A stretch of 64,000 nucleotides of DNA from Carcharhinus longimanus (Eukaryota). Position 1 is the first letter of the stretch. The number at the start of each line of letters is the position of its first letter. Shown one piece after another: positions 1-64,000 of the stretch. The stretch covers positions 92,305,768 to 92,369,767 of the forward strand of contig JASCQW010000081.1 in the NCBI GenBank assembly GCA_030264375.1. The letters run 5' to 3'. Made by a program: the position numbers and the translations under genes. A model generated the notes under the pieces. The model saw nothing but the letters and a program-made list of their open reading frames with translations. It ran no database searches and was not told the DNA's origin.

Positions 1-3000
1 CTTCATTTATTCCCTTTAGGGAAGCGAATCTGTCGCATTGGCCTCCAGGTGGCTCCCAACCACAGCAATGTAGATAAATCCCAGGTGCTCTCCGAAATTG
101 CTTAGCAAGCCATTGACTTGTATCTAATCGCCACAATTAAAACAGAAATAAATGAAAGCAGTCAGACAACACAGCATCGTCATAGACACCGGAAATGAAA
201 AGGGGCTACCTAGTCCTGTTCATTCAGCAAAGTACACCATAATCGCATGTAGGATTTGCGCCAAAATTGGAAGGTTCGTCTCATAATCCATTCCATCAGT
301 AATCTGGCATAGTTTTACTCACGGAATCATTCCCTACAGACAATGACCCAGACACCGCTATCAGCGGTGCTATTTGTCCTATTACACCAGAAGGACAGAT
401 CCAGCAGATGGGGTGGCACAGTTGGATACCGTTTAGAGGGAAACCTTAGCATCGACTGCAGACCGTATCAAAATCTCATGGCATCAGGTCAAACGTGGTT
501 TTGCGCTGATTACGACATAGCGTCCCCCTTCAGCACAGAACGAGAATTCCTCTATTTTGAACAGCACATGGAGGAATCATTAAGGGCGGTAGCGGCGCAG
601 AATATATTTGTTTGACGGACTTGAATTCCTATTAACGACAGTGGCTCTGTAGCATCATTTCAGAACAAGCTGGCCCGTTTCTAAAGGAAACAAACCATAG
701 ACGAGGACAGTGGCAGTTGATGAGTGAACAAACAAGAGGGAAGATATATTTGACTTTATCCTTACCAAACTGCCTTCCTCAGATGTATCTGTCCTTGACA
801 GTATCGATAGGAGTGAGCATCACACAGTCCTTATGGAAGCAACGTCCCGTTTTCACACCGAGAATGCCCTCCATCGTGTTGTGTGGTACCGCCATCGTTC
901 TAAGTGCGATTGGTTGCGAACGGACCTAGCAAACCAAGACGGGACATCCATGTGACTCTAATAGCTAACAGCAGCAACAGAATCAAGCATCAAGACAACA
1001 TTTGACAGAGTGACGCATCACAATGCCCCAGCAAAATTTAGCCATAATCTGTAATTTCATAGTTCGACATGTGCTCTACTCTATAATTACTACCATGACA
1101 GTTGGTCACCTTGGTTTATGAAGAGTGCAAAAGGTCATGGCAGGAGCAGCATTCCTAAAATGAGCTAACAACCTGATGAAGCCACAGTTTAGGACTCCAT
1201 GTGTGCTAAAAAAACATAAGTGACAAGTATTAGAGTTTACCAATTCTTCAGCAGTGGATAAGTTTTAATCACTACAGTCCTGTCACCCAGTTGTGAATGG
1301 TGGTACGTGATTAACCAACGCACTGAAGGAGGAGGAAATATCCAGAACCTCAATGCTGCAGGAGTTCTAAAAGTATGTAAAGCCATTCTCAACAATCTTC
1401 AGTCAGAAGTGCCAAAAATATCGGAGAATCTCTATAGTGCAGGAGAGGCCATTCTGCCCGCCATCCTTGCACGGATTTGGGGCGGCATGGTAGGACAGTG
1501 ATTAGCACTGCTGCTTCACAGCTCCAGGGACCTGGGTTCGATTCCCGACTTGGGACAGTGTCTATGTGGAGTTTGCACATTCACCCCGTGTCTGCGTGGG
1601 TTTCCTCCGGGTGATCCGGTTTCCTCCCACAGGGTTTCATCCCTATGTTCGGGATGCACCGGGTTCCTTCCATAGGGTTTTCTCCCTGTTCAAAAATTGC
1701 CCCTTAGTGTCCTGAGATGCATAGGCTAGAGTGATTAGCGGGTAAATGTGTTGGGATATGGGGTTAGGGCCTTGTTGGGATTGTGGTCTGTGCAGACTCG
1801 ACGGGTCAGATAGCCTTTTTCTGCATTGTAGGGTTTCTATAATTCTTTCTATGATTCTTTAACATTGTATCTTTCCCTGACCCTTTCCCCATCCTACCCC
1901 CAGAAAACCTCACATATCCAAGTCTAATCCAACTAACCTATAAATTCAGGGACACTATGTGCTAGGTTAGAATGGCTTCTAATCCAACTAACATGTACAT
2001 CTTTGGATTGTGGGAGGAAAATGGAGTACCCTGCCGAAACTCTCTCGAGCTGTGAGACAGTTGTGATAACCACTGTGCCAACATGCCACCCCCATTATCC
2101 GTCATGGCCTCATTCAGAGATCCGCAACATTCCAGAAATCAGTCTTAAAAAAATTAGACTCGCTGCGCATGATATCAAGAAAAGGCAGAAGGCACAGGAT
2201 ACTGCAAATGCTATGGACTCTTACAATAATCCAGTAACAGCACAGAAGTGGTGACCCTGACCTTGCTATACCCCTGATCAAGCTGTTCCAGTATAGCTGC
2301 AGCAAAAGCATCTTCTCCACAATGTGGAACCCTATCGAGGTATATCTTATACATTAGAAATCAGGGCAAATCTAACCGGGCGAACTAATGCCCCATTAGT
2401 CTACTCTCAATCCACAGTGAAGTGATGGAATGGATTCGCAAGAATGTTGTGAAGCTGAACTTATTCTGCAATGAGCTGTTAATTTTCTCTCAGTTAGTTC
2501 CCGCCATGTAACTCAGCTCTATGCTTCCATTGCTGATTTCGTTCAAACATGGACAAAGGAGCCTATTTCCAGAGGTGAGGCCATAGCCACTTCCCTGAAC
2601 ATCAAGGCATCATTTGACCGAGTATGGCATCAAAACGCCCCGGGAATCTCAACTCTGTGGGAATCAGGGATCAGGGTCAAATCAGGGCCCTTGATCTTCA
2701 ATGTTATTACTAAGGCTGAATCCCACGCTATGAACATCCCTGGGGTTTATCATTAATTATACACTGATCTAGATTTGTCCAATATGCATACTATTGGTAG
2801 AAGAGCAGGTCAAAAGCGAGGAAGCCTGCAGAGAGAAACTCCGCTCCAAATTCTGCAAACCATGTCCAACATCTATACAGCATGTATCTGGTGTGTGATG
2901 GAATATTCTCCACTTTCCTAGAGACCTCAACAATACTGGTTCGTTGCCACCTCTTCAACAAACGTTCAAACCTTCCCAGTAAACATTGGCAGCAACGTGT

Positions 3001-3330
3001 AACGTCTACATAATGCACTGCAGGGATTCATGAAAATTCCGCAGGTAACACAATCCGAACTCACGGGAACTATAACATAGAACGATAATGATTACAATAC
3101 CTGGAAGACTCTTCAACGTTACTCATCAACCTGGTATGGAAATTTATCGCTGTTCGTTCACTGTCGCTATGCGCTAGGTAAACGTTCCGGTATTCCCTCC
3201 CTAACATCACGATGGGATTGCAGTGGTGCAAGAAAGCAACTAACTACCACCTTCCCAAGGGCAACGAGAGATGGGAAATGAATGATGGCCGAGCCAGAGA
3301 CATCCACCTTCCCGAAACAAATAAAATGAT
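1..3330 (+). mobile_element. Highly degraded long CR1-clade LINE, interrupted by SINEs at about 1480-2090
   Basis: RT-like remnant (atcaaggcatcatttgaccgagtatggcat, IKASFDRVWH); 3' region homologous to 54400-54960 (gtgatggaatattctccact, ccaccttcccaagggcaac). Confidence 0.6.
1478..1860 (+). mobile_element. tRNA-derived SINE (HE1/V-SINE-like)
   Basis: A-box/B-box head (gtgattagcactgctgcttcacagctccagggacctgggttcgattcc), core gtggagtttgcacatt..ccccgtgtctgcgtgggtttcctccggg, ttctatga-type tail. Confidence 0.85.
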
Positions 3331-3356
3331 TATAATTCTGAGTTCAAACATTTTGA

Positions 3357-3605
3357 ACCGGAGTTGAGGGGGTTGAGCTATGAGGAGAGGCTGAATGAAC
3401 TAGGCTTGTACTCGTTAGAGTTTAGAAGAATGANNNNNNNNNNNNNNNNNNNNNNNNNNNNNNNNNNNNNNNNNNNNNNNNNNNNNNNNNNNNNNNNNNN
3501 NNNNNNNNNNNNNNNNNNNNNNNNNNNNNNNNNGAATGGCGGGGCAGGCTCGAAGGGCCAGATGGCCTACTCCTGCTCCTATTTCTTATGTTCTTATGTT
3601 CTTAT
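3357..3605 (+). mobile_element. Young CR1 LINE 3' end spanning a 100-N gap
   Basis: ELRGLSYEERLNELGLYSLEFRRM; (ttcttatg)n tail. Confidence 0.85.
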
Positions 3606-4373
3606 GAATGACAATTTTGAAGCGAAACTGGGAAGAGGTCGTGAAGTATAGAGCTGAATTTAATGAAGCTTGCAGCGTAGGTATTATATCGGAGTGGTTA
3701 AGAGCGCGTTATGGGGAAAAGCGATGACAAGCCACCCCTGCTGATTCCTGATTCAGGATATTTTTGTTTAATTGGCTTTCGTATGGAGTCGCTCAAGGAC
3801 AATTGGCCCTGTGCCCAGCGGATTTGGGTGGTGGTTCACTAAGTTATTTGATCAAGCATGGACCTCCCCTGCCTCCTAACGACGGTCCAATAATCCCTGT
3901 CAGGTTTTCCTGTGGCCTTGTAGGGAGGGTTTCTTGTTTACATATACTCATTGCCCAATCCAGGACAAAACATCGGGAAAAATCGATAAGATTTGCTCGG
4001 TGCATGCAAACATTTAATTGAATTTAAGCAAAATAGTTTTGTGCTGAGGAGAGGAAAAGAAAAACATTTTGTTCAGTCGCCTTGCATCTCACCTGCAATC
4101 AGCAGAATTGCAGTACATGTTGCATGTCAAACAATTAATGTATCCATTGGGCCCAGTTTACACCTGTTCACAATTTCTGTGCCACATTGTGTTAATTTCA
4201 TTAAGGATTCAACTTCGATTAATATATTTTTGTAGTTACAAAAAGGTTTAATTTGCATCAAAACGCCTCTTGCACACAAGGCCTGAAAATTATGCAATAA
4301 TTTCAGCCTTTCGCCTGCAATACTTTCACAGTCGATATGTTCCTAATAACCCTCATGTTAGTGATTTATTCAC

Positions 4374-4397
4374 CTGTATCTTGACACCTCTTCAATT
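4374..4397 (-). CDS. Candidate micro-exon (24 nt); ELKRCQDT
   Basis: tatttctcattaccAG|aattgaagaggtgtcaagatacag|GTgaat; phase 1-1. Confidence 0.45.
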
Positions 4398-6004
4398 CTG
4401 GTAATGAGAAATATTTATATATTTTAGTTCTGCGATTAAATATATGTTTGGTATTTATTACCATGTGTTAGCATTGCAGAAAAATGAAACGTTTTCCTTT
4501 GCATTAATGAAATGATCCCAAATCTATTGTGATCATAATGAATACATTCATGTAATTTCACATCAACGGAAAATATTCGTCAACAAATAGTGGAGGCATT
4601 CTCCGGCCGCGCTCAATTGAAAATCGGATATTCCCGAGCGAACTCATTGGATATTTACATGGTCTGTCCCCCGCCGTCTTGTATTCCAGTGGCGGGCTGG
4701 AGTGTAGAATTCCGGTTATAATTTCAACATTATTTAATAACTGAATTTGGAATATTCCTGCAGTTCTTCTTCCATTGCAACAAAGCTCCAGCAAAGTAAA
4801 TATTACGGAGATCATCTATTAGAAGCGGTTTGGTGCGAACTTTCCCGTTCCGCCCGCCACGGGAACCGTAGCGGACGCGGGGTGGACCATGGAAAAGTCC
4901 GTTGACTTCGACGTAATTTTCCAGTTTCGGGACGACAGCGTCCGGAAAAACCCACCCCCGATTCAGCAAGAGAAATGTAAAAAATTGCAAGAAAATTAAA
5001 ATCAGTTTGAATATCCTATTGAAGAGCTCATTTTGTAAATGACAGTTAAGCGTCGTTTTTTAAAAAAAATTACTAAAAGGTAAATGTGACTAAAATACGC
5101 TGGGATGCTGAGCAACTATCGTGTATGTATCAGTTAGATCTTTGAAATGAACACTATCGTACTTCCCAAGGGGTGTCTCGCTTCTTTATTTTCAATTCTA
5201 TCCTTCTTAATATTTCATTAATTTGCAGTTTTCCAAAACCACTTTTTATTTTTCTGTTGCATCTCGATATGCTCGTTGTCACTGTTACATTGCAATTCAG
5301 CCTCTATATGTTTTCAAACGTAGCTATTTGGTTCCATTACTCTTCCTATTTCCATTTCTTTCTCAATCGAATCTGAGATTATGCTATCCATGTTGGTTTT
5401 GGTGAAGTCCGAACATCGATAACCTGTAGACATGCACATCAAATAATTAAGAAGGCATGGAAAACCTAGGTGCATTTCCTTATATTCAACAGGAGGTTAT
5501 GATCCATTTCCATTAGAAACGGGCCGATAAATTGGCTTTTTTGATGTGATCTAAAATTCATCTTAAATATGTACACTTAGCTGTTTGTGTCAATGTAAAT
5601 GACAAACAATTCTTAAATTTCTATTGATTTAGAAAAGACCTTAAACATAGGAGCAGAAGTAGAGGGTCCGGCTAGTTGAGTCTGCTCCGCTAGTCAATGA
5701 GGCAATGGTTGCTAATCACTTTCCCGCCTTATCCCATTATCCTTGAGTCACTTATCAATGAAGATCCTGTTTATCTCCGCGTTCAGCATACTTAACAACT
5801 CATCTTCTGCAGCCACGGATTCACGACCGATCAGAGAAGGAATTTCTCCTCATCATTGTCTTGAAAGGGCGACCGCATATGCTGAGATTAAAATCTCCGA
5901 TCTTAGACTCTTCCACAAGGGAAAATAATCTCCGAGCACCTACGCTGTCAAGTCCCAGAAGAGTTATATATGACTCAATATTTATTCCTCTAAACTCTAG
6001 TTTA

Positions 6005-6305
6005 AGTTCTATTTATCAGTGTCATGAGTAGGCTTACATTAACACTGCAGTGAAGTTAATGTGAAGATCCGCTGGCCATCACACTACGGTGACTGTTCGG
6101 GTATACTGAGGGGGAATTTTAGCATGGCGAATGCACCGAACCAGTCTTTCGGTCAATGTGAGGAAATGGGAGCGCCCAGAGGAAAGTCAGGCAGACACGC
6201 TGCACGCTGAGAATGTGCAGAAGATGGCACGTCTTCAGCTAAAGCTCAACCCCTCTGCCGGTTCCTTGGCACAGTGAGACAGCAGTGCTAACCACTGTGC
6301 CACCC
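6005..6305 (-). mobile_element. tRNA-derived SINE, degraded
   Basis: Reverse-complement head (cagcagtgctaaccactgtgccacc); similar to 57355-57628. Confidence 0.75.
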
Positions 6306-6309
6306 ACTC

Positions 6310-7500
6310 TATTGGGTACAGGCCCAATAAACACCACCTCTTATAAGAAAATCCCAGCTACCCTGGTGAACACAATGGATATTATCTAGACTACCTCAAA
6401 GGCCAGGATACCTTTCCCTAGATAAGGAGAACAAAACTATTCAAAATGTTCCAGGTTTGGTCTAATGGGTGCCTTGAATAATTTTAGCAAGATTTCCTTT
6501 TTTGTATGTTCATTTCCACTGAAACAAAGACCAGCATTCCGTTTGCTATCCCTACGATTTACTGACTCTGGAAACGGGATTTATGTTATTTATGTATATG
6601 GACACCCAAATCCCTCTGGGCTGCAGCTGTTCACAGTATTTCTCCATTTAGATAATATTGATCTTCTTTCCTCTTCCCATCACAGTGCATAGCCTCACAT
6701 TTTCTGACCGGATGCTTCATCTACTAAGTGTTCTCCCAACCATTTTACCTATCTATATCTCTCTGTAAACTATTTGTTTGCCTCAACGTCATCGCTCGCC
6801 TACCCACCAACGTTTGTGTCATCCGCAAACTTTGCAATAGTGCATTCACTTTCCCAGCAGTGATCCATGTGGCATTCCACTAATTATAGATTGGCAGCTT
6901 AAGAAAATTCTCTTTTATCCTAACTTTATCTTCTGTTAAATAGTCAATTATCTATTCGTGCTGGAGATTACCCCCAAATCCTTGGGCTCTTATCTTATTT
7001 AGTAGTGTTTGTAGGTATGATTTTTGTAAACTCAAATATATTCTGACAAAGGGTCATCCTGGCTCGGAACATTGGCTTTATTCGCTGTTCACAAACGCAA
7101 TCAGACCTAATGAAATGTTAAGTATAATCTGTGTAATCCACAATACTTTCCTTTAATTTTACATTCATTGGTTCCTCTTTATCTATCCTCGATAACATCT
7201 CAAAAAATTTTAATAGTCTTTTCAGGCATTATTTCTTATTCATAAAGCCATGCTGTTTTTTTTCTTGATTTTATTATTTATTTTCCAATGCTCTACAATA
7301 ATGCATTGTAATGGACTCTAATCATGACGTTTGTAAATGGATGTTAAGCTAATTGGGCTTATTTTTTTGTCCCCCTCCCATTTTGAAACAGGGTTTTCCA
7401 TTTGCAGTTTTCCAAACATTTGGGTATTTTGTAAAATGCAGATTCTCCTTCGAGATTAATAGTAGTGCATCAACTATCTCTATAACTGTTTCATTTATAT
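6310..7500 (-). mobile_element. Degraded CR1 LINE RT region
   Basis: tttgtgtcatccgcaaac is the reverse complement of FADDTK; continues with a 3' part at about 5645-6000. Confidence 0.7.
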
Positions 7501-9074
7501 CCGAAAAAGCAAAATGAGATTGTAACTCTTCAAATAATGTCATGGCCAAACGCATCACAACATGTATATTGACCAGGATGAGATTAAATGAGCTTGTCCC
7601 CATCATAATATTTGTCAGCACGTACTTTAAATGTATTCTGAAAATTAATTTTCGGCCAGATTGCTCATTAGTTTGTACCAATCCACTTTTGATGAGGGCG
7701 TTAATATTTCCTATCCAGAATGCACCTTCTTCTTCTTTTCCCTCACTGTTTCTTTCAAGATGTGTTCCTTATACCATCATCCGCTGTGAGAAGGCAATTG
7801 GTCACAATCAGCAGGGAGGCATCTGTGTCTGGTTTTGCCCTGATTCCATCAGACGTCGCGAGATACAAACCAACGTTGAGGGCTCCAATGGAATTTCGGA
7901 CTTCATAGCACTGTGCCATCAGTACTGGGACAGGGCATATGCATGAATAGTGCTGGCGTTGAATAGAATATTCGTTGAAAAATAAAGTTTGGTGAGTATT
8001 TTGATATCATACAGATGCCAGGAAAGCCTGCGGGACTTTTCCACACATTTTGATATCAGTTCCTAAACTTTCATAGGAATGTGCCACGTCCATTGTTTAA
8101 GCACTGCGTTTTTATTTTGGGTCTTTAAGTCGATGCTGATTGGTCCATTTAGTTTTATCCTGAATCAAACACGATTCGCTGATTTATAAAACTGAATCGT
8201 TCACAGAGAAAAAGAGAACTATTTGCTGAAAACCCGCAGTCAAATGTAGCCTGACTTAATGAGGTTTGGTGGTTTCCTTCACCAAACAAGATTAATGATT
8301 CAGATTCGTTTTTAAGATCATCCGGTATTTTCCTGATTATCATTGCTTCGTACAGATTTATGCTGCTGATTTATTAATTGATTTGATTATGATTAGAAAT
8401 GTTGGATTACCAAGGGCAGAATAAAATATTGTTTTCAGTTCTGAACGCTATCCCTCTAATAGCTGCTAATGCTTGGCTGGTTCTTATATTCCATGGCATG
8501 AAAGTTCGTGTTTGTTGATTTGTTCCGTGCCGTTTCCACCACCTGCAACATGTTATTGCCCCAACGGAAACTAGCGTTGCCCTCTGCTGTCAGCATTATA
8601 CAGGAAAGGTTCCCTCCTTAGCACCCTACTCTGCTGCTTAAAAAAAACAGACCTAGCCATTCTTCATCTGATGCCACCTTTTAATGAAAGCTCATGTGAT
8701 ACTATAAGTACCATTATAATTTACCCCATCTCACCATCGAAGCCCCGAAATACTTCTTCTTGGTCAAATAACAGTGCATATTTGTTTCAGTTTAGTATAT
8801 TTTATTCACTGAAAACAATAAGGTTATGCTAATATGGCCGAATTCAGGTTTGGTGATCGATTTTCAAACACGTTATTTCAACTTGAGAGCAGGATCCGCT
8901 ACATCCAGATATCTATCATTCCATTTCTCCACCATGTTGATATCTTCGTAATCAATAGTGCTATTAAGAAAACCATTTTTTTCTCTTAATCAATGTGCTG
9001 TAATCAATCAACTTAAAATGGCCACGAGCCGTTTTGAGTGTTAACATGGACATAAGCAGCTATTTGAAGACGGA

Positions 9075-9422
9075 GGGGAGGCAATGGCCTAGTGTGTTAT
9101 CGCTGGACTATTGATGCAGGAATTCAGCTCATGCTTTCGAATCCTGTCACGGCAGATGGTAGAATTTGAATTCAATTTAAAAATATCCGGAATTAAGAAT
9201 CTAACGTTGACTGTAAAAACGTCGTTAATTGTCAGAAAAAAAAATTGGATTCACTAATGTCCAGACGACAAATTTCCAGGCCGGTAAATTTCCTTCCTTA
9301 CCTGATCTGACTTACATGTGACTCCAGAGCGACAGCAATGTGGTTGACTCTCAACTGCCCCCTTTGCAAGGAGAACTCGGGATAGCAAGCCAGCGACATC
9401 GTTGTCCCAAGAATGAATTTAA
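9075..9422 (+). mobile_element. SINE sharing core and 3' tail with the CR1-like family at 1-3330
   Basis: ggcaatggcctagtg head; acatgtgactccagagcgacagcaatgtggttgactctcaactgccc core, also present at about 14400-14560 and 31830-32020. Confidence 0.65.
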
Positions 9423-10580
9423 AATTGTTTATCCGTGCTCTGTAACAACGGAATGATAGCCGCAAAATGTTTCCCATCCGCCCCGCCCCCCCACCCCCCC
9501 AACCCCGGTCAGGCTGATCAAACTGACGTTGACAAATGGGAGGGTGAACAACACACAAAAAAATGATTTCCACATTTGAATTCAATTTGACAAATTACCC
9601 AGTGCGTGTTTAACGAGTTTCAAACAACTACTGTCATAATATACATCTGCCCAGTAGCAAGCGACCATGCCAGCAATGATACGTTCGAATATACATTTTT
9701 GAATATATCGGCGCCATATCCAGTGGACACTTTTTCGAAAGAATTCTGGTCCGTTGCCAGTTATTTTCAACTCACTGTTACCATGGGTGGTACGTTGGCA
9801 TTGCACATCTGCATTTTTTCTCTTTGTAATCCTCTGATGAATGTCACATTCTGACGGTGTTAGACGATTTTGTTCCATAAGCCCCAAACCATTCTAACTT
9901 TGCTAAATACTTGAAAGTTAAACATGCGCTACTTCTGGCTTAGCATCTGACGAGATGCTACAGTGCATCAAATACATGATTCAGAATGAAGCTTAGACGA
10001 GTCATTTATAACTCCCATTATACTTAATCTATTTGGAAATGGTACGGATATTTAATTTTTCAATGTTGCAGTGGACATTTAAATTTATATAGGACTAAGA
10101 TTGCAGCAGCTGTTCGCCTTCTCAGAAAATAACTACTAGCTGTTGCCGCAGTATAATGTTTTTAGCATCTGCCGGTTAAGTAAATAATATTAACTGAATC
10201 AGCAGGCTTGACGGAATTGAGTAAAATATTTACCTAGGACAGGTGTTCTGTATTGTTCTCTCGTTATATGTCACGTTGAATATTTAGCTGCAAGGCATGA
10301 AAATAGGGTGGGCTGCGTAACGAGCGGCTGATTTGATGCAGCCTATTTTGCAGTCGCACTAACATGAATCCCAATCGTAAGCGCAAAGAAAAGATATTAC
10401 ACAAAGCATTCTTGCTTCCTGTTGCGAAGCGCAAGACAATATTTGTGGCCTGACAAAGGAATCGAGTCGTCTGCATATTGCAACGACTAAATGTGGACTT
10501 GAGACATTTAATTTGACCGTATGGCAAAAACAATGTCGAAAAGGTGGGAAGAAGAAAACTTTATTACAACAAATTCTTAC

Positions 10581-10607
10581 CGGCCGTTTTCTCTTTCAGT
10601 TGGTTTT
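10581..10607 (-). CDS. Micro-exon E13 (27 nt); ENQLKEKTA
   Basis: tcgcttgttacAG|aaaaccaactgaaagagaaaacggccg|GTaaga; fits the ExxLxxK consensus of the 27-nt class. Confidence 0.75.
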
Positions 10608-12280
10608 CTGTAACAAGCGATTACATTAACAATACACTTAAAATGTGGCTGGTAGATGCACAAACACACTTACTTTCAATCTCTATTGGTTGAATATAAA
10701 GCGGTTCAAACGAACAATTCTTCGTTTTCTGCCCCTCTAGATACCCTTGAAAAATGTCAGCCCTTATACTTGCAATGGTCACCAAATGCCATTCCCCGAA
10801 ATCCGCAGGATTGAAACGCAATTCTACTCCTCTCTATTCAATAGATTCGCATTTTCCTCACTCGGTATTCTGTTTTCCTTTCCTTTGGCGATCACGCTAT
10901 CGGAGGACTGTTTAACCATACCTTAGAGAACGATTACACTTTGCAGTAAGGCGAGATGTTGGACACAAAGATTTCTCTCTCCGTCGATAAGGAGTTGGAA
11001 CTGGAACTGTTCACTGTCCCTCAAGATATATCCAACTGAGCTAATCGACTTCGAGTTAACATAGAAAACAACAACATTTATTTCATTTGTTCTTTTTCCC
11101 TGTTCTCCGAAAGGCCGCAATATTTTCTAAATGAATTATTTGCAGTGGCGCCATGAGTTCAACATTAAAGGAAGGTCGCTCCAAAATGGAATATACCCAG
11201 TTCATCAGATTTTTTTTGCACACTGGAGGAATCTTAAACTCCTTGCTCAGCATGTAATACAGATTACATCAAGTACGAAAGTTATGCAGCGGAAGACAAA
11301 GCAGCAGTTTAAAGGCAGCGTTTTTCTGTTTGGCAGGAATCAGAGTACTTACCTTGTGGATTGGAGGAAAGAACACATCAGGGTTTATCGTCGCCCTACT
11401 CTACTCTTTTTCGTACTGTTTTCCTTCATGATTATTAAGCTCCAACTGGTTCGAAGGCGAATAATTTCAATATGTGTTGATGACTGAAAACTTGGAAATA
11501 TTCTGAACCGTGAGGATCGTGGTGGCCTTGCATGAGGCTTACGGAATTTATTCGAATGCACGGAAACATGACTAATGCAAAGATGTGAGAAGTTGTACTT
11601 TTAGTACGCACAAAGAGAGACAATATAAAACAAAAATTACTATTCAAAAAGAAGTGAAGAAACAATGATGTCTGTCAATACCTGCATATATACACGATAA
11701 GTGGCAGACACATTGAGGAAGTGTATGAGAACCTAGACTCACAAAGCGATAGAAAGAGTAGATATTACCGAATTTGTGGCAAACTTTTAAAAATACTTGA
11801 TCAATTTCCACCGTGAGCTTGTCCCCAGAGCTTGCGTCACACTTTAAAATATGTGAGTATCGAAACGTTTTAGTAAGATTGCAGAAAGATTTCACAAGAA
11901 TTATTTTGGAAAGAAGAGTCTTCAGTTAATTGAGCATATTCTGATAATTTGGCAGAACCAGTGTTCTTATCCTTAGAGGAAATTTCATAGACCTGTTTAA
12001 GTCACCGAGTTGTCTCGGTGTTAGAGAAAGAGAGGAAATTTTGACACCAGGAATGGACTGAAGAATCAAAGGGCATTGCATAATGATGAGTTACAAAGAA
12101 CAAGCAAAGATGTCAGGAAGCATTTTTTCCTGTACAACCATTGCTAGGGCCTGGAAAGCCCTGCTTGTGAAATTGAACCATGGCTTTCAATCAAAAACGG
12201 GATAAACAGCTGAGGTAAGTAACATTTGGGACAACGGCGAAGGTCTGGGAAACTGGGGTTCGCTCTTTCAGAGCGCTGGT

Positions 12281-12795
12281 TTTGATTTGACTTGATTTAT
12301 CATTGTCACATGAATTAACATCCAGTGAAAAGTATAATGTCTTGTGTGCTATGCAGACAAAAAATGCCGTTCATAGGGGAGGAAAGGAGATAGTGCAGAA
12401 TGTAGTGTCACAGTCACAGTCACAGAGTAGAGAAAGATCAACTTAGTGCAAAGTGAATCCATTCAGAAGTTTGAAAGCAGCAGGGAAGAATCTGTTCTTG
12501 AGTCGGTTGGGACGTGACCTCAGACTTTTGTATCATTTTCCCGAAGAAGGTGGAACAGAGAATGTCCAGGGTGCGTGGGGTCCTTTATTATGNNNNNNNN
12601 NNNNNNNNNNNNNNNNNNNNNNNNNNNNNNNNNNNNNNNNNNNNNNNNNNNNNNNNNNNNNNNNNNNNNNNNNNNNNNNNNNNNNNNNNNNNTGCGTGGG
12701 GTCCTTAATTATGCTTTGCCAAGGCAGCGGGAAATGTAGACAGAGTTAATGGGTGGGAGGCTGGTTTGCGTGATGGATTGGGCTACATTCAAGGT
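12281..12795 (-). mobile_element. Rex1/Babar-type LINE 3' end spanning a gap
   Basis: Minus-strand AQSITQTSLPPINSVYISRCLGKA, typical of the Rex/Babar RT C-terminus; (aaatc)n tail; a second short copy lies at about 25238-25370. Confidence 0.65.
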
Positions 12796-13455
12796 CTTTT
12801 GTCCACATATGGAAGGATGGCCTCCTTTCTTTCTGCGACATTCTATGATTCTATATATTTCTATTGATTGGTCGCTCATTTTCGGCTGGGGGGTTTCATG
12901 AGATCGATAACATTGTTCCAAAATATTTCTCCATAAATCTAATACATGTGGGCACCACTATATAAACAGATCCTGGCACCCATTTGCGTCAAATTTGTTC
13001 ATTCCCTTTTTAATATCTGGCACAATCGAAAAGGTTGTTGTGACTATTCGTACCGATCACAAATGATGGTAGCAAAATCCGCAGCCGCTTTTCTAAAGAA
13101 AGCGAATCCATATTCGAGGAACAAATTGGACGGAAAAAATCGGATTAAACAAGTCCTTGTCTCATCGAGGCATAGTACTTGTTTTACTCTCTGCTTATTA
13201 AAGGTTTACTGTTTGCAGTGTAGAGCAGCACGTGTGATAAGGACTTTTCAGAGGTCCCTTTTATAGTTTTTGTCGAAAGGGAATTCATATTTCTTTTGTA
13301 GGAGTTGTTTACTATAGACCAGTGATTTAAAGCTGACACTATTTTATTCACAGCAATTAACTAGTCGTGAAGGACTAGACTTCAGAGACAGCAATCTATC
13401 AAATCAACGTACGGTCCTTCGCAGTACTGGCCGAGTAGTGGCAGTTAACACGTAC

Positions 13456-13482
13456 CTAATTTTGCACGCACTTTCTCGAGGT
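13456..13482 (-). CDS. Micro-exon E12 (27 nt); xLEKVRAKL
   Basis: gtctgtttgtttccAG|acctcgagaaagtgcgtgcaaaattag|GTacgt. Confidence 0.7.
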   Translation of the reverse strand, partial: TSRKCVQN

Positions 13483-14181
13483 CTGGAAACAAACAGACGG
13501 AGTCATTTTAGTCAATGTATACATTAGAAACTTTTGATTCGCAAGGAAATTAAAGAGAATTATTACCAAACATATCACAACTATCGTCACTAACACAGAC
13601 ATTCGAGCGCTTAATATTACTCTATCGAGAACAGGATTAAAGTAGCGTGCTCAGATGCTTGGTGGTTTAACACCCTTGGGGGAATTTTGTTTATTTCAGT
13701 GTCAAATTTGGATGAGTTAAGCGATGAATTCGGCGGAAAGGTCATTTCACTCTAATATTATAAGGAAATGCAAAAGAACAGAAATCTCATATGAAAAACG
13801 CCAATACAAAATGTAAATACACAAGAGCCTTAGCAGCGGTGGAGAGAAATTTTATTTTAAACGTTCTTGAACAATAAGCCAATAATGACATTTTTCCTAT
13901 TCAATACGGCTTAAGTGACGCAAAATTGAGATCACAAAATGAAATTTGGTCCAGTTGCTTCCGTATTTGTTAATTCAAACAATGTTCAAAACATTGAGCA
14001 CAATGCAATTGCGATTAGAATCGTGTGGGCACACAAACACATAGATAAATCCATTCGTTTATATACGTCCTAGTTTGCTGGTTCCAGAGATCGTGCACAC
14101 TATATTTTCAGTGAATAACTACGTGACCTTATTTTGTTTTACAGATGTTGACAAGGAATATAAGCACAATACTTATGTCAC

Positions 14182-14205
14182 CTTTTACTTGAGCAATCTT
14201 GTTAA
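14182..14205 (-). CDS. Candidate micro-exon (24 nt); xNKIAQVK
   Basis: cattttatatttAG|ttaacaagattgctcaagtaaaag|GTgaca; phase 1-1 but an off-pattern length. Confidence 0.3.
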
Positions 14206-14569
14206 CTAAATATAAAATGAATTTATTGGTCACACGCTAAATTCTGTAATTTTAAATAACAATTGAATAAACTGCTCAGAACATGCTACGATTTCAATTT
14301 AATTCAGTTGATAAACTGGAAGTAAAAATAAAAAAAGCTTGTGGATCGGTGGTCATGAAACAAACGTGGAAAACTGTAAAACCCTAACTGGTATACTAAT
14401 GTCTTATAACGAAGGAAATGTACTGCCCGTTTCTTGACCTCTATCTGACTCCAGGCCAAAAATGTGGGTGGTTCTCAACTGATCTCAGAAAAGGACCAGG
14501 AAGCCATGCAGCTCAAGAACAATTCAGAATTGGCAGTAACGATGCTATTGCCAGTGATTCTCACTTCCC

Positions 14570-16100
14570 ATGAGACTCTGACAGGCTTGAAAATTAACAA
14601 ATCGCCAGGCCCAACGGATTGCGTTCCAGGCTTCCGTGGGTGGTAAGGCACGATAATGCAGGGGCTCCGCACAAAATTTTATTTCCAGTCTGGCCACGGG
14701 AGAAGTTCCAGAGTATTGGAGGACGGCAGATGTGTTCCACTTTTCAAGAAGGGTGCTGCAGATATACCAGGAAATTACAGATGAGTGTGTTTCACCGTGT
14801 GGTAGGGATTCTATTGGAGAAAATTTTTAGGGAGAGAATTGAACTCCGCTGGGAAGGTATGGGTTAATTAGATGTAGTCAGCTTGGCTTGGTTAGCAGAA
14901 GTTTATGCCTGTCAATTTCGATAGAATTTTTCGAAAACGAGATCTAGTGTGTGGATGATGGAAGTGCAGCTGATGCAGTTTATTTGGTTTTTAGCAAAAC
15001 TTTCGACAATGACCCACTTGGGAGACTGGTTGAAAATGTTAAATGCAGGGAAACGTGGCAAGATGGGCCAGATCTGGCTTAGTATTAGGACAGGAAAAGT
15101 GGTTTTAGAAGCCTGTTTGAGTGATTGGAGGCAAGTAACCAGTGGCGTAGGAAAATGCCGGGAGCATTACTGTGTTGCACACATATAAATTTTAAAGATG
15201 AAAAACTGGGGAGAAGGGAATGAAAAGCAAGTTTGCAGATGACACCAAAATGGCACGGTGGTTTATAGTGCAGATGAATTTCTTAGGTTACAGGAAAATG
15301 TAGATGATTGGTCAGAATGGCATAGCAGTCGCAGATGGCATTTAACATTGATTCGTGCGAAGTGTTACCCTCGAAAGAAGTAACAACACAAAGAGTATTT
15401 AACGAATGGCAGGACACTGAAGCGCAAAGGAACAGATGGATCTTGTCGTACTATTCAAGGATGACTGAAGGCGGCATAACACGTCAATATAATTTTTAAG
15501 AAGGCATATGGGACATTTGCTTTTATCGCTCGTGACATCGAGTATACAGAAAAGAGATAATATTGAAACTATACAGAAATTTGGTTAGGCCACAGCTGGA
15601 GTACTGTGTACAATTCTGGGCATCTCACTATCGGAATAATGGGATTGCAGTAGAGGGGATGCAGTGGACATTTTCCAGGATGTTGCCTGGGATGGAGCAC
15701 TTGAATTAACAGACAAGAATGGACAAGTATTGAAGTTATTTCTCTAGAGCAGAGGAGGCCGAGGGGGTCATGATTCAGGCTCACAAGATTCTGAGTGGAT
15801 GAACAAGGTGAATAGGAAGCAATTGCTCCCCTTGCTTGAGGGGTCAGTCAGGAGGGAGATAGTTTACGGGTAAGGAGCAGGAAACTCAGAGGGTTTTGGG
15901 AATCTGGAAGCACTTGCCTGGGAAGCTAGTGGGGACAGGAAAACTTACAATACTTAAAATGTATTTGGTGGGCACTTGAAACATTATAACATTAGGATAT
16001 GGGAAAAGTGCTATAAAATGAGATTACCGCGAGTTTAGCGGTAGTCATTGTCGGCGCAGACTCGATGGCTGAACGGCCTTTTGCACGGTGTACGACTCTA
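14570..16100 (+). mobile_element. Degraded CR1 LINE ORF2 (RT) plus 3' UTR
   Basis: LKINKSPGP, KFADDTK and LVRPQLEYCVQFW motifs with many frameshifts. Confidence 0.9.
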
Positions 16101-16537
16101 TGTGCAATGTGTATCAATTACTGTTCGCGACGTGTTAAGACAATACAGGTAAAATTTCGAAAGAAGACAATGGGAAAGGAATGACAGCTGGGGTGCACCC
16201 ATTCTCCACGTTTTTAAATTTGTCTTCCATTGACTTTATTGCAGTGATACCCCGACCAGTATGCAAATGTATGGCAGGTCACTTAATGTTAATTTTCTTT
16301 CCTGCTCAAGTGGAATTTCAGTCTTGATCAACATAACTGAAATGTAATTGATAAGGAATTCAGGCGAGTGCCTTCAATTGAACATTAAATTTGTCATTGT
16401 CTGCATCGCAGCAAATTACCGAGAAGACAAAACAATCGTGCACAACTATTGATGTTCCCACCCAATTCTCTATCCAGTTTCACGATAAGCTACATCATAC
16501 ATTCCAACCAATGGAGAAAATTTTAGAGGGATCCGTG

Positions 16538-16805
16538 AACAGGGACGTGGATTCGATTCCTGGCTTGGGTCACTGACTGTGTGGAATCTGCAAATTCTCC
16601 CCGTGTCTGTGTAGGTTTCCTCTGGGTGCTCCAATTTCCTCTTACATCCGAAATACGTGCTGGTTAGGTCGATTAACTATGCTAAATTCTCCGTCAGTAA
16701 CCAAGCAGGCGCTGTCGTGTGGCGACTGGGAGATTTTCACAGTAACTTCATTACAGTGTTAATTTAAGTTTATTTGTGACATTAATAGACAAACTTTAAA
16801 CTTTA
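16538..16805 (+). mobile_element. tRNA-derived SINE, 5' truncated
   Basis: ttcgattcctggcttgggtcactgactgtgtgga core; (aaacttt)n tail. Confidence 0.8.
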
Positions 16806-17459
16806 TTCACTTTACAACAGGGAGAAACCTGCTGGGTATAAACATCATTGAACGCTGTGAGCATTCTATTATAAAGGATTTGAGAAATACTAAATTCACA
16901 GAATAGGCACAAAGAAGGTAAAATTTTCTAAACCATTGCCATGCGTCAGTTAAATTCTCGTGTTCAATCATGGCTTCATGGAAATTATTACAATATGCCG
17001 AGGCCACTCAAAGAAAATTGCGATGGTGCTTAATACAATTAATTTATTGCATAGGTTTAATAGGAAATAACCGTTTTCAATGACAGGAGCGTCGAAACCA
17101 GAAACTACCGATTCAGAGTTATTGGTAAAAAACATGGTAAGTGACACGAAGATATAATAATCTATAATACGAGTTGTGATGTTGTAATTAACACTGTTTG
17201 AAAGTTTGATATCTTCAGAAATGAAATTGTAGAAGTACTTCATAGGACCCTTCAGAGGGCGATCGTGGAAGAACCAGGGAGAATGATTATTGGATTTATT
17301 AATGGAACGAACTCGTATAGGTGCAGTGCATTGAGCGGATATCTTCTATTCGGCACCATGTTCAAACTGAAACAGTTCATAAGTGTAGATGAAGCTTAGA
17401 AAGTGCAACACCGATCACCATGGCTGATCAGAAATCATCAAATTAAGTTGATACTTTAC

Positions 17460-17486
17460 TGAATTGGATTCGAAGCACTTCATTCG
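17460..17486 (-). CDS. Micro-exon E11 (27 nt); ANEVLRIQF
   Basis: tttctgttttattgcAG|cgaatgaagtgcttcgaatccaattca|GTaaag; strong acceptor, moderate donor. Confidence 0.5.
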
Positions 17487-18601
17487 CTGCAATAAAACAG
17501 AAATCGTCAATATATCGCCAAAGTAGAATATAGACACTATTGTTATTTTCAATTGCTGCATTTCCGAGCATGAAGAACAGTCACAGAGGATCAGTCGCCT
17601 TTTATCCACCACTCCAACAGTTCAGCTGTTCTTGACAGAGTCCACTCTGCATCCGAGTTGAAGCTGATTTCCACGTCAACATTTTTTCTCATATGTTGTG
17701 GAGATAGGTGCGTGATTCTGTTCATGTGCGTGTGTGCTAATGCATACAGAAACCATGGAGCAATAGGAGTGTTGTTGAGGGTGAAGGAGCGGCGGCGAGG
17801 TATGGTCTTCGCTTTATCAAATACTTAATTTAAAAATGGATTGGCCATTTTAACAGAGAGTATTAGACAGGCAATTGGTGAGGTCCTAGATAATCTTAAT
17901 TTAACTCGTCACATTTACCTTCCCATTGAATGCAATGGATATCAGTCGTAGTTGGAGAAGTCATGTATTGGATTTTGCCATTATCAACCGGGAAAAGGAG
18001 GCCGACCGGAACCGACTTGATCCGAGGCGGTAAAGGGTCGTTAAAACCCAATTGAGAATCTTTGCCGCAAAGTTGCTAGAAATGTTCAAACTTAAAACTT
18101 CCTTCAACCAACACGCTGCTCTCTGAATCTGTCTTCACGTTTTTTCATCAAAAAAATCAGAACATGATTTGATACCTCAAACAAATTGCCACATCCAGGA
18201 GCATAATCTGGTGACATATACATCATGTTTCCAGCAACAGCTCATTTCTTCCACCATCGCGTGTTCTCGTTATGACCACCGTAAAACACTCCCATGCGTT
18301 ATCTATCATACCTCAGAAAATTGCAAAGTAATTTGGGAGGTACACTCATTCAGACAATCATGAAGTAACTAATCCCTTGTCTCTTGCACATAGCAAGCAG
18401 GTGTGAGGGATTTAGATGATTGGTTTCTGGCTGCAGAGGGACCAGCCACTGAACTTACATCGTTGGTCTAATTCAATTAATGCTGAATTAAATTGTCACA
18501 ATGTGAGATTGTGACAATTAATACTAATTTATCTGCTTTCCGTGGAATAGATTTGCAAAGCACGATATAGATTATATCATTCAGAGTGGTAAACATCTTA
18601 C

Positions 18602-18643
18602 CGGATTGTTGTATTGGAAGATTTCTCCGAGGCTGTATGATTT
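18602..18643 (-). CDS. Micro-exon E10 (42 nt); EIIQPRRNLPIQQS
   Basis: caatattcacAG|aaatcatacagcctcggagaaatcttccaatacaacaatccg|GTaaga; begins EI like the 36-nt class. Confidence 0.6.
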
Positions 18644-20082
18644 CTGTGAATATTGTATTGTTTGGTATTCTTTACATATATAAAGTATGAGACGCTTTTG
18701 CTTAGCAACTAGTAACCAGTTGAAATGTTCTACTCAAATGCAATGCTTCCGGCGGTTAAATGAATAGGTATTCGAATAAAAAGTCTTATTCTGCATGATA
18801 CATCTTAACTTTAAATTGTCTGCTCCTCTTTTCCGAAAATAGATATCTCTAATATTGCTCGTATCTCACTATAGTAATTGGGGTTCAGTTGTCTTGTCAT
18901 TCCCAAGCTATAAATTGACTGAAAGTAGTTTGTCACTATTTTGCGGCAGATAGCAAGTGTATCCATATTTGGGTTAATAATATAAACAATAATCATCACA
19001 TTGAGTCAAAGGGTCTCATAAAATTGTGGTTTGTGCATTAGAAACTGAACAGGTTTATATGCGCTCCACATGTTGTAATTAGTTATAATAATATATAATA
19101 ATAATGTTATAATCATATTGGTATCAGCATTCAGTATTCCTTCAGGGATATTTGAGCGAGGGTCAAGTCCCACATTTCGATGGAATCGTATCATAAAAGA
19201 GCTATTGTGACAAATATCATTCCTCAATGAGCATCATAAAATAACGATTGTCCAGCTACCTCTGTTTGTGTGAATTTCCTGTGTGTTAATTGGATGTCTC
19301 TTTTCATACTGCTCAAAAACCCCCCTGCAAATTGTTTTTGATCGTCCACTAGTCATGCATTGGTACAAATATTTCATTCTTTCTCTCAGCTCAATCAGGA
19401 TAACAATTGCACCAATTAACATTTCGCACCGACTTAAACTTGGGACAATTGTTCAGCCTAATTAATAAACTAACCCAAGCCTCCATATCTATTGGAAATA
19501 TATGAACATTTCCACCTATCCAGCATTGGAGTGCACCATTTAGATTACAAGCAAGAATAAAAAAGTGACTGACTTTGTGAAAATAATTATTTAATTGGTC
19601 TTTGCATAATGATGATTGGATAAGCTACTTTGCTGGCAGAAATTCTTCCCGAGGTACTATTTTCAGAAATGAAATTGCTACGCAAAGCCAATATAATTTG
19701 GGCCTGGGAAGTATTCACTTGCATGCAGAAACCATTCTCCCAAATTATTTGTTCATATATTTTCACGAATACTGATGCACATTTTGTATAGCAATTGTTA
19801 GTGATCATCAATAAGAAAATATTTGTAAACAGATTCAGAAATGGCGTCAAAGTTAAAACATAGAATCAACTTAATTGCAGTGATGTCAACAAGCATTGGC
19901 AAAAGTTCACCGAGTGAATCATCAGTGATAAATTTCGACATGACAGGAAAATCACCTAATTTCTTCTAACACTTTGGTGCATCAGGTGCCGATCAAAAAT
20001 CAATCATTTTATGGAAACAAACATAAAAAGGAGAAAATAATATGATTAAAAATATAAATTGTAGCATGTGGCGAGAATTTAC

Positions 20083-20109
20083 CTTTCTCTTTTTGCTTCA
20101 GGCTTTCTT
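20083..20109 (-). CDS. Micro-exon E9 (27 nt); QESLKQKEK
   Basis: ttcatttgcccaattAG|aagaaagcctgaagcaaaaagagaaag|GTaaat. Confidence 0.8.
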
Positions 20110-20354
20110 CTAATTGGGCAAATGAATTGTGAAATAAGGCAAAATGCATTGGGTAGTTTACAATGCATTGTAATGGCCATCTACACCTTTATTTCCACTG
20201 AAGTATCTGGATAAAGTGTCCAATGAATTGTTATGTTAAACAAATGCCCTGGCTTATCCAGAATCTTTTGACATTGCGAAAGCTTGGAAATAATTTCTCT
20301 ATCAAGAAGTATATGAAGATAATATCTCACTTAACCCAAATAGGTTTTACTCAC

Positions 20355-20390
20355 GTGTCTTTTGCAAAGTTTGCTTCATGATACTAAGTT
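20355..20390 (-). CDS. Micro-exon E8 (36 nt); ELSIMKQTLQKT
   Basis: tttttgtttttcAG|aacttagtatcatgaagcaaactttgcaaaagacac|GTgagt. Confidence 0.85.
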
Positions 20391-20854
20391 CTGAAAAACA
20401 AAAATGTCTTATATAAAATCTAAAATTTTATTTTGCGTCCACTTCTTTATAATAGGAGATCCAAAAATATAATTTACTTTAGCGACAATATAGCACGTCT
20501 CTAACTTTGCAGAATAATTTTTTTTCCACTGCACAGCAGTGTTAGAGAATAAAACTACATATATTGAGGATTCAATTTCTCTCTAAATGTGGTGAAACAT
20601 CTTGCATTAGAGGAAACATTTGTTTGGCTAAGAGAAATGTGCATGTGGTTTAAGAAACACCTTAGAATACTAAAAACATCATTTTAGAAGTGCGAAAACA
20701 GACACATCTGTTCAGATGAAGAGATTAACTGATTTTAATGATCCAATAAGAGATCAATTTGTTACTTTCCCCTTCGGTTACAGTTCACCATGAAAGTCTT
20801 CAATACATAATAGATTACCAATTGATACACATTTTCATAAGAAAGGTAAAGAAA

Positions 20855-22240
20855 ATAATAACTAAGAACAGAAGTAGGCAATTCAGCCCATCGACCCTGC
20901 TCCACCATTCAGTACAATCGTCGCCTATCTCACCTCGGGATCAACTCCACTCTCCTGACTGTTCCCCATAACGTTCAACCCAATACTTATTGAATACCTA
21001 TCACCTCCTCAAATTTACTCACTGTCCCACCGTATACCGCTCTTTGAGGTAGTGAATAGTAATGATTCATGACACTTGAGAAATGTTGTTTCTCCTTATC
21101 TATACTTGAAATGTGCAACCCCTTATCGTAAAACGATGCCATCTTGTTCCAGATTGGCTAACCAGAAGAAGCATCGCGCTATTCCAACCTGTTCTACGCT
21201 TTTTATCATCCTGTACGTCTCAATTAGACTTCCTCACTCCCTTGTAAACTCCGCTAAGCATAGGTCTGAACTGCTCCAAGTCCATTAGTAATACAAAACA
21301 CCCATCTTTAGAATCAATCTGGTGAACGCCCTATGGACTGCCTCTCATGCCATTGCATGCTTCCTGAAATAACAGGACCAAAATCGTACATTGCCCTCCA
21401 GGAGGTTTGTTTCAGAAACATTTATTTTCTTTCAAACTCGCTTCCTTTACCTATAGGTGCAAAAACAGAATCTGCTTTCCTTGTTTACTGCTGTATCTGC
21501 ACACCAGTTTTCTGGGACACAGGCACGAGGACACTCAGATCTTTTCACACCAAAGCACCATAAAGTCTCTGTATATTTAGATATTAAATTGCCTTTCAAT
21601 GTATCCTACTAAATGGATAACATCACACTCCATCCTCCGTTAAGCTCACATTTTGGCCTAGCCACCTAAACTATCCATTCAGAGAATCCCTAAAATGCAG
21701 AACGAGGTCGTTCGGTGCATCGGGCCTGCGCCAATTCAACGTCTCACCCAGGCCCACGCATCCCACGCCCGCCCAATGCCCAGTACCCGTCATCCACCTC
21801 ACCTACGCAACTTAGGTACTAAGAGGTTATTTAGCAAGGGCAATCCACACAGATAGTCGCCCAAGGCCAGCCTCGAACACCGGTCCATAGCACTGTGAGG
21901 CAACAGTGCTATTCATTATGCCACCATGTGGCATTATCTATTTGTAAATTTCTTACTTCTTCACCGGATCTGAGGATCCTACCTATTTTAGTGTCATCCA
22001 CAAATGTGACTCTGTTATCTTCTATCCCTGTATCAAAGTTGCTAATATGGATTGTAAGTGGTTCGTGCCCGAAGATCAAATAATGTGGCACCTCAATGGT
22101 TACATCTTGCCAGCCAGAAAAAGTACCATTTGTCCCGAATCTCTGTTTTCTGTCAGTCAGCCAGTCTTCCATTAAATCTAATACATTGCTTCTGACTCCA
22201 TGTGATCTGATCTCGTTCATTAACCTTCTGTGTGGTACCA
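20855..22240 (-). mobile_element. Degraded CR1 LINE with nested SINE at about 21680-21925
   Basis: Minus ORF 21909-22295 contains WLTDRKQR..NGTFSGWQDVT and FVDDTKIG. Confidence 0.85.
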
Positions 22241-22354
22241 TACAGGTGTTACAGGCGGGATAGAGAAGGATGTAAAAGGTGTGGGAGAGTTGCACTACTA
22301 GTTAAGGCTGCACTGCGGAGGACACTTCGAAGGGCTCATTCAGTGAGACAATAT

Positions 22355-22815
22355 AGAACATAGAAAAACTACAGCACAAATAGGCCCTTCGGTCCACAGG
22401 TTGCGCTGATGATATCCATATCGACTAGGCCCTCAATTCTATTAAGTCCCATGTACTCATGCAGAAGTCTCTTGAAATACGCTATCGAATTTGCCTCCAC
22501 CACCACCGACGGCAGCCGATTCCATTCAGCAACAACCTTTAAGTGAAAAACTTACCCCTGTTATCTCCTTTGTACGTACTCCCCTGCACCCTAAACCTGT
22601 GTTATTTCGTAGCAACCATTCCAGCCCTTGGAAAAAGCCTCTGAGAACCCAGCCAATCTATACCTCTCAACATCTTATACCCTTCTATCAGGTCACCTCT
22701 CATCCTTCGTTTCCCTCAACCGATCCTCTTAAGGCATGCCACCCAATCCAGGCAACATCCTTATAAATCTCCTCTGCACCCTTTCAATAGCTTTCACATC
22801 CTTCCTGTAATGAGA
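22355..22815 (-). mobile_element. CR1 LINE 3' fragment
   Basis: (atagaac)n tail; ccaggcaacatcct..aaatctcctctgcaccctttc is the reverse complement of an ERVQRRFxRMLP-like segment. Confidence 0.75.
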
Positions 22816-23067
22816 ACTGGGTAGAGCTCAAGAATAAGAAGGGTATAGTCACAATGTTGGGGGTTTAACCATAGGCTGCCCAACAACTAGAGGGAGATAG
22901 AGGAACAGATATGCAGGCAGAATGTGAGAAGGTGTAAAAGTGACAGCGTTGCTGAGGTGGGAGATTCCAACTTGACTATATTATCTGGGACTCACTTCAT
23001 CCTCGGGGCATGAATGGGGTAGAGCTTGTAAGGAGCATCAGGGGGGCTTCTTGAAGCAATGAGTGCA

Positions 23068-23339
23068 TGAGTGCATGAGTCGCAAAAACCCAGCCTACAG
23101 GTGCAGCAGGTGGTCAGGAAGGCAAATGGGATGCTGGCCTTCGTAGCGAGGGGGATTGAATATAAAAGTAGGGAGGTCTTGCTGCAGCTGTATTGGGCAC
23201 TGGTGAGGCCGCAGCTGGAGTACTGTGTGCAGTTTTGGTCGCCGCACTTACGCAAGGATATTTTGGCTTTGGAGGGAGTGCAGAGGAGGTTTACTAGGCT
23301 GATACCGGAGTTGAGGGGGTTGAGCTATGAGGAGAGGCT
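23068..23339 (+). mobile_element. Young CR1 LINE ORF2 C-terminal fragment, intact frame running into a gap
   Basis: KANGMLAFVARGIEYKSREVLLQLYWALVRPQLEYCVQFWSPHLRKDILALEGVQRRFTRLIP. Confidence 0.95.
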
Positions 23340-23864
23340 NNNNNNNNNNNNNNNNNNNNNNNNNNNNNNNNNNNNNNNNNNNNNNNNNNNNNNNNNNNNN
23401 NNNNNNNNNNNNNNNNNNNNNNNNNNNNNNNNNNNNNNNCCTAGTTCACAGAAACCCACAGGACTGGAGAGGCCATTCACGGAATGGAAGGTTCCATCAG
23501 CGCTGGCCTTTCACAATATTCCATACTGCCTGTGAAAACGGAATGAACTTTAACATGAAAGCGTTGCCGCAACACCGATAGTGAAACAATACCACAATGG
23601 CTAATCAGGATGCGAAATCAAATACTAATGAAGATTGTAACGCAGTCTGAATCAGGCATTGTGAGAAAGTGGTGAGTAATCTTCAATGTGCTGAATGCGT
23701 AACCCAGAGGTTTCGATCTATCATTAGAGATCGGGAAGAGTTGCCAAGGATCTGGACCCATTTAGTGCTGCCAACTCTGGTTCGTTGTATCCCTGGATCG
23801 TGAAAAGTGCTATCTATATAAATGCAATATCTTTCTACCTTTGTGTAAAGATTTAGATATTTTA

Positions 23865-23982
23865 GGCTGGCACAGTGGTTAGCACTGCTGCCTTACAGCG
23901 CCAGAGACCCGGGTTCGATTCCAGCCTCAGAGTTTGCATGTTCTCCCCATGTCGGTGTGGGTTTCCTCAGGGTTTCCCCGGA
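23865..23982 (+). mobile_element. SINE 5' half
   Basis: ggcacagtggttagcactgctgccttacagcgccagagacccgggttcgattcc. Confidence 0.85.
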
Positions 23983-24081
23983 GGTCTCATCAGCGGCAGC
24001 CACCTCACTCAGCATTTTCTTTCGAACCTAACACTTTTTATAGCTGAGAAACAGTAACAAAAATTTAAATGCCTATATTAT

Positions 24082-24392
24082 AGGATCTCTACAGTGTAGA
24101 TGGAGGCCTTTCGGCCCATTGCATCTGCACTGATCACAACCCCACCCCCCCTGGCCCTATCCCCATACATTTACCCTAGCTAGTCCCTCCTGACAACTAA
24201 GGGAGAATTTAGCATGGCCAATCCACCCAACCCGCATGTCTTTGACCATGGGAGGAAACCGGAGCACCCAGAGGAAACCCATACAGACATGGGGGAGAAC
24301 ATGCAAACTCCACACAGACCATCACCCAAGCCAGGAATCGAACCTGGGTCCCTGACACTATGAGGCTAACCACTGTGCTACCATGCCACCCC
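24082..24392 (-). mobile_element. Near full-length tRNA-derived SINE
   Basis: Reverse complement of the 1478-1860 family. Confidence 0.85.
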
Positions 24393-25424
24393 AACTACGG
24401 AAAGGTATCTTTAGGCATTTTTCACCAGAGCTGTACACATCAGCTATCGAGGAGACTATTCCTGATTCATAGAGACTCCAGGACAATCCTAGAGCGTTGG
24501 CAACCCTAAATCCACGGGCATTCTATGCTTTGACTGGGAATTCCAGGTAACCAGAAGCAGTAAGGAATGCCAGTCATTTGGCATAATACAGGAATATTGG
24601 GATGGCTCTCCCAGGGAACGCTGTGGGAGAATTAGCAGCTCACAATATCTGTTGTCCTGTGTTTTCTTATTGCGTGTTCCTATGAACGGTACTCTGCACT
24701 GGGAGTTTCCTATCTAAAATCAACTCTTCTTTCCAAGACTGAGGAAGGACAAGTAGTTTCACACGCTGGAAATGCTGTTGTCCGCTGGGATGGCATGCGA
24801 GTGGAACGATGGGCAAACGGAGTCCATTGGAATTTTTATTTGGTGGGAATGAAGAGGAACAAGGCTTGTTTTCCTGGAATTCTACGCTTGGAACAGGAAT
24901 GTGTGTTCTGCTTCTATGGAACAAGCAATCAAAATGTGGAAACTTTGCCTAAAATGCAGTGTGGGGCAATACAGTGTTTAAGATGGTTCTGTATAATTTA
25001 TTTGACAAATCCTGAAGTCACATTGTAAAGATATTTTTTGACTTGTTATTATTGCTACTGTGAATAAATCAAACTTTGTAATAAAGTCACTGCGTCACAT
25101 GTCATTTACTGTTTCACAGTATCAATGAGGAACTATACACCATTCTTAAAGGGCCAGTGGATACATGATTAAATATAAGATTTTTTTGCAATCATTTGCC
25201 TGTAAATCAACCCTTTCGTTCGCTCATTACAATCTTCTTTGATTCGATTTACTATTGTCGCATGTATTAGTGTACAGTGAAAAGTATTGTTTCTTGTGTG
25301 CTATACAGAGCATACCATTCATAGAGAAGAAAACAAGAGAGTGCAGAATGTAGTGTTACAGTCATAGCAATCTCCATTTCGCTTTGTAACATCTATTAAA
25401 TTCCATGTCTATTTGATTGAAAAA

Positions 25425-25727
25425 TAGAATCACAGAATCCCTACAATATGGGAAGAGTCCATTCGGCCCATTGAGTCTGCACTGACTCTCTGACAGAGTA
25501 TCCCACCCAGACCCAATCCCCACGTATTTACCCCGCTAGTTCCCCCAACATCTTGGGACACCAAAGGGCAATTTGGCACGACCAATCAACCCAACCTACA
25601 CAAATTTAGACTGTGGGAGGAAACCGGAGCACTGGGAGGAAACTGGGAGAATGTGCAAACTCGAAGGCGGGAATCGAACCCGGGTCTCTGGCACAGTGAG
25701 GCAGCAACACTAACCACTGTGCCGCCC
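25425..25727 (-). mobile_element. tRNA-derived SINE
   Basis: gggaatcgaacccgggtctctggcacagtgaggcagcaacactaaccactgtgcc. Confidence 0.85.
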
Positions 25728-25761
25728 TAAAATATCTAAATCTTTATGCAAAGGTAGAAAC

Positions 25762-26068
25762 GAGTTTCATTTATACTGCACCTTTCATGATCTTGGCAGG
25801 TCCCCAAAGTGCTTTACAATCATTTGACGTGTAGTCGTTGCAATGTAGGAGAAGATGCAATTGTGTGTACTGATGCTCAGCAAGATCCCTGAAAATAATA
25901 ACTTAATGAAGATCAGATCGCCTGTGTTTGAGTGATGTTGGTTGAGGGGTAAATAACGGTCAGAACACTAGCCGGAACTGCCCTGCCTTTCTTCAAAATA
26001 GTGCCGGGGGATCTTTGGAGTCACCTCAGGAAGGGGATGGGGCTCACAATCCAGCATCTCATCCAAAA
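25762..26068 (-). mobile_element. Deu-domain-like SINE with L2-type tail
   Basis: catttatactgcacctttca tail; aaagtgctttaca..gtgtagtcgttgcaatgtagga and gtgatgttggttgaggg core. Confidence 0.55.
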
Positions 26069-26354
26069 AGGCTGGAATTTTACTGTCCCTCGTGCCACGG
26101 GAATCAGAACGGGCGAGGGTTGGACCACGGAAAGGTCCGTTAATGCCTCCGTGGCTTATTTTATTTGTGCTGTTCCCCAGTAAAAGCTTGTGCGAAAGTC
26201 AGTGAGCCTAACGCCTTTGATATTATTCAGCGTTTGCAGCTGTGAGAGAGGCTGTAAAACGCCACCCATCTTGTCCAGCAGTGCGGAGCTCTCTCAGTGC
26301 TGGGACCGGGATGCCAGTTTATATTCATAGCACCACAGAGTCCCTGCAGTCTAA

Positions 26355-26426
26355 GCGATTTTCGTGTAGCGGTGAGCAGAGCTGCCTTCCAAACAGTTGA
26401 CCCAGGTTCAATTCCCAGCAATCGCA
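26355..26426 (+). pseudogene. tRNA-Gly(TCC) pseudogene or degenerate copy
   Basis: 72 nt colinear with vertebrate tRNA-Gly-TCC (GGTGAGCAgAGCTGCCTTCCAAaCAGTTGACCCaGGTTCaATTCCC); anticodon TCC at 26388-26390; T5 tract at 26436-26440; mismatches in all four stems. Confidence 0.85.
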
Positions 26427-26694
26427 ATCTGTCCGTTTTTCAGGGCCATGATGTGGAGATGCTGGTGTTAGACTGGGGCGGGCACAGTAAGTAGTCTCAC
26501 AACACCAAGTTTATTTGGTAGCAAGAGCTTTTGGAATCGCCCATTAGTGTCCCGGGACGCATAAGTTAGAGAGAATGGTGGGGTAAATATGTGGAATTAT
26601 GTGGATAAGGTCTGCATGGAGTTGTTGTTGGTATGGACTCATTGGGCTGAATTGTTTAGTTCAGTTTAGTTTAGTTTATTTATTAGTATCACAA

Positions 26695-27382
26695 GTAAAG
26701 GGCAGTAAGACTAGAGGGCACAGCCTCAAGATAAAGGGGGGGCGGTTTAGAATGGAGTTGAGGAGGAACTTCTCAAAGGGTGGTGAATCTCTGGAATTCT
26801 CTGCCCGTTGAAGTGGTGGAGGCTGCGTCTCTAAATATTTTTAAGACGCGGGTAGATAGGTTTTTGATAGGCAAGGGGATTAAGGGTTATGGGGAGAGGG
26901 CGGGAATGTGGAACTGAGACACGACAGATCAGCCATGATCTTATTGAAAGGCGGGGCAGGCTCGAGGGGCTAGGTGGCCTACTCCTGCTCCTATTTCTTA
27001 TGTTCTTATGTGTCAGCATTCACCAAAAGGACAGACTTTGTGGATGATGATTCTGGGGAAGGGTATGTAGATAGTTCATGTCATGTTGAGATCAAAATCG
27101 AACAGGTATTGAGGGTCTTAAGAAACCTTAAAGTAGACTACTCCCCAGGGCCTGATGGCATATACCAAAGAATAAGGAGAGAGGCAAGGGAAGAAATTGC
27201 TTGGGACTTGAGAGAAACTTTTGTATATTCACTGGCTACAGGGGAGGCCCCAGAGGATTGGAGAATATCTTATGTGGTTCCTTTGTTTAAGAAAAGTAGC
27301 AAGGATAATCCAGGTAATTACAAACTGTTGAGCCTTCTTTCAGTGGTAGGAACATTTTAGGAGAGGATTCTTCGAGACAGGA
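26695..27382 (+). mobile_element. Young CR1 3' end followed by an older CR1 RT fragment
   Basis: KTRGHSLKIKGGRFR and ttcttatg tail to about 27010; then LKVDYSPGPDGIY..PEDWR..VVPLFKK..DNPGNY. Confidence 0.9.
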
Positions 27383-27714
27383 AAGTAGCTTTAAGCTTAG
27401 TGCAGCCTACTTAGCGTGCTGTTCATTCTTTTTGTGAATTGATCCTGCTCTGTAACCATTTGAGCTGAATCGGGCAATTTTAGCGCTGACCGTTTGCAAC
27501 GTTTCAAAGATGTGTGAGTTTGCCTCATGAAGAGAGAAAACAAATGCAACAGTGGCCATTGACCAGAAAGAGAGGTTTGATGTTCTCTCTTTTTAAATAG
27601 AACTTTCAAACTGGGGAAATTTCTATTTAAAATATGATTGGAAAGATCAATCTTAAAGAACTTGGAGATTGAAAAAATATCATAATATACATTGGGGAAT
27701 TTGAGCATGAAGCA

Positions 27715-28735
27715 ATTAACATGAGTAGGCCAGGTTGTCGCATGAACCTCTCAGTCATTTAATAGCATCTTGGCTGATCTGGTGGTTATATTAAATCAGT
27801 ATCCGCCTACTCCTAAAATCCGAACACAACTTGCTTAATCAGGACCTAGACATCTCTGCCTTAAAAATATTGAAACACACTTCAGCACCAGCTTTTCAGG
27901 AAGTGCATTCCGAAGATTCACGACATTTTGAGAGAAGGAAAAATAAATTGCCCCATTTCAGTTTTAAATGGATGCCCCCTTACTGTTAAACAGTAACACC
28001 AATTTGTAGGTTTTCGACAGCAGAGTAGACATCCTCGTCAAATTCACCGTTTCAAAGTCAGGAATTTATCTGTTTCAGGGAAGCCACCTCTTATTCACCG
28101 GAATTCTAGCGGTCATACGCCGAGTCTACCCAACCTTTCCTCCGAAAATAACCCTCACATTCCGCTAGTAATCTGGTCAATATTCTTGCAATTATCTCCA
28201 AAGCATTCCCATTCTTCCTTATGTAAAAGGGCCACATTTCCACACATTATTCCATATTTGCCAGATCGTTGCCCGTGCACTTAACCTATCTATGTCCTTT
28301 TGTAGCCTTCTCTGCCGTCTTCATAACTTACTATTCTTCCTATCTTTGTACCTTTGTAACAATCGGCAACCATCCTCTGCAACCAATTATCAACGTCATT
28401 ACAAATTGTAAACAGTTGAGGTCTCAGCACACCACACCGATGGAACAGCATCATTTCATCTTTTCAACCCGCAAAAAAACATCAATTCGTTTTCAATCAC
28501 TGCTTTCCGTTAACCAGCCAAGTTCACATCCATGCCAATATGTTAGCCTCTATACCATTAGCTTATATTTTCCGCAATGAACTTCGATGTGACGATTTAT
28601 CAAATCTGCCATTGGAGATCTAAGTAGAGCACGACCACCAGTCCCCCTTAAGCCACAGCAGATGGTCCTTCTGAAAGAACTCCAATCAATTGGTTAAACA
28701 CGATATTCCTTTCACAAAATCATGTTGGCTTTTCG
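27715..28735 (-). mobile_element. Highly degraded CR1 LINE
   Basis: Reverse-complement remnants of the 3' UTR and of HDFVKGISCLTN (cf. HGFVKGRSCLTN). Confidence 0.6.
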
Positions 28736-29058
28736 TGTATGATGGATCTGAAAAATACCGTGGAAGTGAAATATAGCTCAAGATTTGGAACAGCATTTGA
28801 ACAAGCGTACCAGTTGTGGTTAAACTAGTGGCATCTTCCATTACTTGCTGTAACTGTCAGTACAAAAATGAATTTTGTCCAGTAAGCAATTGAGCAATGC
28901 CGTGTTTGGATTAAAATGTTGGTGCAATTAGTGGCATTTCGACCGTACATCTCAATGGTTGGCCAATTGGTCTCTTGAAGGTTTGCATCCTGTGCTGGAC
29001 AACACCAAAATAAGCATTAGGTATGAATGAGTACTTGGTCAGCTGTTGCTTGGCTTAC

Positions 29059-29079
29059 TTTTAGCTACCATAACATCCT
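29059..29079 (-). CDS. Candidate 21-nt single-heptad micro-exon; EDVMVAK
   Basis: attatatttcAG|aggatgttatggtagctaaaa|GTaagc; phase 1-1 and would keep the heptad register, but lies outside the 36/27 pattern. Confidence 0.35.
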
Positions 29080-29635
29080 CTGAAATATAATCAGTCGAGC
29101 TCGTGACTTGGCTTGCAAAACCAAAGGGTTGTTTGCAATCCTTGCGCTTTGTTTTGCATTACAAGAAGTTTGGGAAGCCTATGGTTTGCTGCCGCCATTT
29201 TCATGTGAACTTTGCGTGCTATTAGGCTCTACTTGCCAACTTTTAGAAACGTTTTCTTTTGTGGTACATATCATTGTCATCGCTCAAGACTTGGTCTTCC
29301 CATCTTTCTCCAGATGAGTGCAAGGTTAAAACTGCAACGTTTGTCTCTTTCTCATAATTTCAGATCTAAGTTAAGGAATGAACGAAAGGAAGAACGAAAG
29401 GAGAAAACAAAAGAGTGGATGGCTCCATGGTCTTCATTATTTTATGTAATATGATCTGATTATATGTTATTTGTAACAAGCCACACTAGTTTCAATAATC
29501 TAGATATATTAAGATTCAAGGCTAGATCAAAGCTTCTAAAGATATTGGTAGCCTTATTATGTTTGAAGGCAAATGTATGAGCTGTCAGAAGTTGCCATTG
29601 ATCATATTTACAAATATTCCTCGTTGTGAACTTAC

Positions 29636-29662
29636 CACTTTCTTTCTCACTGAACGCTTTTT
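29636..29662 (-). CDS. Micro-exon E7 (27 nt); EKAFSEKES
   Basis: ttttgtcttcactgcacAG|aaaaagcgttcagtgagaaagaaagtg|GTaagt. Confidence 0.8.
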
Positions 29663-32600
29663 CTGTGCAGTGAAGACAAAAATCATTTTGTTAGAAAGAC
29701 AGTCGCTATGACATACTGACTGATTAGCAAAACAGACCCTGTCTCATTTTGAACAATTAGGCAAATAATTAATAAAGTAACAATGCAGAAACGTGATACA
29801 TATAGGGATACAAGCTGATGTTTAAATCAGAAGTTATACACTGGCGAGATCAGTAGATGGTGAAGAATATAACTTCTTGTTTCGTGTTTGGATCCTTGCC
29901 AAGGCAAAATAAATGAAGACATTTTAATTGATTGATCCATAGGGGGAACAGACAAGGTCAGGTGTAAATATGGATTTACCCTCGATTTTAATTTCTATGG
30001 AAATCAGCGACCAGAGGATTTTGATATAGAAAACGACTTTGCATTTCTGTCCCTTTGGCTGTCACAATATGTGATAAATTAGATTAATGCAACTAAAATA
30101 TAATTAAGGTGTAAATTTATATTTTGTTGGCCATTTAACAGTTTACTCCCCCCCCCCCCATATGGCCGGAGAAACAACTATGGCAATGATTTCAGCAACA
30201 ATAAGGCAATTTTAGCGGTAAGACCAATTGTGACAGTGAGAGTCAAGCTAGCTGGGATCTTTGGTCAATTTATAATTAAAACCAGATGTAGGTAATAAAG
30301 TTGCTACAAATTGTGACCCAGACTATGGACTGTGATCTTACGCTTCCTGTGTTGACCAGTTGCGGATAGATGTTTAGACCTACATGTTATTTCAACTAAA
30401 AATTTAGAGTTGCCTGTGAGTAAAAATGTGAACAGATTCCCATTACGCCATTGCCTGAGTGCCAGAGAACATTCTGGAACAATCTGCGAAGTGTACGATA
30501 AAGACATGTTTGAGTCCTTTGTGTTCAAGGTTAAGTCAGAGATCAACCATCGCAAGAGTGCCCTGAAAGAACATCTTCAGAGGAGATAAAAGACCGCCTG
30601 GAAAATCTACATTGGGAACGGACTTGGCCATTTCTTTCTGAATCGGTGAGTATTCATTTTATTTAAGTAACTAAAGCTCAATGAAAGAGGTATGATTTCA
30701 GTTTAAGAGTGAAAATTAACAATTCACATTTAGTGAAAAAGTTAAATCGTTACAACTGTTATAAAATTCATTTGGTACCTAAACTTTTAAATAGAGGGAA
30801 GCTTGTTTAAGTGAACCTGAATGGACTCCTGCCCTTCTGTTTTGTCATGCTAAACTGAGTATCTCGGAAAGAAAAAATAATGTTGCAGCTGAATAACAAC
30901 CCTGTTTGCCTTCAGGTAGAGATGAATATTCATCCGAATATTCCTAGTTATGAAGAAAAATGTTCTAAATATATCTTCATGTTTTTCTGTACTTCTTACA
31001 ACGCTTCTGCACATTTGGATGTCACTAGTTAGAGTGAGGGAATGTAGAGGTCACGTTGCTTATACATCTGAGCGATTTAATTGCATGACATGGCCCACTT
31101 CCAGCTCTGCTCTTCTGCAGAATTGTAACTGTTGGCAACGTCAGTAATGTTGATAGACAGAGCAAACTTTTATATTGCTTCATCATTTAATGCATTCAGA
31201 TGATTTATATGTAAGCAAATTAAAAGGGCAAACAGAAAACTTAGTTCCATGCTAGCATGTCAGTCTTTCCAGTATGAGAAGATGGTTTATCTCTTAAATT
31301 TGGATCTTGCATTCCAGCAACCTTTTCATAGTTAACTAACAAATCAAGTTAAATGCAATTGTTTCATAACCTCTCTAACCAAAATGTATAACTGGAAGCT
31401 TCAAAATATCACAGACCTAATTTTCTGGTGTATTATTTTTTGTCCCTAAACCATAGTAATTTCATTCTAAAGGACTCTCATATTTTTCCAAAAAAGGGAA
31501 TTATGTGAATCAAATTCACTTTGACGAAAAATGATCGCATATTATCAACCGTCAAATGTCCCAGTATTTAACAATGAACAAGGGAGATATCCCAGCGGTT
31601 GATCTCATTCAGACATGATCTCATTAAATGGCGGAGCAGAATCAAAGGATCGAATAACCTACTTCTGCTTTAAAGTATTATGTTTATATCACGGTACTAG
31701 CAACCCAAAAAAGCCACGATAATTCTTTGTGGATAAAGGTCCAAATCTCGTCATGACAGCTATTGACATCCAAAATTCAGTTCATATAGCTGGACAAAGA
31801 ATCGGTAATAATGACATCCGGCTCAGTGATGTACTTTGGGAGAGAAAATCTGCCATACATGACAGGTGTGGCCTACATGTGATTTAAAATCTACAGCAAG
31901 CTGGTTGACTCCTAACGACCCACTTACGTGGACAAATAAGCCGCTCAGTTCAGTGATCATGAGAGATGGATGACAATTACGGGCTTTGCCAGCAGCGGTC
32001 CAGTCCCATCAAAAAGAAAATATAACATGATTTTCAATAAAGTGTGCCATTTAATAACTTCGACAACTTATTTTCATGATCTTTTCGGAGAGTCCGAAGC
32101 ATAAATCATAACTCCGTTTGAAATTCCAAAATGACCTTAAACTTTATTCAGTTTTGTTTTGCTATTATAAGGCTTGGCAACTGAACATTATGAATTGCTG
32201 TGTATGAAAATGCAAAGGCATCACAATGAAAATGTAAAGGGAGTTGAGGAAAATGCTCTGTAACCAGTTTGAATGCACATATTGAACTCATGTTTTGTGT
32301 ATATAATGCCGAACTTTCCAAGGTTGGTCTCTGAATCAGGCATTGATAAAACGACTCACACTGGCCGCGAAAGTTCTGTTGGAGAGTGGTAGTAGTGGAT
32401 TGAACTTGTCAAAATTTTATTTTTGCGAGACGGAAATTCCCGGACTGCTAAATGGATTTTATGATCGTATGTTGAACGTAGATTATCCTGCTTAAATTTT
32501 ACAAGCTATTTGGCTGTAAAAATCGCACGAAGAGTGGTTAAAATTATGTAAATATTCGACTGTTCTGAATGTTGAAAGAGTAAATCACAGGATGGACCTT

Positions 32601-32944
32601 CACAATCATCCTTCATTTGGAATTATGGGGAGGCACAGCACAACAGTGCAAAATCAAGAGTAAAGCATCCGCAGCAATATGAAACCAGAATTACCACGGG
32701 GACGGTCTACCTCGACCCCTTTCTAAGTCATGAGTGTGTTGGAATACTGTCCATTTGCTGGATGATTGCTGCTTCACAGCACTCATGCAATCCAACGCAA
32801 GCCAGGACAAAGCAAACCGTTCCCTCAGCAATCGCCGTCAAACACATACATTCTATTCAAGACTAATACAGTATGGCAACAGTGTTTATAATATGCATCA
32901 TAATATCCCAAAGCCTCCCTCAACAACACTTGTTAAATGAACCT

Positions 32945-34010
32945 ACGGACGGGTCGATTAGGCCATTAGGGTCTTTATCATGATCGCCACGTGGTAAAAT
33001 TTTGGCTTATCTGAATTTGACCTCAGTTGTACCTTTCGTCCTCCTTTCGTCCTTTGACGTCTTGAGGGTTGGTAAAGACTCCATGCAACTCTATCTTATG
33101 AATATCAACGATCCTGCTTCAACTGCTCTCTCCATTGAGGGAGAAAATACATCTAATGTGTATCATAAGCGACATCTCTATCATTTCAACGTCTATTCCC
33201 TAGCTGTTTTATCTTCCACAAGCAGAAACATCATTTTTAGCGACGATCCCATCAATTTCGTTGGCATTTTCTACGCTTGAATAATCCAACCTCTCATTCT
33301 TCGGAAATCCAATGGGCAAAGCCCCAAACTGTCAAATATCTTCTCCTTAATAACGCCCGAATCCAGGGAAACAGTCAAGTAAACTTCTCTGAGCGGCTTC
33401 AAATGCAATTATGTCCTTTCTGAAAGACCAAAACCATAGCCAGTGCTCTGATGTGATTGCACCATTGCCTTGTGAACTGTAGCAGTTCTTGCCTATTGTT
33501 AGATTCAATTCGCCCTGAAATTGGCGGCAAAACCACCTACTGGGCTCAATGCGAACGTTTTTTTCCTTCGTGTTGCATGGCAACCAAATTTCTCTGTCGC
33601 ACAGAGTTCAACAATCTCTTCCCATTTAAATAATAAGCTGATTTCTGATTGTTCCCTACAAGATGCACAATTTCACATTCTCTAACTTTGTACTCCATCC
33701 CCAAAATTACATTTTCAAGGAACTCTAACATTTTAGTCAAAAACGATTTCCCTTTTACAAAACCCATTTTTACTATATCTAATTGCATTGGAATTTTCCA
33801 CGTGCCCCTATATAACCGTCTTTCTAATGGCTTTCACCATCTTTACAAGTACTTTCGGCTAACTGTTCTGTACATTCCTGTTCTCTGTGTCCCTCATTTC
33901 ATGACAGAGGAGTTACTTCCGTTGTTTTGCAAGATGATCAAACCTTCCCAGATAATAATGATTTCTTGAAAATGAGAAGCATTAAGTATACTATCTCAGT
34001 AGCAATCTCA
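32945..34010 (-). mobile_element. Degraded CR1 LINE
   Basis: GFVKGKSFLTKMLEFLE and FRKDIIAFEAAQR. Confidence 0.75.
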
Positions 34011-35149
34011 GGATCTGTACATTCAAGAAGGATCAGGCCTGGAAACAGATGGGGACACCACCGTCTGCGAATTTTCCTCAAATCAACAAACATTCCAACT
34101 TGTAAATCAATCGCCACTGTAACTCTATAAGAATTCTGGAATTCCATTCATAATGGGACCATGTGTGTGACTGCAGATATTCAGGAAAACTATCTGCCAT
34201 AACAATCAGAAACGTAAATGGGGATAAAGTTTCAACAGCTGGCCATTTACTCCAGAAGTGTGCTTACTAATTCTCAAAATCCTGAACAGAGAAAACGTCC
34301 AGTCAGTATGCTAAATATCTAATTCAATAGGATTTCATTTTGTCGAGGTATTGCGTCGAGTCATCTAAATTCTGGGCAAGATGTGTAGTTTGCACTCCAG
34401 CCATCCTCATGGAACTGCATCAAATTTCTGTATTTTTTGCAAAGAAATAAGTTTCTTCACCAGAGCGAGAGAACCAAATTGTACAATGTCCTCCAGACGT
34501 GGTCGCAGGAAATTCCTATACCTTGCAGCACAAGTTTTGCTTTTATTTTTGCAATGACCTATTGAGTAATTGTAAACATTAACATACTCTTCGAATTGCT
34601 TACTTTACTTTCACGTCATCGCTCTGTGATTCGTGACTAAGGACACACAGGCCTCTCTGAATGTGAACATTTACTATTTTCTCACTTCAGGAATTATTTG
34701 TCTTTTCTTTTTCCGACCAGGTTGGACCTCAGCACCTTCCTCAGTGCTATATCCCAGTTGCTACCACGTGCCCATTCATTGCGTGACTAATTCACTTTGT
34801 TGTTTGTTCACACATGAAAACGTGGTTTCGTATCCAACATTGTAATTTCCGCAACTTGGAAAAGTTACTCATAATTCCCTCAGCTAGACTCTGATATTGA
34901 CTGTAAACCGCTAAGGCTCAAGCATCCTTCTTTGTAGCATCCTGCTGGAAACAGCTTGTTAACTCTCTTCCTTTTGTCCCTCATCGGATCCTCATTCGAA
35001 TGTATAAACTTCCAACTCATTGAACATAGTATTGCGTAATTTCTTATTTTTTATTGGAACTTCTCAAACGTTTACTTTTTTAGAAAATAAACTCCCTCAT
35101 ATGCCAGTCATTTACATGTATTAACCCTGTCAAATGACATTTTGTTCTT

Positions 35150-35780
35150 CTAAACACGCGACAATGATTGAGAGCGCAAATGGCATCCTTGCCTTTATTA
35201 ACAGAAGCATAGTTTCAGCGTAGGAAGGTTATTCTGGAACTATATAAAAGGTCACTGAGGCAACAACCCGACGAAAATATTATATGGAATTGGTATTACT
35301 GGAGGGCTGTTAAAACATTGGAAAGGGTGCAAAAAAGAGATATACCAGGATGTTGCCTTGGCTGGAGAGTTTTAGATATCAAGTGACATGTGATCGACTG
35401 TTTTTGTTTGGAGCAGCGAGAGCGCTATTAAGATGTATAAACGTGTGAGGGGAATAGATAGGCAGGAAGAAGCATTTCCCCTTGATGGATGGATGAATGA
35501 GTAGGGAGCATAGAATTAAGGAACGGGTGGGATGTTTAAAGGGGATGTGCAGAAAAAAAACGTTTTTACCAAAAGGTGATAGGGGCCTGGAATTCACTGC
35601 CCGAAAGGATGGTGAAGGCAAAGACCGACATAATATTTAAGAAGCATTTAGATGTACTTTCGAGATGCCAAGTCAAACAGGACTATGTATGAATTGCTGG
35701 AAAATGGGACTAGAATAGCTAAGTGGTTTGCCTTTACTGACACATACATGATGGGCCGAAAGGCCTTTTTCGTGCTTTTA
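35150..35780 (+). mobile_element. Degraded CR1 3' region
   Basis: ANGILAFINRSI, ttggaaagggtgcaaaaa and ccaggatgttgcct; 3' UTR gatgggccgaaaggcct. Confidence 0.75.
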
Positions 35781-36144
35781 GACATGCATACGTACACGAC
35801 CCAGTTGTCAATTTCTAAATTAGAGGTTTTAGCATCCACCTTACTGCTGGGGGCAGGTGAACAGGCCTGCATTTTTTTTGTCCCGTTCCTTCCTTTCTTC
35901 AACAGCAGAACGACTTTCCCTATCTGCCAAACCATGGATGCTTCTGGAATCCACGGAATTCTGGACAATCATAAACAACCCAATACTGCCTACCAAGCCT
36001 ATTGTCGCTATTATTTAATTTTAATTTTCACTAAATGTATTCCAAAATTTAGACATTGATTCTACAGGGAGATGAAGGCTTAACCGTATTTGTGTACTGT
36101 TGTGACATAAATATTGAAGTAAAAATAGTTCTTTTCTTTCTCAC

Positions 36145-36180
36145 CCGTATCTTTCAGACTTTTTCTCAGTTGATCTATTT
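36145..36180 (-). CDS. Micro-exon E6 (36 nt); EIDQLRKSLKDT
   Basis: gatttgaatttccAG|aaatagatcaactgagaaaaagtctgaaagatacgg|GTgaga. Confidence 0.8.
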
Positions 36181-39100
36181 CTGGAAATTCAAATCAGAGC
36201 TCTTAGGCTGTTATCTCTTAATGTCTAATACGCCACTTTTTATTGTTCCTTAATTATATTGTGAAATTTTCTGTGTCCTTTTTTTCTTTTTACGGGGGTT
36301 TATAAAGTTAATAGCATGACATCCCTGAAGTACTTAATATTGTAACTGCCTTGCATGAATAGTGTCTAACTAGTCTTTTCGGTTGATAACAAAATTAAGA
36401 CTAGGTAAGATGTATCCCATTTACGAAGAGAAAGGAAAAGGGAGACGAGGAAATATTGAGCTTTTGTATCGCACTTCTCCAAAGTTGCTTCTGAAAAACT
36501 TATTTTTGCATCGTGCTTAAATTATCTGAGGTAGCTGCATACTAGGTTAATGTTAAAATAACTGAAACAATCTATATAGGGTTGGAAGCACAATATTGTG
36601 CAGCTCGTGACTAACGGTGCAATACAACATCACAAAAAAGATGGCTTTGGACGTGAATCAATTCAAAAACAGAACACAATGACTCGGAATTCATAGCACC
36701 ATCATCCTACGTGGTTGCAATTTCAGGAGATAGAACATAAAATCCGAATACCCCTGGCTATCCGCTTAAGGTCAATTAAGTTAGTGCCAAGGCAACAGTG
36801 AGCAATACTTTCAGTGCCGCGATTGGGTCTGCCGAGAATTTTCTGCCGAGTATTTCGAAAATGTAATTTCCCAGACATTTTGTGCCTCAGGTGCATTTCA
36901 GCGTGTGGCATCTGACATGTACAATCACTTCCAATCGGCTGAATATCAATCATATGATCAAAGCAAACTTCAGGAGGGCCACCCGATGGATTAGATTCTC
37001 AAGTGTGGTGTACGGCCAGGCATGGAAAGCCATAATAATACGAGGAATATCTTGATTATTCACATGTCCAAGGAATAATTAACTGTCGGCATATAGTCAG
37101 CAGATCTTTCCGAGGCCGCTGAAGTTTTTGCATCAACTGGAAGGGATATAATTCTATGATTGTCCAAATGGTCTGTGAGCACCAGCATGTTCTTTATCTC
37201 ATAGGAGTCACGACATGTGCTTTCAGAGGTAATCTGACTTTTATCTCCTCTCCCAAAGTCACTGCATTATAGGGTGTATAACTGAAGGGATGGCTCCTGA
37301 AATCGGATTGAAATCACCCCTTGAAGTAGAGGGACAGTTGCAAACTGACGGCTATCAGGCGATTTGTCTATTCAGCTGATTTGTATAACATTTGGTTGGC
37401 ACTCCGTATTATGCCCCAGTAAGGGTTTCTTGGATTATTCGTATCAACTGCACAATTTATTTTCTGCAGCTATCGTGCGAACGATCCCATACTGTGGGCC
37501 AAATCATGGCCCATGAGTTTGTCAGGCGAGGGTGCTGATGAAAAGCGAAAGTCTAGCCATAGCTTCAAACTCAGCCTGCTGCACTTTTCAGGATCTTTGC
37601 GCGGGTAAGGCATGCTAAGGTTTTCATGCTCATTGCTGCACTTTAGTTTCTGATTTCAGGTTCACTGCCGACGACTATCTGCTGAGAACTGAGATGGTCC
37701 TGCCCATGAGAGCATTGCACTTCTCCGCGAGCTTTTCCAACTAATAAAATCTGCCATGATCAACCTCAAGCAACTCATAGCCTCGAAACCTCCACCAAAC
37801 GTACGTATCTATGGGCCTCGTCAGAGAAATAACATAGCTCTCATTTGAAAACTAGTTCTCATTAGACACGTTGGATAATGACGATAAGACCTAGGGTGGA
37901 AGCCCTCTATGGTGGTGAAATTTAAGTTGCATTTGAATCTGCAATGAACATGGACGCATAAAACTATTGCTAATTATCGTAAAGATCCATCGAGTTCACA
38001 AATTTCGGTTCGGGAACATGCTTGACTCTTAAGCTGTCTTCTCAAGGGTACTCAGTTCCGATATTAAACGCGTGGACGCCCACATACGGTTAATAGATAA
38101 ATAAATTTCCAAGAGCAAGCACCGTGATGTATTACTTTGTTTTCCGAGTGCGCCTTTCTGGTGCATCTCCCTCACTCACTTCGTACTACGCGCCACTCCC
38201 TCTCCCATATCGCTACCGTCTGTTACCGATTGTGGTGCAGGCAAGTTGTTTTTTCGGAGTGGATAGAGTTTGCAACTCGGTGAATCAAGGGATGCAGGAA
38301 AGGCTAAGTATATTGCCTTAAAAGCCAAGATTGTGTTTGAACGGAGGGGCAAGCATGATGGCCAGGTAGCCCACTCTTGTTTCAATTCATTGCGCCCTAT
38401 TTCCTGGTCAAGGCTTCACTCTTATATTTCTAGCGTCCTGCCTTGAGAGCCTGGGAAAAATATGAAGCCTCCTCTGTTTCCAAAGCAACCTGAAGACTTG
38501 TGTCACTGGCAAAGCATTGGAAAAAACCGCTGGCAACACAACAGTTCCGTAACACGTGCTCTGGATGCAAACTAGTGTCATATTTGGCAGCCGTTGCTTA
38601 GTGTCAATCTGCCTGGTATAAATCACAGACAAAGTTTGACAGTACACTGACAGCTCCAATGAACTGATGCTTTCTCCATGACAACGTGTTTAGCAGACTC
38701 AATCGCTAATCGGCCAGCACGCTGTTCTCATTCAGTATAAATTTGTTTCTCCTTACACTGTGATTCTTGCAAATCATTCTTATGAGTAAAAGGCGAAACG
38801 CCTCGAGAAAGGTTTGTCCTTTTTTCAGCAATACTCAATTAAGACAAAAAAAGTGCTTCCCGTCCCGCCTAGCGCCGGGATCTGCCAGTCCTACCGAAAG
38901 TCCATGGAATTTTTTCGCGTTGTGTATTCTCCCATGGCGGGTCCCGTCACGACGGGGGCAGAATAATATTTAGTGTATCAATCACTGTGTCTGCTGTTAT
39001 ATACCAGTTGCCTTCATATTCAACGCATCCAACTAAACGATACTATCAAATTGGCGAATTATGAAATGTTTAGTTCCACTAGATTGAAAACTCTTACATG

Positions 39101-41052
39101 AAATAACCTGCACCGTCATTGTATTTAATTGATTCACTCGGAATCTTGAATTGAAACAAGTACTACTAAGCAGTGTTTCCCATCTACCAGACGCAGTACC
39201 AGAACTCACAAATGTTTCTTCCAAAGCACCTTCGAAACTGACGACTGTTGCCATCTAGAATAACATGGATAGCAGCTACCTGGGAAGGGCAGCACGTAGA
39301 AGTTTCTCTGCAAATCTCTCGCCAAGCTGAATTGGAAATGCATCACTGTTCTTCATTTGCTGTGGGGCAAAGTCCTGTAATTATCTCTCTAGCAGCACTG
39401 TATAGTAACGCACACTACTTTGCAGCGTTTCAAGAAAGCATGTCGCCCCCACCTTCTCGGAAGTAATTATAGATAGGATATCAATGCTAGTTCAGCAAGC
39501 AATGCTTTTATCTCCTGCATGAAGGAAAAAAACACTTCAAACTGTTTTCTTGCCCATTTTATACACATTGAGTCCTTTGCCCTGCATACTCAGTTACTGA
39601 TTTCCAACTTTCATTTCCATTTTTGCTTTCCCATTAGAATCATGCTCTCAGCGTCCTAACTCGCAACAAGCGAACTGAACCACTCCTGAACAGTTTCATC
39701 AAATATTAGCACTAGCGTATTACGTCCTAACTCTGCTAAGCCGTACAGTCTCTCGATACACTGGACTGACCTGGACCAGAATCATTTCGATCGCTCCCCA
39801 GATATAAATCGCTTTCCCTTTTATTATCTATCCTGTTATCTACGTTCCAATTCCTGTCCAGAGAACGGATCTCTTTGGTATTTTCCTTTGCTGTTGTATC
39901 ATGACGCCTTGCATATAAATTTTAGCCAGGATTTAGAATTAAACCTTATTATGTTTTGACATGTTCTTATTTCGGTTTGAAGTTTTCGAATGACTATGAA
40001 ACCCTTAATGCATTGAAGCAAGCATATATTTAATTCCCTTTAGTCTAGCACGTAGTGGTTTACAGGGGAAAGAAGTAAAGTGCGCAGAACAGTCCCGGGA
40101 ATTGATATTCTGATGAAGTCCAAATTCAATTATTTTTTCTGAACTGGGTGGACAAACTTTGCTTTTAGTGCAGAAATAGTAAATTTAGAAATAGCTGGTC
40201 TATTTGGTCTCACTGGTCATTGCTTATAATAAAAAATAAATAATTTGCACAGAAGTGTGATCCCGTAATGTGCTGAAGAAAATGAAGAGCAAAATAATGG
40301 TAAAACGCTTACCATTGGTTTTAAAAGCCTTCATAACGGATTTCGAAAAAGCATGCGCATGACGCGTATTTCGAAAGAACACTGTGACCTTAGCAGACGA
40401 AATCACGAAGTATTTTGGTTACCTGAGAGAAGCACAATGGGAAAGAAGAAAATGATGCAATAAGTCGTGAAAAAACTCAAGGCAATTGTAAATAAATAGC
40501 TAGCACACTTGCCACAATCCTTGCAACATGGCCTTATTTGTACAATAGTCAACAACAAGAGAAGAACCACCAAAATGGATGGATTGATTGATTGATGTGC
40601 GTTTTACGTGTACTAGATGAACATACGCAAATCCGAACAAACGGATTTTGCCTTTCGAGCCTGCTTCATCATTCAATAAGATCATGGCTGATCTGACTGT
40701 AGCCTCTTACCCAACGTCCCTACCAAACCGCAATTAACCTTCGTCATTGTTAATCAAGAGTATCAAAATCTTCCTGACAAATATCGAAAGACATTGCTTC
40801 CGACGCCTCTTGAGGAACAGGGTTTCAAAAACACAGGACACTTAAAAAACATCTCTGAATCTCTACTTTCAATGACCCACACCATTTTAATGTGGAAGGT
40901 AAATTCGAATGGAATGCAATGTCGTTTCACATAGAAACGAAAGTCAGTTACTGAGGAAACTGCTAATTTTAGTGAATAAAACTGATCAGTAATTGGGAAT
41001 AAAAATTCGACAGAGTGACATCTTCCCTTCTGCTAACATTATTGTTTTGTAC

Positions 41053-41088
41053 CTGATAATTTCATAATATCTTTCAGGTTTTCGATGT
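41053..41088 (-). CDS. Micro-exon E5 (36 nt); DIENLKDIMKLS
   Basis: attctttttcAG|acatcgaaaacctgaaagatattatgaaattatcag|GTacaa. Confidence 0.8.
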
Positions 41089-41293
41089 CTGAAAAAGAAT
41101 TTCGGGTGAAATTTACCTAGCTTTGATTTCACGTTTAATCACTCGATAGAAAAACATACATCTGACAATATCCTTGTCCGACCGATGTTATATATGTCTT
41201 AGAAATTGAGCTATTTTTAATCACCAAGGAGAGTACGAGGCGACGGGAGTACTGAATAAACTGACAATAGGTGCTGGGAGAATAAAGAGTCAT

Positions 41294-41490
41294 GGCCGGA
41301 ATATTCTGGCCTTTCAAGCCTGAGGAACGTGGGTGCTGGCATTCCCGCTACGGGCTTCACTACGGCGTGTGGCACATTCAAAGGGAAATCCCGTTTACAA
41401 CTGTGAGGCCAATAGATGCCGCCGCGCGCTGCCGCGAACATGCGGAGTGTTTGGTGAAAATGGTAGAATGGTTGAGGAGAATATACGGCC
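41294..41490. mobile_element. MITE-like GC-rich element with imperfect terminal inverted repeats
   Basis: Left end ggccggaatattct; right end agaatatacggcc (reverse complement ggccgtatattct). Confidence 0.5.
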
Positions 41491-43099
41491 TCTTCTGTCA
41501 CATTTGGCTTTCTGAAGGATCAATTCACATCGTCATTGTTCCAACCGTCCGTCATTCTGTAACTTCTTGTTTTTCGGAGCTACTTCCCCCTGAATGTCTC
41601 GATCGAACTGATCTTTACTATTCTCTCAGTACAGTGCATCCTCAATGCGCTGTTTATTCTTTGGCTACTCATGTGAAATCAAATAGATTTAAAAAAAATC
41701 ATGGAACAAACTAAGTATCACCTGGGCTTAACAACGTGCTGGCATTAGTCTATTTGCAGTTCTTTCAGGATAACTCACTTTAAAGGCTGCAGTAGGAAGT
41801 AAAAATAATGCAGATATAAACAACCCGGAGTTATACAATTGAAAACCTCTCTTATTTAAGAATTAACGTTTCCTTGGTGAAATATATGCTGGACAATCTA
41901 ATACAAAGGAAGGAAGAATATAGTTGCACTTGAAACCTGCATGGACATGATTAGTAAACCTGTTTTGTTTTATTTTATTGATATGCCATCGCGTTTAAAT
42001 ATTGTCCAAGTGCAATTTCTGCCGTGTGGAGCTTGATAGCATGCAACCTATTCTGACGTTGGAGTAGGGTTTGCTTGGACGCCTTTTCTCATTACAGGCA
42101 AACTTTTTTTTAAATATTCGTGAATTACAATCAAATCATGCAAAAGTATATTATAGTCTAAATAATCTTACACAAACAATGATGCTGATGTTACCGTATG
42201 GGGTGGTTGGGGGAGGGGTGGCGACATAATGGATGTTCGGCTAGTTATTATTATCTTCTTACCCTACAATTTTCTCCTAGCCTTCACCTCTTTTCCATTT
42301 TGTGTCCAAATATGAAGGCAAAAACGAATAGCGTATTAGAATATATGCTCTCGACCAATGGATTAACTAACCTTGCACAGGGATATACACACACATTATA
42401 TTTACAGAAAAAAATGCTTATGGATCTTATAAATGTTTAAAATGTTGTAAAGGCACCACCTTGTAATATAAACAGAACTGCATGTTTCTTTGTATCTTTT
42501 TTTTTACCTGAGAATTTTATAAGCTTATTAAGGTGTTCAATTTCTGAAAAAAAAGGAAATAAAGAATAAAAGCGAGGAATAAAAATAGAAAAAATAAAAG
42601 TAGAAAATAACCCTGAAAAAATAGGTAGTTGTAGTAGCATCTGCGGAGAGAGAAAAACAGAGTTAGCATTTGGACTCCATATGACTACTTCAGAGTTTTA
42701 GAGAAGGATAAATGTAATACATTATATACCAGAAAAGAAGGAGTGGAAAAGCTGAGCAGCGTAGAACCTCAGAGATAAGTGGTACTAGGTGACATTGCAA
42801 CAAGGGCACGNNNNNNNNNNTGTTACAAAGTTCACTCACAGTACCAATAAATGTAACATTTTATAATACTTTTATAATAAAAATCAGGTTTGTAAATTGC
42901 CCCATGAACCTGAATGAGACACATTTGAGCATGACAGGATTATTTTCCAGATTAAGGGTTCAGATTGAGAATTGCACGGCAAAGTTCGTTTTGAGTTGGA
43001 ACGAAAACATAGTTTACTTGAAATACTTGCATGATGACTCGATTACGACCTAAGATGTGCATTGAAAATAGCCAGACAGAATGGTAAGTAATCGAAATC

Positions 43100-44442
43100 A
43101 AGTTTTTTCAAGGAAGCGACGAAGATGATTGATGAGAGTAGGAAAGAGGGTGTTGTCTACATGGACTTCAGTAAAGCCTTTGATAAGGCCCGTCATGGCA
43201 GACTGGTGCATAAGGTGAAGTCGTACGGAATCAGAGCTGAGCTGGCCAGGTGGTTACTGAACTGGCTTGGTCATAGAAGGCAGAGGTCAGCAGTGGGGCG
43301 GTGCGTTTCTAACTGGAGGGCTGTGACAAGTGGCGTTGCTCAGGGATCAGTGCTGGAATCTTTGCTGTTTGTACATTTAAATGATTTGGAGGAAAATGCA
43401 AGTGGCTTGATTAGCAAGTTTGGGCACAACACAAAGGTTACTGGATTCACGGATAGCAATGAGGACAATCAGAGGATACAGCAAGATATAGATCGGTTGG
43501 AGATTTGGGCGGAGAGATGGCGGATGGAGTTTAATCCGGATCAATGTGAGGTAATGCATTTTGGAAGACCTAATACAGATGGGAAATATGCATTAAATGT
43601 CAGAACCGTTAAGAGTATTGATAGGCAGAAGGATATGGGTGTATAGGTGCATACGTCACTGAAAGCGGCAACGCAGGTGGAGGAAGTAGTCAAGAAGGCA
43701 TACGGCATGCATGCCTTCATCGGCTGGGGCATTGAGTTAAAAAAATTGACAAATCATGTTGCAGCTTTATTGAACCTTAGTTTGGTCGCACTTGGAATAT
43801 AGTATTCAGTTCTGGTCTCCACAGTACCAGAAGGATGGGGAGCCTTTGGAGAGGGTACAGAAAAGATTTACCAGGGTGTTGGCTGTATGGAGGGTATTGG
43901 CTATGAGGAGAGGTTGGAGAAAATTGGCTTGTTCTCACTGGGATGGCGGAGATTGAGAGGCGACCTGACAGAGGGTATGGACATAATGGATAATCAATGG
44001 ATAATTAGAAATTTTTCCCCAGGGTGGAAGTTAATTACTAGGGAGCATACGTTTAAGGTGCGAGGGATAAGGCTTACATGAGATGTATGAGGAAAATTTT
44101 TTTTAGCACAGAAGAATTTTCAAGCATCATTTTTCCTTGCTTCCATCACGCCGTTTTTATGCAAATGACAACTACAGCTGGACTTTTGAGTGTTACATTT
44201 CGTTACGTGGAACAAATATGGCGTAAATATTTCGAAGTGTGTGCCTGGAACTTGCTGCCGTGGGAGGCAGTGGAAGCAGATACGTTAGTGACTTTATTGC
44301 GCATCTTGACAAATGCATGAATAGGAAGGGAATGGAGGGACATTGTCCGCGGAGGATAGGTGATTTTAGATCGGTGCAGGAGCGGTGTGTGCTTGGAGGG
44401 CAGAATGGCCTATTCCTGTGTTGTACTTTCCTTTCTTCTTTG
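43100..44442 (+). mobile_element. CR1 LINE ORF2 RT and 3' UTR, pseudogenized
   Basis: VYMDFSKAFDKARHGRL, SGVAQGSVL and WRMEFNPDQCEVMHFG; contains a foreign 127-bp insert. Confidence 0.95.
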
Positions 44443-45408
44443 AAATAAGAATGGCTATTCGTGTTCACTTGCCTGATATACTGTTGGATTTGGGCCTTGA
44501 TGGTCGAGGTGCATTCTATGTCACGTATGCATAAACATAATAATTTCCACTGACAGTACTTTTCACCATTATTTCACGAGTAACGACACTTAATCTGAGT
44601 TTAGGCTGGAAGAAAGCCTGGATGTTAGGTGCAGTATTGCCAATAAAAAAAAACCTCTGGTTCTTCGAAATATTTATGCCACATTTGTTCGACGTAAGGA
44701 AATGTAACACTCAATAGTCCAGTTGTAGTTACTATTTGCATAAACACGGCGTGATGGAAACAAGGAAAAATGATGTTTGAAAATTCTTCCCAATGTCACA
44801 GATGAGGGAGTAGGGCTGCGCTTCTAATGAAGAATGACAATGTAGGAATAAATTTGACTCGAAGCCAGTAAATCAGATGTCATTCAGGCCTGCGATATCC
44901 TAATACGTTAAACACGATTTCGCTGGATTGTATTAGCGTCACAACTGAATCGATTTCGGGTTTGAAAAAGAGTGAAAGTTGTCAAACATACTCTGCGATT
45001 GAATCTCGAGTGGCGTTGATAATCTCAGTTGCCTAAAACATTAGGAAGTCGAAATTTCTGTTTTATTTTATACATTCACTCTACCGTTCGCAATACAGAG
45101 CGACAAGAGTCCGTAATGCTACTGTCTGGCATTGACGCCATTTTGGACCAGAATACTGCATAAATTGCGCGAGGCACAGTCAGTGCAATGCTCCATAAGC
45201 ATGCATAACTTTTTGGAAAAAAACAATAATTGTTCCGTTAATGTGTGCGACCATATTCAGATATCGCTACATAAAGGAATATGACAATAACGTGGCTAAA
45301 ATGAGTGCACGGATTTAGATCACGTGAACCCGTTTTAATACTGGCATTGTGGAAACATTTCAGGATATTAAAATTATAAGATAAAATAAAAGATTTGCTA
45401 AGACTTAC

Positions 45409-45435
45409 CTTTGTCTTGTTCGATGATTCTACTTT
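45409..45435 (-). CDS. Micro-exon E4 (27 nt); ESRIIEQDK
   Basis: ttttttctgtcttAG|aaagtagaatcatcgaacaagacaaag|GTaagt; its 3' end (aagacaaag) matches E2. Confidence 0.85.
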
Positions 45436-46011
45436 CTAAGACAGAAAAAAGTTTCCTTGCAAGTTAAGCAGGAAATATATTTCCTTCTCACAATAAATCA
45501 GAATAAACATTTTTTCTGAAGTGCAAAATCTTAAACAATGTTCAGCCAGCTTAAAGCTTTTTTCTTTATTTATTAATGGGATGTAGGCATCAGGGACTGG
45601 GCTATCAGTTATTCACCAATCCTGATTGGACTTGAGCTCAGTGTTTCAGAGGGCATGCAAAAGTCAGCAACATTTCTTTGGATCTGTAATCAAAGAAAGA
45701 ACAAAGAACAAAGAACAAAAACAGCCCGGGAAACAGGCCCTTCGGCCCAACGAACCCGTGCCGCCATTTTAACACNNNNNNNNNNNNNNNNNNNNNNNNN
45801 NNNNNNNNNNNNNNNNNNNNNNNNNNNNNNNNNNNNNNNNNNNNNNNNNNNNNNNNNNNNNNNNNNNNNNNNNNNTGTGCAAACTCTACACAGATAGTGA
45901 CCCAAGCCTGGAATTGAATCCGGGTCCCTGGCACTGTGGAACAGCAATACTTGCCACTGTGCCACCCTTTTGACTGACAGGTCTTGGTGAGTTCAAAGCA
46001 TGCAGTCGGGT

Positions 46012-46681
46012 TGTTTATTTACACAGGCTCGTTCCTGGTCCCTTAACTATGAAGTAATTACTCAGCTATTAATTTAAACACCCTCCAAGCATTCCAGTTT
46101 AATGACACAAACAAAGATAGGAGTCGAGTCTTGATTCATTCAACAATCTCCCTTTATTTAACACTTTAGGTACCAACTCAAATTTAATCAGTTGCAACAC
46201 TTTTAACTCTTTTAGTGAACTTTAATTCTTAACTGAACATTAATTATTTAACTGAAAATAGATACTACTGGACAAATTGGCCAGGCCTATTCCCAATGTA
46301 AAATCTATCTTTGTAGTCTTCTCTGAAGAAGATCTTGAGGGCAACTTCTGCAAAGGCAAATTGCTACAGAGTTATCACTGGAGACAAAAGACTGCACACA
46401 CCTTTCATCTACAAATTCTTTCAATTTTCCTGAAGATTCTCCAGCCAATTGTGTATCTGAAAACTTATCACATGACTTGAACAGCCAGTAAAATTACTTA
46501 CAATTAATACCATTATGCTTGGTTCAGATGGCATGCAAAATCCATTTACTGGGCACCAGCAGGTCTATCCCAGAGTAAACAATTCCGCATATTTGATCAA
46601 CACAGGACACTTCAGGTCACACTTCCCAGACCAGGTCATGGCTCACAGCATCTTTAGGACCTGCATCTATTTTTAATAACA
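46012..46681. mobile_element. Possible solo LTR
   Basis: Bounded by TGTTTATT...AATAACA inverted termini; AATAAA on the minus strand near 46155; no TSD seen. Confidence 0.3.
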
Positions 46682-48464
46682 GATTGACCAAAATTCCAGC
46701 ATGCTAAATCCTCAGTTGCACCTGCTGTTTGAAGTCAGTATTTTGTTAAAATCATTGCTGCATTTGTTCTTTCTCCATCTACAAACTATGTCCTCTTTTG
46801 AGCAGCTGTTTTCTTTAATTGCAGTTTTTGGAAGGGAGAATCTCTTTCATTTGATTTTGCCAAGAGAGGGGAACCGGTGTTCTCTAACTACAGTTTTTCT
46901 CATAGTGGATTAGTTCCATTTATGAAGTGGATTGCGGTATTGCAGGTGCTCTGTTTAAGCTGATATTTCAGAACCTCTTCTGCCTGAACAGAATGCCAGC
47001 CCTGGAGGTGGTGCTCCTCCATGCAAGCAGTTGACACCACTCAAGGCATTGGCGTTCAGGGGTACCTTAATGAAGACGTTGTTGCAGTCACTGTCTGAAG
47101 ATGTGTGGGTCAGATTGATTGGCCATATTAGATTGCCCCTTAGTATCCTGGGATGTTTAGGTTAGAAATGGCGTAAATTTGTGGGATAGGGGGGATAAGG
47201 TGAGTTGTTGTCGGTGCAGACTCGATGGGGCTAATGGCCTCTTTCTGTATTGTAGGGTTTCTGTGATTCGATGAAATCTCTGGATAGATGTGATGAACAC
47301 ACTGCAGGGCAGGGGCCTGGAGGACTTTGTGATGGTCAAGGACGTAGCTGTACAGTTCCCAGGCACTACTCGCTGGCAGCCTCCCATTGCCAACCTGTCA
47401 AGTTGGCACTGTCAGCATTGGAAATGTTAGGGTGCGGGAGGACGAGTGCCAGGTTGGCTCTGCCAAGAGGGGCCTGAAAGCTGTGGGAGAGTTTTGGCGG
47501 CCCTATAGTGGAATGTCGCTCACTGGGGGTGGGGGGGAGAGGGGTAATGATGTTGGCTGGAAGGGGTTCAGTTCACCCAGATGTGTTATGTTTGTGTATG
47601 GGGGTCATGGTGGGGGAGTGATGAGTGTGACCCATGCCCTTAGTAATGGGGGGCGCGGTGAAGATTGTCCCTGTGTGTTGAAGGGTAGGAACATGCCCCT
47701 TGTCTGTGGGGAGGGTGGGGGGACGAGGGTGGGGGAAGGAGGGAGGAGAGTGTCCCTATCTCTGAGGAGCAGGAACTGTCAACTGTGTCTCAACCCTGAT
47801 CCTCTCAAGGCCAGTGCAAAACTCACCCCACAGAGACATCCACTGGTCATGGGGAGAGTTCTCGCTTTTTATTATTTCATCTTCATATTCTCTAGTTTTG
47901 ATCTCTCCCACTAATAGAAATATTTTGTCTATGTTCAACCTATTTTTTTCACACATTTATCTCCCATCTGTTAGTAGACTATATGTCCTCTATCTGTAAC
48001 AATTTGTTATTAACAGATGTAAACAGAAGTACAGACAAGGGTTAATGAAGGAAAGACAGGTTGGATTATTAAATACGAAATTATGTCCAAAATGATTGGA
48101 TTATTTGACAGAGAAGGTTGATTAAGGATGTTGTCAGGAACTTCAGTTATGAGGAGAATTTGGAAAGGTTAGGACTGCTCTCCCTGGAATGGAGAACTTT
48201 AAGACATGACTGAATAAAGATTTTCAAGATGATGAAAGATTTGATAAATTCGATGAAGAAAAATGATTTCCTCTGGAGGGTGGGTCAATAACCAGAGGTC
48301 AGGAATGTAAAATCATTAGAAATGATTAAAAAGATGGCAGAGATTTCCCAGTGAGATTTTCCCATTATTAAACACAATCCATTAGATCCAGGATCTCACA
48401 GCTCTATGAACTTCAACGGAAGTTGACTAATATTCCTACAGTTCTCACCGCCGCACAACATCCA

Positions 48465-48946
48465 TTTCCCTTCTCTGAGGGTCTCTGCTCTCCCACCTCG
48501 GGGTGGGGAGCAGGAGGGCCTCTACCCCGCCCCCCCTCCTCCCCAGGGGTCTCTGCTCTCCCTATCCCGGGGGACTCTCTGCTCCCCTTCCCCAGGGGTA
48601 TCTGCTCCCCTTCCTGGGGTCTCTGCTCCCTTTCCCTGGGGGTCTTTGCTCCCCTTCCCCAGGAGTCTCTGTTCCCCTTTACCTGGGATGTCTGCTTCTT
48701 TTCCCCGAGAGTCTCTGCTCTCCCCCTCCCAGGGGCACGGATCCTCTTCCTCAGGGGTCTCTGCTCCTTTTCCCCATGGGTCTCTGCTCCCCTTCCCCGA
48801 GGGTCCCTGCTCTCCACTTCCCCAGGGGTCTCTGCTCCCCTTCCCCGAGGGTCCCTGCTCTCCACTTCCCCAGGGGTCTCTGCTCCCCTTCCCCAGGGTA
48901 TCTGCTTCCCTTCCCCAAGGGTCTCTGTCCTCTCCTCCCCGGGGGT
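48465..48946. repeat. C-rich minisatellite, basic unit about 22-26 bp (ccccaggggtctctgctccccttc)
   Basis: Roughly 20 diverged units; includes a tandem pair of an approximately 48-bp higher-order unit at about 48780-48890. Confidence 0.9.
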
Positions 48947-49339
48947 CTTAACAAAGAACAAAGAACAACCCAGCACGGGAAACAGGCCCTTCGGCCCAAC
49001 GAGCCCGCGCCGCCGCATCTTCCTACACCTACCCTGCCCTGTGTGTATGTGAGTGGAACCCCTAATGTAGCCAGATTCAGTGGAGAATAGTGTCAATTTA
49101 GTACACCAATCAGCTTAAGAGCACATATAAATGCAATACGTTTTATGTTAGCGTCCTGTCTCGTCTTGTCGGGAAATCATTCCACCATATTGACTGCATT
49201 CCAAAGCCTGCAAGGATTTTGTAGAATGTTTCTAGAAGGTGGAACAGACGTGACTGATTTGGTTGCGTGGAGGAGTGCAATGGGAAGGAAAGGCCTGTGG
49301 TGGGGTTTGGAGTTCCTGCAGCTCCATCGTAAATTACAT

Positions 49340-49478
49340 TTCCATCTTTCCTTCCATCCTTCCTTCCTTCCTTCCATCCTTCCTTCCTCCCTCCCTCCCT
49401 TCCTTCCTTCCTTCCTGCCTTCCTTCCTGCTTTCATTCCTTCCTTCCTTCAGTTCTTCCTTCCATCCTTCCTTCATTC
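49340..49478. repeat. Imperfect (TTCC)n microsatellite
   Basis: Direct inspection. Confidence 0.95.
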
Positions 49479-49769
49479 AATCTTTTAGATTCTGTTAGAA
49501 ATAAAATGTGCCCTTCGATCTCTCTGTCTGTCCATCCATTCTTTATCCGACCATTCTTCCACCCATAATCTTTAAAGCAACCCACTTGTCCAATAATCTG
49601 TATGCTGATATAACAATTGAACCTGTTCTCGAGAGAAAAATGAGCAAAACGGGCAAAATAATTGCTACCACAATTAGACTTTCCATTACAGTTTGTATAA
49701 ATGACCACCGATATTCATTTCAAATGCATAACTAATTTAAAGTGCATTAAAGAAGGATGCCACTGGCAC

Positions 49770-49805
49770 CTGCTTTCTTCAGATGGTCTTTCAGTCTTCG
49801 AATCT
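49770..49805 (-). CDS. Micro-exon E3 (36 nt); EIRRLKDHLKKA
   Basis: tttatttttttcatAG|agattcgaagactgaaagaccatctgaagaaagcag|GTgcca. Confidence 0.8.
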
Positions 49806-50687
49806 CTATGAAAAAAATAAACAATTTTTCATAAACGAATCGCTGCGATTTTATTGTTTAATGTCTTTTCAGCCTTAGCATGTGATAGAAATATTGTTAG
49901 TTATGAGGAAAGTTGTACTTCTGTTTTATTCCTGCACTGCATGATTTAGAAAAGCGAGAATATTCGCACTTCTGCGGTTCAAAAATTTCCAAACGCATTA
50001 CTGAACCTGCAGATATTGCAACTTTACTTTCAGTAAGTATTCACCATAAACAGGTTTTATTTTCATTTAAGCAAGCCTTTGTCGGAATAGGATAAGTATA
50101 CCTGTATTTGCAAATTTTCAGGAAAATGGCCGACGTCAGGCCAGCACAACGTCAGATTTATTTACGAGGTAAAAGCACATTGACACGGCAATATATATCA
50201 TTATTAGAAAGATACGGATTTGGAATTTCTCTGTCAGGGTCATAGCTCTTGAATGCCTAGCTACTGAAAGAGAACGCACATCATTTAGACAAAACATTAG
50301 CCTGAACAAAATAAGAGGAAACGCCTTCGATATTACTCATTGAAATCAAATTATCGTGAGAGTATCCAAGATAGATTGAGTGTGCAATCAGTTCTAAGGC
50401 GTTATTTGTGGATGCTTAGCGAGGATAAATATCGAGCCGTGGGTTGGGTTATGGGAACAGTGTGAAGTCGAAAGTAGATAATTTGTGGAATAGGTAAATG
50501 TCGCGTGCAATAGGTCGGGCAGACGTTGTAGAAGCTTTATAATTTTCATTCCCAATTCGACTTACTAATTTAAAGGCACGTTGGATAGCCGATCTACCAT
50601 ACCTACACACAAGAATGGAGGGAAGCATATGCTGTACATCAGTTTGCCTCTTAACTATTATTAGGAAAATATTAGAATCCATTATTT

Positions 50688-51702
50688 TGAAGGGTCTTTT
50701 TTCCGGCTGGAGATTTGTGACTAGTGGTGTTTCGCAGGGCTCTGTACTGGGCCCTCTGCTGTTTTTGATATATATAAATGATTTGGAAGAAGGTGGAACA
50801 GGTATGATCAGTCAGTTTGCAGACGACACAAGGATGGCTGGACTTGCGCATAGCGATGAACATTGTCAGGGAACACATCAGGATATAGATAGGCTGGGAA
50901 ATTGGGCGGAGAAATGACAGATGGTATTTAATCCAGATAAATGCGAAGTGATGTGTTTTGGTAGAACTAATGTAGGGGGGAGCTATACAATTAATAGCAA
51001 AACCATCAAGAGTATAGAGACACAAAGGGACCTGGGTGTACAAGTCCACAGATCCTTGAAGGTGGCATCCCAGGAGGAGAAGGTGGTGAAGAAGGCATAT
51101 GACATGCTTGCCTTTATAGGACGGGGCATAGAGTATAAAAATTGGCGTCTGATGTTACAGCTTATAGAACATTTACGCCACATTTGGAGTACTGCGTCCA
51201 GTTCTGGTCGCCACACTAACAGAAGGACGTGGAGGCTTTGGAGGGAGTACAGAAAAGGTTTACCAGAATGTTGCCTGGTATGGAGGGTCTTAGATATGAG
51301 GAGAGATTGGGTAAACAGGGGTTGTTCTCCTTGGAAAGACGGAGAATGAGGGAAGATCTAATAGAGGTGTATAAAATTATGAAGGGCATAGTTAGTGGGA
51401 AGCTTTTTCCCAGGTCGGAGGTGACGAACACGAGGGGTCACAGGTTCAAGGTGAGGGGGGCGAGGTTTAACTCAGATATCAGAGTATTTTACACAGAGGG
51501 TGGTGGGAGACTGGAATGCACTGCCAAGCAGGGTGGTGGCGGCAGACACGCTGGGATCATTTAAGACTTCTCTGGATAATCACATGAACATACTGGGAAT
51601 GGAGGGATAAAAACGAATGGACCAATGAGCGGCGCAAGCTTGGAGGGCCGAAGGGCCTGTTTCCTGTGCTGTATTGTTCTTCGTTCTTGTTCTTTGTTCT
51701 TT
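50688..51702 (+). mobile_element. CR1 LINE, 5' truncated, moderately young
   Basis: SGVSQGSVLGPLLFLIYINDL, FADDTR, FNPDKCEVM and EGVQKRFTRMLPG; (ttctttg)n tail. Confidence 0.95.
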
Positions 51703-53984
51703 GAAACAGAAACAGAATATTTGTAGAACCTCAATAAAATAAGCCAGTATTTGGCAGCTTTTTAAAAGTCCTTTGGGTAACATAACAAGCAGGATGCATT
51801 AAATGGGCTCAATCAAATAAATGCACTTGCATTTCCAAAGTATGCTGTGCGTGGTGCCACTTTGAACGTTACTGTAAAATGTACGACCTCCTGATATTTG
51901 AATTGATACATGGCCATCAGCAGAAGATTGGAAAATACACTTTCCAGTTTTGCAAGTTGTGATTACTGGATGGAAATAGGAATCAATGGTAAACCTCAGC
52001 TATGTGCATACTATATTATTCAATTAGACGAAAATGTTAGCCGTATTGCAGCAAAATTTGCTGACGAATCTATCAGTGAGGAGAAGTGAAATTACATATG
52101 TACAATATATATGTATACACACGCAGTTTTATATAGATAGATAGATCAAAACGTGACGCAACATGATGCACACGCTAACATAAAGCAAAGAACAAACAAA
52201 TATGAATTACATACAATAGGACCGCAGAATGTGACAGATCCGAGTGGCCGTGTACATAACTCACAAAAATTTATATTTTGGGTACAGCAAGTAAGTAGAA
52301 AGGAAATTGAATGTCAGTGTTTATTGTAACGAAGGTTGAGAATAGACATGTGCACTTCTTCATATATGAAGGTTATGGGGAGCAATCACTTTGCACAGAG
52401 GCTTGTTTCTTTTTGTAAAACTATTTCACAGAGATCAGTAGAAACCTGCTCATTGGATAGCGTCAAGGTTCAGTCACAGATATTTTGACATACGCAGGAG
52501 TCAAAGATTATAGAGGGCAGGAAAGAATGTGGACTAAGTGACACCATCAGATCCACAATCATCTTATGATTGGATGTGCAATCTTGATGAACAGCCTTTG
52601 CTCTATTTGTTATGATTTTGCACAAGATTTAATCACAAATCTAAAGGAAACCGATTACATAATGGAAGCAACTACAAGTTCAGGAAGTGAAAATTATTAA
52701 GCAAGAAACGACTTGCGATTGTTCTTATACTTAATGGAACTCATTGTTTTGAGATTTCACAAGTGAAGGCCGAAACGTCAATTAATTTTAGGGACGTCAA
52801 AATTGTAATAAACATTGAGAAAATGTGGAAGGAGTCACATTACGTTTGGTCCATACATTACCCTTGCAATTGTATGAAGGCGGTTTCGATATAATGATTT
52901 GCAATTAAATAAAATGAGCTTTCCACAAGAACTTGAAATAAATACACAACTGCAAAACGTATAGCCAAAAAAGATAAATCCATAAATATGACACACACAA
53001 TCTGAGTTATTAATGAGGGGAGAATGATTTCTTTTCTCGTGTTATTGCCAAAAAAGATGGAACTGGGCATGTAAAGGACAACTTGATGAAGAGCATGATC
53101 TTTCCATGATTAACTAGCTTATTTAATCTAAACAGAAGGAATTTCAAGGAGATACTCAAGGTGGTGTTGGATCGACCAAACCACATGACGTTTATTCAAT
53201 TTTCCCCGATGAATGTCATTGAATCACATCGGACGCACAACATATCAACTGACCATATTTCCCAATTTATCCATGTGAACTTCTATGCTCCACTCACATC
53301 TTTTTCCATATTTCCTCATCTAATTCTATGATACTGAATTTCCATTCCTTGTTCTATCACAAATATTTCTATCTTCCCTTTGAAGACATTCGAACTATTC
53401 GCTTCAAATACTCCGTGATGTTACGAATAGTGTATAACTTGAATTTCAGTTTATATTTATACTTGCGTGTTAACACAATTGAAACATGTTTCTAGTTCCA
53501 GTTAGGTATGTTTGTGTTGTGCAAGTGATCTTATATTTGTTTAGAAATCTTTGCAATATTTTTGTGCCTTGCAATGTGTTATTTTTCTAAGTTAATAATA
53601 ATTTTATTGTTTGTGTTAAAGGTATGCTGGCATACACATGGCACTGTACTGAGCAAATTAGAGCCGCGCATTAAAGAAAAACAAAGTTAACATTTACCAA
53701 GCGAGAGTTACTCCGGGATCTGACTGTTCAGTTCTAACACCAGTTGGGATCGTATGACTGTGGTAACGATTTCACAATCTCCCAACAACAGTTAAATTCC
53801 AGATAAGGTTTCTTGATGACATCATATTAACGATTGCCTGTACGTTCTTCTTCACAAGTGGAAACTTTCTATTTAGACCCATTGTCGAAACCTTTTACTG
53901 AATTACAGATCTGCGGTCTGTCACCTCAGTTTAAGAACGCCATTCTGACCATCCTTTGCCGATATGCATACCGACGGATGTTAG

Positions 53985-54958
53985 CTGACGTTTCTGCTGG
54001 AGTCCCAGGGTAGTGTCCTCGGCCCAATCATCTTCAAATAATTCATGAATGACCTTCCCTCCGTCATAATGTCAGAAGTGTGAATGCTTGGCGACGATTT
54101 CACATTGTTGAGAACCATTTCTGACTCCTCAGATGTTGAAGTAGTCCATGTTCAATTGCAACAATATTTGGTCAATATACAGGCTTGTGCTGACAAGTGG
54201 CAAGTAGCATTCACGCTACACAAATGCCTGGCATTGTCCACAGCAATAGGAAACGCTCTAGTCACCGCCCCTTGACATGCAATGGTGCTACCATCACTGA
54301 ATGTCCGACTGTCAACATCCTTGTGCTTACTGTTGACTAGAAACTAAAATAAACCCGCATAAACACATCGACTACAAGAGCAGGTGACAGGCAAGGAAAA
54401 CTGCAGCGAGTAAACGAATTCCTGACTCCCCAAAGCCGGTTCACCATCTACAAGGCACAAGTCAGGAGTGATTTGGAATACTCCCCAGTTGCCCGGATCG
54501 TTCAACTCCAGCAACACTCAGGAAGCTTAAGGACAAAGCAGCCTGCTTCATTGGAACCACATCCACAAACATCCTCGTCGTCTATCACCAACGCTGAGTA
54601 GCAGCTTAGCGTATTATCTGCAAGATGCGCTATAACAGTTCACCAAAGATGCTTAGACAGCACCTTCCAAACCTATGACCATTTCCATGTCGAATACCAA
54701 GGGCAACAGACGCACGGGAACAAGACTGCCTCTTTGCCACTTAGAAGTCCAACCAGTAAATATATTGCCATTCGTTTACAGTCGCTGGGTCAACATTCTG
54801 AACGTCCTCCCTAATGTCACCGTGGGTCAACCAGCAGCACGTGCACTGTAGCGTTTGAAGAATGCAGCTCATTTCCACCTTCTCAAGGGCAACAAGAGAG
54901 GAGCGTTACATGCTGGCCACCCATCGACGCCTATGTTCCATGATTGAATTAAAAAAAA
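53985..54958 (+). mobile_element. CR1-clade LINE RT fragment and 3' tail (second family)
   Basis: ggagtcccagggtagtgtcctcggccca (GVPQGSVLGP-like), MNDLP, TIYKAQVRS; A-rich end. Confidence 0.85.
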
Positions 54959-55016
54959 GTCTATAGACCTAACATACTATATGTGGGAACTTGTGCCCGA
55001 AAAATTCAAAGGTCGT

Positions 55017-56017
55017 GAATCTCACATCCGCTGCGCTAATGTTTTTAGCGGGCGGGGAAAATCAGGCGTCGACAAATTTGCGGTGTTACGGTGAGTATCC
55101 GCGCAGGAAATCAGCAAGGAGGCAGGGTCAGCATTCAAATAGCATTTAGCATATTATTTAAATCATATTAAATGCTAGCATCTCCCACCCTGCAGGGATG
55201 TTTCACTCTAGTGAATTTACACTAGCTTCCCGCTGACCGGAAACAGGCGGGCAGACTTCGCTGAAGTGAAGAGGGGCAACCTGGCGCTCCAGGGGGTCGG
55301 GTGACAGGGAATGGTGTCCCCGGGGCATAGGTACCCTGGCAGTGCCATCCTTAACACTCTGGTGCAGTCCAATGGGTAAAATTTCAATGCCCAGCGGAAG
55401 GACACCAAGTATGGGACAGTGCCAAGGAGACTTTGCCTATTGGGGGAGAGGCTTAAGGAGTGGTGCCTATGCGGCTTAGGGAGCGGTGCCTATGGGGGTT
55501 CTCGCTGCCACTCTGCAGTCCTGATACATCGGGGAAGGAGATAGGCCAGGGATCGGGTCGCGCTGGCGTTGGNNNNNNNNNNNNNNNNNNNNNNNNNNNN
55601 NNNNNNNNNNNNNNNNNNNNNNNNNNNNNNNNNNNNNNNNNNNNNNNNNNNNNNNNNNNNNNNNNNNNNNNNGGGGGTTAGTATCCGCCTGCTGGGGGTC
55701 AGAACTTCGGGGAATGAGGAGCCTGGACTGTGGGGAAAAGGGTTGGGTCTGCAGGTGGGTTGGTTAAATGTCGAAGGTGAATGGGGGGGGTGGTAGTTGG
55801 AGAGAAGGGGGCAGGCCATGAATGGCGGGCCAATGATCAGATTGTGGTGGGAGGCGGGCGGGGTGCGGGACGGCAGAGATGGCTGCATTGCGGAGGCCGT
55901 GCAACTGGCCAGCAATCGATCAGGCCAGCAAAGAGGGAAATTGTCAGTGCCCCGTCCTCTGAAATCCAATGGTGTTCACCCTCCTGGCCTCTTCCGTGCA
56001 CAGAAAGTGGGAGATTC
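55017..56017. mobile_element. GC-rich non-autonomous DNA-transposon-like element spanning a gap
   Basis: Termini gaatctcaca / tgggagattc are imperfect inverted repeats; sharp GC contrast with the flanks. Confidence 0.45.
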
Positions 56018-56255
56018 TTGTCTGAACTCTCATTGATGAAACCACCGTGAATTACTTCGACGCGAATTCGACATTAGAAGGTTATTGGGAGTCACTTCCT
56101 ATAAATTAGAGCCTTAAGCGTTGCTTGTCAGAGAACAAAATTAGTAATGAATGGCAAGGGTGCTACACAAATCAAACCACATTGACGGATTGCTTATACT
56201 ACGAGTATAAAACTTTATATTTCAAAAATAAAGCATTTTCTGAATAAGCATTTAC

Positions 56256-56282
56256 CTTTGTCTTTTAAAATGAGAGCTTTGT
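56256..56282 (-). CDS. Micro-exon E2 (27 nt); DKALILKDK
   Basis: ttttttttgacAG|acaaagctctcattttaaaagacaaag|GTaaat. Confidence 0.8.
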
Positions 56283-56545
56283 CTGTCAAAAAAAAATCAG
56301 TTTATACAGCACATCAAAGAACATAATGCTGCATTTTGTGTTCACAGCTATATTTTGATGCAAATGTGATGAATAAACCGAATAGGTCAAATAATTGACC
56401 TGTGCTGTATCTTTGTGCTAAACTGTATAGTTGATCAGATAAACTAAGCACCTAAATTACTTTTGCGAGCATGTGGAATTTCTTATATTGCGTTCTCGTG
56501 CTCCTTTCATACATTAAAAAGAAGAATACTTTATTTCTTTTTCAC

Positions 56546-56581
56546 CTTTCTCAAAGAGCATTGATTCAACCCTGTTCATTC
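56546..56581 (-). CDS. Micro-exon E1 (36 nt, phase 1-1) of unnamed coiled-coil gene; xMNRVESMLFEK
   Basis: Minus strand ttctttgttttcAG|gaatgaacagggttgaatcaatgctctttgagaaag|GTgaaa; open in phase 1; hydrophobic residues at positions 2, 5 and 9 as in the other 36-nt exons. Confidence 0.75.
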
Positions 56582-57354
56582 CTGAAAACAAAGAACAGTT
56601 ACTACATTTGAACTGTACGTGAATTTTCTCAGCAAATTTATATAATACCAGTGATTTAGTTTACGGCATCTCCCTGAACAGAAATAAATAACCTCCTGAC
56701 GATGAAATTTTAAGGACCTTCAGTACGAATATGAAAAGTAATCTGCACAGCCTAAATGCTGTATTGGGTACAAAACGGAGATTAAAATGAATTTAGGAGA
56801 CAGTATTGCTTGCTTGCACTGTCAAAATACCTACATTTTAGATTCATTGAAAGGGGAGACATTTTGTCTTGTCTGGTGGTCCTGTAACATGGTTCCATGG
56901 TGTGAATCATGCAGTCAAAGGACTTTAAACTAGAGGAGCCAATTTGCCCTGCTGGTCCACCAGGAGTTAGACAAAATAATACTGTAAGTCAACTCTTGGT
57001 CCATGGTCTTGAGGTGCGAAGTGCATGAAAATTAATCCGATAGGTTCCGTAAATTCAAGTGCTCAAGCATTTTTTAAATGTTATGAAGTTATATTCATGC
57101 ATTACTCTTTCAGGCACAAGCTGCAGATATCCACTACTGTCTTGCCGCGGATAAAGGTCCCCTTAGCCTCTTACCCCTAGTCATCAGTCTATATGTCAAA
57201 GTTCTGTAGCCCTCATGAAAAAGGATAATAGTGCCTTCCTCTTCAAGCTATCGGAGCCACTTAGCGTTTTCTAAACATCAAAGAAACTTCTCCGCAGTTT
57301 GGTCTTCTCCAATGAAGGTACGTCCATTATTGTTAAAAAAGAGACATTACTTCA

Positions 57355-57628
57355 TTTAATTATTCGTCACAAGTAGACTTACATCAACGCCGCAATGAAG
57401 CTACTGCGAAAATTCCCTAGTTGCCACCCTCCAACACCTGTTGAGGTATACTGAAGGAGAATTTAGCATGGCCAATGCACCAAGCTAGCATATTTTTTGG
57501 ACTGTAGGGGGAAACCCACACAGACATGGGGAGAATGTACAGACTCCACACAGACAGTGCCCCAAGCCAGGAATTGAACCCGGGTCCCTGGCGCTGGGAA
57601 CTGGCAGTGCTGGCCGCTGTGCCACCGT
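57355..57628 (-). mobile_element. tRNA-derived SINE
   Basis: ccaggaattgaacccgggtccctggcgctgggaactggcagtgc; same family as 45876-45967. Confidence 0.85.
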
Positions 57629-59299
57629 GCGTCCCACTGTACAGGCTTGCACATTCGTTCATTTGCACAGGCGGAATATGTCCTAAGTTAAAGGGATAAG
57701 CAATATACTATTCATGACGAAGTGATGCTGATTCCTTGGGGAGCCTCTTCTAAATGTTCTATGTGTTACCATGGAGAGAGAAAAAAAGTGTTCCGCATGC
57801 TTTTATTTGATTAAAGCAAAACGCAATGCGTGGACCTGATCCTTTAGCCTGCAGAGCAGATGTCCCAGCCTATTAATATTTGCACGTTCTAGCAATCATA
57901 TGTGAGACACATTATGAGTCCGATTGATGACATTAAATGGGCTCTTAGTGCAATTCTCAGTTAGACAGTATGTTCTTAGTTTTGCAAACACGAGCTGGCT
58001 GGGTCGGTTCAGTATCGTACCTGTTCCCACCATAAGAAGAGAAATGGTATTTGATACGATCCAGCAGCATTGCAACGTATTATCCAGTTACCTGGCACTT
58101 CATTGGCACTGATTTTATTATTCCACGTTATTCCCTTAAGTCGGAGTTGATGGACTTTTTAAGTTGATGGAAGCATCATGTCCGCTTAAAATCATGCAGC
58201 ATTGCAGCCGCATGCATCGGCTTGTTTCGCATTATGCCTTAACCATACAGATGAATACGAGAGAAAATCCGTCCATCTTAGGTTTGAGCGCGTCAGCCTT
58301 AGCTCCAGTCGTGAGTTTGCCTGACCTACAGTGTGCAATGATCTGACTGGGTAGGCAAGATCCTATAGAATAACTTTCATGCTTGTGGTTTCATCCTGAC
58401 GTTTGCACCGTGTGACACTGTTTTTTATAGAAGCAATTTGTAGCACGTGAAACTACAGGAAATCCAACATCTATGTTGAGCAGTGAATGTCTATTTACTG
58501 GAGACAATAGTGGTGAACCCGTTAGGGGGTTTCTCAACTAATGATTCGAAGTATGAAAGCTCATTGTGGCACAAGCACAAACATGACAAACATATACATT
58601 GCATGACAAAAGGGTGTTGGGATAGTTAGTAAATCTACTCCGATTGTTACCGCCGTTGTCATAGTGAATAAACCAAGGGAGTATTATTCCACTTGCACCT
58701 GCTTAATTGAAAAATGTGATTTTCCAGTTGTAATGGAGTGTGTTAAGTTGTGTGAAGAAATTATTACCTCAACCTGACGGTTCAATTACAGCAAGCAAAA
58801 TATTTTAATGTAGGCAATATGAAAGATATAAGAAGAGTTGATAGTTTCAAAATCGCGAGTTTTGTGTTGATTATCATTTTATAGCTCGAATAAATATGTT
58901 TTAAGCATTTCCTGCTGATATTCATGGAAGACATTTCAATAAAAAATACTAATCCAGTAGTTTTGGAAACATTTTAATCACATTGGCCACCTATGTTGCT
59001 ACTTTAAGGGAACTGTGGACCTGCACGCACAGATACCTGTGTATATTACGGTTAAGGGTTCTTCTGATTGCAGCAGAATTCGTACCTAAACTTGATCCTC
59101 CAGAATGCACTACCGTGCATTGCTCCGATTACATTCCATCTGCTATTTCTGTGCCCAAGTCTCCAATCTATCTATATACTGGCGTATCCTCTGACAATCA
59201 ACTCCACCTTAGGGTCTGATAATTTGCGGGGACTATCGGATCCTAAGATAGAAAAAGGCATTGTCACTTTTAATATTAAGGGACTCCGGAAAAAAATAA

Positions 59300-59375
59300 T
59301 AAGAACATAAGAACATGAGAAATAGGAGCAGGAGTAGGCCATCTGGCCCTTCGAGCCTGCCCCGCCATTCAATAA
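59300..59375 (-). mobile_element. Young CR1 3' tail running into a gap
   Basis: Reverse complement of 3534-3605 (aagaacataagaac..ggagcaggagtaggccatctggcccttcgagcctgccccgcc). Confidence 0.85.
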
Positions 59376-59960
59376 NNNNNNNNNNNNNNNNNNNNNNNNN
59401 NNNNNNNNNNNNNNNNNNNNNNNNNNNNNNNNNNNNNNNNNNNNNNNNNNNNNNNNNNNNNNNNNNNNNNNNNNNTAAAATAAATGCTTTAAACAGTTCT
59501 ACAAAGAACAAAGTGCTTTAAACTTATTTTAAACAGGTTTTTAACAGGTAAATTCTTAGCTCTCTCTCTGCTCCTTCACTCGTCTGCTCAGGCAAACAAT
59601 GGAAGGCTTCAGAAGCATTAAAGCTGAATGTTCCAGTGAATAAAATCTGGCAGAAGCTTACTGCCTGGTTTTACAGGAGACGGCATTTTTTGATCCGAGA
59701 AGGGTGAGATAACCAGCAATGTCTGGTTATTATTTGGAAAAAAACCCTTCCAATTCAACGGCCACTGGGGGGAAAGATGGAACTGCTGCAAGCAACCCTC
59801 AGTCAGTACTGCGTGCAAGAGGAATGGCGGGTCAATTCGATTTCGCTAACTGGAGGAAGTGAATCATGGAGTTCCTATGCCTGGCGTTTTCAATACTTTG
59901 TACAACAGAATTAAATTGCTGATGGATTGCTCATGCCCCCTTCTCACGGTACAATAAGAA

Positions 59961-60193
59961 ATAAAACCAAAGAGAAAATGCTGGAAAATCTCAGCAGACC
60001 TGACAGCAGCTGTAAGGAGAGAAATGAGCTGAAGTTTTGAGCGCAAATGACCCTTTTTCAGCTTTGACAAAGGGTAATCTGGGCTCGAATGGTCAGGTCC
60101 TTTCTCTCGTTACAGATGCTGCCAGTCCTGCTGAGGTTTTACAGCATTTTCTCTTTTGGTTTCAGATTCCAGCATCCACGGCAATTTACGTTT
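59961..60193. mobile_element. Penelope-like inverted (tail-to-tail) pseudo-LTR insertion within the Gypsy gag
   Basis: About 200-bp imperfect palindrome at 59964-60162; flanked by direct repeat ATAAGAA at 59954-59960 and 60194-60200. Confidence 0.65.
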
Positions 60194-61249
60194 ATAAGAA
60201 CTAAAACAAGTTCTTGTTCTAGAACTTGGTTCCTTCAGCGAAGCCAGCAACCAAAAATTACCATGATTTGACAAAGATCCTTGAAGAGCATCACTCTTCA
60301 ATGCCATTGATAATTCTGGAACTGTTCTGTTTCCACGGAAAGTATCAAATGGAAAGCGAGTGCATTGCTCAGTTTGTGGCAAGGTTTAAAATGCTGACAC
60401 AACATTGTGAGTTCGTTGAGTCATTAGAAGGTTCACGTAGCGATCGTCTCGATAGGAGTGTCCAAAATGAGGTTATCTAAAACGAAAACTGCGGACGAAA
60501 CATGCTTTGACTTGAAATAAAACAATCGAAACCACAGGGCTGATGGAGCAGGCTGCTGAAGATGCTATAATTTTGGGTTTAGAGATGAAGATTCACAAGT
60601 TAGGAATTGTCTACGAAAGGTCAAAATACCAGAAATCATGCCACAAATGTGGCAAAATGGGCAGTACAGTTTGTAAATGCTGGGGCAATGATAGCAATTG
60701 TAAGAACTTTGCAAAAGAGCTTACATTGCAGAAGTATATTGAGCTAGACCAACTTTTCTTGTGAAGCGTAATCAGAAGGTAAATCTCTGTACCTTAAAGA
60801 AGAGGAACAAGTTGATTTCTACAAAAAGCTGTCTGCAACAAGGAAGAAACGACAGTGAAGAAGAGCAATGCCCAGAAACAAGCTGAAGAGTTCCAACTGT
60901 ACATCTTATTCTTGCAAGGTGAATCACATTGTCGTGGTTGGTTCAGAAGAAAAGTATAAAATCTATTAAGTTGGAGGTTGAAACTGATGTTGCTGTATGT
61001 TGAATTTCTGACACTACATATCAATACAAGCTTAAATACCTCAGTTAAAACCAGCTGGCGCCATTGTAAGGAAATATAGAGAAGTAATCGTACCATGGTC
61101 CACATAATTTTCAATAGGTAAACTCAGGAGTTGGCTCTCCATGTGGTCTGTGGTTATTTTCCATTTCTATTTGAAAGATCCCGGTTGGAAAACTGAAACA
61201 TTAACTGGAGAGGTTTCAACACTTTGGTCGATGCCAAAACAGACCTCCA

Positions 61250-61650
61250 CGTTGCAACTGTACAAAACTCTGATGTGGCCGCACTTGGAGTATTGTGCAC
61301 AGTTCTGGTCGCTGCATTATAAGAAGGATGTGGAGGCACTGGAAAGGGTGCAGAGGAGGTTTACCAGGATGTTGCCTGGTATGGTGGGAAGGTCTTATGA
61401 GGAAAGGCTGAGGGACNNNNNNNNNNNNNNNNNNNNNNNNNNNNNNNNNNNNNNNNNNNNNNNNNNNNNNNNNNNNNNNNNNNNNNNNNNNNNNNNNNNN
61501 NNNNNNNNNNNNNNNNAAATGGTCAGTGGATAGGCATATGGATAACATTGGAATAGTTTAGGTTAGATGGTCATTAGATTGGTTCCACTGGTCCGTGCAA
61601 CATCGAGGGCCGAAGGGCCTGTACTGCGCTGTAATGTTCTATGTTCTATG
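61250..61650 (+). mobile_element. CR1 3' fragment nested in the Gypsy pol, spanning a gap
   Basis: LQLYKTLMWPHLEYCAQFWS..ALERVQRRFTRMLPG; (ttctatg)n tail. Confidence 0.9.
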
Positions 61651-63570
61651 TACACCACTTTCTGGACAAAATTGAGTGTATTCAGAGATCACTTGTCTCA
61701 CTGAAAGGAGTTCTAGGGAAACTCAAAATAAAGTAGAGGTTTTTCAAGAAGTCTCAGAGCAAGTGTGGCTCTATTCGCAAAGTCTTCCCAAAATCGAAGA
61801 ATATTTAGTTGGGGTTGCTAATACTGCTGTGTTCCTGTCGGTTGTAAAGGGTAACTCGGTTACTCCCATCGTACCCATCATGAAACCAGACTGTGTGGTT
61901 TGTATTTATGGTTCTTTTGAAATGACCACTAATCTGGTGTTTTGTGTTGAACAGTATCCACTTCCATTAATTGAAATACTGTTTGCCGATTGCAAAGACG
62001 CTGACTGATCTTTTCTGCGCACTCTTATGATAGAATATCGGCAATCAGATCACCGTGCTGATTTGATGCATTCTTGCACTCACCTTTTCCCGATGAGCAT
62101 AAGCCACTAACTAGTTTTGCTGATATATCATATCTTACGCTTGTTGTCGTTTGACTGTGAAAGGTTCTCAAGTTCAGAAACACATCAGAAAAGATCTCGA
62201 GATGAGGAAGGTGATGGAAATGGTATTGAAAGAAACAAAATTTGCAATGCATCATACTCGTTCTGATTTTAAACATATGTGACATATACACCTGAGCTGA
62301 CCTTGCAATGTGCGTGTTATTGAAGGGAATTCGAGTGATTATTCCTCATAGTTTGTGTGAAACTGTCTTTGAACAACTACACACCCGTTATAGTGTATGT
62401 CAAGAAGTGCATCAAGTAGTCATTTTGGCGTCAGGTTCTGGATATTCAGATTAAAGGAAATGTCAGACAGTGTCAATCCTGTATACTAATAAGTAATACA
62501 CCACCATTGTCTTCTTTATAAAGTCTGGAAAGGCCTACAACGCCATGGCAAGATCGTACGTTGACTCTGTTGGCCTGTTTAAGCGTTACATGTACTTAGT
62601 CATGATTGATGCACACTGAAATTGACCTTTTTTTTGCCTTTTCATATAGGCAAACAGAAAATAGAACTAAAAACTTGACGACCGTTTTGCAAAATTTGGT
62701 TAATTGGAAAAAAAAGTTGATGATAATTGTTAAAAACGTTTCTTCATAAGAGAAACTAGCTCAATTTAAATGAGATTACAAATATAAGGTCGAATCCATA
62801 TAATCCATCAAGCAATAGATTCGCTGAAAGATTTGTACAATTCTTGAAACATTGTTAGAAAAGTTAAAGACCGCACGGTTTGCTATCACATGACGTGAAT
62901 AACCTTTTGATATCTTACTGCAGCATAACTCATGCAACAAATCAAATTTCACTCTGAATTATAATTTGAGAACCGTGTCTGATTTGTTATTAATTTCAGA
63001 AATACAGAGATAGGTGGGCGCCAATAAAGAAAATCTCACGTTGTTAGACGAGAAGTGAAAGCCAACAACACATACACGTGGCTTAATTGTGCCACGATTA
63101 AGAAGTGGATATCAACCACAATGTTTAGGAATAAAACGGACCTGATTTCTTAGCGGTTCAAACTAAAGACGAACTAGTTTGGTGACATCATGCTAACTGA
63201 GTGTTGTCACCTTGAAATTACTTCCCAGAATCATGCGCGGAAGTTTCAAATTCTTTAGCCTCCAGCGNNNNNNNNNNNNNNNNNNNNNNNNNNTTAATCT
63301 GAGTTGCATAATGTTTGTGCCTTTGCTACTTTACCACATTAGAATAATGCATAATCAGTTCCAAGACAAGACGCGTTCAGTGAAGTTGAAAATCACACTT
63401 CTAGGGTCAAAGGCAGCAACTTCCAGAATGTTGAAAAAGAATAGACGTCCTCCTGATCGACTTTCTTAATGATTGCATGTAATAATTAATTATGCATATT
63501 GTCCAGAATATTACTAATCCTATGTATATCGTGATAATAATTTGTTGACATGACCGCAGCAGGAAAGGAC

Positions 63571-63778
63571 TGTGATGGTATATACTTAATTAAAGAATTT
63601 GAAACTTCCCTTGATTGTTTTACCAGCTGACCACAAGATTTGATGATGATGTCATTAGCGTGAAGCATACTCTGTTATTTCAGTTTTGTTTTGTATTGTG
63701 TAAAAGGAACATCCCTTTCAATAAACCTGTTGTTTGCTACTTTGAATTTCCTCGAGATCTTTGCTTTTAACGCCAACA
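63571..63778 (+). mobile_element. Putative 3' LTR of the Gypsy element
   Basis: Purine tract gcaggaaagga just upstream, TG...CA ends, AATAAA at about 63720; no matching 5' LTR recognised. Confidence 0.35.
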
Positions 63779-64000
63779 ACGATGAACATAGTTAAGTCAT
63801 TACAATAGGTCATTTAACTTAATTCTCCAGTCCTTCGTCAAAACCAACAATGTGAATTAGAGGAAACTTCCTCAGAAGACGCATCTTTATACCCCCTGGA
63901 AATTTATTTACATATCCATTTTCAGGTGAAGAAATGCGTACAATTATTGTTGTCCATCTTCAGGCATAGTTGGACAATTACTGCAACGTCCCTTTGCTCC

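Follow-up and report, generated by a model that had tools for sequence, protein, structure and literature searches.

A predicted giant shark gene of phase-1 micro-exons encoding a coiled-coil rod with a terminal B30.2 domain

Enterophilins of the guinea pig are soluble proteins in which extended heptad repeats are followed by a C-terminal B30.2 domain, and enterophilin-1 is reported to bind sorting nexin 1. Butyrophilins are described as having a short heptad region and then a B30.2 domain (PMC8813856). In chicken BG genes, a very long coiled-coil tail of variable length is encoded by many tiny exons in tandem copies of the same orientation, and this tail also occurs as a soluble "zipper protein" (PMC5938342, PMC8813856). 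The BG literature raises the question of what function long heptad tails have and whether they are partnered by orphan B30.2 proteins (PMC8813856), and the shark gene described below bears on it.

The DNA analyzed here is a 64,000-nucleotide stretch of Carcharhinus longimanus (the window; coordinates outside it are given on its scale, with negative values to the left of base 1). Short segments on its minus strand are, from their sequence, very likely internal exons of a shark gene of about 410 kb, and we hold with high confidence that this gene and its architecture, a micro-exon-encoded rod with a B30.2 end, are real. Like butyrophilin genes, it has short phase-1 heptad exons (122 modelled, 18 to 42 nt) before a C-terminal B30.2 exon and is linked to the MHC; unlike them, it has at least 122 heptad exons instead of a few, its B30.2 domain falls in a separate clade, and leader, IgV, IgC, and transmembrane (TM) exons were not found in it. 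It shares with chicken BG a long tail encoded in a large number of tiny heptad exons, and its second copy has no working B30.2 domain. However, BG genes encode an IgV domain and a TM segment, have about 27 to 37 exons of mostly 21 nt, and lack B30.2, whereas the shark rod gene has roughly four times as many exons, mostly of 27, 36, or 24 nt, a B30.2 domain, and no membrane anchor. The likeness to enterophilins, soluble heptads plus B30.2, is one of predicted architecture alone; enterophilins are mammalian and much shorter, and an independent origin is likely. TRIM-B30.2 proteins (TRIM39, TRIM69, "zinc-binding protein A33") also combine a coiled coil with B30.2 and are encoded in the MHC class I region, but in the shark gene RING and B-box were not found, the exon design differs, and the B30.2 domain lies outside the sampled TRIM group. 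Schistosome micro-exon genes likewise place coding sequence in very short exons between long introns; they are unrelated, secreted, and variable, and the analogy is in gene design alone.

The sequence-only reading of the window had proposed a hidden minus-strand gene of phase-1 micro-exons encoding a coiled coil, elasmobranch in origin and of butyrophilin/BG-like design, and the present analysis supports this. All 13 of its peptides were located on the minus strand where it had placed them, each with AG before, GT after, the given length, and an open phase-1 frame. The list was correct but incomplete, three window exons having been overlooked; over all 16, the order is 36, 27, 36, 27, 36, 36, 36, 27, 36, 27, 42, 27, 24, 27, 27, and 24 nt. 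Equally frequent matches on the plus strand or in shuffled sequence, which the reading had named as the finding that would count against it, were sought with a chance model of splice sites, composition, and length, trained on 53 exons outside the window and read at a score of ≥10. The minus strand of the window gave 14 matches and the plus strand none, and 40 dinucleotide shuffles gave a mean of 0.225 (maximum, 1). Twelve of the 13 earlier segments were among the 14 matches.

Most window exons, all on the minus strand, both match the model and have a homolog in a tandem paralog (copy 2). These are the 36-nt exons E1 (56546..56581; homolog intact), E3 (49770..49805), E5 (41053..41088), and E8 (20355..20390), the 27-nt exons E2 (56256..56282), E4 (45409..45435), E9 (20083..20109), E11 (17460..17486), E12 (13456..13482), and E13 (10581..10607), and a previously overlooked 24-nt exon at 4374..4397. 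Two further model matches have altered copies in the paralog: the 36-nt E6 (36145..36180), whose GT donor is lost there, and the 27-nt E7 (29636..29662), whose copy is 26 nt long. Another overlooked exon, of 36 nt at 42508..42543, also matches the model; it is likely, from sequence comparison, a tandem duplicate of the 41053..41088 exon, since both pair with one paralog exon. The third overlooked exon, of 24 nt at 14182..14205, has the same peptide and AG/GT borders in the paralog. The 42-nt E10 (18602..18643) scored below 6 in the model, yet its 42-nt homolog is intact in the paralog; it contains prolines and is likely a hinge.

When 74 exons were queried against copy 2, 66 were paired, and 62 of the 66 kept AG, GT, and frame with no stop, while the expected survival of four neutral splice bases alone is about 0.19. 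Identity between the copies is 0.76 in exons and 0.66 in flanking introns, and by codon position it is 0.78/0.79/0.68. Furthermore, both copies retain the donor of a noncoding upstream exon, conserved blocks resembling a promoter, and an identical ATG context. Across 1.57 Mb of the wider cluster there were 299 minus-strand and 5 plus-strand matches, a count made with a model trained on 174 of those same exons and thus not a held-out one.

The gene is far bigger than the interval first proposed: the entire window (1..64000, minus strand) falls within it, and the window exons sit toward the 5' end of a predicted span at 92.0 to 92.4 Mb of the scaffold. Upstream, on the same strand, are a likely 5' untranslated exon ending at +95571, a likely first coding exon at +93848..+93756 (ATG at +93834) encoding an acidic 26-aa peptide, and four micro-exons between +74540 and +69035. 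The ATG exon could instead be internal, because in either copy its phase-1 frame is open starting at the acceptor. Downstream of the window are 102 micro-exons from -506 to -308851 and a terminal B30.2 exon at -313963..-314474, both on the minus strand; a PRY-SPRY exon had been proposed as something to look for in the flanks, and here it ends the gene. The 122 modelled micro-exons comprise 71 of 27 nt, 31 of 36 nt, 16 of 24 nt, two of 18 nt, and one each of 33 and 42 nt, with a median intron of 1.9 kb. This number is likely a lower bound, because about ten linker segments of the catshark protein lack confident placement, and a few modelled exons (e.g., at -180608) may be false.

The predicted product has about 1,370 aa, of which about 1,180 form a segmented rod encoded by the symmetric phase-1 micro-exons. 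Hydrophobic residues occupy positions 2, 5, and 9 of the 36-nt exons in 77%, 87%, and 77% of cases (n = 31) and position 4 of the 27-nt exons in 61% (n = 71). The heptad positions proposed from the window thus agree gene-wide; the periodicity peaks at 3.50 over the whole rod and at 3.52 in the catshark ortholog. The window part by itself peaks at about 3.0, a less clean signal than had been claimed. Alternation of 36- and 27-nt exons holds in part, a 27-nt exon following 25 of the 31 36-nt exons, while its strict form fails.

The catshark RefSeq protein XP_038671249.1 (945 aa; 63% in B30.2) contains, in the same order, 63 of the 74 downstream exons; its model starts some 65 kb farther downstream than the window. 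For 48 neighbors, a single junction residue lies in between. Among RefSeq isoforms of relatives, the differences are blocks of 9 and 6 aa, the size of 27- and 18-nt exons. The database names of the shark orthologs (TRIM39, TRIM69, "zinc-binding protein A33") are misleading. Teleost "A33" proteins were considered as family members and rejected, having an ordinary TRIM-type coiled coil and falling outside the clade; for a 55-kDa "A33-like" entry of catshark skin mucus, no tie to the shark rod-B30.2 family was made. No longer ortholog was found at E ≤ 1e-10 with catshark residues 1 to 400 as the query (7,988 candidates of 1655 to 4725 aa; a weak test), and a profile search with the N-terminal peptide matched no protein in the database, none of its 18 candidates being scored.

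The B30.2 domain of the gene is intact. Its top PDB match is BTN3A1 (E value, 2e-14), and those of TRIM21 and TRIM7 are almost as near. In a midpoint-rooted tree of 44 rows, built without the TRIM neighbor at 91.79 Mb, which the profile missed, and the broken copy 2 domain, the family forms a 15-row clade on a long branch (support, 100/100), apart from 29 BTN and TRIM rows with no resolved base. Eight of this genome's B30.2 exons group in the elasmobranch clade with support of 100/100. As the family is not united with butyrophilins in this tree, the case for a BTN ancestry is built on exon design and location. MHC class I exons lie on the same scaffold (84.5 to 88.9 Mb, about 3 Mb from the cluster), and shark BTN genes lie at 99.7 and 100.4 Mb, 7 Mb from the gene; ahead of B30.2, these have a few candidate phase-1 exons of 27 and 21 nt.

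Collectively, we consider it probable that this is a giant micro-exon gene for a cytoplasmic protein made of a coiled-coil rod and a B30.2 domain. The protein would consist of a short acidic N terminus, the rod, and a C-terminal B30.2 (PRY-SPRY) domain, the gene being, we infer, a butyrophilin-type "tail without a head"; that the product is soluble and cytoplasmic is predicted with good confidence. The rod may pair with itself or with another member of the family, which would give a dimeric tether as long as about 175 nm, the rise of a coiled coil being 0.15 nm per residue, and the B30.2 tip may bind a partner protein. By analogy with the BG-tail "zipper protein" and enterophilin, the long spacer could join that partner to the cytoskeleton or the membrane-traffic machinery, a scaffold or spacer role that we put forward tentatively, at a little under even chances. 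Skipped, duplicated, or lost exons would change the length and surface of the rod while the frame is kept, because every exon is a multiple of three and phase 1-1.

The same gene and protein might instead serve innate immunity as a sensor or decoy. The product would then resemble a TRIM protein reduced to its coiled coil and B30.2, lacking RING and B-box, and on binding a ligand from a pathogen or the host it would use partner TRIMs for signaling or dampen them; we regard this as unlikely. It draws on the closeness of the TRIM21 and TRIM7 domains, on MHC class I nearby, and on the position of the gene within a crowded SPRY cluster, next to a TRIM gene that has a RING. It also draws on the family's history, in which copies have been gained and lost and divergence has been fast (38% between neighboring B30.2 domains). 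However, the rod is about ten times as long as a TRIM coiled coil and is encoded in butyrophilin-type tiny exons. In addition, the rod exons of copy 2 have outlasted its B30.2 domain, which is broken by 7 frame-disrupting indels, and the rod therefore seems important even where the ligand domain is gone.

That persistence would also fit a single giant transcript of several units. Upstream micro-exons would then bypass the broken B30.2 exon and be joined to copy 1 by way of the ATG exon, which has an open phase 1-1 frame in either copy. Such a transcript would run over 2.2 Mb, from 94.22 to 91.99 Mb of the scaffold, with about 400 to 450 phase-1 micro-exons, more than the exons of titin (363), and a single intact B30.2 end. 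It would encode, in the shark MHC, a coiled-coil ruler of tunable length with >4,000 residues. Only one intact B30.2 domain was found between 91.99 and 94.27 Mb, at the far 3' end, and neither a first exon nor a B30.2 homolog was found in the 0.62 Mb examined of the 1.4-Mb upstream array. Against this, just that fraction of the array was covered, and a terminal exon, sought at +509 to +516 kb and not found, could be hidden by a 1.3-kb N gap there, directly after the last exon of the array. As the noncoding exon donor, promoter-like blocks, and ATG context are also kept in both copies, we think such a transcript rather improbable.

The junction -174181/-177044 of the model reads TAA, a stop, and the neighboring copy is partly broken, as might be seen if this copy were recently inactivated in this species, its exons real but the full protein no longer made. 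The TAA reflects exon skipping, a nonsense allele, or an error in this assembly; it is one lesion in 122 modelled exons, skipping the TAA exon keeps the frame, a polymorphism or assembly error is possible, and the B30.2 exon is intact, which leaves little probability for inactivation.

Less probable still is a secreted structural or mucus protein, an extracellular coiled coil with B30.2. The rod has 15 cysteines, and the skate XP_055510696 and epaulette shark XP_060706632 models start hydrophobic (best 9-residue means, 3.3 and 3.0), but these starts may be artifacts of 5'-partial gene models, and the N terminus of our model is acidic (best mean, 0.5). A leader scan that detected the leader exon in two of two shark BTN loci found no conserved candidate in the 30 kb upstream of the ATG exon; the one weak candidate is presumably, by its motif, a LINE fragment.

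The sequence-only reading had favored a receptor whose Ig and TM exons lie beyond position 64000, and this was not borne out. Of 177 open reading frames (ORFs) from +57 to +124.6 kb, the 172 compared with Pfam contained no Ig, RING, or B-box, and 57 ORFs taken from the upstream array's 5' end yielded no Ig match. When Ig domains of shark and mammals served as tblastn queries, they gave no match in 1.57 Mb of cluster DNA and matched only the BTN/V-set control loci; a RING match was found only in the downstream TRIM neighbor. The scans did detect IgV and IgC exons in two control shark butyrophilin loci and the 120-nt TM exon in two of two. Across the gene span, the TM scan gave no credible exon, its one candidate being weak, mid-array, and missing from the catshark protein. 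A genome-wide V-set search cannot exclude Ig exons, because just 150 of 928 candidates were scored, and their absence was judged from the targeted scans. The membrane receptor, for all that its tail design and B30.2 end match the butyrophilins 7 Mb off on the same scaffold, is therefore hardly tenable.

The cytoplasmic rod gene would take the butyrophilin/BG heptad-exon tail to an extreme, with at least 122 exons in one gene, freed from the membrane. It belongs to a multigene family that lies both within the shark MHC region and beyond it, for which the databases searched contain just partial models named TRIM39, A33, or butyrophilin. No paper describing the family was found in the literature searched, subscription journals and bioRxiv supplements aside. 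Since no branch deeper than the cartilaginous fish has an MHC, the family sheds light on the shuffling of BTN, BG, and TRIM modules. It also offers a natural case in which to test vertebrate splicing of long runs of 18- to 42-nt exons and micro-exon-aware annotation. Finally, ESM Atlas chordate PRY/SPRY clusters, compared by automatic names and features, include proteins of 1277, 1579, and 1802 aa with SPRY/PRY feature scores of 0.93, 0.91, and 0.76, so a long rod joined to B30.2 may not be confined to sharks.

All 13 minus-strand segments proposed by the sequence-only reading were found where it had placed them, each with AG/GT ends and an open phase-1 frame. An exon model trained on 53 exons, all from outside the window, and applied with a cut-off score of at least 10, returned 14 hits on the minus strand (12 of the proposed segments and two new exons), none on the plus strand and a mean of 0.225 (maximum, 1) in 40 shuffles. 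With a third new exon, at 14205, identified via the paralog (copy 2, a tandem upstream copy of the gene), the window total is 16 exons. The proposed alternation of 36-nt and 27-nt exons was common but not strict, 25 of the 31 36-nt exons across the gene preceding a 27-nt exon. The proposed positions of hydrophobic residues were borne out gene-wide. Periodicity in the rod, the coiled coil predicted from the micro-exons, is strongest at 3.50 residues; for the window portion by itself, however, the peak falls near 3.0. Two adjoining 36-nt exons, at 42508-42543 and 41053-41088, both pair with a single paralog exon and are interpreted as a recent exon duplication; they are possibly mutually exclusive in splicing. 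C/T-rich tandem repeats (23/48-nt unit; TTCC) occupy 48540-48948 and 49340-49478 in the intron following the 49805 exon. Recurring false 15-nt exon candidates on both strands of the window and its flanks stem from one repeat family, which presumably resembles an elasmobranch SINE.

On the window scale, where negative values lie left of base 1 and adding 92,305,767 converts to scaffold coordinates, the gene model consists of an ATG exon, 122 micro-exons (71 of 27, 31 of 36, 16 of 24, two of 18, one of 33 and one of 42 nt) and a B30.2 (PRY-SPRY) exon, encoding ~1,370 aa across 410 kb with a median intron of 1.9 kb. Micro-exons run on 3′ of the window as far as -308.9 kb, and the terminal B30.2 exon (-313963..-314474, minus strand) is intact, in phase 1 and 169 codons long (SPRY match, E 8e-10). 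BTN3A1 and TRIM21 supply its best PDB matches, in both cases through their B30.2 domains. The closest database protein, catshark XP_038671249.1 (945 aa; B30.2 identity, 63%), is a database gene model that stops short of the window exons. From -65.7 kb onward the gene model has 74 exons, and 63 of them can be placed in order along this protein (66% identical once placement is optimised), with 48 neighbours separated by exactly one residue, the spacing that phase-1 junctions demand; the 3′ part of the gene model matches the protein at 54% over 957 aligned columns. A relative in which such micro-exons appear joined to one another and to B30.2 supports the model independently. The exon anatomy, conservation and domain content of the gene are established in the sequence, and we judge the shark micro-exon B30.2 gene to be real. 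A literature search returned no description of such a family in the publications covered. Other chordate clusters also contain long PRY/SPRY proteins, so the combination of rod and B30.2 may recur beyond sharks.

On the defining features tested, the gene belongs to none of the BTN, BG and TRIM families; its product would nevertheless work like a BTN/BG cytoplasmic tail. We infer a headless butyrophilin-type tail that would reside in the cytoplasm. Its rod would dimerise into a hinged coiled coil as long as ~175 nm and, with a partner bound at the B30.2 tips, would act as a long tether, its length adjusted by gain or skipping of frame-neutral exons. The nearest functional precedents are enterophilin-1, which binds sorting nexin 1 and has an architecture like that of the predicted protein, and a soluble BG tail, a regulator of actin-myosin in the gut (PMC5938342). 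A role as immune sensor or decoy is conceivable but rather unlikely. The window occupies 92.31-92.37 Mb on a scaffold of 103 Mb (genome, 2.68 Gb), which also holds MHC class I exons (84.5-88.9 Mb), a dense SPRY cluster (85.9-102 Mb) and a RING-bearing TRIM neighbour (91.8 Mb).

Copy 2 (+123940 to +461533) has ~70 micro-exons and its own ATG exon at ~+459.6 kb. When 74 exons were queried against it, 66 were paired, 62 of which keep AG, GT, frame and open reading; among the window exons, 15 of 15 queried were paired, with intact homologs for 13. Identity is 0.78, 0.79 and 0.68 at first, second and third codon positions, the last being the level of the flanking introns (66%). The paralog B30.2 exon, in contrast, is heavily broken, with seven frame-disrupting indels, and the rod exons of copy 2 therefore appear to have remained under selection after its B30.2 broke. 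Copy 2 is possibly a B30.2-less coiled-coil protein or a read-through donor. A giant read-through transcript is an unlikely account of the locus. That the gene itself is a recently inactivated copy is improbable. The junction after the -174181 exon reads TAA in the model, and the corresponding junction is open in catshark and copy 2; the TAA may mean that the exon is skipped, that this allele is a nonsense allele or that the assembly is wrong there.

At the 5′ end, comparison of the gene with its paralog revealed a 93-nt exon at 93848-93756 (89% identical) that contains an ATG and encodes an acidic stretch of 26 residues; no copies of it beyond these two were found genome-wide. The comparison also showed a non-coding block that is conserved and has its donor at 95571. 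LINE RT fragments also occur in the 5′ region. Between +57 and +124.6 kb the minus strand has 177 ORFs of at least 58 aa; Pfam searches covered 172 of these, all but five that span locus borders, and found no Ig, RING or B-box domain. The tblastn, TM and leader scans each picked up their targets in the butyrophilin or TRIM controls and gave no credible exon in the gene. A secreted product is very improbable, and the membrane receptor proposed earlier, with Ig and TM exons beyond position 64000, is unsupported by these scans and highly improbable.

The same scaffold carries, at 99.72-99.78 and 100.45-100.46 Mb, true shark butyrophilin genes; these have leader, IgV, IgC, 120-nt TM and B30.2 exons together with a few 27/21-nt candidate exons. 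Same-strand micro-exons extend upstream of the gene to at least 94.34 Mb, the wider cluster giving 299 minus-strand and 5 plus-strand hits in 1.57 Mb scanned, which was not a held-out test. An upstream array on the minus strand (92.82-94.22 Mb; 1.4 Mb) gave 105 hits, and neither a first exon nor a B30.2, in the 620 kb scanned. This array has repeats of its own: triplets of 27-36-30 nt, similar Met/Asp/Arg-rich 27-nt exons in a run at 92.99-93.10 Mb and, at 94.12-94.19 Mb, sets of 36-18 and 36-27 nt. A further family member at 94.267-94.34 Mb, with at least 21 micro-exon candidates and an intact B30.2 at 94.27 Mb, is assigned as the ortholog of catshark XP_038672306. On a different scaffold (C119), six related B30.2 exons at 6.3-11.3 Mb each have upstream 27/36-nt micro-exon candidates (56 sense versus 3 antisense). 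In the B30.2 tree, the gene sits beside the catshark protein (support, 99/94), and eight C. longimanus domains, six named shark or ray proteins and one contig protein form one clade (100/100) apart from 29 BTN/TRIM rows. Isoforms of two relatives differ in blocks of 9 and 6 residues, the pattern expected from exon skipping. Elsewhere on the scaffold, V-set exons at 98.36 and 89.61 Mb, possibly NKp30-like, are ~42% alike and unlike BTN V domains.
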